In this document: piece after piece, positions 1-64,000 of the stretch | Layout: every line of letters starts with the position of its first letter | How positions within the stretch are numbered: the first letter of the stretch is position 1 | From: Bryobacterales bacterium | GTDB lineage: Bacteria > Acidobacteriota > Terriglobia > Bryobacterales > UBA6623 | Length of the DNA: 64,000 bases | Direction: 5' to 3' | NCBI GenBank assembly: GCA_965238125.1 | Contig: OZ250179.1 | Span: 5,237,271-5,301,270 of the forward strand | The notes under the pieces: generated by a model | The model's database searches: none | What the model was told of the DNA's origin: nothing | Seen by the model: the letters and a program-made list of their open reading frames with translations, nothing else | Position numbers and translations under genes: made by a program

Positions 1-692
1 AGCCAGTGACGCCCCCAGCGCTCTCCGTAGCGAGGTGATTCGAGAAGCCGGTCGACCAGCTTTTCGTCGGCTTTCGGGGATTCATCGTTGACGAAGGCCC
101 TCACCTCGTCCGGGGTTGGCGGAACGCCGTGGAGGTCGAAATAGAGGCGCCGAGCCAGGGTTGTCTTGTCGGCCTGAGCGGCAGGCGTCAGGCCCTTCTC
201 CTCGATCCGCGCCAGGATAAAAGAGTCGATGGCGTTTCGCACCCACGCCTCGTTGTTCACCGCGGGCGGTTCCGGCTGTTTGGGCGTCTCAAAAGCCCAC
301 CAGTCCGACTCGGAAGCGACCTGGACGGTGTCGTCCCAGCGGGCCCCCTCGTTGATCCAGGTGCCGAGCAGTTCTCGGTCGCTCTCGGAAAGCGGGTCCT
401 TGCCCATCGGCATCTTTAAGTCGCCCGCGTGAAGGACGGCTTGATACAGCAAACTCTCTTTGGCGTTGCCGGGGACGACGGAGGGGCCGCGCTTGCCGCC
501 CTTCAACAGCGCGTCGCGAGAGCGCAAATCGAGCCCCGACATTTGCACGTCGCCGTGGCAAGACAGACAATTCTTCTCGAGAATTTTTTGCGCCGCGGCC
601 TCGACCGAATCACGTGCTTGGGCGGATAAACGGCCAGCCGAAAAGGCCGTCACAACAAGAATCCAAACCGTGGCGAGCGAACCGAGCCGCAT
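1..692 (-). CDS. PSCyt1 + DUF1549-type protein, N-terminal part (gene runs off the left edge)
   Basis: Own translation of the minus strand from ATG at 692-690; absent from the ORF track because no stop lies in the window. MRLGSLATVWILVVTAFSAGRLSAQA (signal peptide), EKNCLSCHGD (CxxCH), YFDLHGVPPTPDEVRAFV...LLESPRYGERWGRHW (DUF1549 signature). Lies 37 nt downstream of the DUF1501 gene on the same strand. Confidence 0.85.
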   Translation of the reverse strand, partial: MRLGSLATVWILVVTAFSAGRLSAQARDSVEAAAQKILEKNCLSCHGDVQMSGLDLRSRDALLKGGKRGPSVVPGNAKESLLYQAVLHAGDLKMPMGKDPLSESDRELLGTWINEGARWDDTVQVASESDWWAFETPKQPEPPAVNNEAWVRNAIDSFILARIEEKGLTPAAQADKTTLARRLYFDLHGVPPTPDEVRAFVNDESPKADEKLVDRLLESPRYGERWGRHW

Positions 693-729
693 CAAACTTC
701 CTCCCCGCACGGACAAAACCACACGTCGG

Positions 730-2232
730 CTATCCATTCACCAGCCGTAACGCCAGATTGTTTTCCCCGCCGATGTCGGTCAGGCGGAAGTCGCGCCCTT
801 GGAAGTGGTAGGTGAGTTGTTCATGGTCGAGGCCCAGCAGGGTGAGAATCGTCGCGTGCAAATCATGGACGTGGACCTTGTCCTCGACGGCCTGCAAACC
901 GATCTCGTCGGTGGCGCCGATGATCTTGCCGCCTTGGATGCCTCCGCCTGCCATCCATACGCTGAAACCGTAGGGGTTGTGGTCGCGGCCGGCGCTGTTA
1001 GGGGCCCCACCTTCCCCGCCGTCCGTGAAGGGCGTGCGGCCGAAGTCGCCGCCCCAGATGATCAACGTTTCATCGAACAGGCCGCGGCCCTTGAGGTCGC
1101 TAAGCAGCCCGGCGATGGGCTTGTCGACTTGCGCCGCCAGCGTCGTGTGGTTGTGGTCCAACTGGTTGTGGCCGTCCCAACCGGGGCTCCCTCCCTGCTT
1201 GCCGCAGCCCGAGTAGACTTGGATAAACCGCACCCCCCGCTCGACCATACGCCTGGCCAGCAAGCACTCCTTGCCGAATTCCTCGGTAACGGGGTTGTCG
1301 AGGCCGTACAGCTTCTTTGTCGCCTCGCTTTCATTAGAAACATCGGCCAAATCGGGAACCGATGTCTGCATCTTGAAGGCCAGTTCATACGACGACATGC
1401 GAGCCGAGAGCTGCGAGTCCTCTTGTCGCGACTCCAAATGTTGCCGGTTGAACCAGTTCAGTTTGTCGAGCATGCTCCGTTGCTCAGCGGCGCTGAACTG
1501 GGTCGGCCGATTGACGTTGAGAATCGGCGGCCCATAGCTTCTCAAGACCGTGCCCTGATACATCGCCGGCAAGAAGCCCGAGCCATATGCGGGCGACCCG
1601 GATTTGATGCCGCCGTCGAGCATGACCATGTAGGCCGGCAGGTTTTCGCTTTCGCTGCCCAGCCCGTAGACCACCCAGGCGCCGAGGCTCGGTCGCCCGA
1701 CCTGCGGCCAGCCGGTGTTCAACCAGTTTTGGCCGGTGATGTGGGTAAACCCGTCGTGATGGCACGAACGAACGACAGCCATGTCGTCGGCGTGTTGCGC
1801 CGTGTGCTCGAACAGGTCGGAAATCTCTATGCCCGACTGCCCCCGCTTTTTGAATGTACGCCGCGTGCCGAGCAAGGGCTGCTTTTCCGTCTTCGAGAAC
1901 TGGAAGTCAAGCTTGGCGAAGCTCGGCGGGACGAATTGGCCGTCCAGTTCATTGAGCAGCGGCTTCGGATCGAACGTATCGAGATGACTCGGCCCGCCGT
2001 GCATGAACAGGAAAATGACGTTTTTGGCCTTGGCGGGAAAATCTTGCGGCTTGGGAGCAAAAGGATTCGTGGAGTCGGGCCCCGTGGACGCCGCAGAGGC
2101 CGCATCCCGGTTCAACAAATAGCCGGCGGCCAGCGAACCGAAGCCCAGGCCGCTTTTTTCCAGAAAATCCCGTCGGGATGTGACTCTCGTCTCATTGCCA
2201 CAGAATTGAGGCTGACCACTGAATTTCCGCAT
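730..2232 (-). CDS. DUF1501 domain protein (sulfatase-fold, Tat-type signal)
   Basis: 500-aa ORF with SRRDFLEKSGLGFGSLAAG twin-arginine-like leader and the FLFMHGGPSHLDTFDPKP, GGDFGRTP and RDHNPYGF motifs typical of DUF1501 partners of DUF1549/DUF1553 proteins. Confidence 0.9.
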   Translation of the reverse strand: MRKFSGQPQFCGNETRVTSRRDFLEKSGLGFGSLAAGYLLNRDAASAASTGPDSTNPFAPKPQDFPAKAKNVIFLFMHGGPSHLDTFDPKPLLNELDGQFVPPSFAKLDFQFSKTEKQPLLGTRRTFKKRGQSGIEISDLFEHTAQHADDMAVVRSCHHDGFTHITGQNWLNTGWPQVGRPSLGAWVVYGLGSESENLPAYMVMLDGGIKSGSPAYGSGFLPAMYQGTVLRSYGPPILNVNRPTQFSAAEQRSMLDKLNWFNRQHLESRQEDSQLSARMSSYELAFKMQTSVPDLADVSNESEATKKLYGLDNPVTEEFGKECLLARRMVERGVRFIQVYSGCGKQGGSPGWDGHNQLDHNHTTLAAQVDKPIAGLLSDLKGRGLFDETLIIWGGDFGRTPFTDGGEGGAPNSAGRDHNPYGFSVWMAGGGIQGGKIIGATDEIGLQAVEDKVHVHDLHATILTLLGLDHEQLTYHFQGRDFRLTDIGGENNLALRLVNG

Positions 2233-2740
2233 GCCCTTGAACTCCCGGCGTCCGTTTACTGAACGCGCAAACCGTTACTGCCTAGTATACCCGGGTCCTG
2301 ACCGCGGGAGCGTCTTCCGCGTACTCACGCGTCCCCGTACAGCTTGGGGTACGAATCTTGCTTGGTTCCTCGCCGAGTAGCTGACAGAGGCTTATTCGGC
2401 AAGTGCTCTCGAAGAGACCCGAGGGACTTGTTTCAACTCGCCGTCACTATCGTTTTCAACCAGATTGCCGTAAGTTCACGAATGTGCCGCCCCGCTTTAG
2501 ACCGGGCCGTTCGCGAACGTACGCAGGACCCGTACCTTTCCGCTCAAGTCATACCAACCTGGAACGCCCGCGTGACCTCGTCCCGGCTTGACAGCACCGG
2601 CGTGGAGAAATTGCCACTCAGAAATTTGTTTCCCACCAGCAAACACCCTTCATCGACCGGTGAGCAGGCGGTTAGAATGTGGGATGGCTCGGTCGAATAT
2701 GGGCCCTGCAGTGCTACCATCGCATTACCGCCGGGAAGGT

Positions 2741-3128
2741 GTTATCAACAGTAATCCCGCAGCGGTACAATGTCCCCATCTTGATCGGCCAAACTATCTC
2801 GCACTACAAGATCACCGAAAGGCTCGGTGAAAGGGCGGGGAGAGAGTTCTTCGTGTTGTGGGCAATGTGGATCAGAATCTTGTTCCGCTGCGACTGCTTG
2901 CTCGCGGGACGGGCTCTGAACCGGCCGGTCAATCGGAAGACACTCCAATCTCCCAAGGGATCGAAAAACTCGTTACGCGTTACGCCGAGATCGGAGATTT
3001 CAGCGGCGTCGTCTTGTGGCGCGGGGAGACAACGTGATGTTTGCCGGTGCTTTTGGGGAACCAAGTCGCGAGTCGGGCGCGCCGAACTCGATGGAAACGG
3101 CGTCGTAGAGTGCGAGGAGATTCGGGGC
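2741..3128 (+). repeat. Inverted-repeat copy A1: kinase 5' module (TACAAT, 9 nt, [20 protein letters not shown]) joined to the decayed 5' end of a beta-lactamase-family serine hydrolase
   Basis: Reverse complement matches 30488-30870 at roughly 85-90% by eye. TACAAT 2766-2771, TTG 2781. A downstream frame reads MWIRILFR... and IEKLVTRYAEIGDFSGVVLWRGETT.MFAGAFGEPSRE (serine hydrolase N-terminus), broken by frame changes. Confidence 0.75.
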
Positions 3129-3294
3129 GGCTACAACCTTGGCCTGCTGCAGTCGGTTCGGTTAGGAGAGTCCATCGACAGCGAAACCGTTACTGATCTC
3201 GATTGTGGTCCGTCGGGTACCAGGGTAAAATCAAGTGAGACGCGAAGGTCAATCGGACTTCGCCTGGGAGGCACACACGCCTAGAGAGATTGCC

Positions 3295-5874
3295 ATGAGG
3301 TTGCGAGTCCTCCGCGATCACTGCTATCTCGCCCTCGCTCTCCTTTTCGCTTTGGCACACACGGTGCCGGTTCACGCCGAGGAGGACTCTGTCCTTGCGG
3401 AGAAGGCTTGGCGGGTCCTCGAAAAGAATTGCCTAGTGTGTCATGGTGCTCAGGCTGAAAACACCACGGGACTGGACCTGCACAGCCGCGAAGCGATCCT
3501 GAAGGGCGGCAAGAGGGGGCCGGCCGCCGTCGCCGGCAAAGCGGACGAGAGTCACTTGATCAAGGCCGCCTCCCACGAAGACCTGCAGATGCCACCAGGA
3601 AGCAAGCAGCCACTTCCGGCCGAGGATTTGCAGGCACTGAAGGACTGGATCAACGCGGGACTGCCGGCGCTCGCCAGAGCGGACATCAAAACCGTGCAGG
3701 TCCACTGGGCTTTCCAGCCCGTAAAGAAGCTCGATCCACCCTCGTACCCCACCGGCTGGTCTTCAAACGAGATCGATCGCTTCATCCAGGCGAAGCTCGT
3801 AGAAAAAGGCATCGAGCCCGTGGGTGCCGCTGGCAGACGGGCGCTCATCCGGCGTGCCTACTTCGATCTGACCGGGCTGCCGCCCTCGCCTGAGGAGATC
3901 GCCGCCTTTGTCGCCGACGACTCACAGGACGCGTTTGCCACCATCGTCGACAAGCTGCTGGGCTCGCCACGATACGGCGAGCGCTGGGGCCGCCACTGGA
4001 TGGATGTGGTCCACTACTCAGACACCGCCGGCGACAACGCCGACTACCCGATCCCGGAAGTCTATCGATACCGAGACTACATCATTGGCTCATTCAACGC
4101 GGACAAGCCCTACGACGAGTTCGTTCGGGAGCAGTTGGCCGGGGACATTCTGGCCAAGCAGGGCCCCTCATCGAAGTGGGGAGAGCGGGTGGCCGCCACG
4201 GGCTTTCTAGCGCTGTTCCGGCGCTACGGGATCTCGCCGAAAGAGATGTGGTTTCTGACGATGGAGGACGCCATCGATACGGTCGGGCGCGCGTTGATGG
4301 GCTTGACGCTGCGTTGCGCCCGCTGCCATGACCACAAGTTCGACCCCACGACAACACAGGACTACTATGCGCTCTACGGGATCTTCGACAGTACCGAGTA
4401 CTCCTACACGGGCTCGGAGCGGCTTAGGGCCTTCAACCGCCGGAACTTCGTGCCGTTCGAGCCGCCGGAGGTGTCCGGCGCCAGGCTGGCCAACTACTAC
4501 AAAACCATCCTCGATATGAAGGAGGAGGCGGACCTCCTCAAGCAGCGGCTGGACGAAGGGGACAGGGAAGCCCTCGAACAAATCGCCAAGATTGATGCCA
4601 AGTTGGCGAGAGGAGAGCGGCTGGCCTTGCAGGCCGCAGCCGAGGGCTTGAAGGTTGAGAAGGGGCGTTCAGAGGAGATTGTGAAGCTTCTCGCCGAGCG
4701 CGAAGAAATCCTCAACGCGCGAAAGGACAAGGTCGCCTACGACCCCGTGGGCAGCAAGCAGGAAACGGCCGCGGAGCACATCGCCAGAATTGCCGAACTG
4801 CGAAAGCGAGCCAAAGCACTGCAACTTCGCGGGTATCCCGAGAGCCTTCCGATGGTTTATGGGGCCCGGGAAGGAAAGATAGTCAACACCCGCCTCCACA
4901 TTCAGGGAGATCCGTTCAATCAGGGAAAAGTCATCCCGCGCAACGTCCCGGCGTTCCTGACCGGGGGCAAAGGCATCGAGATTCCCGAAGACAGCAGCGG
5001 GCGGCTGGAGCTGGCGAAGTGGCTGACGAGTCCGGATCATCCGCTGACCGCGAGAGTGATGGTAAACCGGATCTGGCACTATCACTTCGGCAGAGGGATC
5101 GTCACGACACCCTCGAACTTCGGGCTGCGCGGGGAGCCGCCGACACACCCTGGGCTGCTGGACTGGCTGGCGAGCCGGTTCGTCGAGAACGGCTGGTCCG
5201 TCAAGGCCATGCACCGGCTGATCATGCTGTCGAACACCTATCAGATCTCGAGCGTTCCCAGCAGCGAGGGGGCCGCGAAAGATCCCAGCAATCGGTACTA
5301 CGGGCGTTTTGACCGGCGCCGCTTGGACGCTGAGCAGATTCGCGATTCGATGTTGTTGCTTGGGCGGAATCTGGACCTCGAAAGGCCAGGGGAGCACCCC
5401 TTCCCTCCGCTCGAGCAATGGGGCTATTCACAACACGTCCCATTCAAAGCGGTGTATGAGTCGAACCACCGCAGCGTCTATCTGATGCAACAGCGGCTGA
5501 TTAAGCATCCCTACTACGCCACTTTCGACGGACCGGACACGAACTCCTCGACAGGGAAACGGGGCGTCTCGACCGTCTCGTTGCAGGCGCTGTTCATGAT
5601 GAATAGCGACTTCGTCCACGAACAAGCGAAGGGGTTCGCGCGGCAGTTGGTCTCCACCGCGGCGGACCCGAAAAGCCGTGTTGAGTTGGCTCAGGAGATG
5701 GCCTGGGGGAGCAAGCCATCGAAGGAGGAAGCCGAGAAGGCGGTCGAGTATGTCCGGAGCGTCGAGGACGAGTCTCAAAGTGCGGGTTCGGTGCCGGCCG
5801 AAGCTGAGTTGGATGCTTGGTCGAGCTATGTCCGCGTATTGTTGACAGCCAATCGGTTTTTCTACATCGACTGA
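3295..5874 (+). CDS. PSCyt1 + DUF1549 + DUF1553 protein
   Basis: ORF 3235-5874; the likely start is ATG 3295 (MRLRVLRDHCYLALALLFALAHTVPVHA signal). EKNCLVCHG (CxxCH), FDLTGLPPSPEEIAAFV...SPRYGERWGRHWMDV (DUF1549), RCHDHKFDP and a DUF1553-like C-terminal region. Confidence 0.9.
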   Translation: MRLRVLRDHCYLALALLFALAHTVPVHAEEDSVLAEKAWRVLEKNCLVCHGAQAENTTGLDLHSREAILKGGKRGPAAVAGKADESHLIKAASHEDLQMPPGSKQPLPAEDLQALKDWINAGLPALARADIKTVQVHWAFQPVKKLDPPSYPTGWSSNEIDRFIQAKLVEKGIEPVGAAGRRALIRRAYFDLTGLPPSPEEIAAFVADDSQDAFATIVDKLLGSPRYGERWGRHWMDVVHYSDTAGDNADYPIPEVYRYRDYIIGSFNADKPYDEFVREQLAGDILAKQGPSSKWGERVAATGFLALFRRYGISPKEMWFLTMEDAIDTVGRALMGLTLRCARCHDHKFDPTTTQDYYALYGIFDSTEYSYTGSERLRAFNRRNFVPFEPPEVSGARLANYYKTILDMKEEADLLKQRLDEGDREALEQIAKIDAKLARGERLALQAAAEGLKVEKGRSEEIVKLLAEREEILNARKDKVAYDPVGSKQETAAEHIARIAELRKRAKALQLRGYPESLPMVYGAREGKIVNTRLHIQGDPFNQGKVIPRNVPAFLTGGKGIEIPEDSSGRLELAKWLTSPDHPLTARVMVNRIWHYHFGRGIVTTPSNFGLRGEPPTHPGLLDWLASRFVENGWSVKAMHRLIMLSNTYQISSVPSSEGAAKDPSNRYYGRFDRRRLDAEQIRDSMLLLGRNLDLERPGEHPFPPLEQWGYSQHVPFKAVYESNHRSVYLMQQRLIKHPYYATFDGPDTNSSTGKRGVSTVSLQALFMMNSDFVHEQAKGFARQLVSTAADPKSRVELAQEMAWGSKPSKEEAEKAVEYVRSVEDESQSAGSVPAEAELDAWSSYVRVLLTANRFFYID

Positions 5875-5888
5875 ACGGGGGCACGCAA

Positions 5889-7310
5889 ATGCAGGATTGC
5901 TGCGATCGGAGAACATTCCTGGGGCACTCGCTAAAAGCCCTCACCGCGGCCTACGGCCTGCGCCCGCTACTCTCGGTCGCCGCATCACTGAACGCTGGCG
6001 GCCCGTTGGCTCCAAAGCCTGGCCATCACCCGGCCAAGGCGAATCGGCTGCTTTGGATCCACTTGACCGGCGGGATGTCGCAGGTCGATACGTTCGATGC
6101 CAAGCCCAAGCTGCGCGAGATGCACGGACAAGAGATGGAGGTGCCGTCGTCCTATCCGCTCAGCAAGGAGATCGTGACCAGGCCGGCGCTGGGTTCGCCG
6201 TGGGAGTTCAAGCGTTGCGGCGAGTCGGGCTTGATGATCAGCGATCTGTTCCCGCTGTTCCGGGAACGCGCGGACGACCTGTGCGTGATTCGCACGATGC
6301 ACACGGACTTGGTCGAGCACTTCCAGGCGACGATGGCTATGAAGACGGGCTCGCCGACGCTGCCGCTGCCCAGCTTAGGGTCGTGGCTCAGCTACGGGCT
6401 GGGCACGGTGGATCAGAATCTGCCGCCCTACGTTGTATTGTGCGCGGTTCCGCCTTACGGGGGCTCGCAGGGGTGGGACAGCAGCTTCTTGCCGCCGTTC
6501 CACCAGGGTACGCGCATCACACCCGGGGACGATCCTGTGCCTCACCTCAAGCCTCAGTCACTGCCCGCGCGGGTAGCGGAGCTCGAAGCGCGGATGCTGC
6601 GCGATGTGAATCAGCTTCACGCCGACCTCCATCCCGAGGATTTGAATCTGCGGGCGCGGATGCGCAGCTTCGACACGGCACGGGGCATGATGCAGGTGGC
6701 GCCTGAGGTCTTCGACATCTCGCGCGAGGACCCCAAGATCCTCGACCTGTACGGGGCCGAGCCGGGCGATAGGAAGTCCCTCGGTTATCAGTGCCTGGTG
6801 GCGCGGCGGTTGCTGGAGAAAGGGGTGCGCGTGGTGGAGATCGTCGAAGACGGCGCGGACGGAAACAAGAACTGGGACGCCCACGTCAACCTCAAGGACC
6901 GCCACGAGACCAGCTCGCGCAAGGCGGACCAGGCCATGGCCGCCGCGTTGACCGACCTGAGACAGCGCGGGCTACTGACCGACACCCTTGTGGCAATCAC
7001 CTCGGAGTTCGGCCGTACCCCGTGGACCAATAGTGGAGGCGAGATCAACGAAGAGTCCGGCCGTCACCACTGGGGCCACGCGTTCACGTCGCTGCTGGCC
7101 GGCGGTGGCGTGAAGGGTGGCATGACCCACGGCGAGACGAACGAGTTTGGCTCGGAGATCGTTGAGAAAGGCGTCCACGTGCACGACTACCACGCCACCA
7201 TCCTGTACCTGATGGGGATCGACCACGAGCGTCTGACGTATCGATATGGTGGGAGGGACTTCCGGCTCACCGACGTGCATGGCAGAGTGCTACGGGACAT
7301 TCTGGCTTGA
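5889..7310 (+). CDS. DUF1501 domain protein
   Basis: ORF 5817-7310; the likely start is ATG 5889 (MQDCCDRRTFLGHSLKALTAA Tat-like), 15 nt after the upstream stop. HLTGGMSQVDTFDAKP and TSEFGRTP motifs. Forms an operon-like pair with 3295-5874. Confidence 0.9.
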   Translation: MQDCCDRRTFLGHSLKALTAAYGLRPLLSVAASLNAGGPLAPKPGHHPAKANRLLWIHLTGGMSQVDTFDAKPKLREMHGQEMEVPSSYPLSKEIVTRPALGSPWEFKRCGESGLMISDLFPLFRERADDLCVIRTMHTDLVEHFQATMAMKTGSPTLPLPSLGSWLSYGLGTVDQNLPPYVVLCAVPPYGGSQGWDSSFLPPFHQGTRITPGDDPVPHLKPQSLPARVAELEARMLRDVNQLHADLHPEDLNLRARMRSFDTARGMMQVAPEVFDISREDPKILDLYGAEPGDRKSLGYQCLVARRLLEKGVRVVEIVEDGADGNKNWDAHVNLKDRHETSSRKADQAMAAALTDLRQRGLLTDTLVAITSEFGRTPWTNSGGEINEESGRHHWGHAFTSLLAGGGVKGGMTHGETNEFGSEIVEKGVHVHDYHATILYLMGIDHERLTYRYGGRDFRLTDVHGRVLRDILA

Positions 7311-7441
7311 CAGTAGGGACTGCAGCCCTGTAGACCCGTAGGGTCGAGGCGAGCAAGGATACGGTCCAATCAAGGAGTTAAGCCGCCCCGCCAGATCCGC
7401 GGCTGTTGCTCCGGCCCCGATCTGGCACAATTGATCTGCGC

Positions 7442-8374
7442 ATGAAGCTCACGCGCCGTACGTTACTGCTCTCCCCTCTCTCCGCCTCGCTGGTGCGAGC
7501 CGAGGATCAGCTCTCGGCCCTCATCATCGACGGCGTGAACAACCATGACTGGCAAGCCGGCACGAGGATGATACGGGGAACGCTGAAGGCGAGCGGGCGT
7601 TTCACCGTGGACGTTTCGACGACGCCACCGCGCGAGGCGCCATCGTCGGCCTGGAATTCGTGGCGGCCGAACTTCTCCGCCTACGACGTCGTGGTGAGCA
7701 ACTTCAACGGTGGCCACCTGGCCGACAGCATCCACTGGCCCAAGCCCGTCGAAGAGGCGCTGATGAGGTACATCCGCGCCGGGGGTGGGTTTGTCAGCTT
7801 CCATGCCGCCAACAATGCGTTTCTCAACTGGCCCGACTACAACGAGATGATCGGTCTGCTGTGGCGGGACATCTCCTTCGGGCCGGGACTGATCCTCGAT
7901 GAGCAGGAACGCGTGGTGGTGGTGCCTGCGGGCGAGGGGCTCCCGCCGGGGCACGGGCCGCGCCACGACTTCGTCATGAGGATGGTCGACCCGCAGCACC
8001 CGATCACCGACGGGTTGCCCAAAGAGTGGATGCATCCGGCTGAGCAGTTGACCCACGGCCAGCACGGCCCGGCGAACCCGAAACACGGCGCACTCGAGAA
8101 TGAGTTGCGCATCCTCACCTGCTCGTTATCGAAGGACTCTCATCGGCGCGAGCCACTTGATTGGGTCCGAAGCTGGGGGAAGGGCCGCATCTACGTCACT
8201 ATGTTAGGCCACACCTGGCTCAACGAGGGCAACCCAAACCTGCACTGCGTCGGGTTCCAGACGTTGTTGGCGCGCGGCACAGAGTGGACCGCCACAGGCA
8301 AGGTGACCATCCCCGCTCCGGCGGATTTTCCCAACGCCGACGCGCCGCTCTTCCGTGACCTGACCAAGCCATGA
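7442..8374 (+). CDS. ThuA domain protein (trehalose-utilisation-like, class I amidotransferase-like fold)
   Basis: ORF 7406-8374; ATG 7442 gives the MKLTRRTLLLSPLSASLVRA signal. LIIDGVNNHDW, YDVVVSNFNGG and GGGFVSFHAANNAF are typical of ThuA. Confidence 0.8.
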   Translation: MKLTRRTLLLSPLSASLVRAEDQLSALIIDGVNNHDWQAGTRMIRGTLKASGRFTVDVSTTPPREAPSSAWNSWRPNFSAYDVVVSNFNGGHLADSIHWPKPVEEALMRYIRAGGGFVSFHAANNAFLNWPDYNEMIGLLWRDISFGPGLILDEQERVVVVPAGEGLPPGHGPRHDFVMRMVDPQHPITDGLPKEWMHPAEQLTHGQHGPANPKHGALENELRILTCSLSKDSHRREPLDWVRSWGKGRIYVTMLGHTWLNEGNPNLHCVGFQTLLARGTEWTATGKVTIPAPADFPNADAPLFRDLTKP

Positions 8375-8406
8375 TCCCCGGCTCCCACCCGATGCGTACG
8401 CGGAGC

Positions 8407-8613
8407 CCCTACATCCGTGGCCGTAGAATAACTTTCGCGGCTCTTTGAGTTTTCCGGTTCAGGGCACCGCCGCAGGATTGCTGTTAATAACAATCGATGT
8501 CACAAACAGACAAATTTTTTCGTCCAGGACGCTGCGTCCGCTCGGTTTCCGGGTCCGTCAAGGGCGGTGAAGACGCTTATCTGCCGGATTGTTCATGCGA
8601 ACCGGATTTCGCG
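8407..8613 (-). repeat. Inverted-repeat copy B1 (junction-module spacer + TGTGACATCGATTGTTATTAA box + 3' extension)
   Basis: Reverse complement is near-identical over about 207 bp to 37715-37921. The box lies at 8484-8504. It sits directly downstream of kinase-TolB gene 1 and abuts the convergent ThuA stop. Confidence 0.85.
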
Positions 8614-8657
8614 ACAGTAATCCTCAGACGAGCGCTATCTAGTTCGTTTCGGGGGAC

Positions 8658-11410
8658 TTAGTCCTGCTCGCGGTCGCGGAATTCTTCGAACCAGTTCTGC
8701 ACCACGCGGATTGACGGGGTATCGCTTCCTCGCTCTCCGCTTCATCCACAAGCACGAAGCGGCCGTCGGCGGAGACGTCGTAGGACACTGGAACGAAGCC
8801 GCCCGGCGGAAAAAGGTGGGTATCTGAAAACAGGGGCGTGGCCGCGACCGGCGCGAAGGCCGGAGACGTCGTCACCTCAACGGCCATCAGCGTGTCCCCC
8901 TCGACGTAGAACAGCTCTTTGCCGTCGTGGCTCCAGCGCGGCTGACAGCCCCCGCTCGCCGAGACCTGCCACTGCCCATCGCCGGAGGGAAACGGCCGCA
9001 CGTAAACCTGATGCTTACCTGAGTTGTCCGAGCAGTAAGCGATAAAACGCCCGCCGGGCGAAAGACGCGGCGCTTGCTCGGCGAAGGGCGTTTCAAGGAA
9101 CGGCACGGATTCAAACTCGTCCTCGTCGTCTTTGCGCTTCAGATACCAAATGTCGGAACTGCTATCTGCTCCGACCGCGAGAACTGTTCCAGCCGTGGAG
9201 ACCGTGTAGACCAGGTAGTTCCCGTCGCGAGACCAGCCGTAGGCGACCTCATGCGCCTCGGTGGTGGCGACCAACACCCGCGCCTCGCCGGTACCGTTCG
9301 CCGCCCGGCGGAAGATGTCGAAGTTTCCCTCGCGTAGCGAGGAAAACGTGATCTCTCGCCCCGAAGACGACCATTGCGGCAAGACATCGAGCGCCGCATC
9401 AAAGGTCAACCGCCGCTTCATCGGCCGCTCGACCTCATGCACCCAGACGTCGAAGTTGCCGCTTTCCGTTGCCCCCACCGCCACGCGGCGGCCGTCGGGA
9501 GAGATCACCGGGAAGCCAATGTACCGCTACGGCTGTCCGATCTCGCCGAGCTTCTCTCCGTCCCGGCCGCGCCAAACCAGTTGTTGCAGCGTCCCGGCCC
9601 CCTCGAGGAAAACCAGCGTTCCGTCTTCCGAGACGCTGGGATGGATGGCGTCCTCGGCGATCGGGAACGCCTCACCGCTCGGCTGCAGAGTCTCCAGCGA
9701 GAACGGCAAGGCCCAAAGACTCCCCTGCAGGCTGCTTCTTATCTTCGTAAACACAAGGTGTCCACTCGGCGAATAGCCGGCCCACACGCCGTCTTGGGCC
9801 AACAGTTGCGACTCGCCGGTTTCGAGGTTCTTGAGGACGATGTCTGTAGCGAACCCCTCCCCGACACTCAAAACCAAGCTTCGAGCACGAGCCTGGAGCG
9901 GCAGGAACCGAGGTTGAAGATTGAGGTTCCCTTTCTCGGTCTCCTCCCGCTCGAACAGCAGCTTGGGCGGCCCTCCCCGAGCGGGGACTTCATGGATTCG
10001 CAGGTCTGAGGCGAAGGCGACTGTCTGCCCATCGGGACTCCACGAGCCGCCCTGATAGCTGCCGGGCAATTGACAGAGCGTGACCGGCAGTCCCCCATCG
10101 ATCGAGATCTTCTTGAGCTCATCCTGTACGACGAAGCCGAGAAACCGGCTGTCGGGCGACCAGAAAGGATCCCGGCTCACGCCTTCGGTCCCGGCCAGTC
10201 GGCGTGGTTCTTCGCGATCGATGTCCCGCACCCAGAGCGCCGGCTCGCCCGGCCCGGCCAAATAGGCGATGTGCCGGCCGTTGGGAGACACGGCTTCGTT
10301 TAGGCCGATTGTCATCAACAGGGCCTCGGGAGCAAAGGACCACTTACTGACCAGGAGCTCGGGCGACCGAGTTTGCCTGAGGAAGAGCGAGGCAAAGAGT
10401 GCGATCGCAAGGCAGGCCGCCACCGCCCAGGAGAGTCGTTCACGGGTTGCGGTGGGGGCGCCTTGCTGGGCCTTGGGGACGGTGGCGAGTTCGGCTACGT
10501 TTGGGCCTTGTTGCGCTGGGGCTGGTTGTGTTGGACCGGCAGGAGTGCCGGTCGCTACGGGAGCACCTGTGCGCAGGATCGTCGATTTACCCGACTTCAG
10601 CTTCTCGCTGAGCGTTTCCAAGTCCACAACCATGTCGGCAGTACTTTGGTAGCGCCTGTCGGCTTCCTTGGCGAGACACTTGTTCACCAAAAGTTCCAAC
10701 TCCATCGGGACGCCCGTCCGCAGCGCTGTCATCGGCTCCGGCTCTTCGTTGGTGATCGAATACATCACGGCTTTGTCGTAGTGGCCCTTGAACGGCCGCT
10801 GCCCGGTGACCATCTCGTAAATGACAACACCCAGTGACCAGACATCCGTACGGTGGTCCAGCTCCATCCCGTAGGTCTGCTCGGGGGACATGTAGGTAAC
10901 CGTGCCCATGGTCTCGTCCAAACGGGTGAGCTTCGAGCGGTCGGTTAGCAGCGCCAGCCCGAAGTCCATGATGGTGACGTGGCCGTCTTCGCCGATCATC
11001 AGGTTCGCAGGCTTGATATCCCGGTGCACAATCTTCTTGCCATGTGCGGCTTGTAGGCCCTTGGCCGTCTGGATGGCGATGTCGAGAGCGTCCTTCAGCT
11101 TCAGCGGCCCGGCCTCGATCTTCTTCTCCAGCGGCTCGCCTTCGAGGAAGGCCATGGCAATGTAGGTGCGGCCATTGGCCTCCGCGATTTCATGGACGGT
11201 GCAGACGTTAGGATGATTTAGGGCAGCGGCGGCCTTGGCCTCACGCTCGAATCGCTTGCGGATCTCGGTGTCCTCGACCAGATGCGCGGCGAGGAACTTG
11301 AGGGCAACGGGGCGATCCAGCGACGTGTCTTCGGCCTTGTAGACGACACCCATGCCGCCCCGGCCGAGTTCGGCGGTGACCTTGTAGTGAGAGATCGTTT
11401 GGCCGACCAT
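8658..11410 (-). pseudogene. Ser/Thr protein kinase + TM + TolB-like beta-propeller (paralog 1), disrupted
   Basis: [47 protein letters not shown], then repeated SPDG/WSPDG propeller blades. In-frame TAG at 9527-9529 (GEIGQP*RYIGFPVISPDG). A 1-nt frame change at G-run 8716-8719 removes the conserved tail [18 protein letters not shown]-stop, which is still readable ending at 8658. Confidence 0.85.
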
Positions 11411-11500
11411 GACAGCCCGATTTTACCGTGATTCAGATAACTGCTGATAACAATCGATGTCATGAACTATTACATTTTTCGTCCCCAGGTGCTTGAGACG
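11411..11500 (-). promoter_or_regulatory. Conserved kinase leader module (box + TAAAAT 9 nt before the ATG)
   Basis: TGATAACAATCGATGTCATG box at 11445-11464. TAAAAT (minus strand) at 11425-11420, with exactly 9 nt to ATG 11410 and no purine-rich SD. Homologous to 52187-52260 and 59525-59600. Confidence 0.5.
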
Positions 11501-11648
11501 GCTTGGGCTGCCGCCGGTCTGACCTCTTGTTGAGGGAACCCTCGCCGCCGATTGTTGAGTCGGAAATCATTTCTCGACAACGATCAACCGCGACACTCCG
11601 ACTCGAAAGATTCTAGCTTGGGCGGGCGGCATAGGAGGCTGCTTAGCT

Positions 11649-12741
11649 ATGAATCAACCGACTCATCGTCGTACTCGTCGCCGGAGGAAATCTCCCACCT
11701 TGCCCGAACTCGAACAGGCCAAGGCCGGCGTCCTCAACAGTCTCGGGTCTCTGCAGTCTCGCCGGTCCTACGGACGTGCGATCGAGGAGTTTATCGTCTG
11801 GTACTGTTCCGAGCCGCGACTGGCTCTCAACCGTGCCGTCGTGCTCCGCTTCCGCCTACGACTGGAAAGTCTGCGTCTGGCCGCTGCCACGATCAACGTT
11901 CGCATGGCCGCTGTTCGCCGTCTTGCTACCGAAGCCGCCGACAGCGGTTTGCTCAGCCCGGATCTCATCGCGGGTATTCGACGGGTTCGCGGCGTCAAAC
12001 AGTTGGGTCGCCGTATGGGCAACTGGCTCACTCCCGACGAGGGGCAGCGCCTGCTCAGTGCTGTCAGCGCCGATACTCTCCGCGGCAAGAGGGGACGCCG
12101 CTATGCTGGGGTTGCTGCTCGGCTGTGGATTACGACGCTCCGAGCTGGTCGAATTGGACGTGGATCAGATCCAACAGCGGGAGCAGCACTGGGTGATCCT
12201 TGACCTGATCGGCAAGGGAGGCCGCGTGCGTACGGTGCCCATGCCGGGTTGGGTCAAGGAGGCGATGGATGAGTGGATCTGTTCTGCGGAGATCACGGAA
12301 GGCCGGTTGTTCAGGGCGATCCGCAAGAACGGCGTGATGTGGGGACACGGGCTAACGCAGAACGTGGTCTGGTACGTAGTAAAGCAGTGTGCCCAGCGAG
12401 CGGGCATTCAGAAGCTTTCTCCCCATGACCTGAGGCGCACCTGCGCCAGGCTGTGTCATGAAGCGGGCGGAGAGTTGGAGCAGATCCAGTTTCTGCTCGG
12501 CCACGCCTCGGTGCTGACAACCGAACGTTACTTCGGCTGCAAACAACAACTGGGCCAGGCTGTGAATGACCGAATCCAGCTAACTGTTGTCCACACTCGT
12601 ATCACCGATCTGGCAGCAGACACGGACAGGATCAATCAACGATCACAAAACGAAGGCCGAGGGTCCGCCACAGAGGAACCGAAACCCAGGAACGGCGGCC
12701 TGGCAGTGAGTGCAGCACGGAGTCACCGTCCGGATTCGTAG
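11649..12741 (+). pseudogene. Tyrosine recombinase/integrase with a frameshift
   Basis: Two overlapping ORFs (11649-12203, 11776-12741). Joining them at G-run 12091-12094 gives ...TLRGKRDAAMLGLLLGCGLRRSEL...HDLRRTCARL...LLGHASVLTTERYF (R..HxxR..Y catalytic pattern). Confidence 0.8.
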
Positions 12742-12963
12742 AATTGCCGGTCGCGCGGATCTTGAGTGTGTGACGTGCAAAAGAATGATCAGGTGGCCCC
12801 CCACAAGGCAGTCCCTTGAACTCTACGGCGCCGGCGAAAAGAACTGGACCGGTGCGCGAGAGGGTTGGATCTCGCTGATGATCAGTGCCGCGGTCTTCTG
12901 GATTGCATCGAGTGATGCCGCGAGTGTTCGGCGTCGCCGCCGTGGAGGTGGATGGAGTCGCGG

Positions 12964-13302
12964 CTAGCGGTGTTCGTTTCGAGGCCGACTGGTTGGGCAG
13001 ACGACGAAGGCGACGGCTTCGGCCTCTGTTTCCCGCATGCGGTGCGTGGTCTGCCGGCGATACGTCTGATGGAGGAGTTCGTGTGCGAACTCGTGCGCGA
13101 GGGTTGCGAACTCCTCTCCAGGCGGCAGTCCCGGGAGGAGCGTGATGTGCGCTCCGCGAGAGCACCCGTGAGCGGGAGCGATGCTCCGTGAGTACGCGTG
13201 ATGCCCCACTTTGCGATGACCGCCTTCAGGCGCGGTGTGGAGGACGGGGGAGAGCCCTGCACTGGACCGAGTTCTGGGAGCGGACGACCGCTTGTTCGCT
13301 TA
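12964..13302 (-). pseudogene. Zincin-type metallopeptidase fragment (ImmA/IrrE- or ArdC-C-terminal-like), 5' end cut by IS630
   Basis: ...GAHITLLPGLPPGEEFATLAHEFAHELLHQ...RETEAEAVAFVVC (HExxH plus downstream E). The reading frame runs straight into the IS630 left end at 13303. Confidence 0.55.
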
Positions 13303-14340
13303 CTGAGTCTCGCATAATATACTGTGAATCGAGACAAAGAGAAGACTGTTTCCAGAAAGCGGTAATCAAGCGCGGTTTGCGGCGCATTCGCCGCAGCGCT
13401 TTGCGGGCGCGCTCGTCGAGTTCCCAGTAGTCCTTCGGGCAGACGTTGGGCAACTCGTGCTGCTTCCAGTACGCCCAAATGTATTCCACCGGGTTCAACT
13501 CCGGCGCATAGGGCGGCAAGTACTCCGTTGCGATGTGATCCTCGGAGAGCTGGATGAACTCCCGCACCAGGCGGCTGCGGTGCGCCGGCAGCCGGTCCCA
13601 GACGATCAGCAGTGGGCCGTCGATGTGGCGCACCAAAGCCTTCAGGAAGTCGATGACCTCCAGCTCGCCGATCGCGCCGGGATAGAGCCGGAAGTAAAAG
13701 TTGCGCAACGTCAGCCCGGCCGACACCGACAGCTTGTCCCAGTTGAAGTTGAACTCCAACACCGGTGTCTCGCCGCGCGGCGCCCAGGTGCGGCAACGAT
13801 GCGGCTTCTGACTCAATCCGCTTTCGTCGATGAAGACGATCGTACGTTCTTCTTTGCGGGCTTTTTTTTAATGGCCGGCCAAGTCTTGCGCTGCCAGCCG
13901 CGGATGGCCTCTTCGTTGCGCTCCCGCGCTTTGCCGACGGGCCGTTGCGGGCTCCAACCGAGCGCCCGCAGGATCTTCCAGACATGGCCCTCGTGATAGC
14001 GCACGCCGAACTCGTCTCCGATCAGACGAGCGACCCGCGGACAGCTCCACAGCGGCGTCGGGAAGCCGTGCGCCTCGGGGCCTTCCAGCAGCAACGCCTC
14101 GAGGCGTTCGAGCTGCGCGGCGTCCAACAGCGGCTTACGGCCGGCGCGGCCGGCCTGGCGCAACCCGGCTTCGCCGTCACGCCGGTATCGTCGCAGCCAC
14201 TCGCTGACGCTTTGCCGCGCGACCTTCAATCGCCTCGCTGTCTCGGACTGACTACAGCCTTGCTCGACCAACCGGATCGCTTTGAAACGGCGCTTCTCCA
14301 GGGCCTCGAAATCCCGCCGTACGCCTTTTGTATTTCCCAT
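13226..14340 (-). CDS. IS630 transposase (HTH orfA + DDE orfB joined by -1 frameshift)
   Basis: MGNTKGVRRDFEALEKRRF...HTH; slippery A AAA AAG (T-run 13862-13869 on the plus strand). A -1 read gives ...IKKKARKEERTIVFIDESGLSQKPHRCRTWAPRGETP...DRLPAHRS...PPYAPELNPVEYIW. The stop seen in copy 4 is TCA here (G13326 versus C28627), so the ORF reads 33 codons into flanking DNA. Confidence 0.8.
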
Positions 14341-14395
14341 ACATACAAAGACGTACGTACCCCAAAAAGGTGTCACTTTATTTTGCGAGACTCAA
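13303..14395 (-). mobile_element. IS630-family insertion sequence, copy 1 (1093 bp)
   Basis: Terminal inverted repeats CTGAGTCTCGCATAATA / TTGAGTCTCGCAAAATA, flanked by TA (13301-13302, 14396-14397). Differs from copy 28604-29696 at only about 4-5 positions. Confidence 0.9.
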
Positions 14396-14397
14396 TA

Positions 14398-14786
14398 ATG
14401 TCGAAGACGTGAACGGTTCTGAACCCGGCGATGTGCTCTTCTTCATCCTCGGTCGACGCCGGCTGTCAGACAATTGGTGCGAGGATGGCGATACCCTTCG
14501 CTGGGAGTGACCGACGAGATGACCGACGACACTGTTTCGTCCTAAGCCAAGCGCTGTCGAGAAGGGCGAGACGCAGGGCTTCATGAAGGCGCTCGTCGAC
14601 GCCGAGACAAAGCGGTTTCTGGGTGCGGCGATCCTCGGCGTTGGCGGAGACGAGGTCGTGCACTCCATCCTGGAAGTGATGTACGCCGATGTTCCGTACA
14701 CCGTGCTCCAGCGGGCGGTGCACAGTCACCCGACCGTAACGGAGTTGATTCCGACAATGCTGCAGGGTCTCATGCCGTTGGAGTAG
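14398..14786 (+). pseudogene. Pyridine nucleotide-disulfide oxidoreductase, C-terminal remnant
   Basis: ...AVEKGETQGFMKALVDAETKRFLGAAILGVGGDEVVHSILEVMYADVPYTVLQRAVHSHPTVTELIPTML (dimerisation domain). The upstream part is frame-broken and cut by IS630. Confidence 0.6.
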
Positions 14787-15105
14787 TCACGGACCGCTTT
14801 ACCGCCACCCATGACGAGCCGGAGTCAACCTCTCCTCAGCAGCATCGGCGGAGCCTCTGCCGTTCTCGGCTGTGTGTCTTTCTCGCAGGAACTTTCCTCT
14901 ATCCGATGTAGATGGACCCAAAACGACCCTGTTGCCGCCTTCGAGGAGTATGCTGCCTGACCGCGGACTCGGGGCAACCGCTCCCTGACGGGTACCACCA
15001 CGCAGATCTACGACAAGCGGCGGCTCACGTCGTGGTCACTTATTTTCCACTGACCGCTGCTAAAAGGCGGCTCATCAACCGCCACAAGGCGCTTTCGTAA
15101 CAGCG

Positions 15106-16329
15106 CTACAGCGCCGCGCGGCTTTGAAAGCCCGCCCGAACATGATTCGCGATCACTCCCAATCCGAGCAACACCGCGAAAAACCGCACCAACGCGCCAA
15201 GGAACGGCACACTCGTAAGAACCACCCAGAGCAGCAGGCCGACCAGCAACGCCGCGGCAAATGAGCCGAGCCGGTCGAAAGGCTTTTTCAGCAAGGCTTG
15301 GCCGGCAAACGCAGCAACGACCAGCACCGCGAAGTAAAGTCCCGCCAGCCAGCAGAGGAGGCCCAACAACCCGATCGGCAACCCGATGACCGTGACCATG
15401 ACAAGCACCGCCGCCACTGGAGTCGCGACCAGCGTCAAGAAGCCGATACCCACGTTTCGGAGCAGCGCCAATCCGCTTGCCGGGCGGTTTGCAAATAGCG
15501 CCGGCACCAACAGGAAGAGCACAAGCCCCGTCGCGAACCCCGCGCCAAGACGGAAAATTTGCCATCCGTAAAATCCGGGGCTCGCGAACCGGCTCGTGTC
15601 AACGCGCCGAGCCCGGACTTGAATGTCACGCCGCCCCCCAATCGTCGCTCCCGGTTCGACCTGAACGTCATCCGCGTCGTCGACATGGGCGGTTAGGTTG
15701 CCGTCGACCTCGGCAGGCGCCTGCAGTGACAGACGGGCCGTCCACGCCTCGAGGTTGCGTCCGACTTTCCCCCGAACATCCGTCATTGCGGCAAAAGCGA
15801 GCAAGTCCCGACCAACGGAGCCGTCCGCGGAAACCTCCGACCCGAACGCGATGACGTCTCCTTCCACGCTTGCGTCCGGGCGAAGCCGTACTTGCTCAGC
15901 AAAACTGTGCAAGCTTTCGCCGACATCGCCGTTCAGCTCGACCTCCTGTGAAAAAGTGAACGCGTTGCCTTCGACTGTCCCCGGCAGGTCGACCTCTCGA
16001 GCCGCGGCAATCAAGTCCCCGGTAATGGTGCCGTTGACGGTGATTCTTCTGGCGGCGGCAATAACGTTGCCGGAGACGATTCCGTCAATGGTGACGGTTT
16101 CGCCTGCTACGATCAACGTATCGTCAATTCGCTCGTCGCTGCCGATGACGACGCGGGCAGATGCGTCCCCGACGCGAACTTCGACGGCAGGGCTGAGGGC
16201 GGGCCAAAGTAACAGGATCATCAGCAGTATTGGCCGGACGAGACGCAGGCTCGGTCGACCCCCAGCGAAACGAGAGACTGTCGAAAACCCGCTGACGGAC
16301 GCTGCCGAAGAATTACGCAGAACCTGCAT
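15106..16329 (-). CDS. Membrane protein with bactofilin-like (polymer-forming cytoskeletal) repeats and a multi-TM C-terminus
   Basis: ORF 15106-16407; likely ATG at 16329. Repeated GxV.G[DN] beta-helix-like units (VTIDGIVSGNVIAAARRITVNGTITGDLIAAAREVDLPGTVEGN...) followed by 4-5 hydrophobic helices. Confidence 0.6.
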   Translation of the reverse strand: MQVLRNSSAASVSGFSTVSRFAGGRPSLRLVRPILLMILLLWPALSPAVEVRVGDASARVVIGSDERIDDTLIVAGETVTIDGIVSGNVIAAARRITVNGTITGDLIAAAREVDLPGTVEGNAFTFSQEVELNGDVGESLHSFAEQVRLRPDASVEGDVIAFGSEVSADGSVGRDLLAFAAMTDVRGKVGRNLEAWTARLSLQAPAEVDGNLTAHVDDADDVQVEPGATIGGRRDIQVRARRVDTSRFASPGFYGWQIFRLGAGFATGLVLFLLVPALFANRPASGLALLRNVGIGFLTLVATPVAAVLVMVTVIGLPIGLLGLLCWLAGLYFAVLVVAAFAGQALLKKPFDRLGSFAAALLVGLLLWVVLTSVPFLGALVRFFAVLLGLGVIANHVRAGFQSRAAL

Positions 16330-16496
16330 GTTGGAGCCTCTTTCCCCAATCGATTCTGTGAGCAATAGTAGTTTACTAAGGTCCACCAGTGCGGAGTCAA
16401 GCATCAAGATTCATCGTACGTTGGTCTCAGGACGCCTGAGCGGATCGCACCGACTCTATAATAAAACGCCGCGACCTTCAGCAGCTGAATGCCGAG

Positions 16497-18328
16497 GGGT
16501 GCGCGACATAAATGTGGGAGCTTGTGGGGTTGTCTTTTTTTGTGGCGTTTTTCCTTGCGTATGTATACGCTAGGTAATAAGGAGGTGCCCCGTGCCCCAA
16601 TCTCTCGCTGCCCTCGAACGACAACGTGCCGCGATTCTCTCCGAGATCCTCCACTTAGGAGACTTTCGCAGCGGCTCGATTACCGCCACCCGCGGCCGCT
16701 GCGGCAAACCGAATTGCCGCTGCCACCAACCCGACCAACCGCCCCATGGTCCGCATTTCCGCCTCACCAAAAAAGTGAGCGACAAGACCGTGACTGAGAC
16801 CTTCTCTTCGCCCGCGGATCGCCGCAAGGCCGAACGCCAGGTGGCCGAGTTTCATCGCTTCCAACAACTCAGCCGGCAATTGCTCGATGTCAACGAAAGC
16901 ATTTGCCGTCTGCGACCCGCCGCAGACACCCCGAAGCCCCAGGAAAAAAAACGGCCGAAACCATCCGCCACGAAGTCGCCCAAGAAGTGACGCAGCTGCT
17001 CGGGGTCATCTTCCGCGGCCAACGCCGCGGCGACCCCCTCGATCTCGAAGCCGTCGAGACGGCGGTTCGCGGCACCATGCATCGCGCCGGGACCACGCTG
17101 CTGAGCAAGTTACTGTCGTCCTCCGAGACCGTGCCGTCCCGAATCCCCTGCCCCTGCGGTCAACAAGCTTGCTGCCGCGATACTCGCCCCAAACAACTCA
17201 CCACCGTGGTGGGCGAGGTGCGTTTCGAGCGCGCCTACTACCTCTGCTCGACATGCCGCCGGGGACAAAGCCCGCGCGACCGCGAACTCGACATCGAAGG
17301 CACCGCCTGCTCGCCCGGCGTGCGCCGCATGATGGCGCTGGTGGGCAGCGAAACTTCTTTCGAGCAAGGCCGTGAACAACTCGACGTCTTGGCCGGTCTC
17401 GACGTTACCGCCAAGTCCGTCGAACGCCATGCCGAGGCCCTCGGCGCCGACATCGAAGCCCGCGAGCAAGTGGCGATCCAACGCGCCAAGCAACTCGACT
17501 TGCCGCACGTCGCCGCCCCCGCCGTGCCCCTGCTCTACATCGAAATGGACGGCACGGGCATTCCCGTCGTGGCCGCCGAGACCGCCGGCCGTGTCGGAAA
17601 AACCGCGGGGCGGCCGGCCCGCACCCGCGAGGTCAAACTCGGCTGCGTCTTCACCCAAACCACCACCGACGAACAAGGCCGGCCGCGGCGCGACGAGAAC
17701 TCGACCAGTTACAGCGCGGCGATCGAGGGAGCCGAGGCGTTCGGCTTGCGGCTGTATACGGAAGCTTGGCGGCGGGGCTGGAGCCGTGCTCGCAAGAAAG
17801 TCATTCTCGGCGACGGCGCGCCCTGGATCTGGAACCTGGCACATCAGCACTTCCCCGGCGCCGTCGAGATCGTCGACCTTTACCATGCGCGGCAGCATCT
17901 GTGGGAGTTGTCGGCGAAACTGTTCCCGAGCGATGAGCGCCGGCGGAAACGTTGGGCCGCGCGGTTGTTGCACAAGCTCGAACAAGGCAAGATCAAGGCG
18001 TTGGTGAAAGTCTTACGCGGGTTCTCCACGCCGAATCAGGAGTCGGCCCATTTGCTCGCCAACGAGGCGGACTACTTCGAGCGCAACGCCGAGCGGATGC
18101 GGTATCCCGAGTTTCGCCGCCAGGGATTGTTTGTCGGCTCGGGAGTGGTCGAGGCGGGCTGCAAGAAGGTGATCGGCGCGCGGTTAAAGCGCTCCGGCAT
18201 GTTCTGGACGGTGCGCGGCGCCAACGCCATCATCGCGTTGCGCTGCTGTCGGCTGAGCGGAAGGTTCGAGGATTACTGGGAGGCCCGTGCCCGCGCCGCT
18301 TGATTTCCCACATTTATGTCGCACACCC
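16497..18328 (+). mobile_element. ISKra4-like insertion sequence (1832 bp)
   Basis: 23-bp terminal inverted repeats GGGTG[C/T]GCGACATAAATGTGGGA at 16497-16519 and 18306-18328. Perfect 9-bp direct duplication AATGCCGAG at 16488-16496 and 18329-18337. Confidence 0.85.
16592..18303 (+). CDS. ISKra4-family transposase in two frames (A-run 16944-16951)
   Basis: The N-terminal Cys-rich part (RGRCGKPNCRCH) ends at 16990. The -1 frame continues ...YYLCSTCRRG...LYIEMDGTGIPV...ILGDGAPWIWN...IVDLYHARQHL...GSGVVEAGCKKVIGARLKRSGMFW, typical of ISKra4 transposases. Confidence 0.8.
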
Positions 18329-18364
18329 AATGCCGAGCCTGTCCAGCCTGTCCTTGGACCAACC

Positions 18365-19519
18365 ATGAAGCATCAAGCGCGGGACTTGGTGGAAACGCAA
18401 TGCTGCATTGTCGGGGCCGGACCCGCGGGGGCGGTCCTTGGGTTTTTGCTGGCTCGCGCCGGCGTTCCTGTCACCGTCGTTGAGTCCCATTCCGATTTTG
18501 ACCGTGACTTCCGCGGTGATACGATCCACCCCGCCGTGATGGAGATTATGGATCAGTTGGGTCTTGCGGAGGGGCTGTTGAAACTTCGCCACTCGAAGAT
18601 TCATGCCGCGGTGATCCGAACTCCCGCCGGTGCCGTAACCATGGCGGAGTTCCGGCGCCTGAGAACGCCGTATCCCTTCATCACGATGCTTCCGCAAGTG
18701 GATTTCTTGGAGTTCATTACTGCCAAGGCCCGGGCGTATCCGAATTTCCGGTTGTTGATGGGCCGAAGAGTCGAGCAATTGGTTGAAGAGGACGGGGTGA
18801 TTCGAGGTGTTCGTTACCGTTCCGACGACGGACGGCATCAGATTCGCGCAGCGCTGACGGTGGGTGCTGATGGTCGCGGTTCCCTGGTGCGTCACTTGGC
18901 GGGCTTTCGGTCCGTGAAGACATCGCCACCGATGGATGTCCTCTGGTTTCGTCTGCCGCGCTACCCGACCGACGTTGCCACCGAGAGCGTCACGTTTCGG
19001 GTCCAGACGGGACGGCTGCTGATCGTATTTGATCGTTCGGATTGCTGGCAGGTGGCCTATGTGTTTGCCAAGGGAACTTATCAACGGCTGCGCGAAGCCG
19101 GGTTAGCGGCTCTGCGCACATCGATCGCGGAACTTGCCCCGCAGTTCGAGGACCGGGTCGAAGCTCTCGAAGATTGGAAACAGGTCGCCGTGCTCTCGGT
19201 GGAATCCGGCTTCGTCAAGCGCTGGTACCGGCCCGGGCTGCTGCTCATCGGGGACGCCGCCCATATCATGTCGCCGCTGGGGGCCGGTCGCATTCGCCTT
19301 TCGGACTTGGCGGCCGTGCAGCGCCGCCGAGGGTGGCCGACTCGTGTGATTCAAGCCTTCCAATCGGTGGCCCAAAAGCGGCTGATTGCAGAGGCGCTCG
19401 ATTCCACGCGTCCCTTCCAATTGCCCCTGCCTCTGCGCCTGCTGCGGCGAGCGCCGATGCTAAACGCCCTGCTGGCTCGACTGATCGGCTTCGGCCTCTG
19501 GCGCGCTCGAGTGAAGTGA
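18365..19519 (+). CDS. FAD-dependent monooxygenase (UbiH/PheA-type)
   Basis: ATG 18365. CCIVGAGPAGAVLGFLLARAG (GxGxxG), ADGRGS, LLLIGDAAHIMSP. The conserved G.G.N..IQDA block that normally follows GDAAH..SP appears to be missing. Confidence 0.75.
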   Translation: MKHQARDLVETQCCIVGAGPAGAVLGFLLARAGVPVTVVESHSDFDRDFRGDTIHPAVMEIMDQLGLAEGLLKLRHSKIHAAVIRTPAGAVTMAEFRRLRTPYPFITMLPQVDFLEFITAKARAYPNFRLLMGRRVEQLVEEDGVIRGVRYRSDDGRHQIRAALTVGADGRGSLVRHLAGFRSVKTSPPMDVLWFRLPRYPTDVATESVTFRVQTGRLLIVFDRSDCWQVAYVFAKGTYQRLREAGLAALRTSIAELAPQFEDRVEALEDWKQVAVLSVESGFVKRWYRPGLLLIGDAAHIMSPLGAGRIRLSDLAAVQRRRGWPTRVIQAFQSVAQKRLIAEALDSTRPFQLPLPLRLLRRAPMLNALLARLIGFGLWRARVK

Positions 19520-19522
19520 CCC

Positions 19523-19650
19523 GAGCTGCCGGTCGCGGAACCCCGCGAACCAGTTTTGGATCACGTGGATTGACGGCTGGGCGGCCTCTCCCACCAGATC
19601 GGGTAAGAGAAACCGCTGCCCGTCTGCCGAGACGTCGTATCGGGGAGCTG
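19523..19650 (-). pseudogene. Solo 3' remnant of a kinase-TolB gene
   Basis: The minus strand reads RYDVSADGQRFLLPDLVGEAAQPSIHVIQNWFAGFRDRQLG, matching the C-termini of 8658-11410 and 49548-52186. No gene body lies upstream. Confidence 0.6.
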
Positions 19651-19666
19651 TGAACCGAAAAACGCG

Positions 19667-19981
19667 CTAGTTGACCGGGTGACTGACTTGGTAGCGACCG
19701 TCGCGAAAACCGCTGAAGAACGATGACAACTCTTGGTGGCTGATGGGTTCCCGAGAGGAGTCCTCTTCCAAGTTTCGCTGCGCGACGTAGGTTCGACCGT
19801 CTCCACCATGCACCAATACGTGGTACCAAGGCTGATCTTTCGGCGGCTTGGATTTCGCTACATGCTCATACCATTCCCCTGAGCCGAGAAAAACCGGATC
19901 GACATCGACGATGACGCCTCGATAGTCGAACAAACGGTGATGCACGAGTTGCCCGATGGAGAATTTCGCTTGCGCGGCCAT
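19667..19981 (-). CDS. hspQ: Heat-shock protein HspQ / hemimethylated-DNA-binding YccV family
   Basis: ATG 19981. AKFSIGQLVHHRLFDYRGVIVDVDP...PWYHVLVHGGDGRTYVAQRNL resembles the E. coli HspQ core (FGIGQ.V.H.L.GY.GVVVDIDP...PWYHV). Confidence 0.75.
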   Translation of the reverse strand: MAAQAKFSIGQLVHHRLFDYRGVIVDVDPVFLGSGEWYEHVAKSKPPKDQPWYHVLVHGGDGRTYVAQRNLEEDSSREPISHQELSSFFSGFRDGRYQVSHPVN

Positions 19982-20242
19982 TGAAAATGCTCTGCCTCCC
20001 GAATGGAAAAGCGGATGCGGCCCATCCGCATATCGTCGACCTCGCCGGCTCGCCCGACCAATCCGACGATTCGCGGGTCGCCGACATCGGGAACCGCGAG
20101 GTCGGCCAGGGATTCGTTGACGTTTCGGGTCCACCCTACGGCGTTGTCCGGACCGATCGCCGACGGCGGGTCGGTCGTGTATCTATTTTAGAGAACAATG
20201 ACGTTTGGAACTAATCTTTCCCGGCCGGTCCGCTGCGGAGCC

Positions 20243-20312
20243 CGGTGCCTCGATCGAGTGTGGACAGCGTTTGGGCGGGATGCTGAAGTATTACTACCGC
20301 CAAGCCGCCTGA
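20243..20312 (+). pseudogene. Tiny C-terminal scrap of an rve-type transposase
   Basis: ...IECGQRLGGMLKYYYRQAA-stop; compare the end of the rve transposase at 47464 (GGLHHRYERRAA-stop). Confidence 0.3.
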
Positions 20313-20542
20313 GAGGCTCAAGGGAAAGCGAGCTCCTCAACTACCTCGACCTGCAGAAGAGTGTCGAGCCGCGCTCGGTCCGCACGCTGCGTGCGAGGTG
20401 GCGGGAGCTGGAAACGGAGCCACGGACCCGGCTAAACGGGCACGAAGGGGGAAACCTCGGATACAGCCAAGCGGGGTTCCTGACGGGCCACCGCGCCAGT
20501 TCCCGACCCTACCAAGCCATGTCACTTTCTTCTTGGCGGCTG

Positions 20543-21393
20543 CCGGCCGCGCCGGCCGCAAGCCGCTATTAGACGCCACGCAGCTCGAACGCCTGGAGAT
20601 CCTGCTGCTCGAAGGCCCCGAGGCGCACGGCTTCCCGACGCCGTTGTGGAGCTGTCCGCGGGTGGCTCGTCTGATCCGAGACGAGTTCGGCGTGCGCTAT
20701 CACGAGGGCCATGTCTGGAAGATCCTGCGGGCGCTCGGCTGGAGCCCGCAACGCCCGGTCGGCAAAGCCCGCGAGCGCAACGAAGAGGCCATCCGCGACT
20801 GGAAGTGCAAGAGGTGGCCGGCCATTAAAAAAAAGCCCGCAAACAAGACCGCACGATCGTCTTCATCGACGAAAGCGGATGGAGTCAGAAGCCGCATCGT
20901 TGCCGCACCTGGGCGCCGCGCGGCGAGACGCCGCTGCTGGAGTTCAACTTCAATTGGCAGAAGCTTTCGGTGTCGGCCGGGTTGACGTTGCGCAACTTTT
21001 ACTTTCGGCTCTATCCCGGCGCGATTGGCGAGTTGGAGGTCATCGACTTTCTGAAGGCCTTGGTTCGCCACATGGACGGCCCGTTGATGATCGTCTGGGA
21101 CCGCTTGCCGGCGCATCGCAGTCGGATGGTGCGAGAGTTCATTGAACTCTCGCAAGGCCATATCGTGACGGAGTAATTGCCGGCGTATGCGCCGGAGCTG
21201 AATCCGATGGAATACATCTGGGCGTACTGGAAACAGCACGAGTTGCCGAACGTCTGTCCGAAGGACTACTGGGAACTCGACGAACGTGCCCGCAAAACGC
21301 TGCGGCGCATGCGCCGCAAACCGCGCTTGATTACCGCTTTCTGGAAACAGTCTTCTCTTTGTCTCGATTGACAGGATATTATGCGAGACTCAA
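20543..21393 (+). mobile_element. IS630-family copy 2, 5'-truncated and decayed
   Basis: Homology to copies 1 and 4 starts inside orfA (AGRKPLLDATQLERLE...). In-frame TAA at 21174-21176 (HIVTE*LPAYAPELNP). Roughly 90% identity by eye. Right end ...GCGAGACTCAA + TA at 21394-21395. Confidence 0.8.
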
Positions 21394-21395
21394 TA

Positions 21396-21650
21396 GGCGA
21401 TCCTGTGGAGAACTTCCCGGCCACGAACGAGCGCGTGAATCTAGATGGAGAGCGTAACTATCTGATCCTTGAAGCGGAGGGGCGCGGCCACTACGTGGGC
21501 TGCAATCTTTCGGTCGACCATATCAATCCCATCCCGAACTTCGGCTGGTTTGGAGAGGGAGATGATTTCTTTTGGATTGATGCGGAGAAGGATCCTTCCA
21601 TGCGGGGAACCGGAACTGAGGATTATTTCTGCGCAGCATGGGGGCAGCTA
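21396..21650 (+). pseudogene. DUF2961 / GH172-like fragment
   Basis: YVGCNLSVDHINPIPNFGWFGEGDDFFWIDAEKDPSMRGTGTEDYFCAAWG; the N-terminus is cut by IS630 copy 2 and the C-terminus is lost. Confidence 0.55.
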
Positions 21651-21677
21651 ACGGCGAACGAGCGCATGCAGTCCTTT

Positions 21678-21742
21678 TCATGGGGGATTGGTCCTTCCTC
21701 GTTTCTTGCGGAATTCCCCGAACCGGTTCTGCACACTGGGAT
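21678..21742 (-). pseudogene. Degenerate kinase-TolB tail scrap
   Basis: The minus strand reads YPSVQNRFGEFRKKRGRTNPP-stop; compare [17 protein letters not shown]-stop. Confidence 0.35.
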
Positions 21743-21745
21743 AAA

Positions 21746-22852
21746 TCAGCGATTCCGGCCCAAGCGCTCGACGAAGACTTCGTAGCCTTCAGTGCCGATC
21801 ATTTTTGGGAACGGAAAAGCAATGAAACCTTCTGCGCCGTTTGAAAGAGCTTGCTGGTAGACCGTCCGCCAGGCTTGGCGGCTCAAGGCGTGGTCTTTGT
21901 CGAAGATCACGAACGGCCACACCTGGCGGCCGGTTTCGCGAACGAGATAAGCATTGACTTCACCGATCCAGCCGGCCGGCCGGCCGTTCAGCACGTGATA
22001 TGACATGGGGTTGAAAACATCCACGACTCTTGCCAGCGCCGGAAAGACCTGCCCGACGACACGGTAGATCGAGTTGTCGTAGTCGCCAGGTTGCCATGGG
22101 ACCGCCGCAAGAGAGATTAATGTCTCGGGCCGAATGCGGTCGCGCAGTCGCTTCACTTCGGCGCAGAACGAGGTGATCTGCTCGGCGCGCCAGCGATGCC
22201 AGCGGTCTTGATGGTTGGCCTTGATCCAGGCCGACGTTTGTGGAACGTCTGAGATCGTAGCGGGAATCGAGATCCCCGTGTCTCTCTGAAACTTCCTGAG
22301 ACAAACCGAGCAATAGCAGGTGTCGGGGATCCGCGGCTCGGGAACCTCCCAGTGAACCGGGTAGCGAATGAAATCGAGATTGATCACATCATAGTGTCCG
22401 CTTTCCAGCATTCCTTCTATCTCGCGGAGTTTCTTGCGCCGCAGCCAGGGTTGATTGGGACAGACTCCGGCATACCAGCGATCTTGGAAGAGCGGCTGCC
22501 CGTCGGCCATGATCGGGCGTGACGCGGGGTGCGACCGCCAATGTTCCTCGCCTTGAAACAGAACGACCAACCCGAACGTCTTGATTCCGGCCTGACGAAG
22601 GGCTTTAGGGATTGCGCCGTCCTTGAATCGGCCCCCGGCAAGCGTGGCGCCCATTGAACGCAGGTGCGCGGCCTGCTCCTCGGGGCTCTTTCCAACGAGC
22701 GGACCGGAGGGAGGGTAGGTCGGATAAAGGCCGGTAACGGGCTGGGCATGTGCGCCTGCGAAAAGGAGCAGGGTGATCGGAACGACGATCAAGAAGGGGA
22801 GGTTGGGTTGCTGATTTCTTCGTAGCCGAACTGGTCTGAAGCGAGTCAACAT
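21746..22852 (-). CDS. Secreted hypothetical protein, glycoside-hydrolase-like TIM barrel (tentative)
   Basis: ORF 21746-22942; ATG 22852 gives the signal peptide MLTRFRPVRLRRNQQPNLPFLIVVPITLLLFAGAHA. DVINLDFIRYP and NPMSYH resemble GHL10/DUF4015-type proteins. Recognition is weak. Confidence 0.5.
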   Translation of the reverse strand: MLTRFRPVRLRRNQQPNLPFLIVVPITLLLFAGAHAQPVTGLYPTYPPSGPLVGKSPEEQAAHLRSMGATLAGGRFKDGAIPKALRQAGIKTFGLVVLFQGEEHWRSHPASRPIMADGQPLFQDRWYAGVCPNQPWLRRKKLREIEGMLESGHYDVINLDFIRYPVHWEVPEPRIPDTCYCSVCLRKFQRDTGISIPATISDVPQTSAWIKANHQDRWHRWRAEQITSFCAEVKRLRDRIRPETLISLAAVPWQPGDYDNSIYRVVGQVFPALARVVDVFNPMSYHVLNGRPAGWIGEVNAYLVRETGRQVWPFVIFDKDHALSRQAWRTVYQQALSNGAEGFIAFPFPKMIGTEGYEVFVERLGRNR

Positions 22853-22967
22853 GCTGCTTGCTGAAAGATGCCCGCAGGCACCAGGATTCCGTGCCGCTTT
22901 CCCAGATGTTACACAAGCGGAGCGAGTGGGAGTGCGCGACATTGCCGCTACGCTATGGCTGTAGCGG

Positions 22968-24250
22968 TCACAGCCTTTCTACCGGAATCGACGCAGAACC
23001 GTAAATCTTGCCCGCCTTGACGGTGGCGACGGGCCGGAGCTTGCGGTGGCCGACTCGCTTCTGTCCCATCGCGTCGAAGAAATCGAAATCGCCCTCTTCG
23101 AGCGCGAAAACGGCGACGTCCGCCTCGGCGCCTTCGCTGAGTGTTCCCAGATCGTTGAGGTGTCCGAAGACTCGGGACGGATTCTTGGTCACGCGCTCGA
23201 TGGTCTGCTCAAGGGTGAGCCCAAGGTGCAGGAACTTCGAAACCGTTGTGGCCAGGTCGAACACCGGTCCGTTGACGTTGAACTGGTGGACGTCGCTCGA
23301 AATCGTTCCCGGCAAGAGGTCCTGGGCCAGCGCCCTTTTCGCCGTTTCGAATGCGAAGCTGCCGGCACCGTGGCCGATATCGAGATGAACCCCGCGAGCG
23401 ACCGTCTTGTGCACCTCCGGCAACACACGGCCCCGGTCGTCGAGAATGCCGCCCTCGCCGCCGCGAAAGCTGTGCGTGATGACGTCTCCGGGCTTGGTCA
23501 TGGCAAGGATGTCCTTCAACGGCGACGCCGAACCACCGATGTGAACCATGAGCGGCAACTTGACAGCGTCGGCGGCCTCCCGGGCTAGCGCCAGTGCTTT
23601 CAGGTCGTGGTCGCCGGCGATGTTGCGCGTCAGGCGCACCTTGACGCCCAGGATCACGTCGCGGTGGCGTTCGATGGTCTTCGCCGCCAGCTTGGGATTG
23701 GCGTAGCGCAGATCTAAAAGCTCGCCCCAGGGATTGTCTTGCGACAGAGTCGACTGCCCGACAACGGAAATGTTGAGCAACGCGAAGACCCGCGTATCCG
23801 CGACGTTGATGACGTACTTGCGCAATCCCGGAAATGTGTGGGCGCGCCCGCTGAGCCGGCATCGACTACCGTTGTGACACCTTTCGCAACACAGTTGGGG
23901 TCGGCCGGGATCCCCAGCGGCGCGACTCCGTCGTAGACGTGAACGTGAATGTCAATCCAACCTGGGGTCACGATCCTTCCCCGGGCGTCGAGCACGTGTA
24001 ATGCCTCCGACGGCGGAATGTTTTCGGCCACCCTCGAAACCCGGCGCCCGGTAATGGCGACATCGCGCGGCGCGGAGAGATCTTGCGCGGGGTCGACGAC
24101 CCGACCGCCTTTCACCAACAGGTCGTAGCGGTGCGTCGTTGGGTTTTGCGCCCGCAACGGCACCGCGGACCCGGCGAACCACCGACATACCAGCGACGAG
24201 CCTGCCAGCGAGCGGCTGAGAAAGCTACGGCGTGTGCTTTGATCGGGCAT
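22968..24250 (-). pseudogene. Amidohydrolase-family metallohydrolase (dihydroorotase/deacylase-like) with a frameshift
   Basis: Two ORFs (23714-24250, 22968-23825). Tat-like RRSFLSRSLAGSS, GWIDIHVHVY (HxH metal site), then DAGSAGA|HTFPGLRKYVINV... restored by removing one base in run 23840-23842. Later HIGG, DIGHG and SSDVH. Confidence 0.75.
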
Positions 24251-24645
24251 TATTCTTCCGGCGCAGGCCCGGCCGGCTTCCAGGGTGTTTCTTGACCGAA
24301 CCAGTGCTCTAGGTCCGTATATTCGATATACTCGACGACCGCGCCATCCTTGTGGACAAACACGACAATGCCAAACTCGCCCGGCTGAAAAGGCCCGAAG
24401 ATCACCTCCTCACCTTCCATCGCTTGCTCTAGATCGTCCACGCGAAAGGCAATGTGCGGCAGGTGCCAGAGCTTCCACAGACCCAGGTCCCGCGGGTCAA
24501 CCTCCGGCATCTCGGCCGGGCGTATGTACTCGATACTTTGCGGGTGAAGTCGTGGGTTGGTCACCCACACCTTGCTGAACTCGACCCAACTCTCTCCTGC
24601 CTGTGGCTCGGACGTGACGATCCCGATGTGATCGAACTCCTTCAT
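24250..24645 (-). CDS. VOC (glyoxalase/bleomycin-resistance fold) family protein
   Basis: ATG 24645 (MKEFDHIGIVTSEPQAGE...HIAFRVDDLEQAMEG). Its stop overlaps the start of the downstream amidohydrolase (TAATG). Confidence 0.65.
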   Translation of the reverse strand: MKEFDHIGIVTSEPQAGESWVEFSKVWVTNPRLHPQSIEYIRPAEMPEVDPRDLGLWKLWHLPHIAFRVDDLEQAMEGEEVIFGPFQPGEFGIVVFVHKDGAVVEYIEYTDLEHWFGQETPWKPAGPAPEE

Positions 24646-24667
24646 TGCTAGGGCTCCGTTATCGCAT

Positions 24668-25600
24668 TTACCCGGTCTCGGGGAAGAAGGTGGGCAAGTT
24701 GACGCCCGCAAATGGCTGGAACTCGCCACGAACCTGGCAGAAGTGAAGCTCCACGTTCCTCGCGCCCCACTCGTACATTTGTCTCACAAGCCCCATTTTC
24801 TCCATGGGTACCAGTGTGACCGGCGATCGCCCGCGGTATTGATCGAGTTCCCTGTAAATCAAAGCCGCTGCCTGCGCTTCCGTGCGGGCAACGCCGGGGC
24901 CAAGCATGTTGAAGGCTGGATGGCCCGAAGAGATCAGGAAACCCTCGATCTTGCCTGGCGAGACTTCGTAGACCGAGACGTGCCAGAATCCCTGTCCGTT
25001 CTTGATGCAGAAACGGTAGTCGGTCTCGCGGCTGATGCCGCTGACCGACAGCTCCAGGTCGACCAGGGCAGACACATCGTCGGGCGTCGCGTCCCGGACG
25101 TGTTCCAAGCCTGGGAGGCCCGTGCGCAGGCCGCCTTCCGGGACCTGAAGCATCATGTCCTGATAAGCGTAGCGCGGCACAAACCCGGCGCTGTTGTAGA
25201 GCGAAAAGGAATCGAGATTCAAGGCGCTTTGCGTTAGCCGAAGAGCCTTATAGCCGTGGCGGTTCGTGTAGTCGATGATGTAGTCGAGCAGCGCCCAGGC
25301 AACGCCGCGGCCAAAGTAGTTCGGGTGCACGTTCATGATCCCGAGCGAGACGTGTTGCGGCCTTGGATGGTAAAAACACGATCCCATCAACCGACCCGTA
25401 CGCGGATTCTCCACTACCACACAGCATCCTGGTTCGAGCGCATCGTAGACCTCGCAGAACACTTCGGTTGTCTCCGGCCCACCCGAGAAGATCTGTGGCA
25501 TCCCCCTAAGTTGGTACCAGGCATTGGTGGACGAATAGATTAGCTCCGCAATCTCGGCACGGTCCTCAGGTGTCGCGGTGCGCAGCGGAATCGACTTCAT
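24668..25600 (-). CDS. GNAT-family N-acetyltransferase (two-domain)
   Basis: 310-aa ORF. VSLGIMNVHPNYFGRGVAWALLDYIIDYTNRHGYKALRL matches the acetyl-CoA-binding motif A (R/Q-x-x-G-x-G/A). Confidence 0.7.
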   Translation of the reverse strand: MKSIPLRTATPEDRAEIAELIYSSTNAWYQLRGMPQIFSGGPETTEVFCEVYDALEPGCCVVVENPRTGRLMGSCFYHPRPQHVSLGIMNVHPNYFGRGVAWALLDYIIDYTNRHGYKALRLTQSALNLDSFSLYNSAGFVPRYAYQDMMLQVPEGGLRTGLPGLEHVRDATPDDVSALVDLELSVSGISRETDYRFCIKNGQGFWHVSVYEVSPGKIEGFLISSGHPAFNMLGPGVARTEAQAAALIYRELDQYRGRSPVTLVPMEKMGLVRQMYEWGARNVELHFCQVRGEFQPFAGVNLPTFFPETG

Positions 25601-25840
25601 AGAGAGACCTCCTGGATCCAGACGTGGACTATTCTACTAACCTTCACGTCGAAAGAACCGGAGGACGCCAAGCAACCGGCTCGGCTGACCAAAGAGTATG
25701 GGCCGGGCTACACTATTGCATCGTTGTGAAGCTCGGCGTGGACCTGGTGTCCAAGAACTCAAGCCCCCGCACAAGCACCAGCAGGGGCGGCGCGTTCGGC
25801 GGTTTGTTGGATCTGTCTTGATAGCGGGAAAGGGGGTTAT

Positions 25841-26766
25841 GTGAAACGCATCAAGTTCGGGGTCATCGGCCTCGGTTGGTTTGGTGAGAAGCATTGCGAG
25901 ACGCTTTTCGATCTGCCCCAGGTAGAATTGTTCGCCCTGTGCACACGGCGGCAGGAACGTCTCAAGGAGTTGGCCGACCGGTTCCAAGTGTCACGGGTAT
26001 ATACCGACTACAACGAATTGCTCGCCGACTCGGCTTTGGAAGCGGTCTCGGTCGTCACCATGTGGGACCAGCACGTGGGTCCCACCCTGGCAGCACTGGA
26101 GGCCGGCAAACACGTTTTTTTAGAAAAGCCAATGGCTTCTACTCTGGTTGACTGTGAAGCCATCGTGCGAGCTGCCAATGCCTCCTCCAAGGCTTTCATG
26201 GTGGGCCACATTTGCCGCTTCAATCCTCGCCACGCCGCAGCCAAGGCCGAAATCGACTCCGGAGCTATCGGCAAGATTGTCTCCATGTACGCCCGCCGCA
26301 ACATTCCCGCTTCGGTCAGTGAGGGCGTGCTCGACAAGATGGGCCCGATCATCGGTGACGCCGTGCACGACACGGATTTGATGCTGTGGTTCAGTGGAGG
26401 CACAATCCAGACTGCCTACGCGCAGACGCTATCTGTACGAGGCCTGAGACATCCTGACCTCGGCTGGACCATGTACCGTTTTGAGGACGGCGCCATCGGG
26501 GTGTGCGAAAACGTCTGGTTTCTGCCGCGGAATACTCCTTTCCAGATCGACGAGCGCATTGAGGTCATTGGGACCGAGGGATCACTTCACATCCACGAAA
26601 CGCATCCCAACTTCTCCGTGTGCGACCGGGACGGCTGGCGTTCTCCTGACACGACCTACTGGCCGCTCTTGCACGGAGTCCGCTCGGGGGCTCTACGCGA
26701 GGAACTTGCGTACTTCGCAAACTGCCTGCTTGCGAGTAACAAGCCCGAGATCGTCACGCCTGAAGG
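25841..26766 (+). pseudogene. Gfo/Idh/MocA oxidoreductase, 3'-truncated by an IS630 fragment
   Basis: GTG 25841 preceded by AAGGGGG. IKFGVIGLGWFGEKH (Rossmann), VFLEKPMA. Family similarity stops at ...NKPEIVTPEG where IS630 antisense sequence begins; the 502-aa ORF in the track is a read-through chimera. Confidence 0.8.
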
Positions 26767-27326
26767 ACGATCGTACGTTCTTCTTTGCGGGCTTTTTTTT
26801 AATGGCCGGCCAAGTCTTGCGCTGCCAGCCGCGGATGGCCTCTTCGTTGCGCTCCCGCGCTTTGCCGACGGGCCGTTGCGGGCTCCAACCGAGCGCCCGC
26901 AGGATCTTCCAGACATGGCCCTCGTGATAGCGCACGCCGAACTCGTCTCCGATCAGACGAGCGACCCGCGGACAGCTCCACAGCGGCGTCGGGAAGCCGT
27001 GCGCCTCGGGGCCTTCCAGCAGCAACGCCTCGAGGCGTTCGAGCTGCGCGGCGTCCAACAGCGGCTTACGGCCGGCGCGGCCGGCCTGGCGCAACCCGGC
27101 TTCGCCGTCACGCCGGTATCGTCGCAGCCACTCGCTGACGCTTTGCCGCGCGACCTTCAATCGCCTCGCTGTCTCGGACTGACTACAGCCTTGCTCGACC
27201 AACCGGATCGCTTTGAAACGGCGCTTCTCCAGGGCCTCGAAATCCCGCCGTACGCCTTTTGTATTTCCCATACATACAAAGACGTACGTACCCCAAAAAA
27301 GTGTCACTTTATTTTGCGAGACTCAA
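26767..27326 (-). mobile_element. IS630-family copy 3: 5' half only
   Basis: Near-identical to the orfA half of copies 1 and 4, from the right IR (TA at 27327-27328) to about 25 nt beyond the slippery run (26793-26800). The DDE half is deleted. Confidence 0.85.
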
Positions 27327-27328
27327 TA

Positions 27329-28601
27329 GGTGAGGCTTCACGCGTTTGACTTCGTAGCTCGTTCCCTCTTCCTTGATGTCGTACCAATAGGTGCCGAGGA
27401 AACCGTGAGTGGACAACTCGTTGACCAGAAACCGCCCTTGGGCCTCTTTCGGAAAGTGACGATTGCGAATGATCTCCATACCCGCGGAGGGGGCGGTACC
27501 TTCCGGGGCGAAGGAAAGCGGAGGATTCCCCCATCGACGAGGCTTCCTCTTGGGATAGACGAAATTGGCGGTCAAGATCGGACGGCTATAGTAGTTCCCG
27601 CCGGAGGCGTCTAGCAGCAGCCATTGTCCCCATTGATCAAACACCTGTCCCCATGGATTCGCGAATCCATGCGAAATCAAAACGTCGAATCGCTGCGATC
27701 CAGGCCCGTAGCGGAAAACACCGGAGTTATATAACCGTCGGGGGCCGTAGGGCGTTTCTACCTGCGTATGGAAGAAGGTGCCTTCCATGAAATAAAGCCC
27801 GCCGCCGGGTCCCCATCGGTAGTTGTTGATGGAGTGCTCGACATCCTCGGATCCGAAGCCATGCAAGACCATGCGGACCTCGTCCGCATGGTTGTCCCCA
27901 TCCGTATCCTTGGCATGGATGATATGCGGAACCTGGGAAATGTAGGCGCCTCCATCACCCAGGGCAAAACCATGAATCATGTTGAGCTTGTCTATAAAGA
28001 CCGTATGCTTGTCCGCCACGCCGTTCTGATCGGTGTCTTCGAGAATAACGATCGAGTCCGAGGGCTGCTCCCCCGGAATCGGCTGTGGCCAGGTGGGTGT
28101 GTTGGCGACCCACAGGCGGCCCTCGGCATCGAAATTCATCGCCATTGGGTTCCCAATCGGAAAATCTTCTTCCGAGGCGAAGAGGTTGATTGCGTAGCCC
28201 TTGGGTAGCCGGAATGCCCTGCGGGATTCCCGCGGGCTCAAAACCTTGACACCTTGATATTCATCGGGTCCTTTGGGCCTTGGCGCAGTGGCCTTGTATT
28301 GGGGCGTCGGGTGCCAAACCGGATTCCCCTGTGGAACCTGTTGCCAGACCTGTTCGGGGCTGGGCTTGGCCATCTGCCGGATCTTCTGATCATAAGCTTC
28401 AATGATCTGATCGTACTCAGCCATCTCTTCCGGCAAGTTCTCCGCCCCTTCCATCTTGTTACGCTCGCCATGAATGTACTCAGCGTTGGGCCCGCGCCAG
28501 CGTATGAAAAAGTAGTAGTTCTTTTCGTAAATGATCCGGCGAAGCGCCTCGGCAGTAGCGCTTCCGGCAGCATCCGGTGATGCAGTGTCACTCACCAGAC
28601 C
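27329..28601 (-). pseudogene. Large PVC-type protein, middle segment (membrane-bound-dehydrogenase/beta-propeller domain)
   Basis: FRLPKGYAINLFASEEDFPIGNPMAMNFDAEGRLWVANT...ILEDTDQNGVADKHTVF...DTDGDNHADE...WGPGGGLYF resembles TIGR02604-type domains. Bounded by IS630 copy 4 (5' side) and the IS630 fragment (3' side); the C-terminal remainder is absent. Confidence 0.75.
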
Positions 28602-28603
28602 TA

Positions 28604-29696
28604 CTGAGTCTCGCATAATATACTGTCAATCGAGACAAAGAGAAGACTGTTTCCAGAAAGCGGTAATCAAGCGCGGTTTGCGGCGCATTCGCCGCAGCGC
28701 TTTGCGGGCGCGCTCGTCGAGTTCCCAGTAGTCCTTCGGGCAGACGTTGGGCAACTCGTGCTGCTTCCAGTACGCCCAAATGTATTCCACCGGGTTCAAC
28801 TCCGGCGCATAGGGCGGCAAGTACTCCGTTGCGATGTGATCCTCGGAGAGCTGGATGAACTCCCGCACCAGGCGGCTGCGGTGCGCCGGCAGCCGGTCCC
28901 AGACGATCAGCAGTGGGCCGTCGATGTGGCGCACCAAAGCCTTCAGGAAGTCGATGACCTCCAGCTCGCCGATCGCGCCGGGATAGAGCCGGAAGTAAAA
29001 GTTGCGCAACGTCAGCCCGGCCGACACCGACAGCTTGTCCCAGTTGAAGTTGAACTCCAACACCGGTGTCTCGCCGCGCGGCGCCCAGGTGCGGCAACGA
29101 TGCGGCTTCTGACTCAATCCGCTTTCGTCGATGAAGACGATCGTACGTTCTTCTTTGCGGGCTTTTTTTTAATGGCCGGCCAAGTCTTGCGCTGCCAGCC
29201 GCGGATGGCCTCTTCGTTGCGCTCCCGCGCTTTGCCGACGGGCCGTTGCGGGCTCCAACCGAGCGCCCGCAGGATCTTCCAGACATGGCCCTCGTGATAG
29301 CGCACGCCGAACTCGTCTCCGATCAGACGAGCGACCCGCGGACAGCTCCACAGCGGCGTCGGGAAGCCGTGCGCCTCGGGGCCTTCCAGCAGCAACGCCT
29401 CGAGGCGTTCGAGCTGCGCGGCGTCCAGCAGCGGCTTACGGCCGGCGCGGCCAGCCTGGCGCAACCCGGCTTCGCCGTCACGCCGGTATCGTCGCAGCCA
29501 CTCGCTGACGCTTTGCCGCGCGACCTTCAATCGCCTCGCTGTCTCGGACTGACTACAGCCTTGCTCGACCAACCGGATCGCTTTGAAACGGCGCTTCTCC
29601 AGGGCCTCGAAATCCCGCCGTACGCCTTTTGTATTTCCCATACATACAAAGACGTACGTACCCCAAAAAGATGTCACTTTATTTTGCGAGACTCAA
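28604..29696 (-). mobile_element. IS630-family copy 4 (1093 bp, intact)
   Basis: Same IRs as copy 1. TA at 28602-28603 and 29697-29698. Inserted inside an ORF that is restored in frame when the IS plus one TA is removed. Confidence 0.9.
28626..29641 (-). CDS. IS630 transposase (orfA/orfB, -1 frameshift at 29163-29170)
   Basis: ATG 29641, A AAA AAG slippery site, orfB ends ...AFWKQSSLCLD-stop at 28626. Confidence 0.85.
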
Positions 29697-29698
29697 TA

Positions 29699-30440
29699 AG
29701 GACCGGGCCATGATCCGGCAGACCATCGAGTAGCCGTATTCGGTGAGGTGAATCCCGTTAAAGGTCAGATTGTGAGCGGAGCGGGAATCGATCAACTCCC
29801 GCGTGGGCGCGAACAGATCGACAAAGAGCAGCTCGTGCCGCCGGGCAGCCTCGGCCATTGCCCCGGTGTAAAGCTCGAGATACTCGTTGTGCTCAGCGGG
29901 ATCGGGGAGATTCCCCCCAAGGTTTTCGTGGGCGATGGGTGAGACGAGCACGATCCGCGGGGCGGACCGCCCGTTATACTGATGCGCTCGAAGGTCCTGG
30001 ATAAACGCGGCGAGATGCTGTTGAAACCGTCCTAGACCCTCCGGACCCTTGAACGACTCGTTCATGCCGAAACAGGCAAAAATCACATCGGCTCGCCGCT
30101 CGGCCAAGTACTTGTGAAGATCACCAAAGCCCTTTGGGCGCGGCATCAGTGTCAGCTCGTCCGCGGACCATCCCATGTTCCGAACCTGTAACTGGTGATC
30201 CGGAAATCTAGCGTGCAGGAACGTTTCGAAGTAGCCGAAGAGATGCATACGTTCGGCGAACGTGTTGCCGATGAACACAATGCTTTCATGCTTGCCAAGC
30301 TTCAACGGCCCGGCTGACGCGTCGCGCATCCACGAACAGGTCAGCGTTAACGCGCCCAGCAGGAGGGTTACCAGGAAGACCACTGTGGGGGCTGCCAACA
30401 GAGAAGTCGGCGTACTAGTCGATTTTAGACGGAAGTTCAT
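29699..30440 (-). pseudogene. Same large PVC-type protein, N-terminal segment (signal/TM + SGNH/GDSL hydrolase domain)
   Basis: MNFRLKSTS...VVFLVTLLLGAL (TM), IVFIGNTFAE, ADVIFACFGMNES, RIVLVSPIAHE. The frame continues as ...IMARSL|GLVSDTASPD... across the IS630 insertion. Confidence 0.75.
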
Positions 30441-30487
30441 TTGGGCAGGCTTTCCACGGCTTCAGCACCGATCCCGCTAGGAATAGG

Positions 30488-30905
30488 GCCCCGACTCTCC
30501 TCGCACTCTACGACGCCGTTTCATCGAGTTCGGCCCGCCCGACTCGCGACTTGGTTCCCCAAAAGCACCGGCAAACATCACGTTGTCTCCCCGCGTCACA
30601 AGGACGACACCGCTGAAGTCTCGGTGTAACGCGCGACGAGTCTTTCGATCCCTTGGGAGATTGCGGTGTCTTCCGATTGAGCGGCCGGTTCAGGCCCGTC
30701 CCGCAGGCAAGCAGTCAATCGGAACAAGAGTCTAATCCACATTTGCCCACAACATGCAGAACTCTCTCCCCTGCCCCTTCACCGAGCCTCTCAGCGATCT
30801 TGTAGTGGCTGATGGTTTTGCCAATCAAGATGGGGACATTGTACCGCTACGAGGGATTGGTGTTGATAACAATCGTTCCGTCCATCAATCGGATTTTTCA
30901 GCTCA
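30488..30905 (-). repeat. Inverted-repeat copy A2: kinase 5' module + serine-hydrolase 5' fragment
   Basis: Partner of 2741-3128. Partial box TGATAACAATCG at 30864-30875, TACAAT (minus) 30843-30838, 9 nt, TTG 30828, LIGKTISHYKIAERLGEG, then MWIRLLFRLTACL...FSGVVLVTRGDNVMFAGAFGEPSRE with frame breaks. Confidence 0.75.
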
Positions 30906-31016
30906 GGGCCCTGAGGGAAGGCGGTTTTCTCTGTCCTCGGGAGGCCGTGATCGTCTCAGGCGCGCGATAGATGGTTCGTTGATTCATCCGTGCGGCCACC
31001 TCCCCTCCGATTCGGA

Positions 31017-31310
31017 CTACCGAATTCCGAAAAGATCGGACCGCGCGTGCTTGTACTCGAACCGCTTCGGGTTCACGGCCGTTAATCCCGGCGTATCGAC
31101 TTCGATGATGGTTCCGGCAATCGGTTCGTATGCGGCGCGGAAGGCCACTGCGGCCTTCACCACGAGGATCTTCTGCCGCTCGGGCACGATACCCGCACTG
31201 GTGAGTTGCCCCAGGCTGAACGGCGTGTGGACGAAGCGTTCGCTGCAAAGACGAAATTCCGGCGTCTGGTCGTGCAAGGAGGTCTCACAACACGGAACGG
31301 ATGTGTAGTC
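31017..31310 (-). pseudogene. MlrC (M81 peptidase) C-terminal fragment
   Basis: ...ILVVKAAVAFRAAYEPIAGTIIEVDTPGLTAVNPKRFEYKHARSDLFGIR resembles MlrC C-terminal domains; the N-terminal about 400 aa are missing. Confidence 0.5.
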
Positions 31311-31323
31311 GGCCGTGATAGCG

Positions 31324-31764
31324 TCATCGGGAGCCTACGCGCGTAGCGGTGAGGTCTCTGCTCCAGGCCCCACCACCTCGCCAGACGAGGTAGAGGCACA
31401 TCGCGATGACTGTCAACGGAATAATCGGCTCGCTCGGCTGCAGAGGGAAAAGCGAGGGATCGTCGATCACGACGTGAACATAGGTCGCGACAGTCATGAT
31501 GCCTATGACCGCCACAACTGCCAGCCGTACGAAGAGACCAACCCCGAGAACGACTCCGACGATGATCTCAACGAATGGCACGCTCCACCGGGATAGCTCA
31601 TAGAACGGGAGTCCAGAGGCAAGTAGCTGTCCCGACCAGGCTTCCGCGAGCATCGGCACGACAAGCTTCATCGTTCCGGTCATGACAAAGAGGACACTGA
31701 GGATCAGACGGATACTGCCCGCCAGCTTATCGTTGGCGGTTTCTTGTATGCTCGCTACGTCCAT
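31324..31764 (-). CDS. DoxX-family membrane protein
   Basis: 146 aa with four hydrophobic helices; GSIRLILSVLFVMTGTMKLV... and PFVEIIVGVVLGVGLF are typical of DoxX. Confidence 0.7.
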   Translation of the reverse strand: MDVASIQETANDKLAGSIRLILSVLFVMTGTMKLVVPMLAEAWSGQLLASGLPFYELSRWSVPFVEIIVGVVLGVGLFVRLAVVAVIGIMTVATYVHVVIDDPSLFPLQPSEPIIPLTVIAMCLYLVWRGGGAWSRDLTATRVGSR

Positions 31765-31939
31765 GCTTGGTGTTCTCCATGCGCCAATCCGAGATTAGGT
31801 CTCGAAGGAGACCGCCTTCACCGAGCTTGGCGAGGAGCTTGAAGTGGGAGATGGTTTGGCCGGTCATGCCGGTCCAATTCTTACTGTTGCGAACAATCGA
31901 TGTCACCAACAATGTGCGGGCGCACCGTCAAGCCCTTGG
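31765..31939 (-). repeat. Kinase 5' module copy placed directly upstream of DoxX, cut by IS1380
   Basis: Box GAACAATCGATGTCACC at 31891-31907. AAGAAT (minus) 31882-31877, 9 nt, ATG 31867, MTGQTISHFKLLAKLGEGG, then non-kinase sequence and the DoxX ATG 47 nt later. The upstream spacer is interrupted at 31940 by IS1380. Confidence 0.7.
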
Positions 31940-33606
31940 CCCGGATTTCCACTTTAGTTTCGGTTCTGCTAACCATCGGGTGGACTCGGACGCCTTTATT
32001 TATGCGGGCTTGAAAGCACTCAAGGCGCTGAGGAGATCAACACCCAATGGGTGAAAAAGAAAACAAACCGTTTCAGCTCACCTTCAATGGATTTCTCAAG
32101 GTCGATTTCCAAGGATCGCGAGTCACCTCGGATGGCGGGCTGATTCTCATTCGCGAACTGGACGAACGACTCGGACTAGGCAAGCTGATAGACGAGCATC
32201 TGACGGATTCGCGGCAAGGCTCGAACAAGAAGTTCCCGTTCGTCGATCTGCTGCGACAGTCGGTCTACTCCCGCTTGGCGGGCTACGAGGATCTCAACGA
32301 CGCCGTTCGTGTCTCCGCCGATCCAACCTTTCGGCTGATTGGCTCGAAGAAGAACTGGGATCGCGGCGCGGCGCTGACCTCCCGGCTGCAGAGCTTCGAG
32401 ACCGCCATGCTCGCCGGCGACGAGAATCTGATCGGGCTGATGGCGGTGAACCGCGAGTTGATCGCGCAAGCCGAGGCCGGTGATGACTCCGAGTGCGTCG
32501 TGCTGGACATGGACTCTACCGAGAGCCCCGTCCACGGCCGGCAGGAAGGCAGCGCCTACAACGGCCACTTCGAGTCGGTCTGCTACCACCCACTGTTGCT
32601 GTTCAACCAGCACGGCGATTGCTTGGCGGCAAAGTTGCGACCGGGCAACGTGTCCAGCGCCGAGGACTGGGACGAGCTGCTGCTGCCGGAAATCGAACGC
32701 CAACAGGCGGAGGGCAAACAGGTGACGTTCCGGGCCGATGCCGCCTTCGCCAAGCCGGATATTTACGAGACGTTGGAGGAGCGCGGCGTGGACTACGTGA
32801 TTCGCATCCCGGCCAACAAGAGCCTGGAGCTGGAGATCGAAGATATCCTGTTTCGTCCGCCGGGCAGGCCGAGCGCAAAGCCCCTGGTGCGCTACAGGAG
32901 CTTTCGGTATCAGGCCGCGAGCTGGTCGAAGTCCCGGCGGGTTGTTGCGAAGGTCGAGCATCACCAAGGTGAGTTGTTTCCTCGCGTCGGTTTCATCGTC
33001 ACGAGCATGGCCTTGCCGAGCCGCTCGCTGGTGCGGTTCTACAACAAGCGCGGCACGGCGGAGCAGTGGATCAAGGAAGGCAAACAAGCGACGCATTGGA
33101 CAAGGCTGTCATGCCATCGGTTCCGGGCCAACGAAGTGCGACTGCAACTCAGCGTGCTGGCCTATAACCTGGGGAACCTATGGCGGAGGCTCGGGCTGCC
33201 GCAACGGATCAAGAGCTGGTCGCTGACGAGCTTGCAACAGCGGCTGATGAAGACGGGCGGTAGGCTGGTCAAGCATGCGCGGTACTATTGGCTGCTGTTG
33301 GCCGAAGGACATCTGAACCGGCGGCTGTTCGGCGACATGCTGCATAGGATCTGGGCGCTGCCTGTGCCGGGTGGGTAGCGTTGCCCGGGCGAGGATCAAC
33401 AGTTTTTGGCTCCAAAAAGGTTTCGCAGGGAGCAGTGTCGGCCGGAGCGCCGTTCAGTCCGCTCAATCAACGTCTGTGAGCGGACGGACGAGCCCTGGCG
33501 CCTACCGGCGGAGGTGATGTGCAGGGTTCAGCGCGAAAAGACGTGGTATTCGGCGCAGCGGGGGTGTATCCTGTGACCGTGCCAGGGCCAAAATGGAAAT
33601 CCTGGC
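31940..33606 (+). mobile_element. IS1380-family insertion sequence, copy A (1667 bp)
   Basis: Ends CCCGGATTTCCACTTT... / ...AAAATGGAAATCCTGGC (imperfect IRs). 4-bp duplication TTGG at 31936-31939 and 33607-33610. Near-identical to 56071-57737. Confidence 0.9.
32047..33378 (+). CDS. IS1380-family DDE transposase
   Basis: 443 aa. [60 protein letters not shown] and [10 protein letters not shown] are typical of IS1380. Confidence 0.9.
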   Translation: MGEKENKPFQLTFNGFLKVDFQGSRVTSDGGLILIRELDERLGLGKLIDEHLTDSRQGSNKKFPFVDLLRQSVYSRLAGYEDLNDAVRVSADPTFRLIGSKKNWDRGAALTSRLQSFETAMLAGDENLIGLMAVNRELIAQAEAGDDSECVVLDMDSTESPVHGRQEGSAYNGHFESVCYHPLLLFNQHGDCLAAKLRPGNVSSAEDWDELLLPEIERQQAEGKQVTFRADAAFAKPDIYETLEERGVDYVIRIPANKSLELEIEDILFRPPGRPSAKPLVRYRSFRYQAASWSKSRRVVAKVEHHQGELFPRVGFIVTSMALPSRSLVRFYNKRGTAEQWIKEGKQATHWTRLSCHRFRANEVRLQLSVLAYNLGNLWRRLGLPQRIKSWSLTSLQQRLMKTGGRLVKHARYYWLLLAEGHLNRRLFGDMLHRIWALPVPGG

Positions 33607-33767
33607 TTGGCCGATAAGGATATCCCATGTTCTCACAGCCTGTTGCGTGTCCCGCGAGGGGCGATTGCTGGTGGGAAATTATTTATCGGTACCTATCCGG
33701 CGCCGTGTGCCCCGCCCCGCCTAAGTCGTTGAAAACAATAGATACAGTCTGCACCGGGAAACGAATC

Positions 33768-34442
33768 ATGACACCCAAAGCAGCCCGACCCAAGGCGTTC
33801 GCGTACCTCCGAGTGAGCGGCAAGGGGCAAGTCAGGGGTGACGGTTTCACTCGCCAACTGCGGGCCATCCGCGCCTATGCCAAGCAGCAAGGTATTCGGA
33901 TAACACAGGTGTTCCGCGAGGAAGGCGTGAGCGGCGCAACAGACCTCGCCAACCGACCCGCGCTCTCGGGCCTGATTGCAGCCCTCCACGGCAACGGGGT
34001 CAAGCTCGTGCTCGTCGAGAAGCTGGACCGTCTCGCCCGTGACCTCATGGTCCAGGAAACCATCATCGGCGATCTGAGAAAACATGGTTTCGAGCTTGTC
34101 TCAGTCCATGAACCCGACCTTCTCCGGGACGACCCGACCCGTGTCCTCATGCGCCAGATGATGGGGGCGATTGCGCAATACGAGAAGGCCGTGATTGTAA
34201 TGAAGCTACGGGGCGCACGGGAGCGTAAGAAGGCCCGCACGGGTCGCTGTGAAGGCCGCAAGCCCTTCGGATTCTATCCAGGCGAAAAGGCCGTCTTGGA
34301 GCGCATGAAAGCCCTGCGGGGGGAGGGGCTGGGTTTCGACCGTCTCGCCGCCCAGATGAACGCTGAGGGGCTCAGGAGGCGCAAGGGAACGCCTTGGGAT
34401 GGGAAGAGCATGAACCGGATCTTGACGCGGTTAGGTGTCTGA
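33768..34442 (+). CDS. Small serine recombinase (resolvase/invertase family)
   Basis: ATG 33768. AFAYLRVSGKGQ (catalytic Ser), LVLVEKLDRLARD, GAIAQYEKAVI, and a C-terminal GRKPFGFYPGE...LAAQMNAEGLRRRKGTPW DNA-binding region. Confidence 0.85.
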   Translation: MTPKAARPKAFAYLRVSGKGQVRGDGFTRQLRAIRAYAKQQGIRITQVFREEGVSGATDLANRPALSGLIAALHGNGVKLVLVEKLDRLARDLMVQETIIGDLRKHGFELVSVHEPDLLRDDPTRVLMRQMMGAIAQYEKAVIVMKLRGARERKKARTGRCEGRKPFGFYPGEKAVLERMKALRGEGLGFDRLAAQMNAEGLRRRKGTPWDGKSMNRILTRLGV

Positions 34443-34475
34443 CCCACCGCACGCAGGCCAACTGTTGCGGTACTG

Positions 34476-35525
34476 CTAGGAACGGGTATCCACTTGAACA
34501 AGTGGCGAAGGCTTTCCGCTGAACTCCAGGGTCTGGCGGTCACGCCAGCGGTCGATGACGGACACCTGATGGACGCAGGAAACCGTGCAATACGGCGCGC
34601 AAGCCTTCTTCGTCATGTATTCGCGGCGGATATCCTCGCGGGTGTATTGCTCAAGAGGAATAGCGGGATGGCCTCGCTGTTGTGAGCAGTAATGGACCAG
34701 CCCGTTCTCGCAAACGTACAGGTAGCGGGCTCCGGCGCGGCACCACCACCAGTTATTCGCTTTGCCTTCGACGAGGCGTTTCTGGAACGGATTGTACTTG
34801 TTGATGCGCCCGAAGGAACTTTTCCCCAGGTCGCACACCTGCTCGAAGATGCTCTTCTGATGCGGACTCAGTGGGTTCAACTGCCCGCCGCCGTCGTGGA
34901 TGATTCCCACCGTCGTCGCGAGGCCGTAGGCTTGGGCACGCTGCGCGACCTCGAGCGCATCCTCGGGACGGTGGATGTCGGCGCCGAGGACAGAGTTGAT
35001 GTTGATGTGGAACTCCGCATGTTCGGCGAGCATGGCGAGTTTCTGGTCGAGGACTTTCAAACTTTTCTTTGAGACATCATCCGGCTGCACATTGTCGACG
35101 CTGATTTGAAGATGGTCGAGTCCTGCCTTGTTGAGCCGGTCGATGCGGTCCGGCATCAGAAAGTAGCCGTTGGTGAGCAGCCCGGCCATGATGCCGTGTT
35201 CGCGGATGCGGCGGATGACGTCGTCCAGATCCGGGTGCAACATCGGTTCGCCGCCGCTGAGCGTGATAATGCTCGTGCCAAGCCCCGCGAGATGATCGAT
35301 GCGACGGAAGAGTTCGTCGGTCGGTACGGGCGGTGAGTGATCGTCGAATTCGTTGCAGTAGGTGCAGGAAAGATTGCAGCGGCGAATCGGAATCAGATGG
35401 ACCAGAATCGGATGGTCCTTGTGCGCGAGGCCATGGGCGACCATGCGCATCTCGCGTGCTTTGCGGCGGAATGTCCGCCACTTGCCGCGCCAGGTGGAGG
35501 CGCGCCGGATGACCACAGGTTCCAT
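34476..35525 (-). CDS. Radical SAM protein
   Basis: IPIRRCNLSCTYCNE (CxxxCxxC), ITLSGGEPMLHPD, Cys-rich C-terminus (CRAGARYLYVCENGLVHYCS...CAPYCTVSC). The start is uncertain (35525 or an internal M). Confidence 0.8.
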   Translation of the reverse strand: MEPVVIRRASTWRGKWRTFRRKAREMRMVAHGLAHKDHPILVHLIPIRRCNLSCTYCNEFDDHSPPVPTDELFRRIDHLAGLGTSIITLSGGEPMLHPDLDDVIRRIREHGIMAGLLTNGYFLMPDRIDRLNKAGLDHLQISVDNVQPDDVSKKSLKVLDQKLAMLAEHAEFHININSVLGADIHRPEDALEVAQRAQAYGLATTVGIIHDGGGQLNPLSPHQKSIFEQVCDLGKSSFGRINKYNPFQKRLVEGKANNWWWCRAGARYLYVCENGLVHYCSQQRGHPAIPLEQYTREDIRREYMTKKACAPYCTVSCVHQVSVIDRWRDRQTLEFSGKPSPLVQVDTRS

Positions 35526-35794
35526 GCTCTACCGAAGGGCTTATGCGAGAGCGAACGAAGGATCAGGTAGAATGCGACGACCGTTGGTCTGACACTGCGG
35601 TTAAGATCCGGTTTCCCAAAAGAGAGGGTTGCGTGAGATTCCGCAGATCGCCGTAGGTCAGCTAGAAAATCCTCCGGGGGAACTCATGTCTGTAGTTGTA
35701 TCGCATTTCGCTGCGAAAGGAAACGTCGTAGGGTCGGCAGGAAGCCGAAAGCTGACTAGTTGGACCTCACCGGCGAAGACCGAAAGAATTGAGT

Positions 35795-36340
35795 TTAGAG
35801 CTTGTCGCGCGGCTCGCCGTTGATCTTGAACGTTACTTGCATCGGCTCGTCGGAGATCCGGTTGTCGATGCTTTGGCCCTGTGAACGACTCGCGGACTGG
35901 TCTTCGAGTTTCTTGCGCTCCTCTATCTCCCTTAACCTGTCCACGAACTCGATCGGCAATCCGTACTTCAGCTCGCCCGAAATGTTCAGCTTCTGCCCGT
36001 CGAGGCCGAAGTACTTTGCCCGCCGTTCCATGATCTTCAAAACCTTGTCGGCGGCCGCCGGATCGGGGTCTTTTTCGTCAGTTGCCGGCGGGAACCACGC
36101 CACCAGCATTTTGTCGAGCCGCGCCAAGTCGGTCAACGCCGCCTTGCGGGCCTCGGATCGTAGCTCTTCATCCTGGTCGTCCCAATACCGCTCAAGAGCC
36201 TTCCGGACCCCTTCATGAGTGATGTTTAAGCGTTTTGCGATCTCCCGAAGGGACAAGCCCTTCAGGCGCAATTCGAAGCACTCAAGCGAGGTCTTCTGAG
36301 CGCTCAAGACGGTGCGCGAGGACTTCTTAGATCGTGGCAT
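35795..36340 (-). CDS. HTH protein, phage terminase-small-subunit-like (tentative)
   Basis: 181 aa. LKGLSLREIAKRLNITHEGVRKAL (HTH), ...AAADKVLKIMERRAKYFGLDG resembles TerS-type proteins. Weak recognition. Confidence 0.4.
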   Translation of the reverse strand: MPRSKKSSRTVLSAQKTSLECFELRLKGLSLREIAKRLNITHEGVRKALERYWDDQDEELRSEARKAALTDLARLDKMLVAWFPPATDEKDPDPAAADKVLKIMERRAKYFGLDGQKLNISGELKYGLPIEFVDRLREIEERKKLEDQSASRSQGQSIDNRISDEPMQVTFKINGEPRDKL

Positions 36341-36552
36341 GGTGTCAACTCATGGATCTGTCAACTGCTTTGGGGCCTCTCGGGTCGACTGCCTCAACCG
36401 GATTCGCTCCGATTTCGGAGCCCCTTGTATGTTTGGAAGAGTGGGGAGGGAGTGGGTCGGTACGCTTGTTAGGCGTGCCCTTCTTGCGGCCGCCGGTCTT
36501 ACGTCCATGTGCCACGTTCTACTTCAGTCTACTTTAGACAGAGAACCCGCCC

Positions 36553-36627
36553 CGGCAGGAGCCACAGGACGAAGTCGTAAGCCTTGCCGACGACAACAGC
36601 CGGTTCACGTTCCTGGGCGGGCGGCAT
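36553..36627 (-). pseudogene. Avd-like (DGR accessory variability determinant) 5' fragment
   Basis: ATG 36627: MPPAQEREPAVVVGKAYDFVLWLLP resembles the conserved N-terminus of Avd/four-helix-bundle proteins (..YD..WL.P..). Similarity ends after about 25 codons. Confidence 0.4.
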
Positions 36628-36659
36628 GGCCCATGCTAGCAAGGCGAAAAAAATTTCGG

Positions 36660-36676
36660 CTGGGGCTTCGCCCCAG
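36660..36676 (-). other. GC-rich hairpin CTGGGGC-GAA-GCCCCAG between the putative VR and avd
   Basis: 7-bp perfect stem with a 3-nt loop, read on the minus strand, about 20 nt after the stop of the FGE-like ORF. Confidence 0.5.
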
Positions 36677-36697
36677 TAAAGGGAAAAGGAAAAAGGG

Positions 36698-37000
36698 TCA
36701 AGAGGAAACTTCCCGGGCACAACGGAAGCCGATAACGTTGCCCCCGCCGTCAGGCCGGTGCCAGAGGCGGAGCGACACGCGCAGGACCTCGGGAAGGTTG
36801 TACCACGACCCGCCGCGCAAAACCCGCACCTCGCCGTTCTTCGGCCCCGACGGATTCTCGGACGGAGACTTGGCGTAGTAGCCCGCGCCGTACCAGTCGG
36901 AGCACCATTCAAACACATTCCCCGTCAGGTCCTGAATCCCGTCCGGCGTCGCGCCACGCGGATAGAGTCCAACCGGCGTCGGATGACCAACGTGAGGCTG
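36698..37000 (-). pseudogene. FGE-sulfatase (C-type-lectin fold) domain, C-terminal fragment; possible DGR variable-region carrier
   Basis: HPTPVGLYPRGATPDGIQDLTGNVFEWCSDWYGAGYY...VRVLRGGSWYNLPEVLRVSLRLWHRPDGGGNVIGFRCA. The N-terminal two thirds of the domain are missing. Confidence 0.6.
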
Positions 37001-37106
37001 CGGGAGGAAGGTCATCACCTTGTTAAATTGAAAACCTGTCGCAATTTTTCGGCGAAAGGCGACAGGCGTCGGGGCTTCTCCGCAGCCTCCTCCGGGACGG
37101 TAGGCG

Positions 37107-37370
37107 CTAGCCTTCCCGGCGCTTGTCCTGGATGAGCTCCCGTAGCTCTTGACTGGCCTTGAAGAAGGGGGATCTTCTTGGGAGGAACTTGCACCGGTTG
37201 GCCCGATTTGGGATTCCGTGCGATACGCCCTCGGCGCGCCGCCGAGTGCCGAAGCTTCCAAACCTTCGAATCTCAACTCTCCGGCCCTCTCGCAGTGCTT
37301 TAACTACGCTCTCGAAGACGGTTTCCACAATTGCCGTAGCCTCTCTGCGAGAAACATTCGACGACGCGTG
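37107..37370 (-). pseudogene. HU/IHF-family DNA-binding protein, decayed
   Basis: ...LSRREATAIVETVFESVVKALREGRRVEIRRFGSFGTR (frame 0), ARRGRIARNPKSGQPVQVPPKKIP (shifted frame), FFKASQELRELI (frame 0 again). No clear start codon. Confidence 0.65.
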
Positions 37371-37493
37371 CCTCCCTAACGCGCGCGGGTCGGTTTTGGG
37401 TGGCGCCTGGCTCGGTTACCTACCGGAAAGCTGCGGACATCTCTATGGAGCTACCGAGCAAGGATCTAATTTCCGGTAGAGCTAGGCAAGAGC

Positions 37494-37670
37494 CACTCCC
37501 TTGTTCGATCACCCGAGCTTGGCCGCTCCTCCGATCCCCAATACGACGTTTCGGCCGACGGGCAAGGCTTTATCATCGCCACGCCGGTCGAAGACGCGCC
37601 CGGCGCCAAGCCGATGATCCGCGTTGTAATGAATTGGGCCGAAGAGTTCCGCGACCGCGAGGGGGACTAA
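37494..37670 (+). pseudogene. Solo 3' remnant of a kinase-TolB gene
   Basis: TPLFDHPSL... then QYDVSADGQGFIIATPVEDAPGAKPMIRVVMNWAEEFRDREGD-stop (37668-37670). Confidence 0.65.
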
Positions 37671-37714
37671 CTTCATGCACACCAGTCAGTTGAGGCTCTC
37701 CCGAACTTAGATGT

Positions 37715-37921
37715 TGGGAAATCGGGTTCGCATGAACAATCCGGCAGATAAGCGTCTTCACCGCCCTTGACGGACCCGGAAACCGAGCGGACGCAGCGTC
37801 CTGGACGAAAAAATTTGTCTGTTTGTGACATCGATTGTTATTAACAGCAATCCTGCGGCGGTGCCCTGAACCGGAAAACTCAAAGAGCCGCGAAAGTTAT
37901 TCTACGGCCACGGATGTAGGG
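37715..37921 (+). repeat. Inverted-repeat copy B2 (junction-module spacer + box + 3' extension)
   Basis: Near-identical reverse complement of 8407-8613. Box TGTGACATCGATTGTTATTAA at 37824-37844. Confidence 0.85.
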
Positions 37922-37965
37922 ACTTCCTACCGTTGCCAGAAGCAGCGTCCGAATAGGAGACCGCC

Positions 37966-38133
37966 ATGCCCCGCAAACTCCTTCGCGAAGCGTTTGTGAT
38001 TGTGGTCGAGACGGCTGTGTTGCTGGCGTTGCTAGCCGCGTTGGGACTGCCGGGTCGCCGCCCGCCGAAAGCCGAGGCCGCCGTCAGCTTCGCAGAAACT
38101 CTTCAGACCCAAGGCGTCCGCCCGACTCAATGA
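37966..38133 (+). CDS. Hypothetical 55-aa single-TM protein
   Basis: Below the ORF-track cut-off. AGGAGA at 37955-37960, 5 nt before the ATG. MPRKLLREAFVIVVETAVLLALLAALGLPGRRPPKAEAAVSF... Confidence 0.35.
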   Translation: MPRKLLREAFVIVVETAVLLALLAALGLPGRRPPKAEAAVSFAETLQTQGVRPTQ

Positions 38134-38301
38134 GGCCGTATCGCAGCAGGCGACATCATCAGTGTCGATTGCAGGGTGCGGGAGGCACTCAACTTCCAAT
38201 CGTAGACGCAGCATGGGGGCCGCCCGGGAGAGTTCACCGACTACGCTCCCACTCCCAAGAGCTGGCACGGAACGGCTGCGGACGAGCCTAAGCCTCTTCA
38301 A

Positions 38302-38396
38302 AACAGCCTGGGCAGGCTCACCAACACATCGCCGGGTTTCGCCGCCCGCCGAAAGCCGAACAGCCTGGGCAGGCTCACCAACACATCGCCGGGTTT
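38302..38396. repeat. 38-bp direct repeat x2 (38302-38339, 38359-38396)
   Basis: AACAGCCTGGGCAGGCTCACCAACACATCGCCGGGTTT occurs twice. The 21-bp stretch spanning the spacer (38339-38359) also occurs at 38055-38075. Confidence 0.8.
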
Positions 38397-38633
38397 GACC
38401 GAGCCGAGCATCTTCAAGAAAGGCTCGAAGATGACGGGGGGGTCCTCGCTTTCCGTCGGCTCGCCCAAAATCGTCAGCGCCCGCCCCGCTAGGGTGGTCC
38501 CCGGGCGAATGGCCTGAATTTCATGAGGCAGCACCTGGTCGGGCAACCCCATCTCATCGAGAATGTCACTCAACGCGCCGGTGTAAGGAAGTGCGGCAAA
38601 TCGTTCAATGAGGTTGGAATCCGTGTCTGCCAT
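38397..38633 (-). pseudogene. RraA-family protein, N-terminal fragment
   Basis: ATG 38633: MADTDSNLIERFAALPYTGALSDILDEMGLPDQVLPHEIQAIRPGTTLAGRALTI...VKPGDVLVS, then the duplicated junction sequence instead of the rest of the fold. Confidence 0.55.
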
Positions 38634-38858
38634 GATGCCTACTCTGTACCAGCCTACCTGGTTCACCCGCCTTCCGAACCGTGATCGGATACCTCGGATC
38701 CAAGTTGGAGTCCGGCCACGCCGACGTGTCCCCGTCCCGCACGCGATCAAACCGCATTCAAAATTCCGGCGGCCGCGGCTTCCTTGACCGTCCCGCCTGG
38801 CCGCCGGGCAGTGGACGATTTCTCAAAGCCCCATCCGCTCGTGTAGTAAGCTCTCTGT

Positions 38859-41345
38859 ATGCGGTCTCGGGCGATCGACAAGCCTGCGGTATGGCTGCTC
38901 GCGGCTTTGGCCGCCCTGCTTCCCCACGCATCGCTGGCGGATGTCGAACGCCTGCGTCTCGAGCCCCTCCCGATTTTTCTCGAAGGCCCCGGATCAACCC
39001 AGCATTTCATCGTGACCGGCATCACTTCGTCCGGCCACGAGGCGGACGTAACGGCTTCCTGCGAAGTCTCACCGCACAATGAATCGATCGTCTCGGCCGA
39101 GGGCGGTAAGGTTGTGGGACGCACCGAAGGAACCACAACAATCACCCTCGACTGCGGCGAAGCGTCAACCACGGCCGAAATCCGCGTCGGCGCGGGAGCG
39201 ACGCGAATGGACGTCGATTTCACCCGCGACGTTCTCTCGGTCCTCACAACAAAGGGTTGCAACGGCTCGTCATGCCACGGATCGCCGGCGGGCCAAAACG
39301 GCTTCAAGCTGTCTCTCTATGGAGCCGATCCGAAGGCCGATCACGAAAGGATCGTCGAGCGCGACCAAGGCCGGCGCGTCAATCTCACACAGCCCGCCGA
39401 ATCTCTGCTGCTCGCCAAACCATCGTTCCAAATCGCCCATGGCGGCGGGCATCTCATGACTGCCGAATCGGACGAGTACCAGACGCTGCTCAGATGGCTC
39501 GATCAAGGCGCTCGATTCAGCTCCGGGGGAACCCGTCTCGAATCGCTCGACCTCTACCCCCGAGAGCGCATTCTCACCGGAGCCGGATCGACACAGTCCG
39601 TCACGGTCATTGGTCGGCTTTCCGACGGCACAACCCGTGACCTCACCGACGAAGTTCGCTTCGCCGTGACCGACGAAGCGGTGATCTCATCGGTCGAACA
39701 AGGCCGAGTGACAGCCAAAGGCCGAGGCCTCACGACACTGACGGCCCGCGCGTTCGGGAAGGTTTCAACGTCGCAGTGGATCGTGATCGAAAAGCGCCAA
39801 CCGGAACACGCATCCACTCCCGAGCCCAACAACTTTCCCACTAACTTTATTGACGAGCACGTTTTCGCAAAGCTCCGGCAAGCCGCGATCGAGCCCTTTC
39901 CTTTGTCAACCGATTGGCTTTTCGTCCGCCGCGTTTACCTTGACGCCATAGGGGTTCTCCCCACGCCGCGGGAGGTCGAAACCCTCCTCGCCGACAGGCG
40001 CGACGACAAACGATCCCGCCTGATCGACGCCCTCCTCGATCGTCCTGAATACGTCGATCACTGGATGGTCAAACTCGAGGATTGGTTCCGCAACTCGCAG
40101 TACTATTCACAGGGCCGAACCAACGGCGCCTTCAAGCGCTACCTGCGAGAATTCGTCCGCCGCGATCTGCCCTATGACGAAGCCGTGCGTGAAATGTTGA
40201 CCGCCGTCGGCGACACGACCGTGCGCCCGGCGGGGAACTTCTGGCATCCGGCGATGGATTTCATGCTCAAAACGTTTGAGATCAACAAAGCCGTCCCAAC
40301 GATCACACGCCTGTTCCTGGGTAAGCACCTCGAGTGCGCCGAATGCCACAACCACCCGCTCGAGAATCTCACGCAGGACGACTTCTACGGCGTGGCGGCA
40401 TTCCTTGCCCGCACTCGGGTCAAGCACGGCTACGGGCAATATCGGCGCACTTGGTACAACACGCGCGAAGGCGAAGTTGTGCACCCGGTCACGAAGCAGC
40501 CGGTCGCGCCGAAGTTCTTGGAAGGGGGAACCCCCGCGATTGCCGACGGCGTCGATCGCCGCCGTGTTCTCGCCGATTGGATCACCCGCGATCAAAAGTT
40601 GCAGTTCGGGCGGGCGACGGTCAATCGCGTTTGGGCGGAATATTTCGGCGTGGGGATCGTCGACCCCTTCGATGATTTTCGATCGACCAACGCGCCGACG
40701 CATCCGGAGCTTCTTGATCGCTTAGCCGAGCATTTCATCGACAGCGGATTCCGCTTCAAAGCCCTGCATCGCTTGCTGCTCAACTCGAAAACGTATCAGT
40801 TGAGTTCTCACACCCCCGACCGCCCGGGCGGCGAAGACCCGCTCGAAGACCGCTTGTTCGCTCGCTATACGCCGCGGCAACTACCGGCGGAAGTACTGCT
40901 CGATGCGATTGTTCAAGTGACTCAGGTCCCGCAAACATTTCGCAACTACCCGGTGGGCATCTCCTCGAAGAATCTCGTTGCGAGCATCGGGGCGCCCTAT
41001 TTCCTGACGACCTTCGGTTTTCCGCGCCGAGACACGATGGAACCCCGCGCCGGAGCGCCGTCGTTGAGTCAAGCGCTGCATCTGATGAACGGCGACCGCA
41101 TTCGCGACAAGGTCGAAATGCCAAGCAATGTTCTTAGCAAGCTTTTCGAGCAAGCGTTGGATGATGGCCAAATCCTCGAAACGCTTTACTTGCGTGCCTA
41201 TGCGCGTCGTCCCACAGCCCCCCAAAGCGAGAGAATCGAGCGCTATCTGGCTTCCGAAAAAGCGGCCGGCCGCGAGCGGCGGCGGGCCTGGGAACATGTG
41301 CTGTGGGCACTCCTTAACTCGAAAGAATTTCAACTGAATCAGTAA
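38859..41345 (+). CDS. Big_2 (Ig-like) + DUF1549 + DUF1553 protein
   Basis: 828 aa with a signal peptide and two Ig-like segments. FIDEHVFAKLRQAAIEP...RRVYLDAIGVLPTPREVETLL...DRPEYVDHWMVKLEDWF (DUF1549), CAECHNHPLE, DUF1553-like C-terminus. Confidence 0.9.
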   Translation: MRSRAIDKPAVWLLAALAALLPHASLADVERLRLEPLPIFLEGPGSTQHFIVTGITSSGHEADVTASCEVSPHNESIVSAEGGKVVGRTEGTTTITLDCGEASTTAEIRVGAGATRMDVDFTRDVLSVLTTKGCNGSSCHGSPAGQNGFKLSLYGADPKADHERIVERDQGRRVNLTQPAESLLLAKPSFQIAHGGGHLMTAESDEYQTLLRWLDQGARFSSGGTRLESLDLYPRERILTGAGSTQSVTVIGRLSDGTTRDLTDEVRFAVTDEAVISSVEQGRVTAKGRGLTTLTARAFGKVSTSQWIVIEKRQPEHASTPEPNNFPTNFIDEHVFAKLRQAAIEPFPLSTDWLFVRRVYLDAIGVLPTPREVETLLADRRDDKRSRLIDALLDRPEYVDHWMVKLEDWFRNSQYYSQGRTNGAFKRYLREFVRRDLPYDEAVREMLTAVGDTTVRPAGNFWHPAMDFMLKTFEINKAVPTITRLFLGKHLECAECHNHPLENLTQDDFYGVAAFLARTRVKHGYGQYRRTWYNTREGEVVHPVTKQPVAPKFLEGGTPAIADGVDRRRVLADWITRDQKLQFGRATVNRVWAEYFGVGIVDPFDDFRSTNAPTHPELLDRLAEHFIDSGFRFKALHRLLLNSKTYQLSSHTPDRPGGEDPLEDRLFARYTPRQLPAEVLLDAIVQVTQVPQTFRNYPVGISSKNLVASIGAPYFLTTFGFPRRDTMEPRAGAPSLSQALHLMNGDRIRDKVEMPSNVLSKLFEQALDDGQILETLYLRAYARRPTAPQSERIERYLASEKAAGRERRRAWEHVLWALLNSKEFQLNQ

Positions 41346-41369
41346 GCCAAAGCGCTACACTGAAGACCG

Positions 41370-42647
41370 ATGCGACTGGACGCCATTCCCTGCGCCGACG
41401 GGCTCAGCCGCCGCGACTTTCTGCGGTTGGGCGGGGCGGTCTTCGGCGGCATCAGCCTGCCGCGCATCCTCGAGGCCTCCCAGGGAAAGAGCGACGTCTC
41501 CTGCCTGATCTTCTTTCAAAACGGCGGGGCCTGCCAGCACGACTCTTTTGATCCCAAGCCCGACGCCCCACGCGAGATTCGCGGCGGCTTCAGGACGATT
41601 CCCACCGCGATTCCGGGCGTGCATTTCAGCGAACTGCTGCCCCGCTCCGCCAAGGCGGCCGACAAGTTCACCGTGATCCGCTCGCTTTATTCCAAAGAGG
41701 CGATTCACGAGAAGGCCAAGCAGTTTATCTATTCGGGAGCCAGGCCGAACAACGCTTTCAAGCATCCGGTTTACGGTTCGGTGGTCGCGAAAGAGTTCGG
41801 CTCGAAGAACGGCTTGCCGCCCTTTGTCGTCATCCCGCGAAAGGACATTGCGGCCGAAGCCGGTTTTCTAGGCCCGGCCTACGATCCTTTCATCACGGGC
41901 GACCCGGCGAAGAAGAATTTCTCGGTCCAAGATTTAAGCGTCCGCACCGGGCTGAGTCTCGAAGAAGCCGCCGGCCGAGCCAAGTTGCTTGCGGCCATTG
42001 ACGAAGACATCCGAGCCGTCGAAAAATCGCAGCTCGTCGAGGGCATGGACCACTTCTATCAGAAGGCTTTCGATCTCGTCTCATCGCCGGCGGCAGAAAA
42101 GGCCTTCGACCTCGGCGCGGAACCCGACGAACTACGCGACGCCTACGGACGCACCACCGCGGGCCAGGGGGCTCTGCTGGCGCGGCGGCTGATTGAATCG
42201 GGCGTTCGTCTGGTGACGGTTTTCCATGGCGGCTACGACACCCACAGCAACAACGACGCGACCAACGAGCGCTTGTACCCGGAGTTTGATCAGGCGTTTA
42301 CAACCCTGCTCGAGGATATGGAACAGCGCGGCCTGCTCGACAGCACGCTCGTGCTCGCGCTGGGCGAATTCGGACGCACGCCGAAGATCAATTTCTCCGC
42401 CGGCCGGGATCATTGGCCGGGAGTGTTTTCGATCGCGGCCGCCGGCGTCGGCATCCCCGGGGGACAAGTCATCGGCTCGAGCGATGCTCGCGGCGCGGAA
42501 CCGAAGGATCGCCCCGTCTCGATCGGCGAATTGGGCGCGACGATCTACAAGAAGCTGGGAATCGACTACAAGAAGGACTATCACACCAACGGCCGTCCGG
42601 TTCAGATCATCCCGGAAGGAGAGCCGATCCCCGAGTTGTTCGGTTGA
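41370..42647 (+). CDS. DUF1501 domain protein
   Basis: 425 aa. SRRDFLRLGGAVFGG, FQNGGACQHDSFDPKP, LGEFGRTP, GRDHWP. Starts 24 nt after the upstream stop. Confidence 0.9.
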   Translation: MRLDAIPCADGLSRRDFLRLGGAVFGGISLPRILEASQGKSDVSCLIFFQNGGACQHDSFDPKPDAPREIRGGFRTIPTAIPGVHFSELLPRSAKAADKFTVIRSLYSKEAIHEKAKQFIYSGARPNNAFKHPVYGSVVAKEFGSKNGLPPFVVIPRKDIAAEAGFLGPAYDPFITGDPAKKNFSVQDLSVRTGLSLEEAAGRAKLLAAIDEDIRAVEKSQLVEGMDHFYQKAFDLVSSPAAEKAFDLGAEPDELRDAYGRTTAGQGALLARRLIESGVRLVTVFHGGYDTHSNNDATNERLYPEFDQAFTTLLEDMEQRGLLDSTLVLALGEFGRTPKINFSAGRDHWPGVFSIAAAGVGIPGGQVIGSSDARGAEPKDRPVSIGELGATIYKKLGIDYKKDYHTNGRPVQIIPEGEPIPELFG

Positions 42648-43183
42648 AACGCTGTGAAAAATGGGGGCTGTACCGAGCGCGCGGCCGCATAAGTTCCACA
42701 CCTTGAGCCGCGAAGCGGCGGCAGGAATATAGCCTGGGGTGGAGCCGAAGCCGAAACCCCAGGTACGGAACAAGACGAAGTGTGAGCCCTGAAAATGTTG
42801 CCATAGGGCACACCGGTCGGATATTCAGGGCATCGGGAAGCCTTGGGGCTCCGCCCCAGACCCCGAGGTTTATCGCTTTCCGGCCGGGATGTCTCATCGC
42901 CTCGGTCCCCGCCCCCGGCAGGGGGCGCGGATAGTAGCCCCGGGCTTCAGCCCGGGGTCCGCGCAACACATCAGGAGAAGCCCCGGACGGGGCGTAGGAA
43001 CAATCGTTCGATGCAACGCCGACCAATAGGCAACTTCCGCCCTGCCCGCCCGCTGACGGTTGACTACTTCGACGCTCCTTGGCTTACCTCCTGCGTCGAA
43101 CGCCACATTCCAAAACCGGCGGTGTGCCATATGGCAAGAAGGTAAAGGCGACAGGCAGGCAGTCCGTCAAGGCCACAATCGTC

Positions 43184-45403
43184 ATGGCACTTCCGTTTCG
43201 AACACTACTTCTCTCCGCCGCGGTTCTCCTGCCGCTCGCGGTCGCCACCGCGTCCGACCTTCCCTCCCCGTGGGTCGAGCGCGTCGCCCCCCTCGGCGGC
43301 TTGCGCGGTTCGACGATCGAAGTCGAGTTGACAGGCCGTTATCTCTCAAACGCGGTCTCGGTCGAGTTCGACTGCGACGATATCGAGTGGCTCGAAACCT
43401 TCGAAACCCACTCGGGAAGGGTGCGCGGTCGCCTGCGGGTCGCCGATGACGCGGCGCTCGGACCGCACATTGTTTCCGTCATCACCGAAGACGGCCGCTC
43501 CAACGCCCGCCTCTTCAACGTCACGCAATTCCTTTCCACGGCAGAGGTCGAGCCCAACAACCTGCTGCGCAATGCCCAACCGCTCACGCTCGGCCCCCAA
43601 ATCGTTCACGGCATCCTCCCCAAAGGCCCCGACATCGACACCTACGTCTTCGAGGCCCAAGCCGGCGAGCGTTGGAATTTCGATTTGCGGTCGATCGAAT
43701 ACGGTTCGCATCTCGAATGCGAAATGGCGCTGTTGGACGTCGACGGACGAGAAGTCGCTTTCAACGACGATCGCGACGACTACGTGGAAACTCCCTATCT
43801 CGACCACACTTTCAAGCAAGCCGGCAAGTATTACCTCAGGCTCGATCAATACCGCGGGCCGCAGGGCGTCAATTGCGCCCAAAACTGCGGCTACATGTTG
43901 CGCATCACCAAGCTGCCGTTGATCCTGGGGGCCTCGCCCTTGGGCGGGCCGGTCGGCGCGGAGGCGCGGGTTACGATTCACGGCAAGAGGTTGGAATCGG
44001 TCGAGAAAGTCTATTTGACCGAAGTTCGCGGCGCGGAATATTATCGGCTCACTTTCCCGTTTTCGATTCCCCTGCGGGCCGACGACGACCCTCGTCGAGG
44101 CCCGCTCGTGCCTCGTATCGAAGGTACGCTCATCACCGCCTCGGCCACCCGCCTGGAAGCGACCTTCCCGATTCCCACCGATGCCCGTCCGGGGCTGTGG
44201 CGGATGTGGGTCGAGAGCCCCGACGGCGTTAGCGACGGCCTGAGCTTGGAACTCACAGACGAGCCGGAATTCTCCGAAGCGGAATTCCGGTCGCGGAAGA
44301 CCCAGCGACCGATCGAAGCCGACAACGGCCCGCTCACAATCAACGGTCTTCTCGAAAACGACCAAGAGCAGGACAGCTATCTCATCCGAGCCAGGGCGGG
44401 CGTCCCTTTGCGTTTCCGAACCCTGGCCGTGCAACTCGGCCTGCCCTACATCGATACCGTCCTCGAGCTGTTTGACTCGAAAGGTAAACTTCTCGCCGAG
44501 CACGACGACATGATGACCGGCCAAGGAACCGTCATCGGCAATCCCGACAGCAGTCTGGTCTACACTCCGCAAAAGGACGAGACGCTGCGTCTGGTCGTGC
44601 GCGACCGCATCGACCGCGGCGGGCCGACCTATGCCTACCGCTTGAAGATCGACAATCAGAAGCCGGGATTTCGGTTGTTGCTCGACCCCGACAACATCAA
44701 CGCGGCGCGAGGGGAGAAGGCAAAGTGGACGGTGCTGATGATTCGTGATCCCGGCTTTGACCTAGCCGTGGATGTCGAGGTCGTCGGGCTTCCCGACGGT
44801 CTGGAAGCGCCCACCGGAAAATTCCGCGCCGATCAGTTCTTCGGTCCCTCGGGCGACGGCGACAACGTGATCATCCCGGAACTGCTCCTCGAAGCGGACG
44901 TACCCCCGGATCTGCCGCTCGGCGATCACCCATTGCGGATCATCGGTCGCACGGCGGACGCCGCGGAACCAACGACCATCGTCGAGGCGTTCAGTACGCT
45001 GTGGATCGGAGCCCCCCGCAAACGAAACGACATCCGCCGCCCGCTACCGCGATCGACTCTTACCGTGGTCGAGCCGTTCGCCCCGCGGCTGAGGGCCGAC
45101 CCCGCCTTGCTCTCGCGCTTTGGTCGTATAAGCCTGCACGGCGGCGGCACCGCCCGGCTGGAACTAGCCGCTGAAAACCTTCCCGCCGACGCCCGAATCC
45201 GGTTGTTCGGCGCGCCGCCCGGTCTGACATTTGACGTAGTCGAACGTAACGCCGACTCCCTTACACTGGAACTTCGCGCCGACGAAGAGTCGGCTCCGGT
45301 AGAAGGCCGTATCAGCGTCGAGGCCGAAGCCGGTGACCGCCGCGCCATGACCGCGCCCATCCGCGTTACCGTGACCGAAAATCCCAACGTGGGTTCGCGC
45401 TAG
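43184..45403 (+). CDS. Secreted protein with pre-peptidase C-terminal (PPC)-type domains
   Basis: ORF 43079-45403; ATG 43184 gives the signal MALPFRTLLLSAAVLLPLAVATA. AEVEPNNLLRNAQPL...GPDIDTYVFEAQAGERW...FNDDRDD is typical of PPC. A second similar unit lies near 44330-44560. Confidence 0.7.
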   Translation: MALPFRTLLLSAAVLLPLAVATASDLPSPWVERVAPLGGLRGSTIEVELTGRYLSNAVSVEFDCDDIEWLETFETHSGRVRGRLRVADDAALGPHIVSVITEDGRSNARLFNVTQFLSTAEVEPNNLLRNAQPLTLGPQIVHGILPKGPDIDTYVFEAQAGERWNFDLRSIEYGSHLECEMALLDVDGREVAFNDDRDDYVETPYLDHTFKQAGKYYLRLDQYRGPQGVNCAQNCGYMLRITKLPLILGASPLGGPVGAEARVTIHGKRLESVEKVYLTEVRGAEYYRLTFPFSIPLRADDDPRRGPLVPRIEGTLITASATRLEATFPIPTDARPGLWRMWVESPDGVSDGLSLELTDEPEFSEAEFRSRKTQRPIEADNGPLTINGLLENDQEQDSYLIRARAGVPLRFRTLAVQLGLPYIDTVLELFDSKGKLLAEHDDMMTGQGTVIGNPDSSLVYTPQKDETLRLVVRDRIDRGGPTYAYRLKIDNQKPGFRLLLDPDNINAARGEKAKWTVLMIRDPGFDLAVDVEVVGLPDGLEAPTGKFRADQFFGPSGDGDNVIIPELLLEADVPPDLPLGDHPLRIIGRTADAAEPTTIVEAFSTLWIGAPRKRNDIRRPLPRSTLTVVEPFAPRLRADPALLSRFGRISLHGGGTARLELAAENLPADARIRLFGAPPGLTFDVVERNADSLTLELRADEESAPVEGRISVEAEAGDRRAMTAPIRVTVTENPNVGSR

Positions 45404-45639
45404 GCGCGAAAAATAGACCCGGAAGCCCCGTTGGCCTGTTATCCATCGGGGTGGATCTGTAGGGAGGTTTGGGCGGTGGCGGTGTAGGATCGGATCACCC
45501 GGCTCCAGTGACCGACTGCCGGCCACCCAATCCCTCTCACGCAAGCGTGCGCTGAACGCCCACGGTTCAGTGTCTTCTTCATGTCGTTTATGGGTTCGAC
45601 AAGGTTGTATTAAAAACTGAAACAGTTTAGGATAGAGAC

Positions 45640-45819
45640 ATGACTCGAATCGACATCCAAAACTTCACTTCCTGGCTCGGCAAACGCTCCTACAAAGCCC
45701 GCGTAAAGCGTTTCGGCATCGAGCGCATACGGGAGATTGCCCGCGAGAACGGCAAGAAGGGCGGGCGTCCGAAGGGAAGCGGCAAGCGACAGAAAGTCCG
45801 CGAGAAGGGAGGGATTTGA
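45640..45819 (+). CDS. Hypothetical 59-aa basic protein upstream of an integrase fragment
   Basis: Below the ORF-track cut-off: MTRIDIQNFTSWLGKRSYKARVKRFGIERIREIARENGKKGGRPKGSGKRQKVREKGGI. Its stop lies 1 nt before the integrase ATG (TGAGATG). Confidence 0.35.
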   Translation: MTRIDIQNFTSWLGKRSYKARVKRFGIERIREIARENGKKGGRPKGSGKRQKVREKGGI

Positions 45820-45820
45820 G

Positions 45821-46335
45821 ATGGCTTTGTGGAAACGAGACAAGACCTGGTGGGCCGATCTGACGGTGGGCGGCAACCGCTATCGGCAATCGCTCAAGAC
45901 GACAGACCGGCGCGAGGCACGTTCTCTCGAAAAAGAACTGGTCGCCAAGATCCAGGAAGGCAAAGTCGGCTCGGCTGCTGGTAGGAGCTACGCCCGGCTG
46001 CCCTTCGACGAGGCGGCGGACCGATACCTGCGGCAACGGGAGAACAGGAACGCACCATCCAATTCGAGACGGAACGCCTGGTGCCGCTCAAGAAGTACTT
46101 CGAGGGCAAGCCATTGGGTCGCATCACCGCCGAGGACATCGCCGCTTATCAGCAGGCAAGGGCGGGCAGCGGGATCTCGGGGCGCACGATCAACATGGAG
46201 ATCGGTGTCTTGCAGCGCATGTTGAAGAAGGCCAAGCGGTGGGCGCTGCTGGCCGAGGACGTAACGCGGTATCCCGAAGCGACGCACATCGGCTGGGCGT
46301 TGACCCAAGAAGAGAAAATACGGCTGTTTATCACC
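45821..46335 (+). pseudogene. Tyrosine integrase, N-terminal part only, frameshifted and cut by an IS
   Basis: MALWKRDKTWWADLTVGGNRYRQSLKTTDRREA...; a frame change near 46030-46040 restores ...EQERTIQFETERLVPLKKYFEGKPLGRITAEDIAAYQ...TINMEIGVLQRMLKKA. No catalytic domain follows. Confidence 0.65.
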
Positions 46336-47563
46336 TGTGCCTCGCCAAAACTATGTAGCCGTTTAGATTGAGGAGCTTGAGCTCACGGGGCCTTGACAGC
46401 CGGGTCCTCCGTTCGCGCAATCTGGTAGCAGTGATTCCCTTCGTCTTCCGGCTCGTTCGACTACTCAACATGGCTCTGCCCAGCCGCCGGAGCCTCATCC
46501 TTGAGAATCTGGCGCTTCGCCAGCAACTGGCAGTCTACAAGCGAAACGCCAAACGACCTCACCTGCGCCAAACCGATCGCCTGTTCTGGGTCTGGTTGTC
46601 CCGCTGCTGGTCCGATTGGCGTTCGGTCGTTGACATCGTTCGACCCAAGACCGTCATCGGCTGGCATCGTCAAGGTTTCCGGTGCTACTGGCGTTGGAAG
46701 AGCTGGCAGCGCGGGCGAAAGCAGGGACGGCCGCGTGTAACGGGTGAGGTCCGCGCCCTGATTCGCACGATGAAACAGGCGAATCCGCTCTGGGGTGCGC
46801 CGCGCATCCACGGCGAGTTGCTCAAGCTGGGCTTCGAGATTTCCGAGCGCACGATCTCGCGTTTGCTTGCCAAGACCCGTCAGCCTCCGTCGCAAAGCTG
46901 GCGGGTCTTTCTCGCCAATCACGCCAGGGACTTGGTGGCGTTGGATTTCTTCACCGTCCCCACGATCAGTTTCCGTATCTTGTATGTATTCGTAGTCCTG
47001 GCCCACGAGCGTCGGCGTGTGGTGCATTTCAACGTGACCGCCAATCCCACGGCGTTCTGGACAGGCCAACAGATGATCGAGGCCTTTCCGGAGGACACAA
47101 CGCCACGTTATTTGCTGCGCGACCGCGATGGGATCTATGGCCACGAGTTTCGGAAGCGAGTCGAGGGTATGGGCGTCAAGGAGGTGCTGACGGCACCGCA
47201 AAGTCCGTGGCAGAATGCTTTCGCCGAGCGGCTGATCGGATCGATCCGACGGGAGTGTTTGGACCATGTCATTGTCTCAACCGGAAACATCTGAGACGGC
47301 TCTTGACGAGCTATTTCGGCTATTACCATCGATCGAGAACGCACTTGGGTTTGGACAAGGACGCGCCCATCGAGCGACGGGTGCAAGGTGCTGAAGTTGG
47401 CAAGGTGATGGAGTTTCCGGAAGTCGGCGGGCTGCACCATCGTTACGAGCGCCGCGCCGCCTAGCAGCGTCACCCACTCGAATGGCGGTTGGTCGATTGC
47501 GCAATTCGAGTGGGCAGTGGCAACGGCGACGGGTGCTCAAGTACGTGCAGGAATGCGGGCACA
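46336..47563 (+). mobile_element. rve-transposase IS (IS481-like); ends only approximate
   Basis: Candidate ends TGTGCCTCGCC... (46336) and ...GCGGGCACA (47563). No target duplication recognised. A hairpin CCCACTCGAAT...ATTCGAGTGGG follows the transposase stop. Confidence 0.5.
46470..47464 (+). pseudogene. rve (integrase-core) DDE transposase with a 1-nt frameshift near 47265-47275
   Basis: ENLALRQQLAVYKR..., WGAPRIHGELLKLGF, DFFTVPT, LRDRDGIYG, PQSPWQNAFAERLIGSIRRECLDHVIV|LNRKHLRRLLTSYFGYYHRSRTHLGL. Confidence 0.8.
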
Positions 47564-48072
47564 GCAAGTATTGTGATTGCCAGCCGGCCAGATTGCCGGG
47601 AACGCCCAGCAGGACGACACCCCAAAAGACCGGATCGTGTACGAGTCCGGTCTTCTTTTCTATCCGCCACGAAGTTTTGGCGAACCACAGGCGCGCCGCC
47701 GGGGCATGGGGTACGAAAATCATGGAAGAGTTGATCTCCCTGGTTGAGTACGACTGCATCGTCACAAGGCTCTCTCAACCCGTCAAGTTGCTCTTCCCCC
47801 CGGCGCTCGGCTGCGGCCGTTGAGGGTGCATCAAGTCTCCCGAAGACTCGCTGGCCACACCAGTCTCCGCTGGCCGGTGTTGACCGATGACCTCCGCGAA
47901 CCAGTGGGCTCCGCACGGTGCTCCAGGGCGGCGTTCTGGCGAAAAGCATGTCTCGAATCCAAGGGGACCTCCTGCTGCGAAAACAGTAGGTACAAATAAT
48001 CCGTAACTCCTTAGATCACAACGCTTCCCCTCATATTTGTAGTTAAATATATTGTTTACAATAGTTTATTCG

Positions 48073-48101
48073 TTGACATCGGGTGCCAGTCAGGGTACAA
48101 T
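48073..48101 (+). promoter_or_regulatory. Sigma70-like promoter candidate TTGACA-17 nt-TACAAT upstream of the P4-type integrase
   Basis: TTGACA 48073-48078 and TACAAT 48096-48101, in a locally AT-rich stretch. Two further TTGACAT copies at 48129-48135 and 48140-48146. Confidence 0.45.
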
Positions 48102-48169
48102 GAAAGCCAGACCGTACCCATACGCTCGTTGACATTGTGTTGACATGAAATGGTGCCGTCGCCTGCCCA

Positions 48170-49372
48170 GTGAAGGCCGCAAAGCTCACCGAGAGAAGCA
48201 TCAAGAGCCTGCCGAATCCCTCGGAAGGCAACACCGTTGCATGGGATTCGGAATTGTCGGGCTTCGGCATCCGAATCACGCGAAACGGCGCAAGGAGCTT
48301 CATCCTCAACTACCGGAATCAGGCAGGCATCCAGAGACGCCTGACGATCGGTCGGTTTCCAACGCTAAGCGCTACGGCGGCGCGACTGCGCGCACGCGAA
48401 CTGAAGGCTCAGGTCGAGTTGGGCGGCGACCCACTGGAAGTGAAACGCACGCGCCGGGGCGAGATGTCCTTCGGGGAGCTGGTGGACCTCTTCTCTAAGC
48501 GCTTGTTGGCCAATCAGAAGCGTGGATACGAGCGCGAGCGCCTTCTCCGCCGGGACGCGATCCCGTGGTTCGGCACGAAGACCAAGGCAGTCGATGTCAA
48601 GCGCCGTGATGTCATCCACCTCGTCCAAGAAAAAGCCGTCACCTCGCCGATCGCGGCCAATCGTCTTCTCGGCGCGATTCGCCGCCTTTACAATTGGGCA
48701 ATCGAGCAGGACATACTCGAGGCAAACCCGACCACGCTCATCAAACGTCCCGGGGACGAGAAATCACGTGACCGCGTCTTGTCCGATGACGAGATCGCGG
48801 CGTTCTGGGGGAAACTGCCATCGACAAGGCGGATGGGCGAAGCCGTGCGGGTTGCTCTGCGGCTCATCCTGCTGACGGCGCAGCGACCCGGTGAAACTTG
48901 TTCCATGGAGTGGGACGAATTGGACCTGGAGCTTGGCTGGTGGGCGATCCCTCGGGAAAAGACGAAAGGGGATAGGGCACACCACGTGCCGCTCAACGAT
49001 CTGGCGCTTGAAGTACTTGCCGGTTGGCCGCGCGGCGACGGCCCGTGGGTATTCCCTTCAAAACGAGGCAAGCCCTTGAAGGTCCTCGCACCCTCTCAGG
49101 CCGTGCGGCTCAACCGCGGGCACTTCGGCCTACCGCGATTCACGCCTCACGATTTGAGGCGCACGGCGGCAAGTCATCTGGGTGCGGTCGGCGTAGACCG
49201 TTTTATTCTCGGTCGCCTGCTGAATCACAGCGACCGCGAGGTCACGGGCATCTACGACCGCTATACGTACGACAAGGAGAAGAGGCGTGCGATGGAGAAG
49301 TGGGCGACGAAGCTCCGCAGAATCCTTGGGCGCGAGGTGGATCAAGAGAAAGTTGTCTCGATTGGCGACTGA
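48170..49372 (+). CDS. P4-type tyrosine integrase (DUF4102 N-terminal domain)
   Basis: 400 aa from a GTG start. LTERSIKSLPNP...VAWDSELSGFGIRITRNGARSFILNYR, ...RPGETCSMEWDELD, HVPLN, HDLRRTAASHL, LLNHSDREVTGIYDRY. Confidence 0.85.
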   Translation: MKAAKLTERSIKSLPNPSEGNTVAWDSELSGFGIRITRNGARSFILNYRNQAGIQRRLTIGRFPTLSATAARLRARELKAQVELGGDPLEVKRTRRGEMSFGELVDLFSKRLLANQKRGYERERLLRRDAIPWFGTKTKAVDVKRRDVIHLVQEKAVTSPIAANRLLGAIRRLYNWAIEQDILEANPTTLIKRPGDEKSRDRVLSDDEIAAFWGKLPSTRRMGEAVRVALRLILLTAQRPGETCSMEWDELDLELGWWAIPREKTKGDRAHHVPLNDLALEVLAGWPRGDGPWVFPSKRGKPLKVLAPSQAVRLNRGHFGLPRFTPHDLRRTAASHLGAVGVDRFILGRLLNHSDREVTGIYDRYTYDKEKRRAMEKWATKLRRILGREVDQEKVVSIGD

Positions 49373-49475
49373 TGACTGATCGCTCAGCTTCAAGGGCCGG
49401 GCTTGCCACTGCGCTTCAGAACCCCGGGCCACTTTGTCCTAAGTCTCCAGTGCGTCCTCACACGTCCTTCAGCCC

Positions 49476-49547
49476 CGATTGTTGGTGACATCCGGATATC
49501 CCGACAGTTATCCGCGAACAAGCGCTATGTAGTTCCTTTTAAGCGAC
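49476..49547 (-). repeat. Junction-module spacer block immediately downstream of kinase-TolB gene 2
   Basis: CGATTGTTGGTGACATCCGGATATCCCGACAG..AGCGCTATGTAGTTCC aligns with 8583-8650, 52336-52378, 53545-53600 and 59668-59722. Confidence 0.5.
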
Positions 49548-52186
49548 TTAGCCCTGCTCGCGGCCGCGGAATTCTTCGTACCAATTCTGTACAACGCGGA
49601 TGAGAGGTGGAGGAGGTTTCACGAGCGTCTCCACCATCACAAACCGCTGCCCATCGGCGGATACCTCGTAGTGGTGCCCTCGACCAAGGGCCGCATCCCG
49701 GTCGTCAAAGAGCCGTCTCTCTGAGCCTCGCGAAAAGGTGGGCCTTGTCGTCACGGAAACCGCCACCAGCGTGTCGCCCTCCAGGTAGAACAGCTCCTCC
49801 CCACGCCAGCGCGGCTGCCGTCCGCCATTCGTCGAGACCTGCCGTTTGCCGCCACCCCGGGGAAACGGCTGGACATAGACCTCGTGTTGACCCGATTCAT
49901 CCGATTCGTAGGCCACGAATTTCCCGTCCGGCGAGAGTTCGGGAGCGAGGACATCGAATGGGCTGTCGAGAAACACCCTCTTCTCGTAACCGGCCGCACC
50001 TTCTCTTGGCTGCATGTACCAGATGTCCGGTTCTCCGTCGCCTACCACGTATTTCCCATCCGAACTCCAATCGGTCTCCCACTCGTTTATCGGCGTCGCC
50101 AGCAGTAGTTCCGCCTGTCCACTTCCGTCGGCTGCTCTGACGAATATGTCCATATTGCCGTTGCGGGAGGATGCGAACGTAATCTTGTCGCCCTTCGGCG
50201 TCCAACTCGGTTTAGTTATATCTGACGGGTCGAAACTTAGACGGGTCTTGAGTGGCCGGGCGACGTCATGGATCCAGATGTCCCAACTTTCGTTTTCCAA
50301 GGCCCTGACAACGACACGGCTGCCGTCCGGGGAGAGAACAGGCATCTGAATGTCCCGCTGTGGCCGGCCGATGACGTCAACCTTTTTACCACTCCTGTCG
50401 CGCCAAACCACCTGCTTCAGGCCGGTCCGCGCCTCCGTGCGGTAAAGCAGCGTGCCGTCGCCGGCAATGCTGGGATAGGAGGCATTCTCTTGGATAGGAA
50501 ACGGCTCGCCGTTCGTCGTCAAGGTCTCAACGGAAAAGGGCAAAGCCCAAAGCTCAGTAGCCCTCTGGTACACAATATGCCCGTCGGAGAATAGAAAGGC
50601 CGGTTTCCGAAGGCTATTACCTCTCGCTTGCCGCTCTCCAGGTTCTGCAGCACGAGGCGCTCTTCCTGTTGCTCGCTGATGACAAAGAGTAGGCTGCCGC
50701 TGCCGGCTTCCTGAGGCAAGAAATGGGGGCTCACAAATAATTGCCGCTGTTCTGACTCCTCCGGCTCGAACAAGAGCTTGGGCGTCCCTCCTTGGGAGGG
50801 TATTTGATACAACCTCTCCGGGGCGCCCCCGCTGAAGACGATCGTGTTGCCGTCCGGGCTCCAAGCACCACCCATAAAGCCCAACCCATCTTGACCGGGC
50901 AGTTCACACAAGATGGTGCCGGGACCACCTTGAACCGACACCTTCTTCAGCTCCCCCCCAGAACGGAAGGCAATGAAATTGCTGTCTGCGGACCAGAATG
51001 GGTATAAGTATTGTCCGGGCCCCCCAACTTGCCGCAGCTCGTCTCGACCAAGGTCTTGGACCCAGAGAGAACGCGGAGTGGTGATGCTGGAGAAGTATGC
51101 AATGCGCCGCCCGTCGGGAGAGATGACAGGATTCCGGAAGAGATCCTCAGGCGCGAAGGTGAATCTCCGCAGAGGCAACTCCGGCGTTGATTCGGGCGCT
51201 CGGAGCCACAATCCCAGACTGATTCCGACCGCCCCAACCAGAAACACCACTGCCGCCGAAACCGCTTTGGAACGTGCAGGCTTCCTCGTTGCTTCCTCGG
51301 CCGAGCGAAGGGCTCGCGGCGCCGCAACAACCAGGCGCTTTGGCGCCGCCGCTGTTTTGGCTTTCCCCGAAGCCAGCTTCTTGCCCAGGGAGCGCAGGTC
51401 AACCAGAATATCTTCGACATGTTGATAGCGGTCGGGTGCTTCCTTAGCCAAAGCCTTGCCAACGATGAACTCCAACTCCATCGGCAGGCCCGCCCGCAAG
51501 GCGGTGATGGGTTCCGGCTCTTCATTGCCGATCGCATACAACACAGCTTCTTGCCGCTCGCCGCCAAACGGCAAGCGACCCGTCACCATCTCGTAGATCA
51601 CCACTCCCAGCGACCAAACATCGGTGCGCCGATCGGTCGGTTGCCGCAGCGCTTGTTCCGGCGACATGTAGGCCGGCGTTCCCAGGATCGTCGCCGTCTT
51701 TGTGAGTCTCGATTGCTCAGCGAGTTGCGCGAGGCCGAAGTCCATGATCTTGACCTGGCCGTCCTCGGTCAGCATCAAGTTAGCCGGTTTGATATCGCGG
51801 TGAACAATGCCCTTTTGGTGAGCCGCCTTCAAACCCTCGGCCGTCTGGGTGGCGATGTCGATCGCCTCTTCGAGCTTGAGCGGACGGTCGCCGATCTTGT
51901 CCTTGAGGGTTCGGCCAGCAACAAAGGCCATGGCGAGGAACGTTTGCTCCTCGGCCTCGTCGATCTCGTAGACGGTGCAGATATTCGGGTGGTCGAGCGC
52001 AGCGGCGGCCCGAGCCTCGCGAAGGAAACGCTCGCTGGCCTCGGCGTCTTCCGTGACTTCAGACCGCAGGAATTTCAGGGCGACAGACCGTTGAAGTTTG
52101 GTGTCTTCGGCTTTGTAGACGACACCCATACCGCCCCGGCCGAGTTCGGAGAGGATCTTGTAGTGGGAGATCGTTTGGCCGACCAT
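49548..52186 (-). pseudogene. Ser/Thr protein kinase + TM + TolB-like beta-propeller (paralog 2) with a frameshift
   Basis: [43 protein letters not shown]. Two overlapping ORFs (50519-52186, 49548-50864) join as ...GNRPFYSPTG|HIVYQRATELWALPFS... near 50573-50584. Ends LIRVVQNWYEEFRGREQG-stop. Confidence 0.85.
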
Positions 52187-52400
52187 GACAGCCCGATTCT
52201 ACCGTGATACAGATACCTGGTGATAACAATCGATGTCACAAACAGAAGGATTATTTTCGCCCAAGACGCCGCCCGGCGACGGTTTGCGACTCCGGCACGA
52301 CGTTCCGCCACGCTCCAGCGTGCGAAAGCGAGTGCCATCCGGATTTCCCGACAGTGGTCCGTGCATCAGCGCTATGTACCGGGCACCGTTTTCACATCCT
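52187..52400 (-). promoter_or_regulatory. Conserved kinase leader/junction module
   Basis: TAGAAT (minus) 52201-52196 with 9 nt to ATG 52186. Box TGATAACAATCGATGTCACA at 52221-52240. Spacer block CCGGATTTCCCGACAG..CAGCGCTATGTAC at 52336-52378. Confidence 0.55.
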
Positions 52401-52475
52401 CGCTCGATCGAGAAGACAGCAGCCGAGATCGGGTCCTAGATGCGGCCGCGGTGTGGCGCGAGCAGAGTAGCCATA

Positions 52476-53330
52476 ATGTCTTACATGCAACAGCTCCTTG
52501 CTTTTCTCTGCCTGACATTAGCTATTGGCGTGCCCGTCGCCGCGCAGCCGGCAGGTTGGACACAGCCTTTTCCCGGCCATCGCGTGATCGGCAACCTCTA
52601 CGCCGTCGGGACCTACGACCTGGGTGTGTTTCTCGTCACGTCATCGAAGGGGCACTTCTTGATCAATACGGGACTCGACGACTCGACGCCGCTGATCCGT
52701 AGGAATGTCGAGTCGCTGGGCTTTCGGCTGGAGGACGTCAAGATCCTGCTGACGATGCAAGCTCATTGGGACCATACGGCCGCGCTCGCCGAGATCAAGG
52801 AGATGATCGGCGCGGAGATGTGGGCGACTGCCGGCGACGCACCCGTTCTGGAAGATGGGGGTTTCAGCGATCCGCATTTCGGCGGAAAGGTGTCGTTCAA
52901 GCCGGTCAAGGTAGATCGGATTATCAAGGACGGCGAGGTGATCAAGCTGGGCGATAAGCAGTTGACCGTCGTGGAGACCCGCGGACACACGACGGGAAGT
53001 GTGAGCTATGCGATGAAGGTAAGCGAAGGCGGCCGCGACTACGACGTCGCGATCGCGAATATGGCTACGATCAACGCCGGCAAGCGGCTGGTGGTCGATC
53101 CGACGTACCCCGGTGTGGCGGAAGATTTCGTCGAGACGTTTCGCAAGCAGAAGGCAATGCCCGTCGAAGTGTGGGTCGCGGCACACGGCTCGCAATACGG
53201 CTTACACAATAAGTACAAGGCGGGGCAAGCCTACAGCGCCGAGACGTTTGTCGATCCGGAGGGCTATCGGGCCGCGGTACGGAGCTACGAGAAACTGTAT
53301 TTGGAGCAGGTGGCGGCGGAACGGCGCTGA
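52476..53330 (+). CDS. Subclass B3 metallo-beta-lactamase-fold hydrolase (Gln at the first zinc-ligand position)
   Basis: ATG 52476 (signal MSYMQQLLAFLCLTLAIGVPVAAQP). LLTMQAHWDH instead of HxHxDH, ETRGHTTGS, VWVAAHGSQ; the overall layout resembles L1/GOB-type B3 enzymes. Confidence 0.8.
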   Translation: MSYMQQLLAFLCLTLAIGVPVAAQPAGWTQPFPGHRVIGNLYAVGTYDLGVFLVTSSKGHFLINTGLDDSTPLIRRNVESLGFRLEDVKILLTMQAHWDHTAALAEIKEMIGAEMWATAGDAPVLEDGGFSDPHFGGKVSFKPVKVDRIIKDGEVIKLGDKQLTVVETRGHTTGSVSYAMKVSEGGRDYDVAIANMATINAGKRLVVDPTYPGVAEDFVETFRKQKAMPVEVWVAAHGSQYGLHNKYKAGQAYSAETFVDPEGYRAAVRSYEKLYLEQVAAERR

Positions 53331-53539
53331 GGGTCCATTTGAGCCTTCGGGTCTAAGCGGTTGAATCCCGAGTTCGCGTTTGTACTGGTAGCGCATAGAG
53401 GCGTTGTGCGGCTGCCGTAAATTCTCAAGGATTGCGACAGACTGCCGCAATCTTACACGGGCATCGTACAGGAAATAAAGAACTTAGGGAAGAGTCGGCC
53501 GTGGAAGCGTCGCCATTAAGGGGGGAAGGCGACGGGGAT

Positions 53540-53660
53540 TGTTGTACGGAACCGGATATCCCAACACCTATATTCAAACGGGCTCTATCTAGTTCAGCCT
53601 TTGAGGCTTAGAGCCTTAGTCCTGCTCGCGGTCGCGGAACTCTTCGTACCACTTTCTGGA
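53540..53660 (-). repeat. Solo junction scrap: last ~14 codons of a kinase-TolB gene + spacer block
   Basis: The minus strand reads ...[13 protein letters not shown]-stop (53616-53618), followed by GGCTCTAAGCCTCAAAGGCTGAACTAGATAGAGCCC...GGGATATCCGGTTCC. Confidence 0.5.
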
Positions 53661-53765
53661 TCGTAGCTGGCTGAAGTGCGGCTCTCCCTCTACCGATCCG
53701 CGCGTGTCCTCCAATTTGTCAGCACGAGAAGAGGTTAGTCCGTGGATCGGTAAACGGTTTTGTGC

Positions 53766-56070
53766 TCACTGTTCGAATAGCACCGGCAGATTCAACGGCG
53801 GATTCCGGCTGCCTTCGAAGTCGATCACCAGGGGCATGGTCGGCCCTGTTGTCACCAGGCTTTCCGGCAGTTGAATGTTGATCTGCGCGAGGCCCGCGAA
53901 GCGCGGCGTCAGGCCGGCGAACAAGACCTTCGCAGCCTCGCCGCCAACTGTGACCACGGGTGTCACCCGCGCCCGAGCGAGCGGCGAATCCGCTGTAGCC
54001 GCGCCCGTCGCGGGCGGATTGCTGACGCCGCCGATGCCGGTCACGAAGATGATGAGAACATCTCCCGGCTTGGCGGGATTAGCGGCGGTGATCAGCGCCT
54101 CGTCCGGGTGACGCTGGATGATCGGTTCGCCGCTGTTGGGGTTGATGAATACAGCCGGCGCGAACTCCGCCATCAGGACGGGCTCAATCGGGCTGTCTTC
54201 TCCATTACGCGTCACCACCACGTTGACTTGCCCGGGCGAGGTGACCTCGAAGGGAACCTGGAAGTTGATCTGTTTGGGCGAGACGAAGATCAGCGGCGCC
54301 TCCCAGCCGTCCAGGCGCACGCGAGCACCGCCCAACTCGAACGGTAGAGGCAGGTCTCCTCGGCCTTGAGCATATCGTCCGCCAGCTCGGCCCCGAAGAT
54401 GCTGCCGATCCCGCCAGGGGCGACAACCGCCTGGAATTGCGCCGCATCCACGATGCCAGCGGGCAAGATCGCCGGCGTTGTCGGGGGTTCCACGCCGCTG
54501 CCTTCCAAGGCGATCTCGACTCGCGGGCGGTTCGGATCATTCGACGAGATGATCAGCCGTCCGGTGAAATCGCCCAGCGACGGCGGGTCAAAAGCGATAG
54601 AGGGCGTAACCTGCTGCCCAGGGTTCAGCGTCAGTGCCTCCTGGCTGACGGGCGCCGGTGTCAGCGCCGCTACATCGGGGTCTTGGCGGAAGGCGTCGCC
54701 TTCGATAGTCAGTTCGACGCTCATCTCCACCTGGCTGCGGTTGATGATTTCAATCGGCAAGGCCACGGGTTCTCCAACCGGCGTGTCGCCGAAGTCCAGG
54801 GTTTCCGATTCCACGCCGACGAAGAGAATCGGCTGCTCCGGATCAAGTCCGGTGGCCTGCAGCATCACGTCCAGCGTCGGCTGGTCCGCGGCGTTCGAGG
54901 TCAGCGTCAGCGTTCCCGTTTCCTTCCCGGTCATGCCAGGGGTGAACTCAACGACAAAATCTCGCGACGTGCCGGCGCGCACCTGCATCGGCAGGTTCGA
55001 CAGCACCTGAAAGGCCGGGTTGTCTATGCCGGCGGAGTCGATCACCAGCGGACCCGTTCCGAGGCTCCTCACCTTGACGACGCCTTCGCTCAATTGCCCA
55101 ACGGGAGCGACGCCGAGGTCGGCCGGCGCGTCCACGGCAATGGCAGGCCTCTGAACGACGTTGAGCGGTCCGATCGTCTGTTCGGTCGTGTGGAAGCCGT
55201 CCGAGGCCTGCACCCGGAACAGCACGTTCTCGCCGCCTTCGATCAGAGCCGCGTTGAACGTCAAGGAGCTTCCCACGATATCGACGCCCAAGGGTAGCCA
55301 ACTTCCCCCGCCGTCGGGACTGTAGAGCGCGGCGAAAGTCAAAAGGTCGCCGTCCGCGTCGGAAGCTGTCCAAGCGATCGTGAGCGGCGTCGAAGCATCG
55401 AGGCTCGCGCCCGCGGTTGGCGAAGTGATCGCAAGCAACGGCGGGCTCGCGCTTGCGATGAGACTTGCTAACTCGTTGCTCCCTTGCATCAGGGCGATGA
55501 GGGTGCCGTCGGCGTGGTAAGGGAGAGCCGCTACGAAGGGCTGTTCGGAGCCGCCGCTGAAATCGGCGTCAAAGCAAGAGCGCTCGAGAACTCCGCCCCC
55601 GTTGCTCAGTTCGACGCAGCAATCTCCCGACTGTGGTCCGGGGGCAAGGAGCTTCGAGGCAGGGGCCCGATAGGCTGGATCGAGGCTCCCGCTCCCACCG
55701 CTGCGGACCGTTCCGCCGATGAGGAAAAACTCGCCGGGGTCGGCTTGCTGTTTTTCACGAAATGGCTGCCCGAGCGCCGCCGCCGAAAGCGGCGCGGCAA
55801 CAAACGGCCCGGTTAAAATTGTCTGAAAGAGGTTGATGTAGCTCGCGCCGGAAATCCAGCGATCGTCGCAAAACAGCTCCTTGACAACGAGTCCACCTTG
55901 GCTATCCAGGCCGAGTGCCGTGGGAAACTCGATACTACCCAAAGCCGGGCAAGGCCCGAGGACGTCTTCTGTCAGCACTTCGAATTCCCTAGCCAGCGCT
56001 ACAGCCAGTTCGATTTCCGCCTTCTCCCGCGGTCCCTCCGGCACGATAAAACTACCAAACACACTCTTGA
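53766..56070 (-). pseudogene. Large secreted protein, C-terminal part (choice-of-anchor-D/ASH-like Ig repeats + TIGR03437-type C-terminal domain), 3' of the IS1380 insertion
   Basis: ...LVIDSAGIDNPAFQVL...TLTLTSNAADQPTLDV..., ...IVDAAQFQAVVAPGGIGSIFGAELA... then (-1 shift near 54350-54360) ...LPLPFELGGARVRLDGWEAPLIFVSPKQINFQVP...AGLTPRFAGLAQINIQLP. The first 29 codons of track ORF 54290-56158 are IS sequence. Confidence 0.8.
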
Positions 56071-57737
56071 GCCAGGATTTCCATTTTGGCCCTGGCACGG
56101 TCACAGGATACACCCCCGCTGCGCCGAATACCACGTCTTTTCGCGCTGAACCCTGCACATCACCTCCGCCGGTAGGCGCCAGGGCTCGTCCGTCCGCTCA
56201 CAGACGTTGATTGAGCGGACTGAACGGCGCTCCGGCCGACACTGCTCCCTGCGAAACCTTTTTGGAGCCAAAAACTGTTGATCCTCGCCCGGGCAACGCT
56301 ACCCACCCGGCACAGGCAGCGCCCAGATCCTATGCAGCATGTCGCCGAACAGCCGCCGGTTCAGATGTCCTTCGGCCAACAGCAGCCAATAGTACCGCGC
56401 ATGCTTGACCAGCCTACCGCCCGTCTTCATCAGCCGCTGTTGCAAGCTCGTCAGCGACCAGCTCTTGATCCGTTGCGGCAGCCCGAGCCTCCGCCATAGG
56501 TTCCCCAGGTTATAGGCCAGCACGCTGAGTTGCAGTCGCACTTCGTTGGCCCGGAACCGATGGCATGACAGCCTTGTCCAATGCGTCGCTTGTTTGCCTT
56601 CCTTGATCCACTGCTCCGCCGTGCCGCGCTTGTTGTAGAACCGCACCAGCGAGCGGCTCGGCAAGGCCATGCTCGTGACGATGAAACCGACGCGAGGAAA
56701 CAACTCACCTTGGTGATGCTCGACCTTCGCAACAACCCGCCGGGACTTCGACCAACTCGCGGCCTGATACCGAAAGCTCCTGTAGCGCACCAGGGGCTTT
56801 GCGCTCGGCCTGCCCGGCGGACGAAACACGATATCTTCGATCTCCAGCTCCAGGCTCTTGTTGGCCGGGATGCGAATCACGTAGTCCACGCCGCGCTCCT
56901 CCAACGTCTCGTAAATATCCGGCTTGGTGAAGGCGGCATCGGCCCGGAACGTCACCTGTTTGCCCTCCGCCTGTTGGCGTTCGATTTCCGGCAGCAGCAG
57001 CTCGTCCCAGTCCTCGGCGCTGGACACGTTGCCCGGTCGCAACTTTGCCGCCAAGCAATCGCCGTGCTGGTTGAACAGCAACAGTGGGTGGTAGCAGACC
57101 GACTCGAAGTGGCCGTTGTAGGCGCTGCCTTCCTGCCGGCCGTGGACGGGGCTCTCGGTAGAGTCCATGTCCAGCACGACGCACGCGGAGTCATCACCGG
57201 CCTCGGCTTGCGCGATCAACTCGCGGTTCACCGCCATCAGCCCGATCAGATTCTCGTCGCCGGCGAGCATGGCGGTCTCGAAGCTCTGCAGCCGGGAGGT
57301 CAGCGCCGCGCCGCGATCCCAGTTCTTCTTCGAGCCAATCAGCCGAAAGGTTGGATCGGCGGAGACACGAACGGCGTCGTTGAGATCCTCGTAGCCCGCC
57401 AAGCGGGAGTAGACCGACTGTCGCAGCAGATCGACGAACGGGAACTTCTTGTTCGAGCCTTGCCGCGAATCCGTCAGATGCTCGTCTATCAGCTTGCCTA
57501 GTCCGAGTCGTTCGTCCAGTTCGCGAATGAGAATCAGCCCGCCATCCGAGGTGACTCGCGATCCTTGGAAATCGACCTTGAGAAATCCATTGAAGGTGAG
57601 CTGAAACGGTTTGTTTTCTTTTTCACCCATTGGGTGTTGATCTCCTCAGCGCCTTGAGTGCTTTCAAGCCCGCATAAATAAAGGCGTCCGAGTCCACCCG
57701 ATGGTTAGCAGAACCGAAACTAAAGTGGAAATCCGGG
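56071..57737 (-). mobile_element. IS1380-family insertion sequence, copy B (1667 bp)
   Basis: Same ends as copy A. 4-bp duplication TTGA at 56067-56070 and 57738-57741. Three amino-acid differences from the copy A transposase. Confidence 0.9.
56299..57630 (-). CDS. IS1380-family DDE transposase
   Basis: 443 aa, 440/443 identical to 32047-33378. Confidence 0.9.
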
Positions 57738-59524
57738 TTGAGAGGTCGTCTCAAAAGGATTTCCCGCGCAAGTTCTTCCTCGGTCGGATCCTCGATCGGG
57801 CCGGCCCACACAGCCACCATGTCCACGATGTCCCGCTGCACGAAGAGCACTGCTTTAAAGCCCTTGAGCACACCGGCTAGCGTGAAGCCACGGATTGGGT
57901 CGCCGAACAACCCCCCCGGCACCCCCAAGGGAATGTAAGCCACGCCCGAGGTCTCCGCCGCCGGAAACACTTTGCGCAGGAACCGGTCGGCACTGTGAAC
58001 ACCGTTGTCGCACCCATCAGGACAGGCTTCCAAGTATCCGATGGCAAGCGTCTCTCGCGGAAAAAACTCAAAACTTTCCGACTTCGTATTGTTGTCGGTG
58101 GAAGTCTCCTCGACGATCGGATCGCCGCTTCCGTCCAAGTTGACTGTCGCCGTCAAAAGCAAGTCTTCGACTTGTGTCCATTCCCTGGGAAGAATGAAGT
58201 TTCCCGAAACCTCGAGCGCCCTTCGAAAGCTCGACATTCTAGCGTCCGAGTTAAGTGTTACCCACGGGAACCGGGTGAACCCGCCGACAGGGTCCAGCAA
58301 GGGGCCATCCGGCCCCGCCCGGCCTCGCAGGTTGACCGGCACACTGGGACCGAAAGATACACCCTCCGGCAGATTCGCGACCTGGGGATACACTCGCACG
58401 ACAGTCCGCTTGTCGGTGACCATCGGGATCACGTTGTCGTCCGTCTGCACCGCCTGATTGATTTCGATATGGCGAACCGAGTAATCCACTCCCTCCGGCC
58501 CTTCGCCGATAGTCCACACCCCCAGGCCGACGGACTCGAGGGTGCGAAAAATTTCTTCCACGGGGTTATCAGGCGTCCAGCGCACGTAGATGTCATACGG
58601 CCCGAGGATGTTTCGTTCTTGGGCACGAGCTTCGTCGAAGAATGCGTCGATGCTAAATACCAGACGCTGCTCGTTGATGACCTCCAAACCGCACATGTTG
58701 AAAGTGTTGCTGAACGGCTGCTCCACGCAGGGAAAATCACCTCCTGGAAAGAAGTTGGCGGAACGGCGGAGGTCGATGTCGTTCGACCGCAAAAGATGTA
58801 CCGTAATTCCCTCTGCCTCATCGAATCGGGCGCCCGGAACGTTGACGAAGACCTTCTGACGCGTGTTCAGCGGCTGGTTCTTGATCGCGCCGAGGCTTAG
58901 TGGGGCAGGTTCCTCGACCTCATAGATCTGCACCAGTAATCGTGCGACCTCTGTTTCGGTTGGTACGCCGTCCTGGAACGTCCGCTCAATCGCGATTGCC
59001 GTGACCGCCAAGGCCGTGGGGATTTGCAACAAGCTCTGCTCTAATGTTTGCGGCTTGCCGGCACAGAACCCGCCGAACTCACAGCTCACCGCGGGGATGC
59101 TGAGCGGCAGCGAACTCGAGCCTACGTTGTTCTCGTCCCAGTTGAGAGCGCCATTTTCGGCCTTTGAGGTGAAACCGGGCGTCTCGCCCGACGTTGCGCT
59201 GGCAATGAAATCCGCCCCTTCGGATTCGACCAGCATTTTGACCCCGCCGAATTGAGGCGGATTGATCACACGCACCTGCACCTGGGCAAAAAACACGTCG
59301 CCTGGATAGAGAGTGCCGGTGTCGGGCAGGACGCTGATGAGTTCAAGCGATGTGCCCTGCGCCGCGGCGCTGAAGGCGGCCGCATGCATCAACAACGCAA
59401 GTGCAAGAGCCAGCCGGATGAGGCTCGGCGTTGAGGACGTGTCCTCAGCCTTGTAGACGACACCCATCCCGCCTTCGCCGAGCTTCTCGGTGATGCGGTA
59501 GTGGGAGATGGTTTGGCCGATCAT
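57738..59524 (-). pseudogene. Same large secreted protein, N-terminal part, carrying a grafted kinase N-terminus
   Basis: [29 protein letters not shown] (kinase module) followed directly by [28 protein letters not shown] (signal-peptide-like), then non-kinase extracellular sequence. The frame continues ...LLRRPL|KSVFGSFIVPEG... across the IS. Confidence 0.8.
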
Positions 59525-59733
59525 GCCGGTCCAATTCTACCTTGTTACAGATTGGTGTTGATAACAATCGATGTCACAAACAAACAGATTTTTTTCGTCC
59601 AGCGTGCGCCCTCGGCTTGGGTTGAGGGTCCACCGAGAGGCCGTGATACGTCTTGAGTCTCGGATTCGGAGTGCGAACCGGATTTCGCGACATCAATCCG
59701 CAAACAGGCGCTATGTAGTTCGTTTCGAGGGGG
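59525..59733 (-). promoter_or_regulatory. Conserved kinase leader/junction module (complete copy)
   Basis: TAGAAT (minus) 59539-59534 with 9 nt to ATG 59524. Box TGATAACAATCGATGTCACA at 59559-59578. Spacer block CCGGATTTCGCGACATCAATCCGCAAACAGGCGCTATGTAGTTCGTTTCG at 59668-59728. Confidence 0.55.
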
Positions 59734-59930
59734 TTAGTCCTGCTCGCGGTCGCGGAACTCTTCGTGCCAGTTTTGGACGATGCGGATAGTGGTTGGCGTC
59801 TCAAGGCAACGGGGCGGCGCAACACCGTGTCCTCGGCCTTGGAGACGACCCCCATACCGCCCTCGCCGAGCTTCTCGAGGATCTCGTAGTGGCCGATCGT
59901 CGTTCCGACCAAGATAGTGGAATTGTACCG
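59734..59930 (-). pseudogene. Mini kinase-TolB relic: start + 40 N-terminal codons joined to the last 19 codons
   Basis: TACAAT (minus) 59927-59922, 9 nt, TTG 59912, [37 protein letters not shown], junction near 59791-59800, then (other frame) [18 protein letters not shown]-stop (59734-59736). Confidence 0.7.
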
Positions 59931-59955
59931 CTGAGCAGCGAATTGACTGACTACC

Positions 59956-60729
59956 CTACCGAGAGCTGGGGAGAAGTGTGGTGTCGCGCGCTTCGCCGGG
60001 ACGCAAAGTCCGACCCATCTCGCGGAAGAAGGTCTTTCCCCCTGTCGCGGAGTCAAACAACTCGAACATCGAGTTGATGTTCTCCAAAGGCGCCCACTGG
60101 GTCATATGACATTGCATCGAGGCCAACTCCTGTGCGCCGTACTTCGATCCATCGATCTCGGCCGTGATGAAGCGATCGTCGACTCGAGCCATTCGCGCTG
60201 GGACCCCAGGTTGACCGGGCTCTTCGGCGGGGAGCGACGCTGGCAGAGCAACGAAGTAGAGTCTCGACATTCGGTGCTGCGTGTCGGATGAGAGAAATAC
60301 CTGGGTCGCAATGTCGCCGACTAGACGATGGTCGCGATGCCCTGTCGCCCCGTCAGGTCCCAAGGTGATCATCACGTCCGGCTTGAGCTCCTCGACAATG
60401 TCGCGCAGCCGATCGCGAATCCCCTGCATGGTGGCTGACTCGTAGACCTTTCCGTCCTGGAACTGCAGCAAGATAGGTTCGTGAATCCCGAGCTTCTGAG
60501 CCGAGCAACGCGCTTCTTTCTCTCGAGCGGCTCCAAGCTGCGGACCGGCGGGTATGTCAGTGTTGGCCACACCGGCCTGACCTGACGTTGTGGTGACGAG
60601 GTAAACATCATGCCCCTCGGCCGCGTACCGGGCGAGAACGCGGCCAACGCTAGTCTCGTCGTCAGGGTGTGCGAACACGGCAAGAAGGGTGGCCGCAGGC
60701 GTACAGGGAACCAAAAGCAAGACGAGCAA
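59956..60729 (-). CDS. PIG-L family deacetylase (LmbE-like)
   Basis: [39 protein letters not shown] start as in the track; the start is uncertain. Confidence 0.8.
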
Positions 60730-61080
60730 AAAGCTGCTGAGTCGCCATGTCGTTCAAATCCGGCGGAGCTATCGTACTACGAACATCCGAGTCTTGTAGG
60801 TCGGAGGCACTCATACCCCCGCACGGCGGGGGCATCCAGACTGTCGGCTTTCTTGCTTCAACTGACGCTCCGGGACTACTAGTGAAAACCACCGATCCGT
60901 TGAAAGATCCGATCGTACCACGCACGGGCCGTTGATTCAGCTCGGCTTTTGACTCGGTCGATGAAGGTCTGGGTGCTCTAGGTTGCGGAAACAAGTGTGT
61001 TCCGGATTTCGCGCCACCTATCGAAGAGAAGCAGAGCGGAGTCCCAGCCTACGTTGCGAGTCACTGTAGACTGTGAGGCG

Positions 61081-61749
61081 ATGAACTCGGTGCCATCAGT
61101 CCGATTCGGGGGCGGCTGTGGAATAGTCGGATGCGTGATCTTCGTCGCTGGCACGCTGATCCACCCGATGCAGGCGGATCCGAATGATGACCTGGCCGCT
61201 TTCACAGAGTACGCCGCCGATAGCTCTTGGGTCGCGAGTCACTTGATGCAGTTTTGCGGCTTTCTGCTCATCGTTCTTGCTTTGCTCGCGTTGGACCGCT
61301 TGATGCGGCCCGCCCGCGCACGGTCCTTCTCATCTTTTGGGTCGTTTGTGGCGGTTGCCAGCCTGGCGGTCTTAGCGGCCCTCCAGGCAGTAGACGGGGT
61401 CGCCTTGAAAATGACCGTCGATCAGTGGGCTCAAGCTCCTGAATCAGAAAGGCCCGACCTGTTTGCAGCTGCGATTGCCGTCCGCCGAATCGAGATCGGA
61501 TTGGCAGCGCTGTGGTCGCTTGTCACTGGTGTTGCGGTGGTTCTGTTCGGGCTAGCTACAACCCTGAGCGACAACCTGCCACGCTGGTCCGGCTACGCCG
61601 TAGCTCTGGCGGGAGTGTTCTCCTGCGTCGGCGGCGTCGTGATGGCCCATGAGGGATTCTCGGCGACCGCGATGAATATCAACTTGTCGGCGCTGATTGT
61701 AATCGCTTGGGTCGCGTACATGAGCGTTCTGATGTTGAGGCGCTCCTGA
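61081..61749 (+). CDS. Hypothetical integral membrane protein (about 6 TM)
   Basis: ORF 60997-61749; likely ATG 61081. Hydrophobic helices throughout; no family recognised with confidence. Confidence 0.5.
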   Translation: MNSVPSVRFGGGCGIVGCVIFVAGTLIHPMQADPNDDLAAFTEYAADSSWVASHLMQFCGFLLIVLALLALDRLMRPARARSFSSFGSFVAVASLAVLAALQAVDGVALKMTVDQWAQAPESERPDLFAAAIAVRRIEIGLAALWSLVTGVAVVLFGLATTLSDNLPRWSGYAVALAGVFSCVGGVVMAHEGFSATAMNINLSALIVIAWVAYMSVLMLRRS

Positions 61750-61886
61750 ACTTAGTGGGCTGGTCGCTGATAAGCGGGATTCCCATCCATTGAGCCGGTT
61801 CCCACCAAGCGCTGGATGCGCTGACGGTGGGGATCCCAACGAAGCGAGGGAACTGGGTGCTCGATTGTGACATCCGGGGATTCTTC

Positions 61887-63320
61887 GAGGATGTCCGATA
61901 GTTCGTAGAAAGTAGCGACTCTCCGCTCCGGGCCGATAGGCTCGGAGGAGTTTTTGTTTTTCGGAAAAAGGAGAGTCGCTATGAAGAGACAATATCAGAT
62001 CGACCGCGAGAACGCGGTCCGCCGATTCCGCAAGCAAGCCGAACAGAGCGAGCAGGAGTTGCAGCTGGACTTGCCGCTCAAGGAGGTCGCCGCCGCGTTG
62101 CAAGAAGGCGTCGGTCACTTGATGCGCCAGGCGGGCTTGGAACTCATGCAGCTCATCATGAGCAACGAGGTGCGCCATCTCGCCGGCGAACGCTACGAGC
62201 GCCGCGAGCCGGAGCAGCCTTTCCGCTGGGGACGCGAGAAAGGCTTTCTGGTCGTCGACGGACAGAAGGTTCCCATCGAGCGTCCGCGGATGCGCGGCCA
62301 GGACGGGCGCGAGCAACGCTTGGGCAGCTACGAGTTGTTTCGCCGCTCCGAACCGCTCGATGCCGCCGTTTGGGACAAGCTGATGCTGGGGCTGTCGACG
62401 CGCAACTATTCGAAGGCCGTGCGCGAATTCGCCGCATCCTACGGCATCGAAAAGTCTGCGGTGAGCGATCATTTCGTGCGCCTGAGTCGCGAAAAGCTGC
62501 ATGAGCTTGTGGAGCGTCCGCTGGACAAACTCAAGCTCTGCGTGATCTATCTCGACGGCATCGAGTTCAAGGGCCAACATCTGATCGTGGCTCTGGGAGT
62601 CGCCGTGGACGGGGCCAAAACGGTTCTCGGGCTACGGCAGGGCGCGAGTGAGAACGCGACAGTTGTCGGCGAGTTGCCGGATGATCTGGTCGAGCGCGCG
62701 GTCGACTTTTCCGTTCCCATGCTGTACGTGTTGGACGGTTCGAAAGCACTGAGGAAGGCGGTGCGTAAGCATGCCGGGAGCCAAGCGTTGTTGCAGCGGT
62801 GCCCGTTGCACAAGCGTCGCAACGTGACGGCTCATCTACCGGAGCCATACCGCAACGCGGTGGAGCGCAAGATGATCAACGCCTATCAGATGGCCCACTA
62901 CGACGATGCCAAGAAGGCGCTGCAGCGGTTGCACCGCGAGCTGATGGAGTTGAATCCGTCGGCGGCGCGCTCGTTGGAGGAGGGAATGGAGGAAACGCTG
63001 ACGGTGCATCGGCTCAAGATCGACGGCTTGTTGCGTCTGACGCTGACGACAACGAACCCGATCGAGTCGGCCTTCTCGACGGTCGATCGCATTTGCAGCC
63101 GAGTCAAGTGTTGGCGGCGCGGCGATCACCGCGAGCGCTGGGTGGGAGCCGGTCTGTGGCTGGCGGAGAGAAGCTTCCGTCGCGTGAAAGGTTACAAGCA
63201 GTTGCCCCAGCTGTTGGCGCAACTCGCTAAGCTCGACACACCACCTCCGGCTCAGGCCCGCGTGGCGTAAACTACAACCTGCGGAGAGCCGCGAGTTTCA
63301 ACGGAAATCCGGACATCCTC
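61887..63320 (+). mobile_element. IS256-family insertion sequence
   Basis: Imperfect terminal inverted repeats GAGGATGTCCGATAGTTCGTAGAAAGTAGCGACTCTCCGC / GAGGATGTCCGGATTTCCGTTGAAACTCGCGGCTCTCCGC (reverse complement of the right end). No 8-9-bp duplication recognisable. Confidence 0.75.
61981..63270 (+). CDS. IS256-family (Mutator-type) transposase
   Basis: ATG 61981; about 429 aa. LCVIYLDGIEFKGQHLIVALGVAVDGAKTVLG, MLYVLDGSKALRKAV, LQRCPLHKRRNV, TTNPIESAFS. Confidence 0.9.
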   Translation: MKRQYQIDRENAVRRFRKQAEQSEQELQLDLPLKEVAAALQEGVGHLMRQAGLELMQLIMSNEVRHLAGERYERREPEQPFRWGREKGFLVVDGQKVPIERPRMRGQDGREQRLGSYELFRRSEPLDAAVWDKLMLGLSTRNYSKAVREFAASYGIEKSAVSDHFVRLSREKLHELVERPLDKLKLCVIYLDGIEFKGQHLIVALGVAVDGAKTVLGLRQGASENATVVGELPDDLVERAVDFSVPMLYVLDGSKALRKAVRKHAGSQALLQRCPLHKRRNVTAHLPEPYRNAVERKMINAYQMAHYDDAKKALQRLHRELMELNPSAARSLEEGMEETLTVHRLKIDGLLRLTLTTTNPIESAFSTVDRICSRVKCWRRGDHRERWVGAGLWLAERSFRRVKGYKQLPQLLAQLAKLDTPPPAQARVA

Positions 63321-63557
63321 AAAAACAGCGAACCAGTGGCAGAGCGCCGTGAATGCCGGTCCGTCGAGACTCGTCAGTAGGCCGAGCTGCTCGAGTTCGG
63401 CGGCGTTTTCGTCCCAGACGACCTTCGCTTCGTCCGTCAACCAGCCGGGACATTCAGGAGCGGCGCCGCTCGGCTGCGGAACCTTCGGAAGCGGTCGCTT
63501 CGAAGGGTTTCCTTCTAACTCGCGGATCGGGACGGGTTTCGGCGGTCTGCCACGCAT
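63321..63557 (-). pseudogene. Phage terminase small subunit (P27 family), 3'-truncated by IS256
   Basis: MRGRPPKPVPIRELEGNPSKRPLPKVPQP...CPGWLTDEAKVVWDENAAELEQLGLLTSLDGPAFTALCHWFAVFE, then IS256 end sequence. Confidence 0.65.
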
Positions 63558-63895
63558 GTTTCACTCCCTGAAAGGTGCGGTATCAATTGATACCGCACCT
63601 GGCAAAAGCCACCCATGGGTCGTATTTGAGAGGGGGGCAAAAGCTGCGCATGCGCAGCTTTTGACAGGATCGAATGATTTGCGATCGCCATCAGACGTCG
63701 TGCGGTACTTTCGCCGAACGGTAGACGATCGCGGATCATTGGTTCAAACTCCCCGTGCGATAGTGTGCCTTCGCCCCCAACAGCAGCTTCTCGACAAACA
63801 AGAAAACTTCCAATTTCGCGAAAACTCGCGCGTGTGGGACGCGTGGTCTTGGTGCGCTGAGACTCCAAGGATTCGACCCGCCCCCGGTATCTCAT
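63515..63895 (-). CDS. DUF3102-like phage protein (possibly decayed at the 3' end)
   Basis: ...EIGSFLVCREAAVGGEGTLSHGEFEPMIRDRLPFGESTARRLMAIANHSIL...LLPPS resembles DUF3102. The ORF then runs through the palindrome and overlaps terS. Confidence 0.45.
   Translation of the reverse strand: MRYRGRVESLESQRTKTTRPTRASFREIGSFLVCREAAVGGEGTLSHGEFEPMIRDRLPFGESTARRLMAIANHSILSKAAHAQLLPPSQIRPMGGFCQVRYQLIPHLSGSETCVADRRNPSRSAS
63573..63600. repeat. 28-bp perfect palindrome AGGTGCGGTATCAA|TTGATACCGCACCT
   Basis: Each half is the exact reverse complement of the other. Lies 16 nt upstream of the terS ATG (minus strand). Confidence 0.9.
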
Positions 63896-64000
63896 TGTTC
63901 ATCAACTACTTACATTCACTCCCTAGCCGCTCGACAATCCGACTTGTCAAGTGGTGGACCAATTGGTACCGGACTTGCGGCGGCCGTGGCGAACAACGCC

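Follow-up and report, generated by a model that had tools for sequence, protein, structure and literature searches.

The short module that recurs across this 64,000-nucleotide stretch of a Bryobacterales genome (hereafter the window) probably represents the paired conserved flanks of one expanded family of membrane Ser/Thr kinase-TolB/PD40 genes, surviving as relics of birth and death whose promoters were sometimes captured. The source family belongs to Bryobacterales and other Acidobacteriota. The recurrence described in the sequence-only reading is real, as all 13 of its loci (11 main loci and two tail-only scraps) match. With the complete copy (59800->59430, minus strand) as query, blastn matched the 11 main loci and the scrap at 19.5 kb, and nhmmer profiles (TS and PLN) recovered the blastn loci and added the decayed scrap at 21.7 kb. 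The core of block P (GACATCGATTGTTATYA, a 17-mer searched with up to three mismatches) occurs six times in the window, against 0.08 occurrences expected from shuffles.

The same ordered blocks, T, S, P, L and N, had been said to recur; the blocks do, but the order T-S-P-L-N is complete only at 59800-59430, and the other loci carry T-S-P, P-L-N, T-S or N alone. Block S, taken earlier as a single unit, has two parts, a 5' half that follows the stop codon and a 3' half that is the upstream region of the next gene. This 3' half is a distal motif (TGTCG.GAAAT...ACAATC), a variant of which also lies upstream of solo copies of P. A Ser/Thr kinase-TolB (PD40) gene supplies block T and the first ~25 nt of S, as its 3' coding end and 3' flank. 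The distal motif, a spacer constant at 70-76 nt over 14 junctions, P and L together are the ~210-nt 5' regulatory region of the kinase gene. P consists of an A-tract, a partly palindromic core (CGATTGTTATC.ACAG.AATC) and a -35-like TCAACA; L is the -10 box TA[G/C/A]AAT, and N comprises the first ~30 kinase codons, glycine loop included. The loci below were placed by profile search and sequence reading, and prime marks (N', T') denote partial remnants of N or T.

2740-3128, plus strand: 3' part of P, L and N' (17 codons) with a ~290-nt scrap, the same as at 30.6 kb (PLN match 2740-2839); a PSCyt/DUF1549/DUF1553 gene (3235-5874) lies downstream
8404-8702, minus strand: T-S-spacer-P after kinase 1, L and N decayed (TS match 8702-8596); a convergent ThuA gene comes next
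8658-11410, minus strand: kinase-TolB gene 1, disrupted by a TAG codon in frame at 9529-9527 and by a frameshift immediately ahead of T
11349-11585, minus strand: distal motif, spacer and P-L-N of kinase 1 (PLN match 11481-11349); a XerC/D-like recombinase gene (11776-12741) is divergent from it
19520-19639, minus strand: T' scrap of ~40 C-terminal TolB codons (tblastn; nhmmer match 19561-19525)
21645-21734, minus strand: decayed T'-S scrap, stop codon lost (nhmmer)
30487-30899, minus strand: P-L-N' (17 codons) with the ~290-nt scrap (PLN match 30899-30774); a duplicate of 2740-3128, with a GDSL lipase gene (30440-29679) downstream
31811-31913, minus strand: P-L-N' (19 codons), ending ~45 nt upstream of the DoxX start (31764); an IS at 31940 cuts its left side
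37626-37924, plus strand: T'-S-spacer-P, L and N decayed and the -10 lost (TS match 37626-37732); 37712-37924 is 98% identical to 8616-8404
49487-49592, minus strand: T-S of kinase 2; a tyrosine integrase gene (48170-49372) comes next, in convergent orientation
49548-52186, minus strand: kinase-TolB gene 2 (Pkinase + PD40), with a frameshift near 50575 that splits it
52125-52379, minus strand: distal motif, spacer and P-L-N of kinase 2 (PLN match 52262-52125)
53549-53655, minus strand: T'-S scrap, ~110 nt past the stop codon of the cargo gene
53766-59436, minus strand: cargo gene, a secreted protein with Ig-like (Cep192_D4/ASH) domains; an IS at 56070-57737 interrupts it
59437-59600, minus strand: P-L-N', with -35 TCAACA, 16 nt, -10 TAGAAT, 9 nt and ATG at 59524 (profile match 59600-59463); the 29 kinase codons of N' are fused in frame to the cargo gene
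59672-59798, minus strand: T' (last ~20 codons, stop codon 59736-59734) and S (TS profile positions 2-108 at 59778-59672)
59799-59937, minus strand: L and N', with TACAAT, a TTG start at 59913 and 38 kinase codons (nhmmer PLN positions 52-138 at 59937-59851); N' is joined out of frame to T' at ~59799

The kinase-TolB bodies are indeed usually missing. In tblastn searches, bodies appear only at 11410-8658 and 52186-49548, both with Pkinase and PD40 (Pfam) and bounded by P-L-N (5') and T-S (3'), and the remaining loci keep only the first <=38 and the last ~<=52 kinase codons. Both surviving genes are disrupted, by frameshifts in each and by the in-frame stop in kinase 1. The noncoding blocks had been described as conserved about as well as the coding ends, which the alignments bear out: the flanks share 70-85% DNA identity (families D4, D6 and D7), whereas the two remaining bodies are ~50% identical as protein. 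At 59937-59799, where residues 1-38 of kinase 1 map to 59912-59799 (tblastn), the N-T fusion is the internal-deletion relic of a kinase gene. An eroded array of kinase-TolB paralogs is supported as the origin of the module by this relic, by two surviving genes with the same flanks, by the scrap at 53549-53655, which at the corresponding junction of a close relative (L042) has 83 nt less, and by intact tandem arrays in relatives. These arrays comprise four kinases in a row in L059 and two in L058, and their junctions contain L and a portion of P. None of the sampled junctions with intact kinases on both sides carries the full T-S-P-L-N, and L and N are lost in some copies.

The relic pattern extends to three Bryobacterales MAGs and an independent metagenome sample. 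In the window and the Bryobacterales loci, 15 P-L-N copies keep at most 38 kinase codons. In the independent sample, 29 of 44 copies keep at most 100 (19 with <=40 codons and 10 with 41-100), with a further six at 101-800 codons and nine at full length. Between tandem kinase genes, the module junction would form as the first gene's 3' flank abuts the 5' region of the second. Fast turnover of the family would delete bodies internally or replace them with other genes and trim the coding scraps further, and the short conserved flanks would outlast the bodies and stay recognisable. Some promoter/start relics would thereby come to lie directly before, or in frame with, unrelated genes and most likely drive them through promoter and start-codon capture; the order of events that placed cargo genes between N' and T' is one we infer. 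In Solibacter usitatus, Ser/Thr kinases form a large paralog family with <50% identity, and the genome is rich in mobile elements (PMC3174227). Birth-and-death families of this kind resemble the module in their large, diverged membership, their mobile-element-rich genome and their deletion-shortened remnants. The module differs from them in that its flanks are far better conserved than the bodies and its relics are biased to the first <=100 and last ~50 codons.

A different reading takes the distal motif-P-L-N' unit for a promoter cassette that is actively copied but non-autonomous. Its 5' terminus would be defined and its 3' end variable, and one-ended or copy-choice duplication would carry it to new intergenic sites and place genes there under kinase-family regulation; we regard this as possible, though well short of an even chance. 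At least eight solo copies have a sharp 5' edge with unrelated upstream flanks, and in the P2 subfamily (six copies, 84-97% identical) the 5' edge lies at -129 in all, with 3' ends from +34 to +195. Truncated copies outnumber intact kinases by ~3:1 and keep P more often (19/29 against 5/15 long copies in the metagenome sample). Additionally, the composite of P-L-N' and scrap is a ~390-nt duplication before two different genes, a 213-nt patch is 98% identical across two copies that have diverged elsewhere, and T'-S-spacer-P-L-N' is contiguous in 14 cases against one case of N'-T' fusion. Cargo genes often lie between N' and T'-S scraps, so plain erosion is not an easy explanation, and this placement, the sharp 5' edges, the excess of P and the P2 edges fit active copying better than passive decay. 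However, no terminal inverted repeats or target-site duplications are evident by eye where 14 full junctions are aligned, nearly every copy has a 3' end of its own, and no transposase is consistently linked to the module. The coding scraps show each copy to derive from a real kinase gene, and about half of the copies at MAG loci face a convergent gene or no gene. Fixed ends of the MITE type were likewise not found, as the outer ends are ragged (TS profile starts 2-62, PLN profile ends 39-138). In its fullest form, the distal motif-P-L-N' would be an enzyme-less, propagating 'mobile promoter' of Acidobacteria that seeds intergenic sites and recruits genes, some of them in frame and leaderless, to a kinase-TolB regulon, which we consider unlikely.

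The proposal of a hot spot for site-specific integration or recombination at the module, above all at S, with att-like repeats or integron-like cassette boundaries, did not hold up well and is in our judgement improbable. Several neighbourhoods invite it: T-S of kinase 2 has a P4-type integrase gene as its immediate neighbour, and the T'-S-int block occurs again in L001 at 90.6% identity; in the window, and also in L035, a XerC/D-like recombinase gene borders the module on its 5' side; a group II intron occupies the same position of S in two loci; and module parts flank cargo genes on both sides. However, neither T-S nor P-L-N lies near any of three genes homologous to the P4-type integrase (62-78% identity), and both integrases score far below the cut-off of 265 bits for the integron-integrase profile TIGR02249 (52 and 19 bits). 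The candidate att pair 49592-49487 / 21734-21645 has no identical core in common, the upstream neighbours of solo modules are ordinary metabolic genes, and the breakpoints of N' and T' vary widely. As a short repeat between unrelated genes and a possible source of promoters, the module does resemble integron cassette arrays and promoter-bearing intergenic repeats of the MITE type (Correia elements, for example). The module has no integron integrase, no conserved attC-type hairpin in its consensus fold, no terminal inverted repeats and no fixed ends. The noncoding module sequence is strongly conserved between species, which could also suggest a structured RNA (sRNA, riboswitch or 3'-UTR element). 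Such an RNA is extremely improbable here: Rfam gives no match at gathering score in the window, the consensus fold of 13 copies reaches -2.96 kcal/mol with essentially no covariation (a double change in only 1 of 11 predicted pairs) and no structure in S, and conservation peaks over the promoter hexamers and immediately 5' of them.

The promoter scan found TCAACA, 16 nt, TAGAAT (9/12 consensus matches) and 9 nt to the ATG, which lies within the ranges taken to mark a sigma-70, leaderless promoter (-35/-10 spacing of 16-18 nt and a -10 box ~7-12 nt before the start codon). The hexamer TA[ACG]AAT is kept in 29 of 39 copies. It is intact in 9 of the 10 copies that face a co-oriented gene (the tenth has AAGAAT) against 11 of 19 others, a difference with a one-sided P of ~0.009 or 0.085 by hand calculation, depending on how one degenerate copy is scored. 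A TANNNT box ~10 nt before the start codon is the published signature of leaderless genes, whose share in Acidobacteria has been estimated at ~13% of genes (PMC3160421). With its -10 box 9 nt before the start codon, the module would likewise yield an mRNA that is leaderless or nearly so. A sigma-70-like promoter is thus predicted in the module, and its activity, the leaderless start and the binding of a regulator at P are all putative. No description of a TCAACA/TAGAAT/9 nt/ATG promoter with a conserved upstream core was found in the literature searched.

The suggestion that downstream genes captured a portable promoter/start cassette is supported as a description of the outcome in several cases. 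In the window, the genes behind promoter/start scraps encode DoxX, a GDSL lipase, a PSCyt/DUF1553 protein, the Ig-like secreted protein and kinases. At the in-frame fusion at 59437, the Ig-like cargo gene is missing ~12 codons of its own start as well as its own upstream region, both of which are present in homologues; two of these, P0001 and P0002, begin with MLTWCRPFFAARPPSLIRPALALL... and lie at loci (L052 and L053) without the module. The P-L-N'-DoxX junction recurs in an unrelated context in another assembly (L051), as a 695-nt block with 97.6% identity. In other genomes, the module lies ahead of many unrelated genes, among them formamidase, HisK, ATP-grasp, DUF2071, DEAD helicase, Abhydrolase_3, RidA, astacin, BNR, MBL and AMP-binding genes. 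Neither an orientation bias nor an excess of in-frame fusions marks capture as the rule: about two-thirds of neighbours are co-oriented in the metagenome sample and about half at the MAG loci, and about a quarter of fusions are in frame. By our estimate, these proportions are close to the expectation without selection, and selection for capture is not demonstrated. Most copies have no kinase and now stand before unrelated genes, to which some are fused, and this is probably a case of natural promoter reuse.

Promoter capture and gene fusion by deletion have reportedly arisen in long-term experimental lines of Pseudomonas fluorescens and E. coli. In the laboratory cases, as in the module, a rearrangement sets an existing promoter, sometimes with first codons, against the start of another gene. 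The laboratory cases are single events, whereas the module comprises dozens of natural events from one donor promoter family. Cases of recruited promoters from P. putida, L. lactis and E. coli are cited by the authors who described putative mobile promoters, or PMPs (Matus-Garcia, Nijveen & van Passel 2012, PMC3488235; PMC3575422). PMPs are families of highly similar upstream sequences before non-homologous genes. The earlier remark that no described element has this architecture was too strong, as PMPs cover the general phenomenon, although not the form with coding-end scraps (PMC3488235). PMPs occur within and between genomes and have been proposed to rewire transcription, with recombination-mediated duplication as one route of spread (PMC3488235). 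They are defined by at least 50 nt of upstream sequence with at least 80% identity before at least two genes of one genome (PMC3488235). The genes downstream of the module are non-homologous, as in PMPs, and some pairs of copies pass the identity threshold while others fall below it (176 nt at 85% in D4, 45-nt copies at 69-91% in D7, and blastn matches of 99-165 nt at 72-79%). Unlike PMPs, the module carries a start codon with 4-100 kinase codons and often the kinase 3' end, traces to one paralog family, and in several copies forms in-frame protein fusions. The PMP pipeline took hits between coding regions as homology and dropped clusters on that basis (PMC3488235), a step that may have removed N'-bearing copies.

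If the relic promoters are active, they would be among the largest cases of natural reuse of promoters and start codons from a single donor family, in a soil phylum, Acidobacteria, that is abundant yet poorly studied. The genes behind modules would form a set possibly co-regulated with the kinase-TolB sensors, and the module may serve as a marker for rapid birth and death of kinases. For annotation, many short Acidobacteria open reading frames with a kinase-type N-terminus, and many N-terminal extensions on unrelated Acidobacteria proteins, are likely relics or fusions and not kinases. The module also offers a candidate promoter/operator for Acidobacteria, with -35 TCAACA, -10 TAGAAT, 9 nt and ATG below a conserved upstream core, and a 25-mer across L and the start codon occurs exactly in 69 metagenome stretches.

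The recurrence of the module in the window (G+C ~60%) held up. A blastn search with the sole complete copy (59800->59430, minus strand) recovered all 11 main loci and the scrap at 19.5 kb, and profile searches added a match at the decayed scrap at 21.7 kb. The P core occurs six times against 0.08 expected by chance. The sequence-only reading had described five ordered blocks, of which T is the 3' coding end of a kinase-TolB gene, L the -10 box to the start codon and N the first ~30 codons; all five stand together at only one locus, and the rest carry T-S-P, P-L-N, T-S or N alone. It had also held that the gene bodies are mostly missing, and tblastn of the window indeed finds no kinase/TolB body besides two Ser/Thr-kinase + PD40 (TolB-like) genes assigned by Pfam:

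11410-8658, minus strand: kinase 1, with an in-frame TAG at 9527-9529 (GQP*RYIGF) and a frameshift at ~8720, in a CCCC run just before T
52186-49548, minus strand: kinase 2, with a frameshift at ~50575

The frameshifts may be long-read sequencing or assembly errors instead of real lesions. Both genes have P-L-N at the 5' end and T-S at the 3' end, and their bodies are ~50% identical as protein while their flanks are 70–85% identical as DNA.

The module divides into two gene flanks: the S-to-P distance is constant at 70–76 nt across 14 aligned junctions from the window and its relatives, and a variant of the S 3' half (TGTCG.GAAAT...ACAATC) precedes solo P copies by the same distance. T and the S 5' half are thus the 3' flank of one gene, and the S 3' half, spacer, P and L the ~210-nt 5' region of the next. 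A consensus scan predicts a promoter with -35 TCAACA, a 16-nt spacer and -10 TAGAAT, the ATG lying 9 nt beyond. Leaderless genes, an estimated ~13% of Acidobacteria genes, have as their published signature a TANNNT box ~10 nt ahead of the start codon (PMC3160421). The P core (consensus CGATTGTTATC.ACAG.AATC) has moderate dyad symmetry (5.4–5.5 of 10 positions versus ~2.5 by chance), and a dimeric-regulator site there is a guess. A CRP/FNR-like or sigma-54-like site was rejected since its half-site, TCGAT, is unconserved in copies not used for locus selection. Neither Rfam nor tRNA searches of the window gave a match, and a consensus fold of 13 junctions gave no conserved structure; with no Rfam match and no covariation, a structured RNA was discarded.

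Truncated copies front unrelated genes. In the ORF from 59524, 29 kinase codons lead, without a change of frame, into a signal peptide followed by a large Ig-like secreted protein (cargo gene 53766-59436, minus strand). Two cargo homologues, P0001 and P0002, each begin with a start of their own, MLTWCRPFFAARPPSLIRPALALL..., the module is absent from L052 and L053, the loci that encode them, and window homology to these loci begins 37 nt inside the coding sequence; P-L-N' (primes denote shortened coding scraps) therefore took the place of the cargo gene's original promoter and its first ~12 codons. On the 3' side of the cargo gene, a close relative (locus L042) also has T'-S with a scrap 83 nt shorter, which is direct evidence that scraps are trimmed by deletion. 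From 31884, 19 kinase codons end ~45 nt before the start of a DoxX gene, and the 695-nt P-L-N'-DoxX block recurs at 97.6% identity in a second assembly with otherwise unrelated flanks. The copies from 2786 and 30830 share 17 kinase codons and a common ~290-nt scrap, and are followed by a PSCyt/DUF1553 gene and a GDSL lipase gene, respectively; the scrap (2.8 and 30.6 kb) had by eye resembled a serine hydrolase gene start, a reading dropped as it has no Pfam match. The copy from 59913 is an internal-deletion relic, running from 38 N codons straight into the final 20 T codons with a shift of reading frame. As a separate observation, a 107-nt patch (53427-53533) directly after the 53.5-kb T'-S is 95% identical to positions 7627-7733 of L051, a contig otherwise unrelated.

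Copies of the module extend well beyond this genome. The 18 loci retrieved by a P-core search come from three Bryobacterales MAG species and, together with the window, give 39 P-L-N copies and 22 T-S copies. Few of these P-L-N copies are followed by a long kinase gene, 15 keep at most 38 kinase codons, and the genes behind MAG modules encode formamidase, histidine kinase, ATP-grasp, DUF2071 and DEAD helicase proteins, among others, in a recurrent order of P-L-N', one to four unrelated genes and T'-S. In JGI metagenome contigs, an independent sample, the TAGAAT type of the L/start 25-mer matched 69 stretches, and a metagenome scan with the TACAAT-type L variant had no match. After removal of redundancy, 44 copies had 1.2 kb or more of sequence on their downstream side.

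Kinase codons kept in the 44 non-redundant metagenome copies
40 or fewer: 19 copies
41-100: 10 copies
101-800: 6 copies
more than 800, full length: 9 copies

Downstream of the truncated metagenome copies lie Abhydrolase_3, RidA, astacin and AMP-binding genes, in-frame fusions occur with ATP-grasp, BNR and MBL proteins, and intact tandem kinase arrays of up to four genes exist. The MAG and metagenome copies together with the intact arrays indicate that the phenomenon is general and that the module derives from the kinase family. Assembly chimeras were rejected because the junctions recur in independent assemblies and a repeat common to kinases could not splice the start of one onto an unrelated gene. 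In five marine/sediment metagenome loci (L072, L082, L068, L061 and L101), the sequence upstream of -129 relative to L is likewise of recurrent types (...TTAAAYRCAATTTGTYCAGACTCAC or ...CAACGACTYCCRCCCMGC), of which some contain a ATTGCATTAAATGCAAT palindrome, and the intergenic regions of such copies resemble a patchwork of several repeat modules.

Clustering groups copies across species, so there is no homogenisation within genomes. Gene conversion may nonetheless occur occasionally, because 213 nt (S 3' half, spacer, P and decayed L/N) are 98% identical between 8404-8616 and 37712-37924, inverted and 29 kb apart, in copies whose adjoining T/S 5' parts are only ~60–80% identical; the tract looks like a recent conversion.

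The best-supported explanation is birth and death of a paralog family combined with promoter capture, which joins two of the three options of the sequence-only reading, an eroded kinase array and a captured promoter cassette. A large kinase paralog family would undergo birth and death, its conserved regulatory flanks would persist after the bodies were lost, and neighbouring genes would capture some of the relic promoters. A large paralog family of this birth-death type has been described for the Ser/Thr kinases of Solibacter usitatus (PMC3174227). The evidence for selection on promoter capture is only suggestive: the -10 box is intact in 9/10 copies with a co-oriented gene in front of them (AAGAAT in the tenth) versus 11/19 others, with a hand-calculated one-sided P of ~0.009 or 0.085 depending on how the AAGAAT copy is scored, and by our own estimate neighbour-orientation and in-frame ratios are near the no-selection expectation. 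Passive decay poorly explains that the T'-S-spacer-P-L-N' junction remains in one piece and replacement affects the gene body, that unrelated flanks give way abruptly to the module at its 5' edge, that P is kept in 19/29 truncated metagenome copies versus 5/15 intact genes, and that six near-identical copies share one 5' edge with differing 3' ends and flanks. These features would suit a promoter unit that is actively copied as a cassette, which we consider improbable though worth weighing. A MITE was rejected, as the ends are ragged and inspection of aligned junctions revealed no terminal repeats or target duplications; nor was the sharp 5' edge accepted as the mark of a mobile-element insertion, as upstream neighbours are mostly ordinary genes.

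The third option, a recombination or integration hot spot, drew on the following neighbours of the module:

48170-49372, plus strand: P4-type tyrosine integrase gene (Arm-binding and catalytic domains), its end ~115 nt away from the kinase 2 T-S
5715-6719 of L001, a locus in another MAG, minus strand: T'-S-integrase block, 90.6% identical
11776-12741, plus strand, and 5425-6522 of L035, a locus from another genome, minus strand: XerC/D-like recombinase genes, divergent from the module 5' edge
6063-~7945 of locus L015, minus strand: group II intron with an RVT_1 ORF (Rfam RF02005, 174 bits)
6516 to beyond 8000 of locus L039, minus strand: group II intron with an RVT_1 ORF

The sequence between the XerC/D-like gene and the module is shared in the two genomes, and the window copy of the gene may be truncated at its N terminus. 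The two introns are in different module copies but occupy one and the same S position, antisense, between GGATWRNTG and T[CT]G, so S copies may be repeated homing sites for a group II intron. An attachment-site reading was nevertheless dropped because three more distant homologues of the P4-type integrase elsewhere have neither a module nor a tRNA gene nearby. Both integrases are generic XerC/D-like enzymes, not of integron type, which removes an integron, and upstream neighbours of solo modules are mostly ordinary genes; the hot-spot option was rejected.

The closest described concept to this pattern of paralog birth and death with promoter capture is the putative mobile promoter (PMC3488235). 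The module differs in carrying the start codon and first codons of an identifiable donor gene, in often being accompanied by the 3' end of that gene, in yielding in-frame fusions and in having a traceable origin in one paralog family across Acidobacteria. The phenomenon is real, general and useful, with a predicted promoter.

Mobile DNA is abundant in the window. A 1668-nt IS (DDE_Tnp_1_4 transposase) is present at 31940-33607 and 56070-57737 in 100% identical, inverted copies; the P block at 31913 is cut on its left by one copy, the Ig-like cargo gene is split by the other, and recombination between them could invert the intervening 22 kb. An IS630-like element (HTH + DDE_3, two ORFs) has four full or partial copies (13296-14400, 28600-29700, 26761-27331 and, inverted, 20542-21400). 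Further copies lie in L042 (2832-3931 and 7501-8000), and because the window copies of the element are 99.5% identical to those of Bryobacterales MAG CBDDCY, this MAG is a close relative of the source genome. Mutator-family, rve and UPF0236 transposases, two tyrosine recombinases and one serine recombinase are also encoded. PSCyt/DUF1549/DUF1553 + DUF1501 gene pairs, typical of Planctomycetes and Acidobacteria, are repeated at 730-2232, 3235-7310 and 38859-42647, one of them behind a module scrap. A 43-nt direct repeat occurs twice (38302-38401; 95% identical, 57 nt start to start) inside the minus-strand ORF 38298-38750.

Follow-up and report, generated by a model that had tools for sequence, protein, structure and literature searches.

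Inverted 197-nt repeats around a transposon-rich interval of a Bryobacterales chromosome: apparent orphaned kinase-gene modules and old scars of genome plasticity

Background

Large inversions mediated by insertion sequences (IS) or rrn operons result from homologous recombination between inverted dispersed repeats. Invertible segments of the Hin/Gin/Cin and fimS type, shufflons and the invertible promoters of Bacteroides are bounded by sites of ~14-40 bp, require a recombinase that is dedicated and intact, act as switches of a promoter or of gene segments, and occur in both orientations. Breakpoint-associated inverted duplications and templated ectopic repair patches, as envisaged in staggered-break or break-induced copying models, consist of a short copied piece with one homologous and one abrupt edge. 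For the tufA and tufB genes of Salmonella, conversion and inversion were reportedly described by Abdulkarim and Hughes in 1996 and by Hughes in 2000.

The 64-kb stretch of DNA that was analysed as a whole (hereafter the window) belongs to a transposon-rich, rearrangement-prone region of a Bryobacterales (Acidobacteriota) genome, and contains two inverted repeat arms separated by 29 kb. Like tufA and tufB, the arms are inverted, near or fully identical copies between unrelated or diverged flanks, with an identity that runs to the bounds of homology and with the potential to serve as a substrate for RecA-dependent inversion (PMC6735719, PMC5485169). Unlike the tuf genes, which are essential and 1.2 kb long, the arms comprise 197 nt of regulatory sequence that is non-coding and apparently dead, and are therefore not maintained by selection; moreover, neither conversion nor inversion was observed for them, and their spacing varies by strain (29 kb versus about 596 kb). 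With IS- and rrn-mediated inversions the window shares its tendency to rearrange and the presence of several inverted pairs (an IS1380 pair and IS630 copies), but the arms are not mobile elements and are much shorter than the IS pairs of the region, which are the stronger substrates. As in Hin- and fimS-type systems, inverted repeats enclose a DNA segment with recombinase genes nearby; here, however, the repeats are relics of paralogs with a length of 197 nt, only fragments of the recombinases are present, no functional element would be switched, and a single orientation was seen. The short copied piece and the combination of one homologous with one abrupt edge are shared with templated repair patches, although in this case the mechanism is deduced from edge anatomy only, and a simple staggered-break inversion does not fit the order of the broken RraA-like gene.

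Results

In a global alignment, positions 8407-8603 and 37725-37921 are reverse complements of each other over 197 nt with 0 mismatches, the first mismatch being at 8604. Self-blastn of the window extends the match to 210 nt at 98.6% identity (8407-8616 versus 37921-37712), and a repeat search to 213 nt at 98% complementarity (8404-8616 and 37712-37924). The near-identical inverted repeats of the preliminary description are therefore real, and their exact identity, for which it had proposed a pairwise aligner, amounts to 0/197 differences over a tract that stops at 8603/8604. The arm is present in exactly two copies within the window, and this pair is indeed far more alike than the other modules, of which the window copies (59550-59787, 52217-52269 and 49474-49601) are 80-86% identical to it. 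The pair is an example of a dispersed inverted low-copy repeat and a possible substrate for non-allelic homologous recombination.

Many paralogous Ser/Thr-kinase/PD40 genes, with conserved intergenic modules, are present in this Bryobacterales-like genome, and each arm is, judging from its sequence, an orphaned intergenic module of this family. A functional module is composed of the tail of the preceding gene, a conserved 15-mer (hp), ~90 nt, a 22-nt box, a -10-like element GGTA(G/A/C)AAT, 9 nt, and the start codon. The left arm (8407-8603, minus strand), which lies 32 nt past the stop codon of a ThuA-domain gene, and the right arm (37725-37921, plus strand) both contain hp and the box, followed by an extension with ~45 nt of unique sequence at the position where the kinase start codon is expected. 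On its inner edge, the left arm carries the hp motif as GAAATCCGGTTCGCA (8596-8610, minus strand), and it is inside this motif that the perfect identity ends; the right arm has, on its own inner edge, the natural variant GAAATCGGGTTCGCA (37718-37732, plus strand), a G variant that is also present in L002 and L003. The position of hp ~90 nt upstream of the box is conserved in the window modules as well as in the loci L001-L004 of Bryobacterales metagenome-assembled genomes (MAGs). The box itself (TGTTTGTGACATCGATTGTTAT; 8487-8508 on the minus strand in the left arm, 37820-37841 on the plus strand in the right arm) has six sites in the window at no more than 3 mismatches, compared to 0 expected (0 occurrences in 100 shuffles of the window), which excludes chance. 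In a collection of genome contigs that is without the source genome it gave only four matches, spread over two MAGs of Bryobacterales.

The unique part of the extension (8407-8453, minus strand; right-arm counterpart 37875-37921) has no homology to other modules and takes the place of -10-like element, start codon and kinase codons alike. That both arms carry the same 3' extension, at the breakpoint that replaces the kinase start, is confirmed by the alignment. In the ThuA-linked orphan module the -10-like element reads GGTGCCCT, its functional form having been lost; the box together with GGTAGAAT is a candidate promoter of the kinase genes, of which the arm version GGTGCCCT may be a dead form. 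The extension was found only beside ThuA (7 contigs) and at the right-arm locus (the window and L018-L020), while an exact 27-mer taken from it had 0 matches in JGI metagenomes. Promoter and terminator scans around both arms predicted neither, the right arm folded with its flanks as RNA has no special structure (z = -0.65), the Rfam scan of the whole window at gathering thresholds returned no family, and the tRNA scan found none. It seems probable that the two arms are passive relics without a function of their own. Separately, a module in L003 contains a similar CAGCAATC..GGCGGCGG stretch, but has no ThuA nearby.

The outer neighbour of the left arm is the ThuA-domain gene (7442-8374, plus strand; Pfam PF06283), which is convergent with the module and whose exact protein is present on four contigs, one of them 6.92 Mb in length. 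On the inner side, the left arm does adjoin a nearly complete kinase gene, as initially described (2772 nt on the minus strand, from 11410 to 8639, with Pkinase and PD40 domains), but as a pseudogene, hereafter kinase Y. It is disabled by a CAG to TAG change at 9527-9529 (CAG in L013) and by a frameshift near 8700. Positions 8868-11452 match an intact 943-aa gene of L013/L014 at 98.3% identity, and the identity falls abruptly near 8900, just past a ...KELFYVEG motif; kinase Y is thus a chimera of paralogs whose sharp junction falls in a conserved motif. The right arm adjoins, on its inner side, the tail relic of a kinase-PD40 paralog (37480-37672, plus strand; about 60 codons, the last reading ...YDVSADGQGFIIATPVEDAPGAKPMIRVVMNWAEEFRDREGD before the stop), again in agreement with the preliminary description, and the two are kept together in L018-L020. 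Outside the right arm lie 387 bp of unassigned origin (37922-38308), which are 96.4% identical in L018-L020, where an IS3-family element is located 9 nt outside the arm, and then a truncated RraA-like gene (38298-38750, minus strand).

The 29.1 kb between the arms (8604-37724) are, as claimed, rich in IS elements, and consist of gene fragments and mobile elements: four copies or fragments of the IS630 family (13296-14402, 20542-21400, 26761-27328 and 28600-29700), an ISKra4-family element (16592-18303), an IS1380-family element (31940-33607), and truncated genes for a tyrosine recombinase (11776-12741, matching only the catalytic half of the profiles) and a serine recombinase (33627-34442). 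The IS1380 elements of the window form an inverted pair of 1668 nt at 99.76% identity, of which each copy retains its own matching 3-nt flanks, a weak indication that the pair has not recombined. Block 38309-45405 of the window duplicates a native locus, from which it has diverged in a mosaic pattern. An independent 20.7-kb contig of the same strain (L009) reads window positions 9041-21410 directly as 100% identical and, according to the contig coordinates, the match would run on to about 29766. Exact-protein look-up gave no record for the kinase tail ORF (8639-9508), the 55-aa ORF at 37966 and the radical-SAM ORF, and the left inner junction and right outer flank are therefore not traceable by this route.

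The junction between ThuA and the left arm is conserved in seven contigs from seven samples (including L005, L006, L007, L013, L014 and L015), in strains that differ from each other by 0-18 substitutions in 5077 bp (at most 0.35%), and just inside this junction the same seven contigs display four different states. Three contigs of a sister lineage, from three samples (L018-L020), contain the right arm together with its relic and outer flank, at 99.0% identity to window positions 37418-37930. Since the right-arm locus, with the same inner and outer flanks, is common to both lineages, the pair must be older than their split and can therefore not be a recent duplication, as had been suggested, nor an inversion specific to the window or an assembly artefact. 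On the sole contig with both arms, ctg586462, they have the same relative orientation as in the window and lie ~596 kb apart, a spacing that comes from this one metagenome contig. The comparison of synteny, which had been proposed as a check, revealed no inverted isomer, and the neighbours at both ends of the interval are the same in both lineages.

Left and right arm differ at 4/197 positions in the sister lineage versus 0/197 in the window genome. All three differences between the right arm of the window and that of L018 are private to L018 and fit the ordinary divergence of the right-hand block (1-2.6%), so that no conversion is required to explain them. The divergence of this block is mosaic, not clock-like, and the block is located at different places in different strains.

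Discussion

The pair probably goes back to an old, one-sided ectopic copying event, in which templated repair placed the sequence of the ThuA-linked module in another module, both copies having been passive relics since. The module next to ThuA would have lost its kinase long ago, with ~45 nt of unrelated sequence left where the start codon belongs. Before the split of the window and sister lineages, ~200 nt of this orphan module would then have been copied in inverted orientation into another module without reciprocal exchange, the likeliest route being repair of a break in the recipient module: the broken end may have invaded through the conserved hp motif (giving the in-register inner edge), synthesis would have proceeded across the orphan module, and the new end would have been joined without homology, giving the abrupt outer edge at 8407 and 37921. 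The two edges point in this direction, as the inner one is located inside hp, with flanks beyond it that are still in register yet only ~65-75% alike, and the outer one is abrupt between unrelated flanks. We infer the break-repair mechanism from this edge anatomy only, and likewise infer that copying proceeded from left to right; ThuA homologs between 73% and 100% identity are lacking (the next homolog being at 73%), so that the origin of the extension lacks an outgroup, none having been found with a module-free ThuA 3' flank. Since then, paralog recombination, deletions and IS activity have repeatedly remodelled the DNA inside the left arm.

Two other routes were discarded and a third was downgraded. 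A staggered-break inversion does not fit because the wrong half of the broken RraA-like gene comes after the right arm, the N-terminal one instead of the C-terminal one. A simple inversion relative to the L007 strain, in which ThuA and the native PSCyt2 locus are ~69 kb apart in opposite orientations, fails because the PSCyt2 block of the window is a diverged paralogous duplicate and not the native locus. A hotspot for a hairpin nuclease at 8603/8604 was downgraded, given that a 17-kb deletion with 7/10 microhomology explains the junction in L006 and that crossovers in register, within the conserved hp motif, account for the others.

Under the ectopic-copy reading, the complete identity of the arms in this genome could reflect either a short branch or gene conversion at a later time, and the 0/197 versus 4/197 differences fit both. 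Gene conversion, as had been suggested, therefore stands as a possible reason for the 0/197, but is not demanded by the differences in the sister lineage. Conversion tracts are known to extend to the bounds of homology (PMC5485169).

Flipping of the 29-kb interval through RecA is a possible event, and the arms are long enough to allow it, in line with the preliminary description. The minimal length for RecA recombination is well below 197 nt of perfect identity, which the arms thus exceed amply. That they are an active substrate, on which conversion keeps up the identity and occasional flips let both isomers coexist, we consider rather doubtful. The absence of differences here, compared to four in the sister lineage, would agree with it, as would the fact that contigs of the same strain from a second sample break close to both arms, at a distance of 170-440 bp (L009 ends at 9041, and L008 starts at 38093), and the inverted tuf genes of Salmonella both convert and invert (PMC6735719, PMC5485169). 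Yet no contig contains the flipped junction, both lineages keep the kinase Y side at the left arm and the relic at the right arm, and the L018-private differences fit ordinary block divergence. An inversion between the arms would in any case exchange only pseudogene tails and alter no intact gene.

A 2532-bp IS91-family element with a tyrosine recombinase occurs in sister strains, where a single nucleotide of the box has received it repeatedly and in the same orientation. Its insertions lie beside at least five different kinase-proximal flanks (L013, L018, L019 and L021), and the conserved box in front of these kinase genes seems to be its target. A wider role of the box, as a genome-wide site of recombination and insertion through which kinase/PD40 modules are reshuffled and inactivated and the interval is inverted site-specifically besides by RecA, is improbable; if true, IS91-linked machinery, or hp as a preferred crossover point, would drive exchange from box to box or module to module. 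More improbable still is that the interval by itself is a segment inverted by a recombinase acting on a short site in the arms, for which the box is the candidate. It is true that the box is intact and inverted in both arms, that it is the insertion target of the recombinase-bearing element in sister strains, and that recombinase gene fragments lie within the interval. However, the IS91-family element has no copy in the 64-kb window, the tyrosine recombinase of the window is a truncated one that shares only 35% identity with its IS91-linked counterpart, and the serine recombinase is a fragment, so that instead of an intact dedicated recombinase beside short inverted sites there are remnants beside 197-nt relics. 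Nor is there a promoter or alternative gene segment to switch (none being predicted, no terminator either, and the -10-like element being lost): a pseudogene tail and a relic lie inside, convergent ThuA and a truncated gene outside. The spacing of ~596 kb in the sister lineage and the lack of an isomer among the available contigs likewise argue against it.

An assembly artefact, in which a chimeric join or false duplication in the source contig created one of the arms, is hardly credible. Its starting point is that the left inner junction (8603/8604) is seen in the source contig only (L009 stopping short of it and L006 having another junction), as is the chimeric junction near 8900, and that L006 is 100% identical over window positions 1-8603 and then continues differently. 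L006, however, is explained as a 17-kb deletion variant of the L013/L021 arrangement that ends at 8603/8604, the left outer junction is present in seven independent contigs and the right arm with both junctions in three (L018, L019 and L020), and the long reads implied by the 6.92-Mb contig would greatly exceed a repeat of 197 bp. Both arms having been assembled independently, with only the 8603/8604 junction lacking a second contig, this alternative was rejected.

There is next to no chance that a composite mobile element of 29.5 kb has the arms as its terminal inverted repeats, despite the inverted, identical ends and an interior full of transposases and recombinases. The flanks, compared as ...TACGCGGAGC on the left and ACTTCCTACC on the right, contain no target-site duplication (...GCGGAGC versus ACTTCCT...), and neither an empty site (the ThuA flank joined to the 387-bp flank) nor the same 29.5-kb unit elsewhere was found. 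In addition, the arms share homology with kinase modules of the ordinary chromosomal kind, with inner edges that fade into paralog homology, the left arm is fixed beside ThuA while the interior differs in every strain, and the arms of the sister lineage are ~596 kb apart, so the unit did not move as a whole. A MITE or small non-autonomous repeat is dismissed, as there are only two copies in the window, the arm is without terminal inverted repeats, and the extension is otherwise limited to the two orthologous loci.

Conclusions

The arm pair is ordinary debris of genome plasticity, i.e. a set of old scars and not a programmed switch, and as such is of little importance, being one more dispersed inverted repeat pair in a junkyard region. 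It does caution that near-identity of short repeats need not imply a recent event, and the targeting of the box by the IS91-family element could merit a separate study. The value of the pair is that of a marker: with four structural states at one junction among strains no more than 0.35% apart, it shows, together with the contigs of the sister strains, that the chromosomes of this acidobacterial lineage break and rejoin at the modules between kinase/PD40 paralogs.

Extent and surroundings of the arms

Over 197 nt the two arms match without a single mismatch (8407-8603 against the reverse complement of 37725-37921 in a global alignment, 197/197, position 8604 being the first mismatch), which bears out the near-identical inverted repeats of the preliminary description. 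Slightly wider limits were returned by an inverted-repeat search of the window (8404-8616 and 37712-37924, 213 nt, 98% complementary) and by self-blastn (8407-8616 against 37921-37712, 98.6% over 210 nt), and copies of the same type elsewhere in the window are, as had been noticed, clearly less alike (80-86% identity to the arm). The outer edge is abrupt, with unrelated flanks, and no target duplication is present at the outer edges (left flank ...GCGGAGC, right flank ACTTCCT...). The inner edge falls within the conserved 15-mer hp, past which both sides still align in register at only ~65-75% identity, because these flanks are the tails of different paralogs.

A convergent ThuA gene has its stop codon 32 nt before the left arm, and the arm's inner neighbour is the kinase-PD40 pseudogene kinase Y (8639-11410, minus strand); the right arm is preceded by a 60-codon tail relic and followed by 387 bp of unknown origin and then a truncated RraA-like gene. 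The earlier account of one arm beside a near-complete kinase-TolB gene and the other beside a 60-codon relic therefore holds, the former gene being a pseudogene (a CAG-to-TAG change at 9527-9529 and, late in the gene, a frameshift near 8700). In the sister-strain contigs L013 and L014 its ortholog is an intact 943-aa gene ~5.5 kb further on (98.3% to window 8868-11452). The 5' 2.5 kb of kinase Y tracks this ortholog perfectly down to ~8900 and then at ~65%, switching sharply to another paralog's tail at a conserved ...KELFYVEG motif, a drop that marks kinase Y as a chimera from recombination between paralogs. At the break of the RraA-like gene lies a 57-bp-period tandem duplication (38302-38396, with identical 38-nt stretches at 38302-38339 and 38359-38396), which is polymorphic, the same-strain contig L008 having one copy.

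The arms as dead kinase modules

The window (~61% G+C, on a source contig of 6.92 Mb) encodes, among others, PSCyt1/PSCyt2/PSD1, DUF1501 and ThuA proteins, and among named relatives, those nearest to it in protein and DNA are Bryobacterales/Bryobacteraceae MAGs. Several Ser/Thr-kinase/PD40 genes (TolB-like propeller) and gene fragments lie in it, surrounded by a conserved module. Read in the sense of the kinase gene, this module consists of the end of the previous kinase gene, hp (GAAATC[C/G]GGTTCGCA), a spacer of ~90 nt, the 22-nt box (TGTTTGTGACATCGATTGTTAT), ~20 nt, GGTA(G/A/C)AAT, 9 nt and finally ATG/GTG/TTG. The box occurs at six sites (8487-8508, 11447-11468, 31890-31911, 37820-37841, 52223-52244 and 59561-59582) versus none expected, and hp at 8596-8610, 37718-37732, 52333-52347 and 59672-59686; both recur in modules (L001-L004) from two further Bryobacterales MAGs. 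Conservation of the module across paralogs and species (L001-L004) is about equal to or above that of coding sequence. The -10-like element sits close to the start codon, which suggests near-leaderless kinase mRNAs.

From hp onward, each arm corresponds to such a module, though a dead one: the -10-like element reads GGTGCCCT, and the start and kinase codons are replaced by an extension of ~45 nt (8407-8453) that no other module shares, confirming in both arms the 3' extension described earlier. Around the arms there is no predicted promoter, terminator or unusual RNA fold, and no Rfam family. Elsewhere, the minus-strand ORF 57623-59524 has a conserved kinase N-terminus and a module with the box at 59561-59582, its remaining ~600 codons having no Pfam match and running into an IS1380 copy; this is probably one more kinase locus that has fused or decayed.

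Age and origin of the pair

The decisive result comes from L018, L019 and L020, of three samples, which carry the right arm between the relic and its outer flank (L018 7095-7607 against window 37418-37930, 99.0%). In all three, an IS3-family element lies 9 nt outside the right arm, beyond which homology resumes up to window 45430. L018 and L013 are on one contig of 760,692 bp (ctg586462), where ~596 kb separate the left arm (near 148.2 kb) from the right arm (near 744.5 kb) and the two are inverted relative to each other, just as they are in the window. In the sister lineage the arms differ at 4/197 positions, the right arm having three private substitutions and the left arm one (besides a 25-bp box deletion in L013 and L015). 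The pair is accordingly older than the split of the two lineages and not specific to the window, the 29-kb spacing being one arrangement among several. A recent duplication or inversion, as first proposed, is thus not borne out.

We consider it probable that the pair arose long ago, when the orphan module linked to ThuA was copied non-reciprocally, and inverted, into a second module. Entry would have been guided by homology at hp, leaving the in-register inner edge, and the outer join would have been non-homologous, leaving the abrupt outer edge, which would explain why there are two kinds of edge. Since the extension lies beside ThuA in every sampled lineage and otherwise only at the right-arm locus, we infer that copying went from left to right. 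The gene conversion suggested earlier is compatible with the 0/197 differences in the window genome, and conversion tracts are known to extend to the bounds of homology (PMC5485169). Later conversion may therefore have produced this identity, but a short branch may have done so equally well: all three differences between the right arms of the window and L018 (3/3) are private to L018, in a block that diverges by 1-2.6% anyway.

Could the interval flip?

An active flip-flop of the interval, with conversion between the arms, seems rather unlikely. A perfect inverted repeat of 197 nt is, by its length, a plausible RecA substrate, and the tufA/tufB inversions offer an analogy for RecA-mediated exchange between the arms (PMC6735719); to this extent the proposed flipping by homologous recombination stands. 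However, no flipped junction was found among the available contigs, and each end of the interval has the same neighbours in both lineages. The arms show the testable defining features of dispersed inverted repeats mediating non-allelic recombination, apart from evidence that exchange took place, and are as such a further instance of a well-known repeat class. Inversion between them would swap only the pseudogene tail and the relic.

The window also contains a stronger inverted pair, of the IS1380 family (31940-33607 and 56070-57737, 1668 nt, 4 mismatches), 22.5 kb apart and overlapping the interval between the arms. It is a far stronger inversion substrate than the 197-nt arms, and shows no sign of exchange, because each copy keeps its own matching 3-nt flanks (TGG; CAA/TTG).

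A site-specific switch is highly improbable: the arms fail when tested as ends of a site-specific invertible segment, and likewise when tested as a MITE. An assembly artefact deserves still less credit, given that the right arm is independently confirmed by L018-L020 and the junction of ThuA and arm occurs in seven contigs. Of the sample ERZ26167216, the same-strain contig L009 matches window 9041-21410 at 100% by direct reading (and, extrapolated by coordinates along its 20.7-kb contig, would continue to ~29766), while L008 covers 38093-44672 minus one copy of the tandem duplication; only the junctions at 8603/8604 and near 8900 (the chimeric one) are without an independent contig. Least probable of all is that the arms are terminal repeats of a composite element, the test for a composite transposon having failed as well.

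Rearranged surroundings and the left junction

The block 38309-45405 (RraA'-PSCyt2/PSD1-DUF1501-774aa) is a diverged segmental duplicate (~95.7%) of a native locus, ABC-RraA-PSCyt2-DUF1501, which is intact in L010, L011, L016 and L017, and two different 828-aa variants occur on the source contig. Where the window and L018 differ within the block, the changes are clustered, a pattern indicative of tracts of recombination or conversion. A further inverted pair (2740-3128 and 30488-30871, ~390 nt, 88%) consists of kinase 5' fragments with upstream sequence, and the synteny of L005/L007 ends near 3330, close to its left copy. The plasticity zone reaches past the repeat pair (45400-64000), with an IS3-like fragment (46368-47294), a second tyrosine integrase, which has an arm-binding domain (48170-49372), a kinase-PD40 gene broken by a frameshift (49548-52186) and an IS256/Mutator-family transposase (61954-63270).

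A separate lead, apart from the arms, is the box insertion in sister strains of a 2532-bp IS91-family element (encoding a 291-aa tyrosine recombinase and a 401-aa Y2 transposase), which has no copy in the 64-kb window. It always inserts at one box nucleotide (...GATAACA, element, AACAATCGATGTCA..., with AACA on both sides), in constant orientation relative to the module and with at least five different kinase-proximal flanks (L013 12324-14855 and 19324-20933; L018 1627-4158 and 17285-19816; L019 59-2590 and 17286-19817; L021 1939-4470). Between L018 and L019 the right flanks of the copies agree and the left flanks do not, suggesting exchange among copies. The 25-bp deletion in the ThuA-linked arm of L013 and L015 (locus ~11046, window 8484-8508) removes precisely the box along with the point of IS91 insertion (AATAACAATCGATGTCACAAACAGA), and L014, of the same lineage, retains the box. 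Possibly a footprint left by IS activity, the deletion shows that the orphan arm is free of constraint.

Contigs of close relatives, found via exact-protein look-ups in metagenomes, carry the ThuA-arm junction in seven cases (including L005, L006, L007 and L013-L015). Across the 5077 bp on the arm's left side, 0 (L006), 10 (L013-L015) or 17-18 substitutions (L005, L007) separate them from the window, and on the arm's inner side they part from the window and from one another within 8604-8618. Just inside the arm, a paralog tail of ~300 nt is fused to kinase Y in the window, an intact 771-aa kinase is found in L005 and L007, and in L013-L015 a 110-bp tail relic precedes the gene of a short-chain dehydrogenase and an element of the IS91 family. 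L006, also of ERZ26167216, is 100% identical to window 1-8603 and passes at 8603/8604 (L006 11153-11170) into a 5'-truncated HATPase-Toprim gene (780 aa versus 899-918 aa in full-length relatives). On comparison of the contigs, this arrangement is a 17-kb deletion relative to L013/L021, with microhomology of 7/10 bases at its junction; the deletion variant shares its sample with contigs identical to the window interior. One junction thus exists in four structural states among nearly identical strains, which is more notable than the repeat pair itself.

Follow-up and report, generated by a model that had tools for sequence, protein, structure and literature searches.

The minus strand between positions 36553 and 36993 of the DNA analyzed here raises the question of whether a gene end, a hairpin and a short open reading frame (ORF) that follow one another are the remains of a diversity-generating retroelement (DGR), and whether such a remnant could still be active. 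The whole stretch of 64,000 nucleotides, henceforth referred to as the window, is part of a 6,921,829-bp contig. Its genes, among them DUF1549/DUF1553 and DUF1501 genes and Ser/Thr kinase-PD40 paralogues, are typical of Acidobacteriota/Planctomycetota chromosomes. We put the probability that 36553-36993, henceforth the stub, is the truncated and inactive remnant of a DGR at roughly 0.85 from the sequence comparisons detailed below. The stub spans ~440 bases, with all of its DGR-derived pieces on the minus strand. The kind of element is already known, and the lineage to which the stub belongs is known and abundant in Acidobacteriota (Bryobacteraceae, Terriglobia).

The target gene end and its intact relatives

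A minus-strand ORF, 37276..36698, ends in ...VLRGGSWYNLPEVLRVSLRLWHRPDGGGNVIGFRCAREVSS* with its stop codon at 36700-36698. Residues 93-188 of this ORF match the Pfam FGE-sulfatase family PF03781 at profile positions 159-255 of 255 (E 3.3e-20), as expected from the first-pass annotation, which had placed an FGE-sulfatase/C-type-lectin C-terminus ending at 36698. Because the match is limited to the last 97 of the 255 profile positions, it represents a 3' gene fragment rather than a whole domain. The fragment was delimited to 36698..36993 on the minus strand (98 codons and the stop) by PF03781, phmmer and blastn, and corresponds to the C-terminal 38% of the FGE-sulfatase/C-type-lectin-fold domain. 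Unlike its relatives, it lacks the N-terminal part of that domain and everything upstream of it, which is NACHT or TIR in the relatives. The gene caller placed an ORF of 105 aa (P0001) on the fragment, which may therefore still be expressed.

Comparison was made with ~20 intact DGRs from Acidobacteriota (Bryobacteraceae) and from soil or peat metagenomes. Their gene order is a NACHT-FGE target, a pyrimidine tract, a GC hairpin, avd, the reverse transcriptase (RT), the template repeat (TR) and one or two TIR-FGE targets. Two of them served as references: L031 (JBEKMJ010000094.1, MAG SPRUCE_391, Bryobacteraceae), which turned up in an FGE-alignment scan of species-representative genomes, and L088 (Ga0073928_10007758). 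Both contain bAvd, RVT_1, NACHT-FGE and TIR-FGE by Pfam, with an avd of 119 aa and an RT of 355 aa that carries YVDD and matches Pfam RVT_1. In their TR/VR pairs, 13/15 to 21/22 of the mismatches fall at adenines. In such intact relatives, RT and Avd make cDNA from the TR RNA, a step that is error-prone at adenines; this cDNA takes the place of the VR, located 3' in the target, and the hairpin just 3' of the VR marks the acceptor site. The RT profile has at least 7995 relatives at E <= 1e-20, of which the named ones are Bryobacteraceae, Terriglobia and Acidobacteria.

When the three targets of L031 were used as phmmer queries, the only match in the window was the segment 36698-36993 (E 1e-17 to 1e-21), and no second FGE piece was found anywhere in the window. 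Over 36553-36993 the stub shares ~67-72% nucleotide identity with the intact Bryobacteraceae and soil or peat DGRs. It has the same pattern at the target C-terminus as L031 and L088 (...GFRC[AV]REV..*), and the 20 loci of the Avd lineage likewise have a target ending in GFRC[VA]RE..P* located 33-115 nt upstream of avd.

The position of the VR was obtained from the TRs of five related DGRs (L085, L086, L088, L093 and L101), all of which align exactly to 36708-36831 on the minus strand with E values of 1e-7 to 1e-13. As the five heterologous TRs align to this segment only, the VR-equivalent segment of the stub is fixed. When each of these TRs is compared to its own VRs, 14/16 to 21/22 of the mismatches are at adenines. 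Against the heterologous TRs, the stub VR shows a mismatch rate of 0.69 at TR adenines and 0.25 at other bases. This adenine bias is only suggestive of past diversification, since non-DGR FGE-end controls (n = 9), above which it lies only marginally, gave 0.60 at adenines and 0.35 elsewhere.

The target end could, in principle, be the ordinary end of an FGE gene followed by a terminator hairpin, with the resemblance to Avd arising by chance. Most FGE relatives are indeed without a DGR link: in the scan of contigs from species-representative genomes, a TR was located within 6 kb of FGE-related C-termini at only ~6 of 80 genome loci, and an FGE end alone is therefore not diagnostic. A hairpin followed by a T-run also resembles an intrinsic terminator. 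An ordinary gene end does not explain, however, why the FGE domain is cut off at profile position 159, why the whole intergenic architecture is common to the stub and intact DGRs, or why the following ORF matches the Avd N-terminus with an E value of 2.4e-7 in exact register from residue 1. Chance resemblance to Avd was refuted by four lines of evidence given in the next section (the L031 Avd search, the lineage HMM, the covariation of the hairpin and an unbiased search), and the ordinary-gene-end explanation is considered extremely unlikely. Judged by these sequence comparisons, it is the 3' flank of an FGE end that is diagnostic of a DGR target, and the flank points to a DGR relic.

Kaur et al. 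2020 (eLife, PMC7159879) and Dore et al. 2024 (PNAS, PMC10907252) describe DGRs in which the diversified parts are the FGE/CLec sensor domains in conflict systems of the STAND-NTPase and TIR types. The NACHT-FGE and TIR-FGE targets of the stub's relatives have the same architecture as those DGRs. Compared to these STAND/TIR-linked systems, the stub has kept no more of the sensor domain than its final 98 residues, and the effector part is gone. Acidobacteria are mentioned in the text of neither of the two papers. The comparison set assembled here records an acidobacterial DGR lineage that is very abundant, its RT relatives numbering in the thousands, and whose targets are NACHT-FGE and TIR-FGE proteins.

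Intergenic signals and the start of avd

Between the target stop and the hairpin lies a pyrimidine tract, CCCTTTTTCCTTTTCCCTTTA (36677..36697, minus strand), that is shared with related intact DGRs, in which a tract beginning CCTTGATYCTTTTTCCCTTTTCC... is typical after the target stop. The GC-rich hairpin that follows, CTGGGGC-GAA-GCCCCAG (36660..36676, minus strand), starts 21 nt past the target stop codon. It consists of a 7-bp stem and a GAA loop, exactly as described in the first-pass annotation, and forms in the MFE as well as in the centroid DNA fold. The remainder of the intergenic region (36628..36659, minus strand) contains the A/T run CCGAAATTTTTTTCG and the avd leader. The same run is found in related loci, where GAAAATTTTTT usually comes after the hairpin.

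Although this is the window's sole hairpin with a stem of at least 7 bp and a GNA loop, the chance expectation is ~0.5, so that the hairpin is uninformative alone and meaningful only in context. That context is provided by the related loci. In 16 of 20 of them, the tract is followed by a perfect hairpin, GC-rich and at least 7 bp long, whose loop is GAA, GGA or GCA in most cases, and the hairpin of L101 is identical to that of the stub. RNAalifold analysis of 12 aligned intergenic regions recovered the 7-bp stem with compensatory changes in 5 of the 7 pairs. The order of tract, hairpin, A/T run and avd ATG in the window is the same as in the ~20 intact DGRs, which bears out the earlier description of target VR, hairpin and avd as the canonical DGR order. 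On the strength of its sequence, DNA fold, conservation and covariation, 36660-36676 is a putative DGR target-recognition hairpin/cruciform.

In the prototype DGR of Bordetella phage BPP-1, the hairpin serves as an acceptor-site signal, and what lies upstream of the VR is not required (Guo et al. 2011, PMC3240598). Hairpins/cruciforms of the BPP-1 type are GC-rich, lie a few to 34 bp downstream of the VR and have a 4-nt GRNA loop (PMC3240598). The stub resembles BPP-1 in that its VR is at the 3' end of a C-type-lectin-fold target, a GC-rich hairpin is located downstream, and the start of avd comes next after the target; in BPP-1, avd lies between the target and TR/RT. It differs in its loop, which has 3 nt in the stub and its lineage (GAA, GGA or GCA) compared to the 4-nt GRNA loop of BPP-1, and in the conserved pyrimidine tract that precedes the hairpin. 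The stub is also chromosomal rather than phage-borne, with both RT and TR missing, unlike BPP-1.

Across the L082-L103 lineage, a conserved pyrimidine tract comes after each active VR and leads to a GC hairpin, whose GNA loop has 3 nt, and on to GAAAATTTTTT. Examples of this module are found at 2196-2270 of L088 and at 1906-2015 and 5165-5250 of L031. A third VR of L031, which matches poorly, has no pyrimidine tract. Together, the pyrimidine tract and the hairpin with its 3-nt GNA loop may make up a form of the DGR target-recognition signal that has yet to be described. Its occurrence after active VRs could aid the annotation of targets and orphan VRs in soil metagenomes, and short DGR stubs become recognizable through lineage-specific intergenic signals of this kind.

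The A/T run and leader are followed by an ATG at 36627 that opens MPPAQEREPAVVVGKAYDFVLWLLP, the first 25 codons of an avd gene (36553..36627, minus strand). The frame then continues into seven unrelated codons and a stop, GRVLCLK* (36529..36552, minus strand), at which the foreign flank begins; intact relatives read K[AV]E.F.RSYRF in place of these residues. The stub N-terminus follows the L031/L088 pattern MPP..REEPAVVV.KAYDFVLWLLP. The L031 Avd begins MPPTNPEQPAIVVTKAYDLVLWLLPKAETFPRSYRF and the L088 Avd begins MPPPEREEPAVVVVKAYDFVLWLLPKAEGF, and many N-termini of the lineage are nearly identical to that of the stub.

A search of 1639 six-frame segments of the window with the L031 Avd returned the 36627 ORF as the sole match (E 1e-6, Avd residues 1-26). 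A lineage HMM was built from ~40 Avds, a metagenome scan with the L031 Avd having given 50 loci. The stub matches this HMM at positions 1-25 with an E value of 2.4e-7, and the runner-up in the window has an E value of 0.2. In an unbiased phmmer search of the 32-aa ORF against 1.84 billion representative proteins, four matches were obtained at E <= 1e-3. Three of these are short Avd-type proteins that align from residue 1 to residue 1 with 72-84% identity. The fourth, a repetitive BTB protein that aligns to the junk tail, was rejected as a repeat artefact. The 32-aa stub itself gives no match to Pfam bAvd (PF22296) or NCBIfam, for whose models it is too short; its full-length Avd relatives score 62-72 bits with PF22296 against a cut-off of 40. 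A word-index search with the avd stub padded to 46 aa produced no candidate. Taken from these sequence matches, 36627-36553 is confirmed as an Avd N-terminus, as had been supposed from its 25 codons on first reading.

Two outcomes had been named beforehand as counting against a DGR remnant, namely the absence of an Avd HMM match to the 25-aa start and an FGE C-terminus that is merely the end of an ordinary gene, and both came out in favor of the DGR-remnant reading. The lineage HMM match is the only significant one in the window, and the 3' flank of the FGE C-terminus matches that of ~20 intact DGRs, with a hairpin that covaries in 5/7 pairs.

Missing machinery, breakpoints and state of the stub

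Alignment of the window with the fetched DGR loci by blastn showed that homology ends at 36993-36988 on one side and at 36553 on the other. These limits were consistent across loci, the break at 36553 being seen with L088, L086 and L090, and they include the point at which similarity had previously been noted to stop. Synteny comparison revealed no counterpart of the flanking genes at any of the fetched DGR loci. L031 and L088 continue from this region into full avd, RT, TR and TIR-FGE targets, all of which are missing from the window.

Each missing component was searched for specifically. No window match to a DGR RT was observed with four RT queries in phmmer at E <= 10. An RT profile of 11 sequences run with --max gave a best window match of 13 bits beside an IS256 transposase. 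The weak RT-profile matches at 61.8-63.3 kb were discarded, as they adjoin or fall inside a Mutator/IS256-type transposase. The five related TRs match nothing in the window besides 36708-36831, and an ungapped scan for a second copy of 36698-36860 detected at most 49% identity elsewhere in the window. No C-terminal part of avd was found anywhere in the window with the lineage HMM. The earlier report of neither TR nor RT in the window thus held under all of these searches. The FGE-fold C-terminus, GC-rich hairpin and avd start of a target-side DGR remnant are all present, and the RT gene, TR/VR pair and complete avd of a functional DGR are all absent from the window. Since RT, TR and any further avd sequence are missing from the 64 kb, the stub is judged almost certainly inactive.

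What survives is only the junction between 'target 1' and avd, comprising 98 target codons that include the VR, the intergenic signals and 25 avd codons, with both ends cut off by unrelated DNA. The rest of the DGR was presumably lost by deletion or rearrangement within an IS-rich patchwork region. Neither the target piece nor the avd piece contains an internal stop or a frameshift, and the family-invariant residues are all kept; for this reason we infer that the truncation is fairly recent and not ancient. Little hinges on the stub itself. It serves as a clean example of DGR decay in which the target/avd junction has been kept and RT and TR have been lost.

A different possibility is that the stub is an orphan but active acceptor that is rewritten in trans by a cognate DGR elsewhere in the genome. 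The known target-side cis elements are all located within or downstream of the VR and are intact in the stub, the sequences upstream of the VR being dispensable in BPP-1 (Guo et al. 2011, PMC3240598), and the DGR lineage is very abundant in Acidobacteriota, as judged by its at least 7995 RT relatives. The target ORF, however, has lost 62% of the fold and any N-terminal effector domain, so that diversification would have no obvious product, and no TR lies in the 27-36 kb that flank the stub on each side. Rewriting in trans is thus considered unlikely. If it did occur, the stub would be a 'fossil acceptor' that makes no useful protein and acts as a neutral recorder of DGR activity.

An assembly artefact, such as a chimeric consensus of long metagenomic reads that conceals a real and intact DGR, was also considered. 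Several neighboring genes appear broken, an IHF-like gene carries two compensating frameshifts, one of them at a C5 run as is typical of homopolymer errors, and an odd 57-bp duplication includes an insert of 21 nt whose source lies 284 nt away. Sharp breakpoints that lead into unrelated DNA at either end cannot, however, arise from indel errors. The contig has a length of 6.9 Mb, composition across the junctions is uniform, and the window contains no other DGR part that could have been mis-joined. An artefact of this type is accordingly rated as very unlikely, and a genuinely truncated, inactive DGR relic is the preferred reading of the stub.

The surrounding patchwork

The stub lies in a ~5-kb patchwork of gene fragments (33.6-38.8 kb) just inside one copy of an inverted insertion sequence (IS), and composition is uniform across both the patchwork and the stub junctions. 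DUF1549/DUF1501 genes are located at 38.9-42.6 kb. The first-pass annotation had described the surroundings as gene fragments. This stood for an IHF/HU-like gene, for the tail of a kinase/PD40 paralogue, which was placed on the plus strand, and for a weak RraA-like N-terminus; the label 'TerS-like' did not stand. The protein so labeled, of 181 aa, is an HTH protein of phrog_645 (E 7e-17), and tblastn against 50,697 phage records returned no match for it. Its gene and a small ORF (MAHGRKTGGRKKGTPNK...) lie directly downstream of the avd stub (36515-35795, minus strand), and both could now be transcribed from the kept avd leader.

The IHF/HU-like pseudogene (37107-37370, minus strand) covers profile positions 26-89 of 90. 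With ~15-20 N-terminal codons missing, it yields RRGRIARNPKSGQPVQVPPKKIP only when a +1 frameshift and a subsequent -1 frameshift are allowed for, one of them at the C5 run. These frameshifts are either real decay or homopolymer errors of the long-read assembly. The patchwork also contains a large serine recombinase that is C-terminally truncated, the plus-strand kinase/PD40 tail with its downstream spacer, which is 98% identical over 213 nt to 8404-8616, and the RraA-like N-terminal piece (E 0.0015), which carries the 57-bp duplication. The kinase/PD40 gene that spans 8639-11410 is broken up as well, into two ORFs.

Within the RraA-like fragment, at 38302-38401, a 43-nt segment is repeated at a spacing of 57 nt. 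The 21 nt that bridge the two copies (TCGCCGCCCGCCGAAAGCCGA) are an exact copy of 38055-38075, located 284 nt away. The repeat resembles a scar left by template switching or microhomology repair.

An apparently intact radical SAM gene (34476-35531, minus strand) shares 96% nucleotide identity with ctg85880 of ENA ERZ28669063 (L132) over exactly the coding region, with unrelated flanks. Its cluster at 90% protein identity has members in three different genomic contexts. Capture of RT-made cDNA was considered as the origin of the patchwork and was rejected, as the substitutions are not adenine-biased and have ordinary spectra; those that distinguish the radical SAM gene from its 96% relative are mostly at third codon positions, and the same is true of the 8.4-kb/37.6-kb duplicate.

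The window as a whole is IS-rich. Two 1668-bp IS copies at 31940-33607 and 56070-57737 are 100% identical, inverted and encode a 443-aa DDE_Tnp_1_4 transposase. Because this inverted pair brackets 22.5 kb that include the DGR stub, the segment is invertible in principle. Copies with ~85% identity are present in other genomes (L133, L135). A second repeat family consists of ~860-bp copies at 13296-14154, 20542-21400 and 28600-29455 and a partial copy at 26766-27085, with identities of 91-100%, and an IS256/Mutator-type transposase is located at 61954-63270.

Scans of the window for Rfam families and tRNAs returned nothing. An intergenic motif of ~45 nt, GATTGnTGTTAATAACAATCGATGTCACAAACA..., which contains an imperfect palindrome, was observed beside the Ser/Thr-kinase/PD40 paralogues at 8476-8520, 11436-11480, 30855-30899, 52212-52256 and 59550-59594 and, in inverted orientation, at 37808-37852. 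The motif is a candidate for a shared operator or promoter.

Follow-up and report, generated by a model that had tools for sequence, protein, structure and literature searches.

An open reading frame on the minus strand of a 64,000-nt stretch of DNA from a soil acidobacterium of the order Bryobacterales (the whole stretch analysed, hereafter the window) begins like a protein kinase and continues like a secreted protein. This raises the question of whether the secreted-protein gene has exchanged its own 5' end for that of an unrelated gene and, if so, whether the exchange was favored by selection. A preliminary description, made from the sequence alone, interpreted the locus as a replacement of the gene's 5' end by a kinase module, a form of promoter and start capture. 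In the analysis reported here, the chimeric 5' end is judged to be a genuine product of illegitimate recombination or of a deletion, and nothing was seen that would point to selection; we give this reading a probability of about 0.6. The features of the locus and the related kinase stubs are listed in Table 1.

Table 1. Features of the fused gene and its surroundings, and kinase-derived stubs in the window and in related loci.
Feature	Position	Strand	Kinase codons	Basis or context
Kinase start: start codon and kinase codons (beta1, Gly-loop, beta2)	59438..59524	-	29	Sequence comparison, NCBIfam
Junction tcctcaa	59431..59437	-		Ends of aligned segments; comparison with native and kinase sequence
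Retained native signal peptide, (P)SLIR, h-core and SAAAQG, from native codon 13 on	59354..59430	-
Secreted protein, N-terminal part, no Pfam family	57738..59353	-		84-89% nt identity to L001, L002, L003
IS1380-family element, 1666 bp, interrupting the gene	56072..57737	-		NF033539 E 2.7e-108, target duplication
Secreted protein, middle: choice-of-anchor D and Ig-like (Cep192_D4/ASH) domains	54361..56071	-
2-nt insertion, GAGGAG vs GGAG in four homologues	~54359..54360	-		Frameshift at start of TIGR03437 domain
TIGR03437 (Soli_cterm) C-terminal domain and stop codon (53768-53766)	53766..54358	-		E 6.8e-51
Kinase 3'-end remnant (53654-53615), then first part of leader	53549..53660	-		Just downstream of the secreted gene
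Kinase-type leader/promoter module	59525..59733	-		Same layout in ~20 copies; full-length copies in window and MAG loci
Upstream kinase relic with TTG start (window stub, start 59912)	59734..59912	-	38	Joined out of frame to last ~20 kinase codons
Window stub	start 31867		19	Then DoxX gene; IS1380 copy just upstream
Window stub	start 30828		18	Then GDSL lipase gene
Window leader-only copies	8500 and 37828		none	-10 mutated
Stub L002			15
Stub L011			21
Stub L013			~28
Stub L014			9
Stub L015			35
Stub L016			28-29
Stubs L018			23, 12, ~7 and 2-3
Stub L019			6
Stub L020			2
L009			80 kept
L012			~208 kept

Structure of the fused gene

The fused ORF starts at an ATG at 59524-59522. Its codons 1-29 match the window's intact Pkinase+PD40 kinase with 80% identity over 30 aa (tblastn E 4e-10), and a DNA alignment of its 5' end with the first part of a full kinase in locus L002 shows 87% identity over 85 nt (E 4e-24). 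The NCBIfam kinase models cover only residues 4-32 of the ORF, and a Pfam search of its 633 aa returned no Pkinase match, a family for which the window's intact kinase scores E 1.3e-52. Of the hallmarks of a Hanks-type kinase, the VAIK lysine, the HRD loop and DFG are all missing; the Gly-loop stretch alone is present, and the kinase piece ends before the catalytic VALK lysine. Kinase homology stops at 59438/59439, and homology to the secreted-protein gene starts at 59430, equivalent to position 38 of the native gene. The first 2 nt of the intervening junction may still be kinase and the remaining 5 nt are filler, the parentage of these bases being ambiguous. In all, 12-13 native codons have been lost from the fused copy and 29 kinase codons gained, and the two parts of the ORF each have separate homologues in unrelated genes, as is characteristic of a chimeric gene. 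The preliminary description stands on most of these points: the ATG followed by 29 kinase-module codons, a switch placed at 59433-59436 and thus within a few bases of the junction found here, a hydrophobic core with an AxA-like site (the h-core and AAAQG are present and conserved in homologues), a complete leader directly upstream (homologous over its whole length to other copies) and a lack of kinase catalytic motifs.

Two further observations concern the junction bases. The 5-nt filler, CTCAA, is identical to the target duplication of the IS1380-family element found in the same gene. Microhomology at the window junction is speculative; the L002 junction has a possible AAGGCG microhomology.

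The fused allele is a singleton. It was found on two contigs only, a 6.92-Mb contig (NCBI, ENA) and a 24.9-kb ENA contig at 8x, the latter being 100% identical to positions 47623-64000 of the window (16.4 kb); the protein collection contained no further fused alleles, and the protein cluster has no members besides the fused protein and a fragment from the middle of the gene. Such a structure could in principle result from a chimeric read or from misassembly at the repeated kinase start, as the relatives are represented by low-coverage long-read metagenome assemblies (1.27x-8x by contig names) and the kinase start is a multi-copy repeat. However, the junction lies at the edge of the kinase repeat and not within it, the same 16.4 kb recurs without a difference on the second contig, from an 8x assembly, and analogous junctions are present in other genomes, so that an assembly or sequencing artefact is very improbable.

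The native 5' end in homologues

With residues 30-633 as the query, 12 homologues were retrieved, all from ENA metagenome assemblies, and four of these (P0001, P0002, P0003 and P0011) include the N-terminus. The four N-termini start MLTWCRPFFAARPPSLIRP, with the variants MLTWCRPFF..., MLAHHGPPF... and MLARHRPFY..., and none contains kinase residues. At the native loci L001, L003 and L004 a promoter-like TTGTAG-18-TAGACT and a Shine-Dalgarno sequence, GGGAGG, lie upstream of the ATG at the gene start, and all three elements are absent from the window copy. Since the four homologues have no kinase codons, and a promoter-like site and a Shine-Dalgarno sequence of its own accompany each of them, the native 5' end of the window gene was replaced. 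Structurally this amounts to promoter capture, as the gene no longer has the promoter and translation start that belonged to it, and a foreign promoter-like site lies directly upstream.

The preliminary description had suggested a comparison with the N-termini of orthologs, which might have shown the 29 residues to be a genuine conserved N-terminal domain of the secreted-protein family. The open reading frame taken alone would allow this reading, but the residues are absent from all four homologues that include the N-terminus, which refutes it, and the kinase match holds at both the DNA and the protein level, with a matching kinase promoter directly upstream; the domain reading is practically untenable. 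A separate downstream start with a promoter of its own, also raised at that time, was likewise not encountered, the kinase site being the only promoter-like site in 59300-60100.

Loci L001, L003, L023 and L024 share a native neighborhood, in which the gene is preceded by one for an MR_MLE enzyme and followed by one for a response regulator; this genomic context differs from that of the window locus, and no kinase pieces were found in it. The expected pre-fusion intermediate, in which an intact kinase would adjoin this gene copy on its upstream side, was not found in any relative either, L002 also having a stub only, and a deletion is therefore something that we infer and not something that we observe.

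Signal peptide and export

Sec signal peptides have a basic n-region, a hydrophobic h-core and a cleavage site of small residues. The native n-region of the secreted protein is 19 aa long with three Arg and no acidic residue (+3/-0), and that of the fused form is 34-37 aa long with four basic and four acidic residues (+4/-4), one Arg being left beside the unchanged hydrophobic core. The h-core (mean Kyte-Doolittle 2.56) has been kept and the AAAQG site is intact, both being conserved in homologues. To judge by the charge of the n-region, export of the fused protein is probably weakened, though not necessarily abolished. The kinase graft lies wholly before the cleavage site, so that the mature protein would not be altered; as the grafted residues belong to a segment that is normally cleaved away, the graft would be cheap to tolerate. 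The fused ORF has no downstream in-frame start that would keep the whole signal peptide; Met20, which is preceded by GAAGG, may be a second start.

Lesions and present state of the gene

The ORF had been described as running on through about 1150 aa of extracellular-type sequence. This does not hold, as an insertion element and a frameshift had been overlooked: the fused ORF is only 633 codons long because the 1666-bp IS1380-family element cuts the gene at 57737/57738, and its final 38 codons are IS1380 sequence. On either side of the element stands a 5-bp target duplication, CTCAA (57738-57742 and 56067-56071). Another copy of the element, with 99.76% identity, is located at 31940-33605 (+) with the target duplication CTTGG; the ends are CCCGGATTTCCA.../...TGGAAATCCTGG, and the DDE transposase, the terminal inverted repeats and the 5-bp duplications in both copies are those of the IS1380 family. 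When the element and one duplication are removed, the sequence ..LLRRPLKSVFGSFIVPEGPREK.. is restored as in the homologues and the frame is open for 1187 codons, breaking at a 2-nt insertion inside the TIGR03437 domain that is absent from four homologues. The TIGR03437 match accordingly falls in two frames, with model positions 41-224 in one and positions 1-35 in the preceding one. With both the element and the 2-nt insertion removed, the repaired gene would have 1361 codons. The fused gene in this strain is now a pseudogene.

Terminal-branch counts of nonsynonymous and synonymous changes were 14/16 for the window gene, 10/12 for L002 and 19/26 for L003. A long period of relaxed selection on the window gene was considered and rejected, there being no excess of nonsynonymous change on its terminal branch. 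As the count on the window branch resembles those of the homologues, the fusion, the IS insertion and the frameshift are all recent.

The surroundings of the gene are decaying as well, being rich in pseudogenes and in insertion sequences of several families. Both full kinases of the window are broken, kinase 1 by an in-frame TAG at 9529-9527 and kinase 2 by a frame change near 50528-50588. A related Solibacter genome is known to have large families of paralogues and numerous mobile elements that are almost identical to one another (PMC3174227). No tRNA genes were found in the window, so the integrase located nearby adjoins no tRNA.

The kinase leader and promoter module

The leader of the fused gene occupies the 209 nt between the TAA of the kinase relic (59736-59734) and the ATG, and is homologous over its whole length to other copies in the window and in MAG loci. 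It contains an A-tract, a conserved core (GTGACATCGATTGTTATCA), a -35-like TCAACA (59561-59556) and a -10 TAGAAT (59539-59534) that ends 9 nt before the ATG, without a Shine-Dalgarno sequence. In a promoter scan, with evidence from consensus and conservation, TCAACA-16-TAGAAT was the sole promoter-like site in 59300-60100. The layout is fixed across the ~20 aligned module copies: an A-tract, the core, a -35-like hexamer and a -10 TAnAAT located exactly 9 nt before an ATG, GTG or TTG start, again with no Shine-Dalgarno sequence. As the -10 ends 9 nt before the start codon in each case, the transcript from the kinase promoter would be nearly leaderless. A hairpin seen by eye in the first part of the leader was dropped, the consensus fold of 13 copies having -0.07 kcal/mol and no structure. 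Rfam at gathering thresholds detected no RNA family in the window, so that the leader corresponds to no known RNA element.

Between the two full kinases of the window, conservation at the DNA level is limited to the last ~54 nt of the CDS, the leader and the first ~110 nt, and the bodies of the two kinases share just 51% protein identity. The census of module copies was anchored on one 19-mer, the promoter core GTGACATCGATTGTTATCA, and is a small sample; the core was found in 13 loci of three Bryobacterales MAGs (Acidobacteriota), along with three chance hits. Exact-match scans of JGI metagenomes with the junction 30-mer and the promoter 19-mer returned no match.

Kinase stubs before other genes

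Short stubs of the kinase promoter and start are found before unrelated genes all over the window and the three Bryobacterales MAGs. Their breakpoints fall at kinase codons 2-38 in ~17 copies, each of which then continues into unrelated sequence, and 7 of the ~19 breakpoints lie in the G-rich Gly-loop codons 15-24. The genes behind the stubs are co-oriented and mutually unrelated, and include those for DoxX, GDSL lipase, acetamidase, histidine kinase, ATP-grasp and secreted proteins. The module copy at 31867 has an internal promoter deletion. Stubs that read in frame into a real gene number three of ~19 (window, L002 and L018-1709), which is about what chance would give, and general selection for in-frame grafts was rejected on this ground. 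When ten post-junction sequences were compared with one another, no shared mobile-element end was found; because these sequences share nothing, a site-specific element inserting into kinase starts is rejected. Orphan mid-kinase fragments were not found.

Several loci show more than a simple truncation. In L018, four modules are located within 6 kb, each before a different gene. L002 has a full kinase, a leader and a stub joined to the native 5' UTR of the same secreted gene as in the window, and this stub reads in frame into the native ATG. The stub of L020 stands before a paralogue whose Shine-Dalgarno sequence and signal peptide are its own, and which is IS-broken too. A kinase 3' remnant follows the stop codon of the secreted gene in the window, L002 and L020, and the 35 nt after the stop are common to the window and L020. 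The modules of the window and L002 are ~74% identical and the secreted genes behind them 88%, from which it follows that either the two junctions are independent in origin or the modules have been exchanged; the closest relative of the window module is that of L013 (89%), which is sited in a different context. Given the recurrence in L002 and L020 and the divergence of the modules relative to their cargo genes, simple random deletion is not the whole story. Random deletion does not explain this recurrence or the strong clustering of breakpoints in the first 40 codons, for which selection or a specific mechanism could be responsible.

One such mechanism would make the module, composed of the last ~54 nt of a kinase, a leader of ~210 nt and at most 114 nt from the beginning of the kinase that follows, an actively spreading promoter cassette or a set of recombination arms. 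Kinase bodies would then be swapped repeatedly for other cargo via the conserved flanks, and the fused gene would be one such swap. The confinement of DNA conservation between the two full kinases to exactly these flanks agrees with this proposal, as do the flanking of the cargo gene by a 5' stub on one side and a 3' remnant on the other in the window, L002 and L020, the different gene behind each of the clustered L018 modules, and the greater similarity of the window module to L013, in another context, than to L002, where the cargo gene is 88% identical. The directly joined 5' and 3' ends at 59912-59734 would represent an "empty" kinase. However, the module ends are ragged and not precise, they have no terminal repeats, target duplications or common sequence after the junctions, and the modules have no recombinase associated with them. 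Some copies have also decayed (those with a mutated -10 at 8500 and 37828, and the promoter deletion at 31867), and the sample is small, derived from one 19-mer that has no match in the JGI metagenomes. Both the recombination-arm or cassette behavior of the module and the origin of the fused gene by such a swap are accordingly regarded as quite unlikely, and the same holds for the broader proposition of a self-propagating Bryobacterales cassette that swaps kinase bodies for cargo and rewires gene expression. If it were true, the location of the start codon at the 5' end of the transcript would mean that capture tends to carry kinase codons along and occasionally grafts them onto the cargo, and the breakpoints that cluster in the G-rich codons of the Gly-loop would point to a hot spot of recombination.

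Origin of the fusion

The preferred reading, a genuine chimera formed by illegitimate recombination or deletion, involves the following steps. From a Bryobacterales paralogue of the Pkinase+PD40 Ser/Thr kinases, the promoter-bearing leader, the start codon and the first 29 codons were joined to codon 13 of a gene for a secreted choice-of-anchor-D/TIGR03437 protein of ~1361 aa, with 5-7 nt of ambiguous origin between them. In this event the secreted gene lost its promoter-like region, Shine-Dalgarno sequence, ATG and basic n-region. Expression would then start at the kinase promoter and yield a nearly leaderless mRNA, with translation from the kinase ATG. The kinase residues would form a long, non-basic n-region before the unchanged h-core and would be removed with the signal peptide at AAAQG, leaving an unaltered mature protein that is probably exported less efficiently. 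The IS1380 insertion and the 2-nt frameshift, either later than the fusion or at about the same time, inactivated the gene.

Alternatively, the fusion may have been selected for the kinase promoter and start, with the IS insertion and frameshift as later accidents in a single strain. The two parts are joined in frame behind an intact, near-consensus promoter module, and over 1187 codons the frame has stayed uninterrupted since the fusion if the IS is disregarded. The terminal-branch count of the window gene is not raised, members of the same gene family have kinase modules at three different junctions (window, L002 and L020), and the position of the graft upstream of the cleavage site would spare the mature protein. 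Against this, the allele is a singleton in a gene with two inactivating lesions, the net positive charge of the n-region has been lost, and in-frame stubs, at ~3/19, are no commoner than chance, most of the other stubs being out of frame and leading nowhere. The native promoter and Shine-Dalgarno sequence moreover look functional in the homologues, so there was no evident need for capture. Adaptive capture is considered unlikely on this balance. Of the capture proposed in the preliminary description, the structural part is upheld, as the native 5' end is lost and a kinase promoter-like site is located upstream; a working, selected arrangement finds no support in a singleton with two lesions.

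Comparison with known systems

On its sequence, the fused gene is structurally a promoter and start capture by a known kind of process, and has the appearance of an ordinary recombination product. Gene fusions born of deletions have been documented to reach fixation, with expression in one case (Kaul et al. 2026, bioRxiv, PMC12803068). As in those fusions, fragments of unrelated genes have here been joined in frame, and one partner occurs in its unfused state in relatives; unlike them, the window fusion has no pre-deletion state that could be found, adds only 29 upstream codons and has a product that is already a pseudogene. When Pseudomonas fluorescens was evolved experimentally, deletions likewise fused genes and led to the capture of promoters (Lind et al. 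2015, PMC4395868; Farr et al., bioRxiv 10.1101/091744); in these cases selection and phenotype were demonstrated and the location of the protein can change. The window gene resembles these cases in the loss of its own 5' region and the gain, by a single rearrangement, of a neighbor's promoter and N-terminal codons, but it is known from sequence alone and its grafted residues lie in a cleavable signal peptide.

Putative mobile promoters have been defined as highly similar upstream sequences, 50 nt or longer and with 80% identity or more, that precede non-homologous genes in one genome, their mechanism being unknown (Matus-Garcia, Nijveen and van Passel 2012, PMC3488235). Positions 59469-59538 and 31812-31881 of the window fall within this definition, with 84% identity over 70 nt that are partly the kinase stub itself, and the genes behind them encode the secreted protein and DoxX, respectively. 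The kinase-derived family differs from putative mobile promoters in its origin from a kinase gene, with a variable length of kinase coding sequence and a kinase 3' end.

Elements of the IS1380 family such as ISEcp1 supply promoters to genes. An element of this family is present in the fused gene too, but it is a simple insertion 1.7 kb from the junction and supplies no promoter here. The extended signal peptide regions of autotransporters consist of conserved family motifs before a normal n/h/c signal peptide; the kinase graft is a similarly long N-terminal addition, but a recent one that is absent from the homologues.

The locus provides a clear natural example of a gene whose own promoter, ribosome-binding site and start codon have been replaced by those of an unrelated neighbor gene. 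Taken singly, it is another case of a known process, in a dead gene, and the recurring stubs may matter more: if these prove systematic, they would constitute a well-defined family in which the spread of promoters within genomes can be studied.

Kinase-derived modules and stubs in the window

The secreted gene is not the only sequence in the window that follows kinase-derived DNA, and the features discussed here are collected in the table below. Immediately upstream of its leader (59525-59733), the hollow kinase consists of a TTG start and 38 kinase codons that run, in a different frame, into the final ~20 codons and the stop codon of a kinase. Relative to the full kinase A of L002, a locus on another contig with the same secreted gene behind a 15-codon stub, the start of the hollow kinase exhibits 80% identity and its end 91%. 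Neither full-length kinase of the window has an uninterrupted reading frame: one contains an in-frame TAG at 9527-9529, and the other shifts frame at about 50528-50588, close to a run of C and T. This shift could be genuine or an error of long-read sequencing.

The table also lists two further stubs, i.e., short kinase starts preceding unrelated genes. The end of the 19-codon stub ORF is overlapped by a co-oriented DoxX gene (31755-31327), and a co-oriented GDSL lipase gene (30440-29679) begins about 390 nt after the 18-codon stub. The two copies of a kinase 3' end with leader carry a mutated -10 element (GGTGCCCTG) and have no kinase start behind them. These copies have about 95 nt beyond the leader in common, indicating that the decayed module was itself duplicated.

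Kinase-derived and mobile features of the window and of locus L020
Feature	Position	Strand	Remarks
Kinase 3' end + leader	window 8476-8711	-	first of two copies
Kinase 3' end + leader	window 37617-37852	+	second of two copies
Repeats of at least 300 nt	window 13301-14134, 26766-27065, 28602-29435		copies 100% identical
18-codon kinase stub	window 30776-30898	-	TTG start, TACAAT-type promoter
19-codon kinase stub	window 31811-31912	-	promoter with internal deletion
IS1380 copy	window 31940-33605	+	target duplication CTTGG; directly upstream of 19-codon stub
Tyrosine integrase gene	window 48170-49372	+	adjoins leader copy 49492-49601
Hollow kinase	window 59734-59912	-	immediately upstream of leader
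IS256-type transposase	window 61954-63270
Paralogous secreted TIGR03437-type gene	L020 165-5629	-	behind 2-codon kinase stub

Modules and stubs in other loci

In L018 (940-5942), a locus from a Bryobacterales MAG, four kinase-derived modules were found within 6 kb, with no intact kinase between them. The co-oriented genes that they precede all differ: one is a small ORF, one encodes an acetamidase that has a signal peptide and is in frame with a 12-codon stub, and the other two encode a histidine kinase and an ATP-grasp protein. An IS630-like element interrupts the secreted paralogue of L020, a gene with a Shine-Dalgarno sequence and a signal peptide of its own. The last 761 nt of this paralogue and the 35 nt past its stop codon are 91% identical to the secreted gene of the window, and a kinase 3' remnant, then a leader, follow downstream.

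Breakpoints and junction bases

Across all stub loci, 7 of about 19 stub breakpoints fall inside the G-rich Gly-loop codons 15-24 (GGCGAAGGCGGGATGGG; e.g., window 59455-59482). At the L002 junction, AAGGCG may be a microhomology shared with the native upstream region. In the window, the junction bases tcCTCAA (59431-59437), which could be assigned to neither parent, include a pentamer that also forms the target duplication (57738-57742) of the IS1380 copy lying 1.7 kb farther down the gene; the match may be a coincidence.

Leader motif

The motif ATAGCGC..GGAT(T/A)ACTGTCG(C/G)GA(A/T)ATCCGGTTCGCA..AACAATCC is conserved in part 1 of the leader (e.g., window 59640-59733), recurs after kinase stop codons and contains a short palindrome. 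No consensus RNA structure of this part was obtained from 13 copies, and the motif could be a protein-binding site.

Integrase joint and other mobile elements

The leader copy adjoining the tyrosine integrase gene can be aligned to the query leader over only 68 nt. The same joint of kinase end, leader and integrase is present at L007 (5514-6677), also from a Bryobacterales MAG, with 90.6% identity over 1,164 nt. No tRNA gene was found near the window integrase, and the arrangement might represent an island integrated beside a leader. The identical repeats, comprising a three-copy family (13835, 26766, 29136) and a two-copy family (13301, 28602), are probably further IS copies. The mobile-element content of the window is unusually high.
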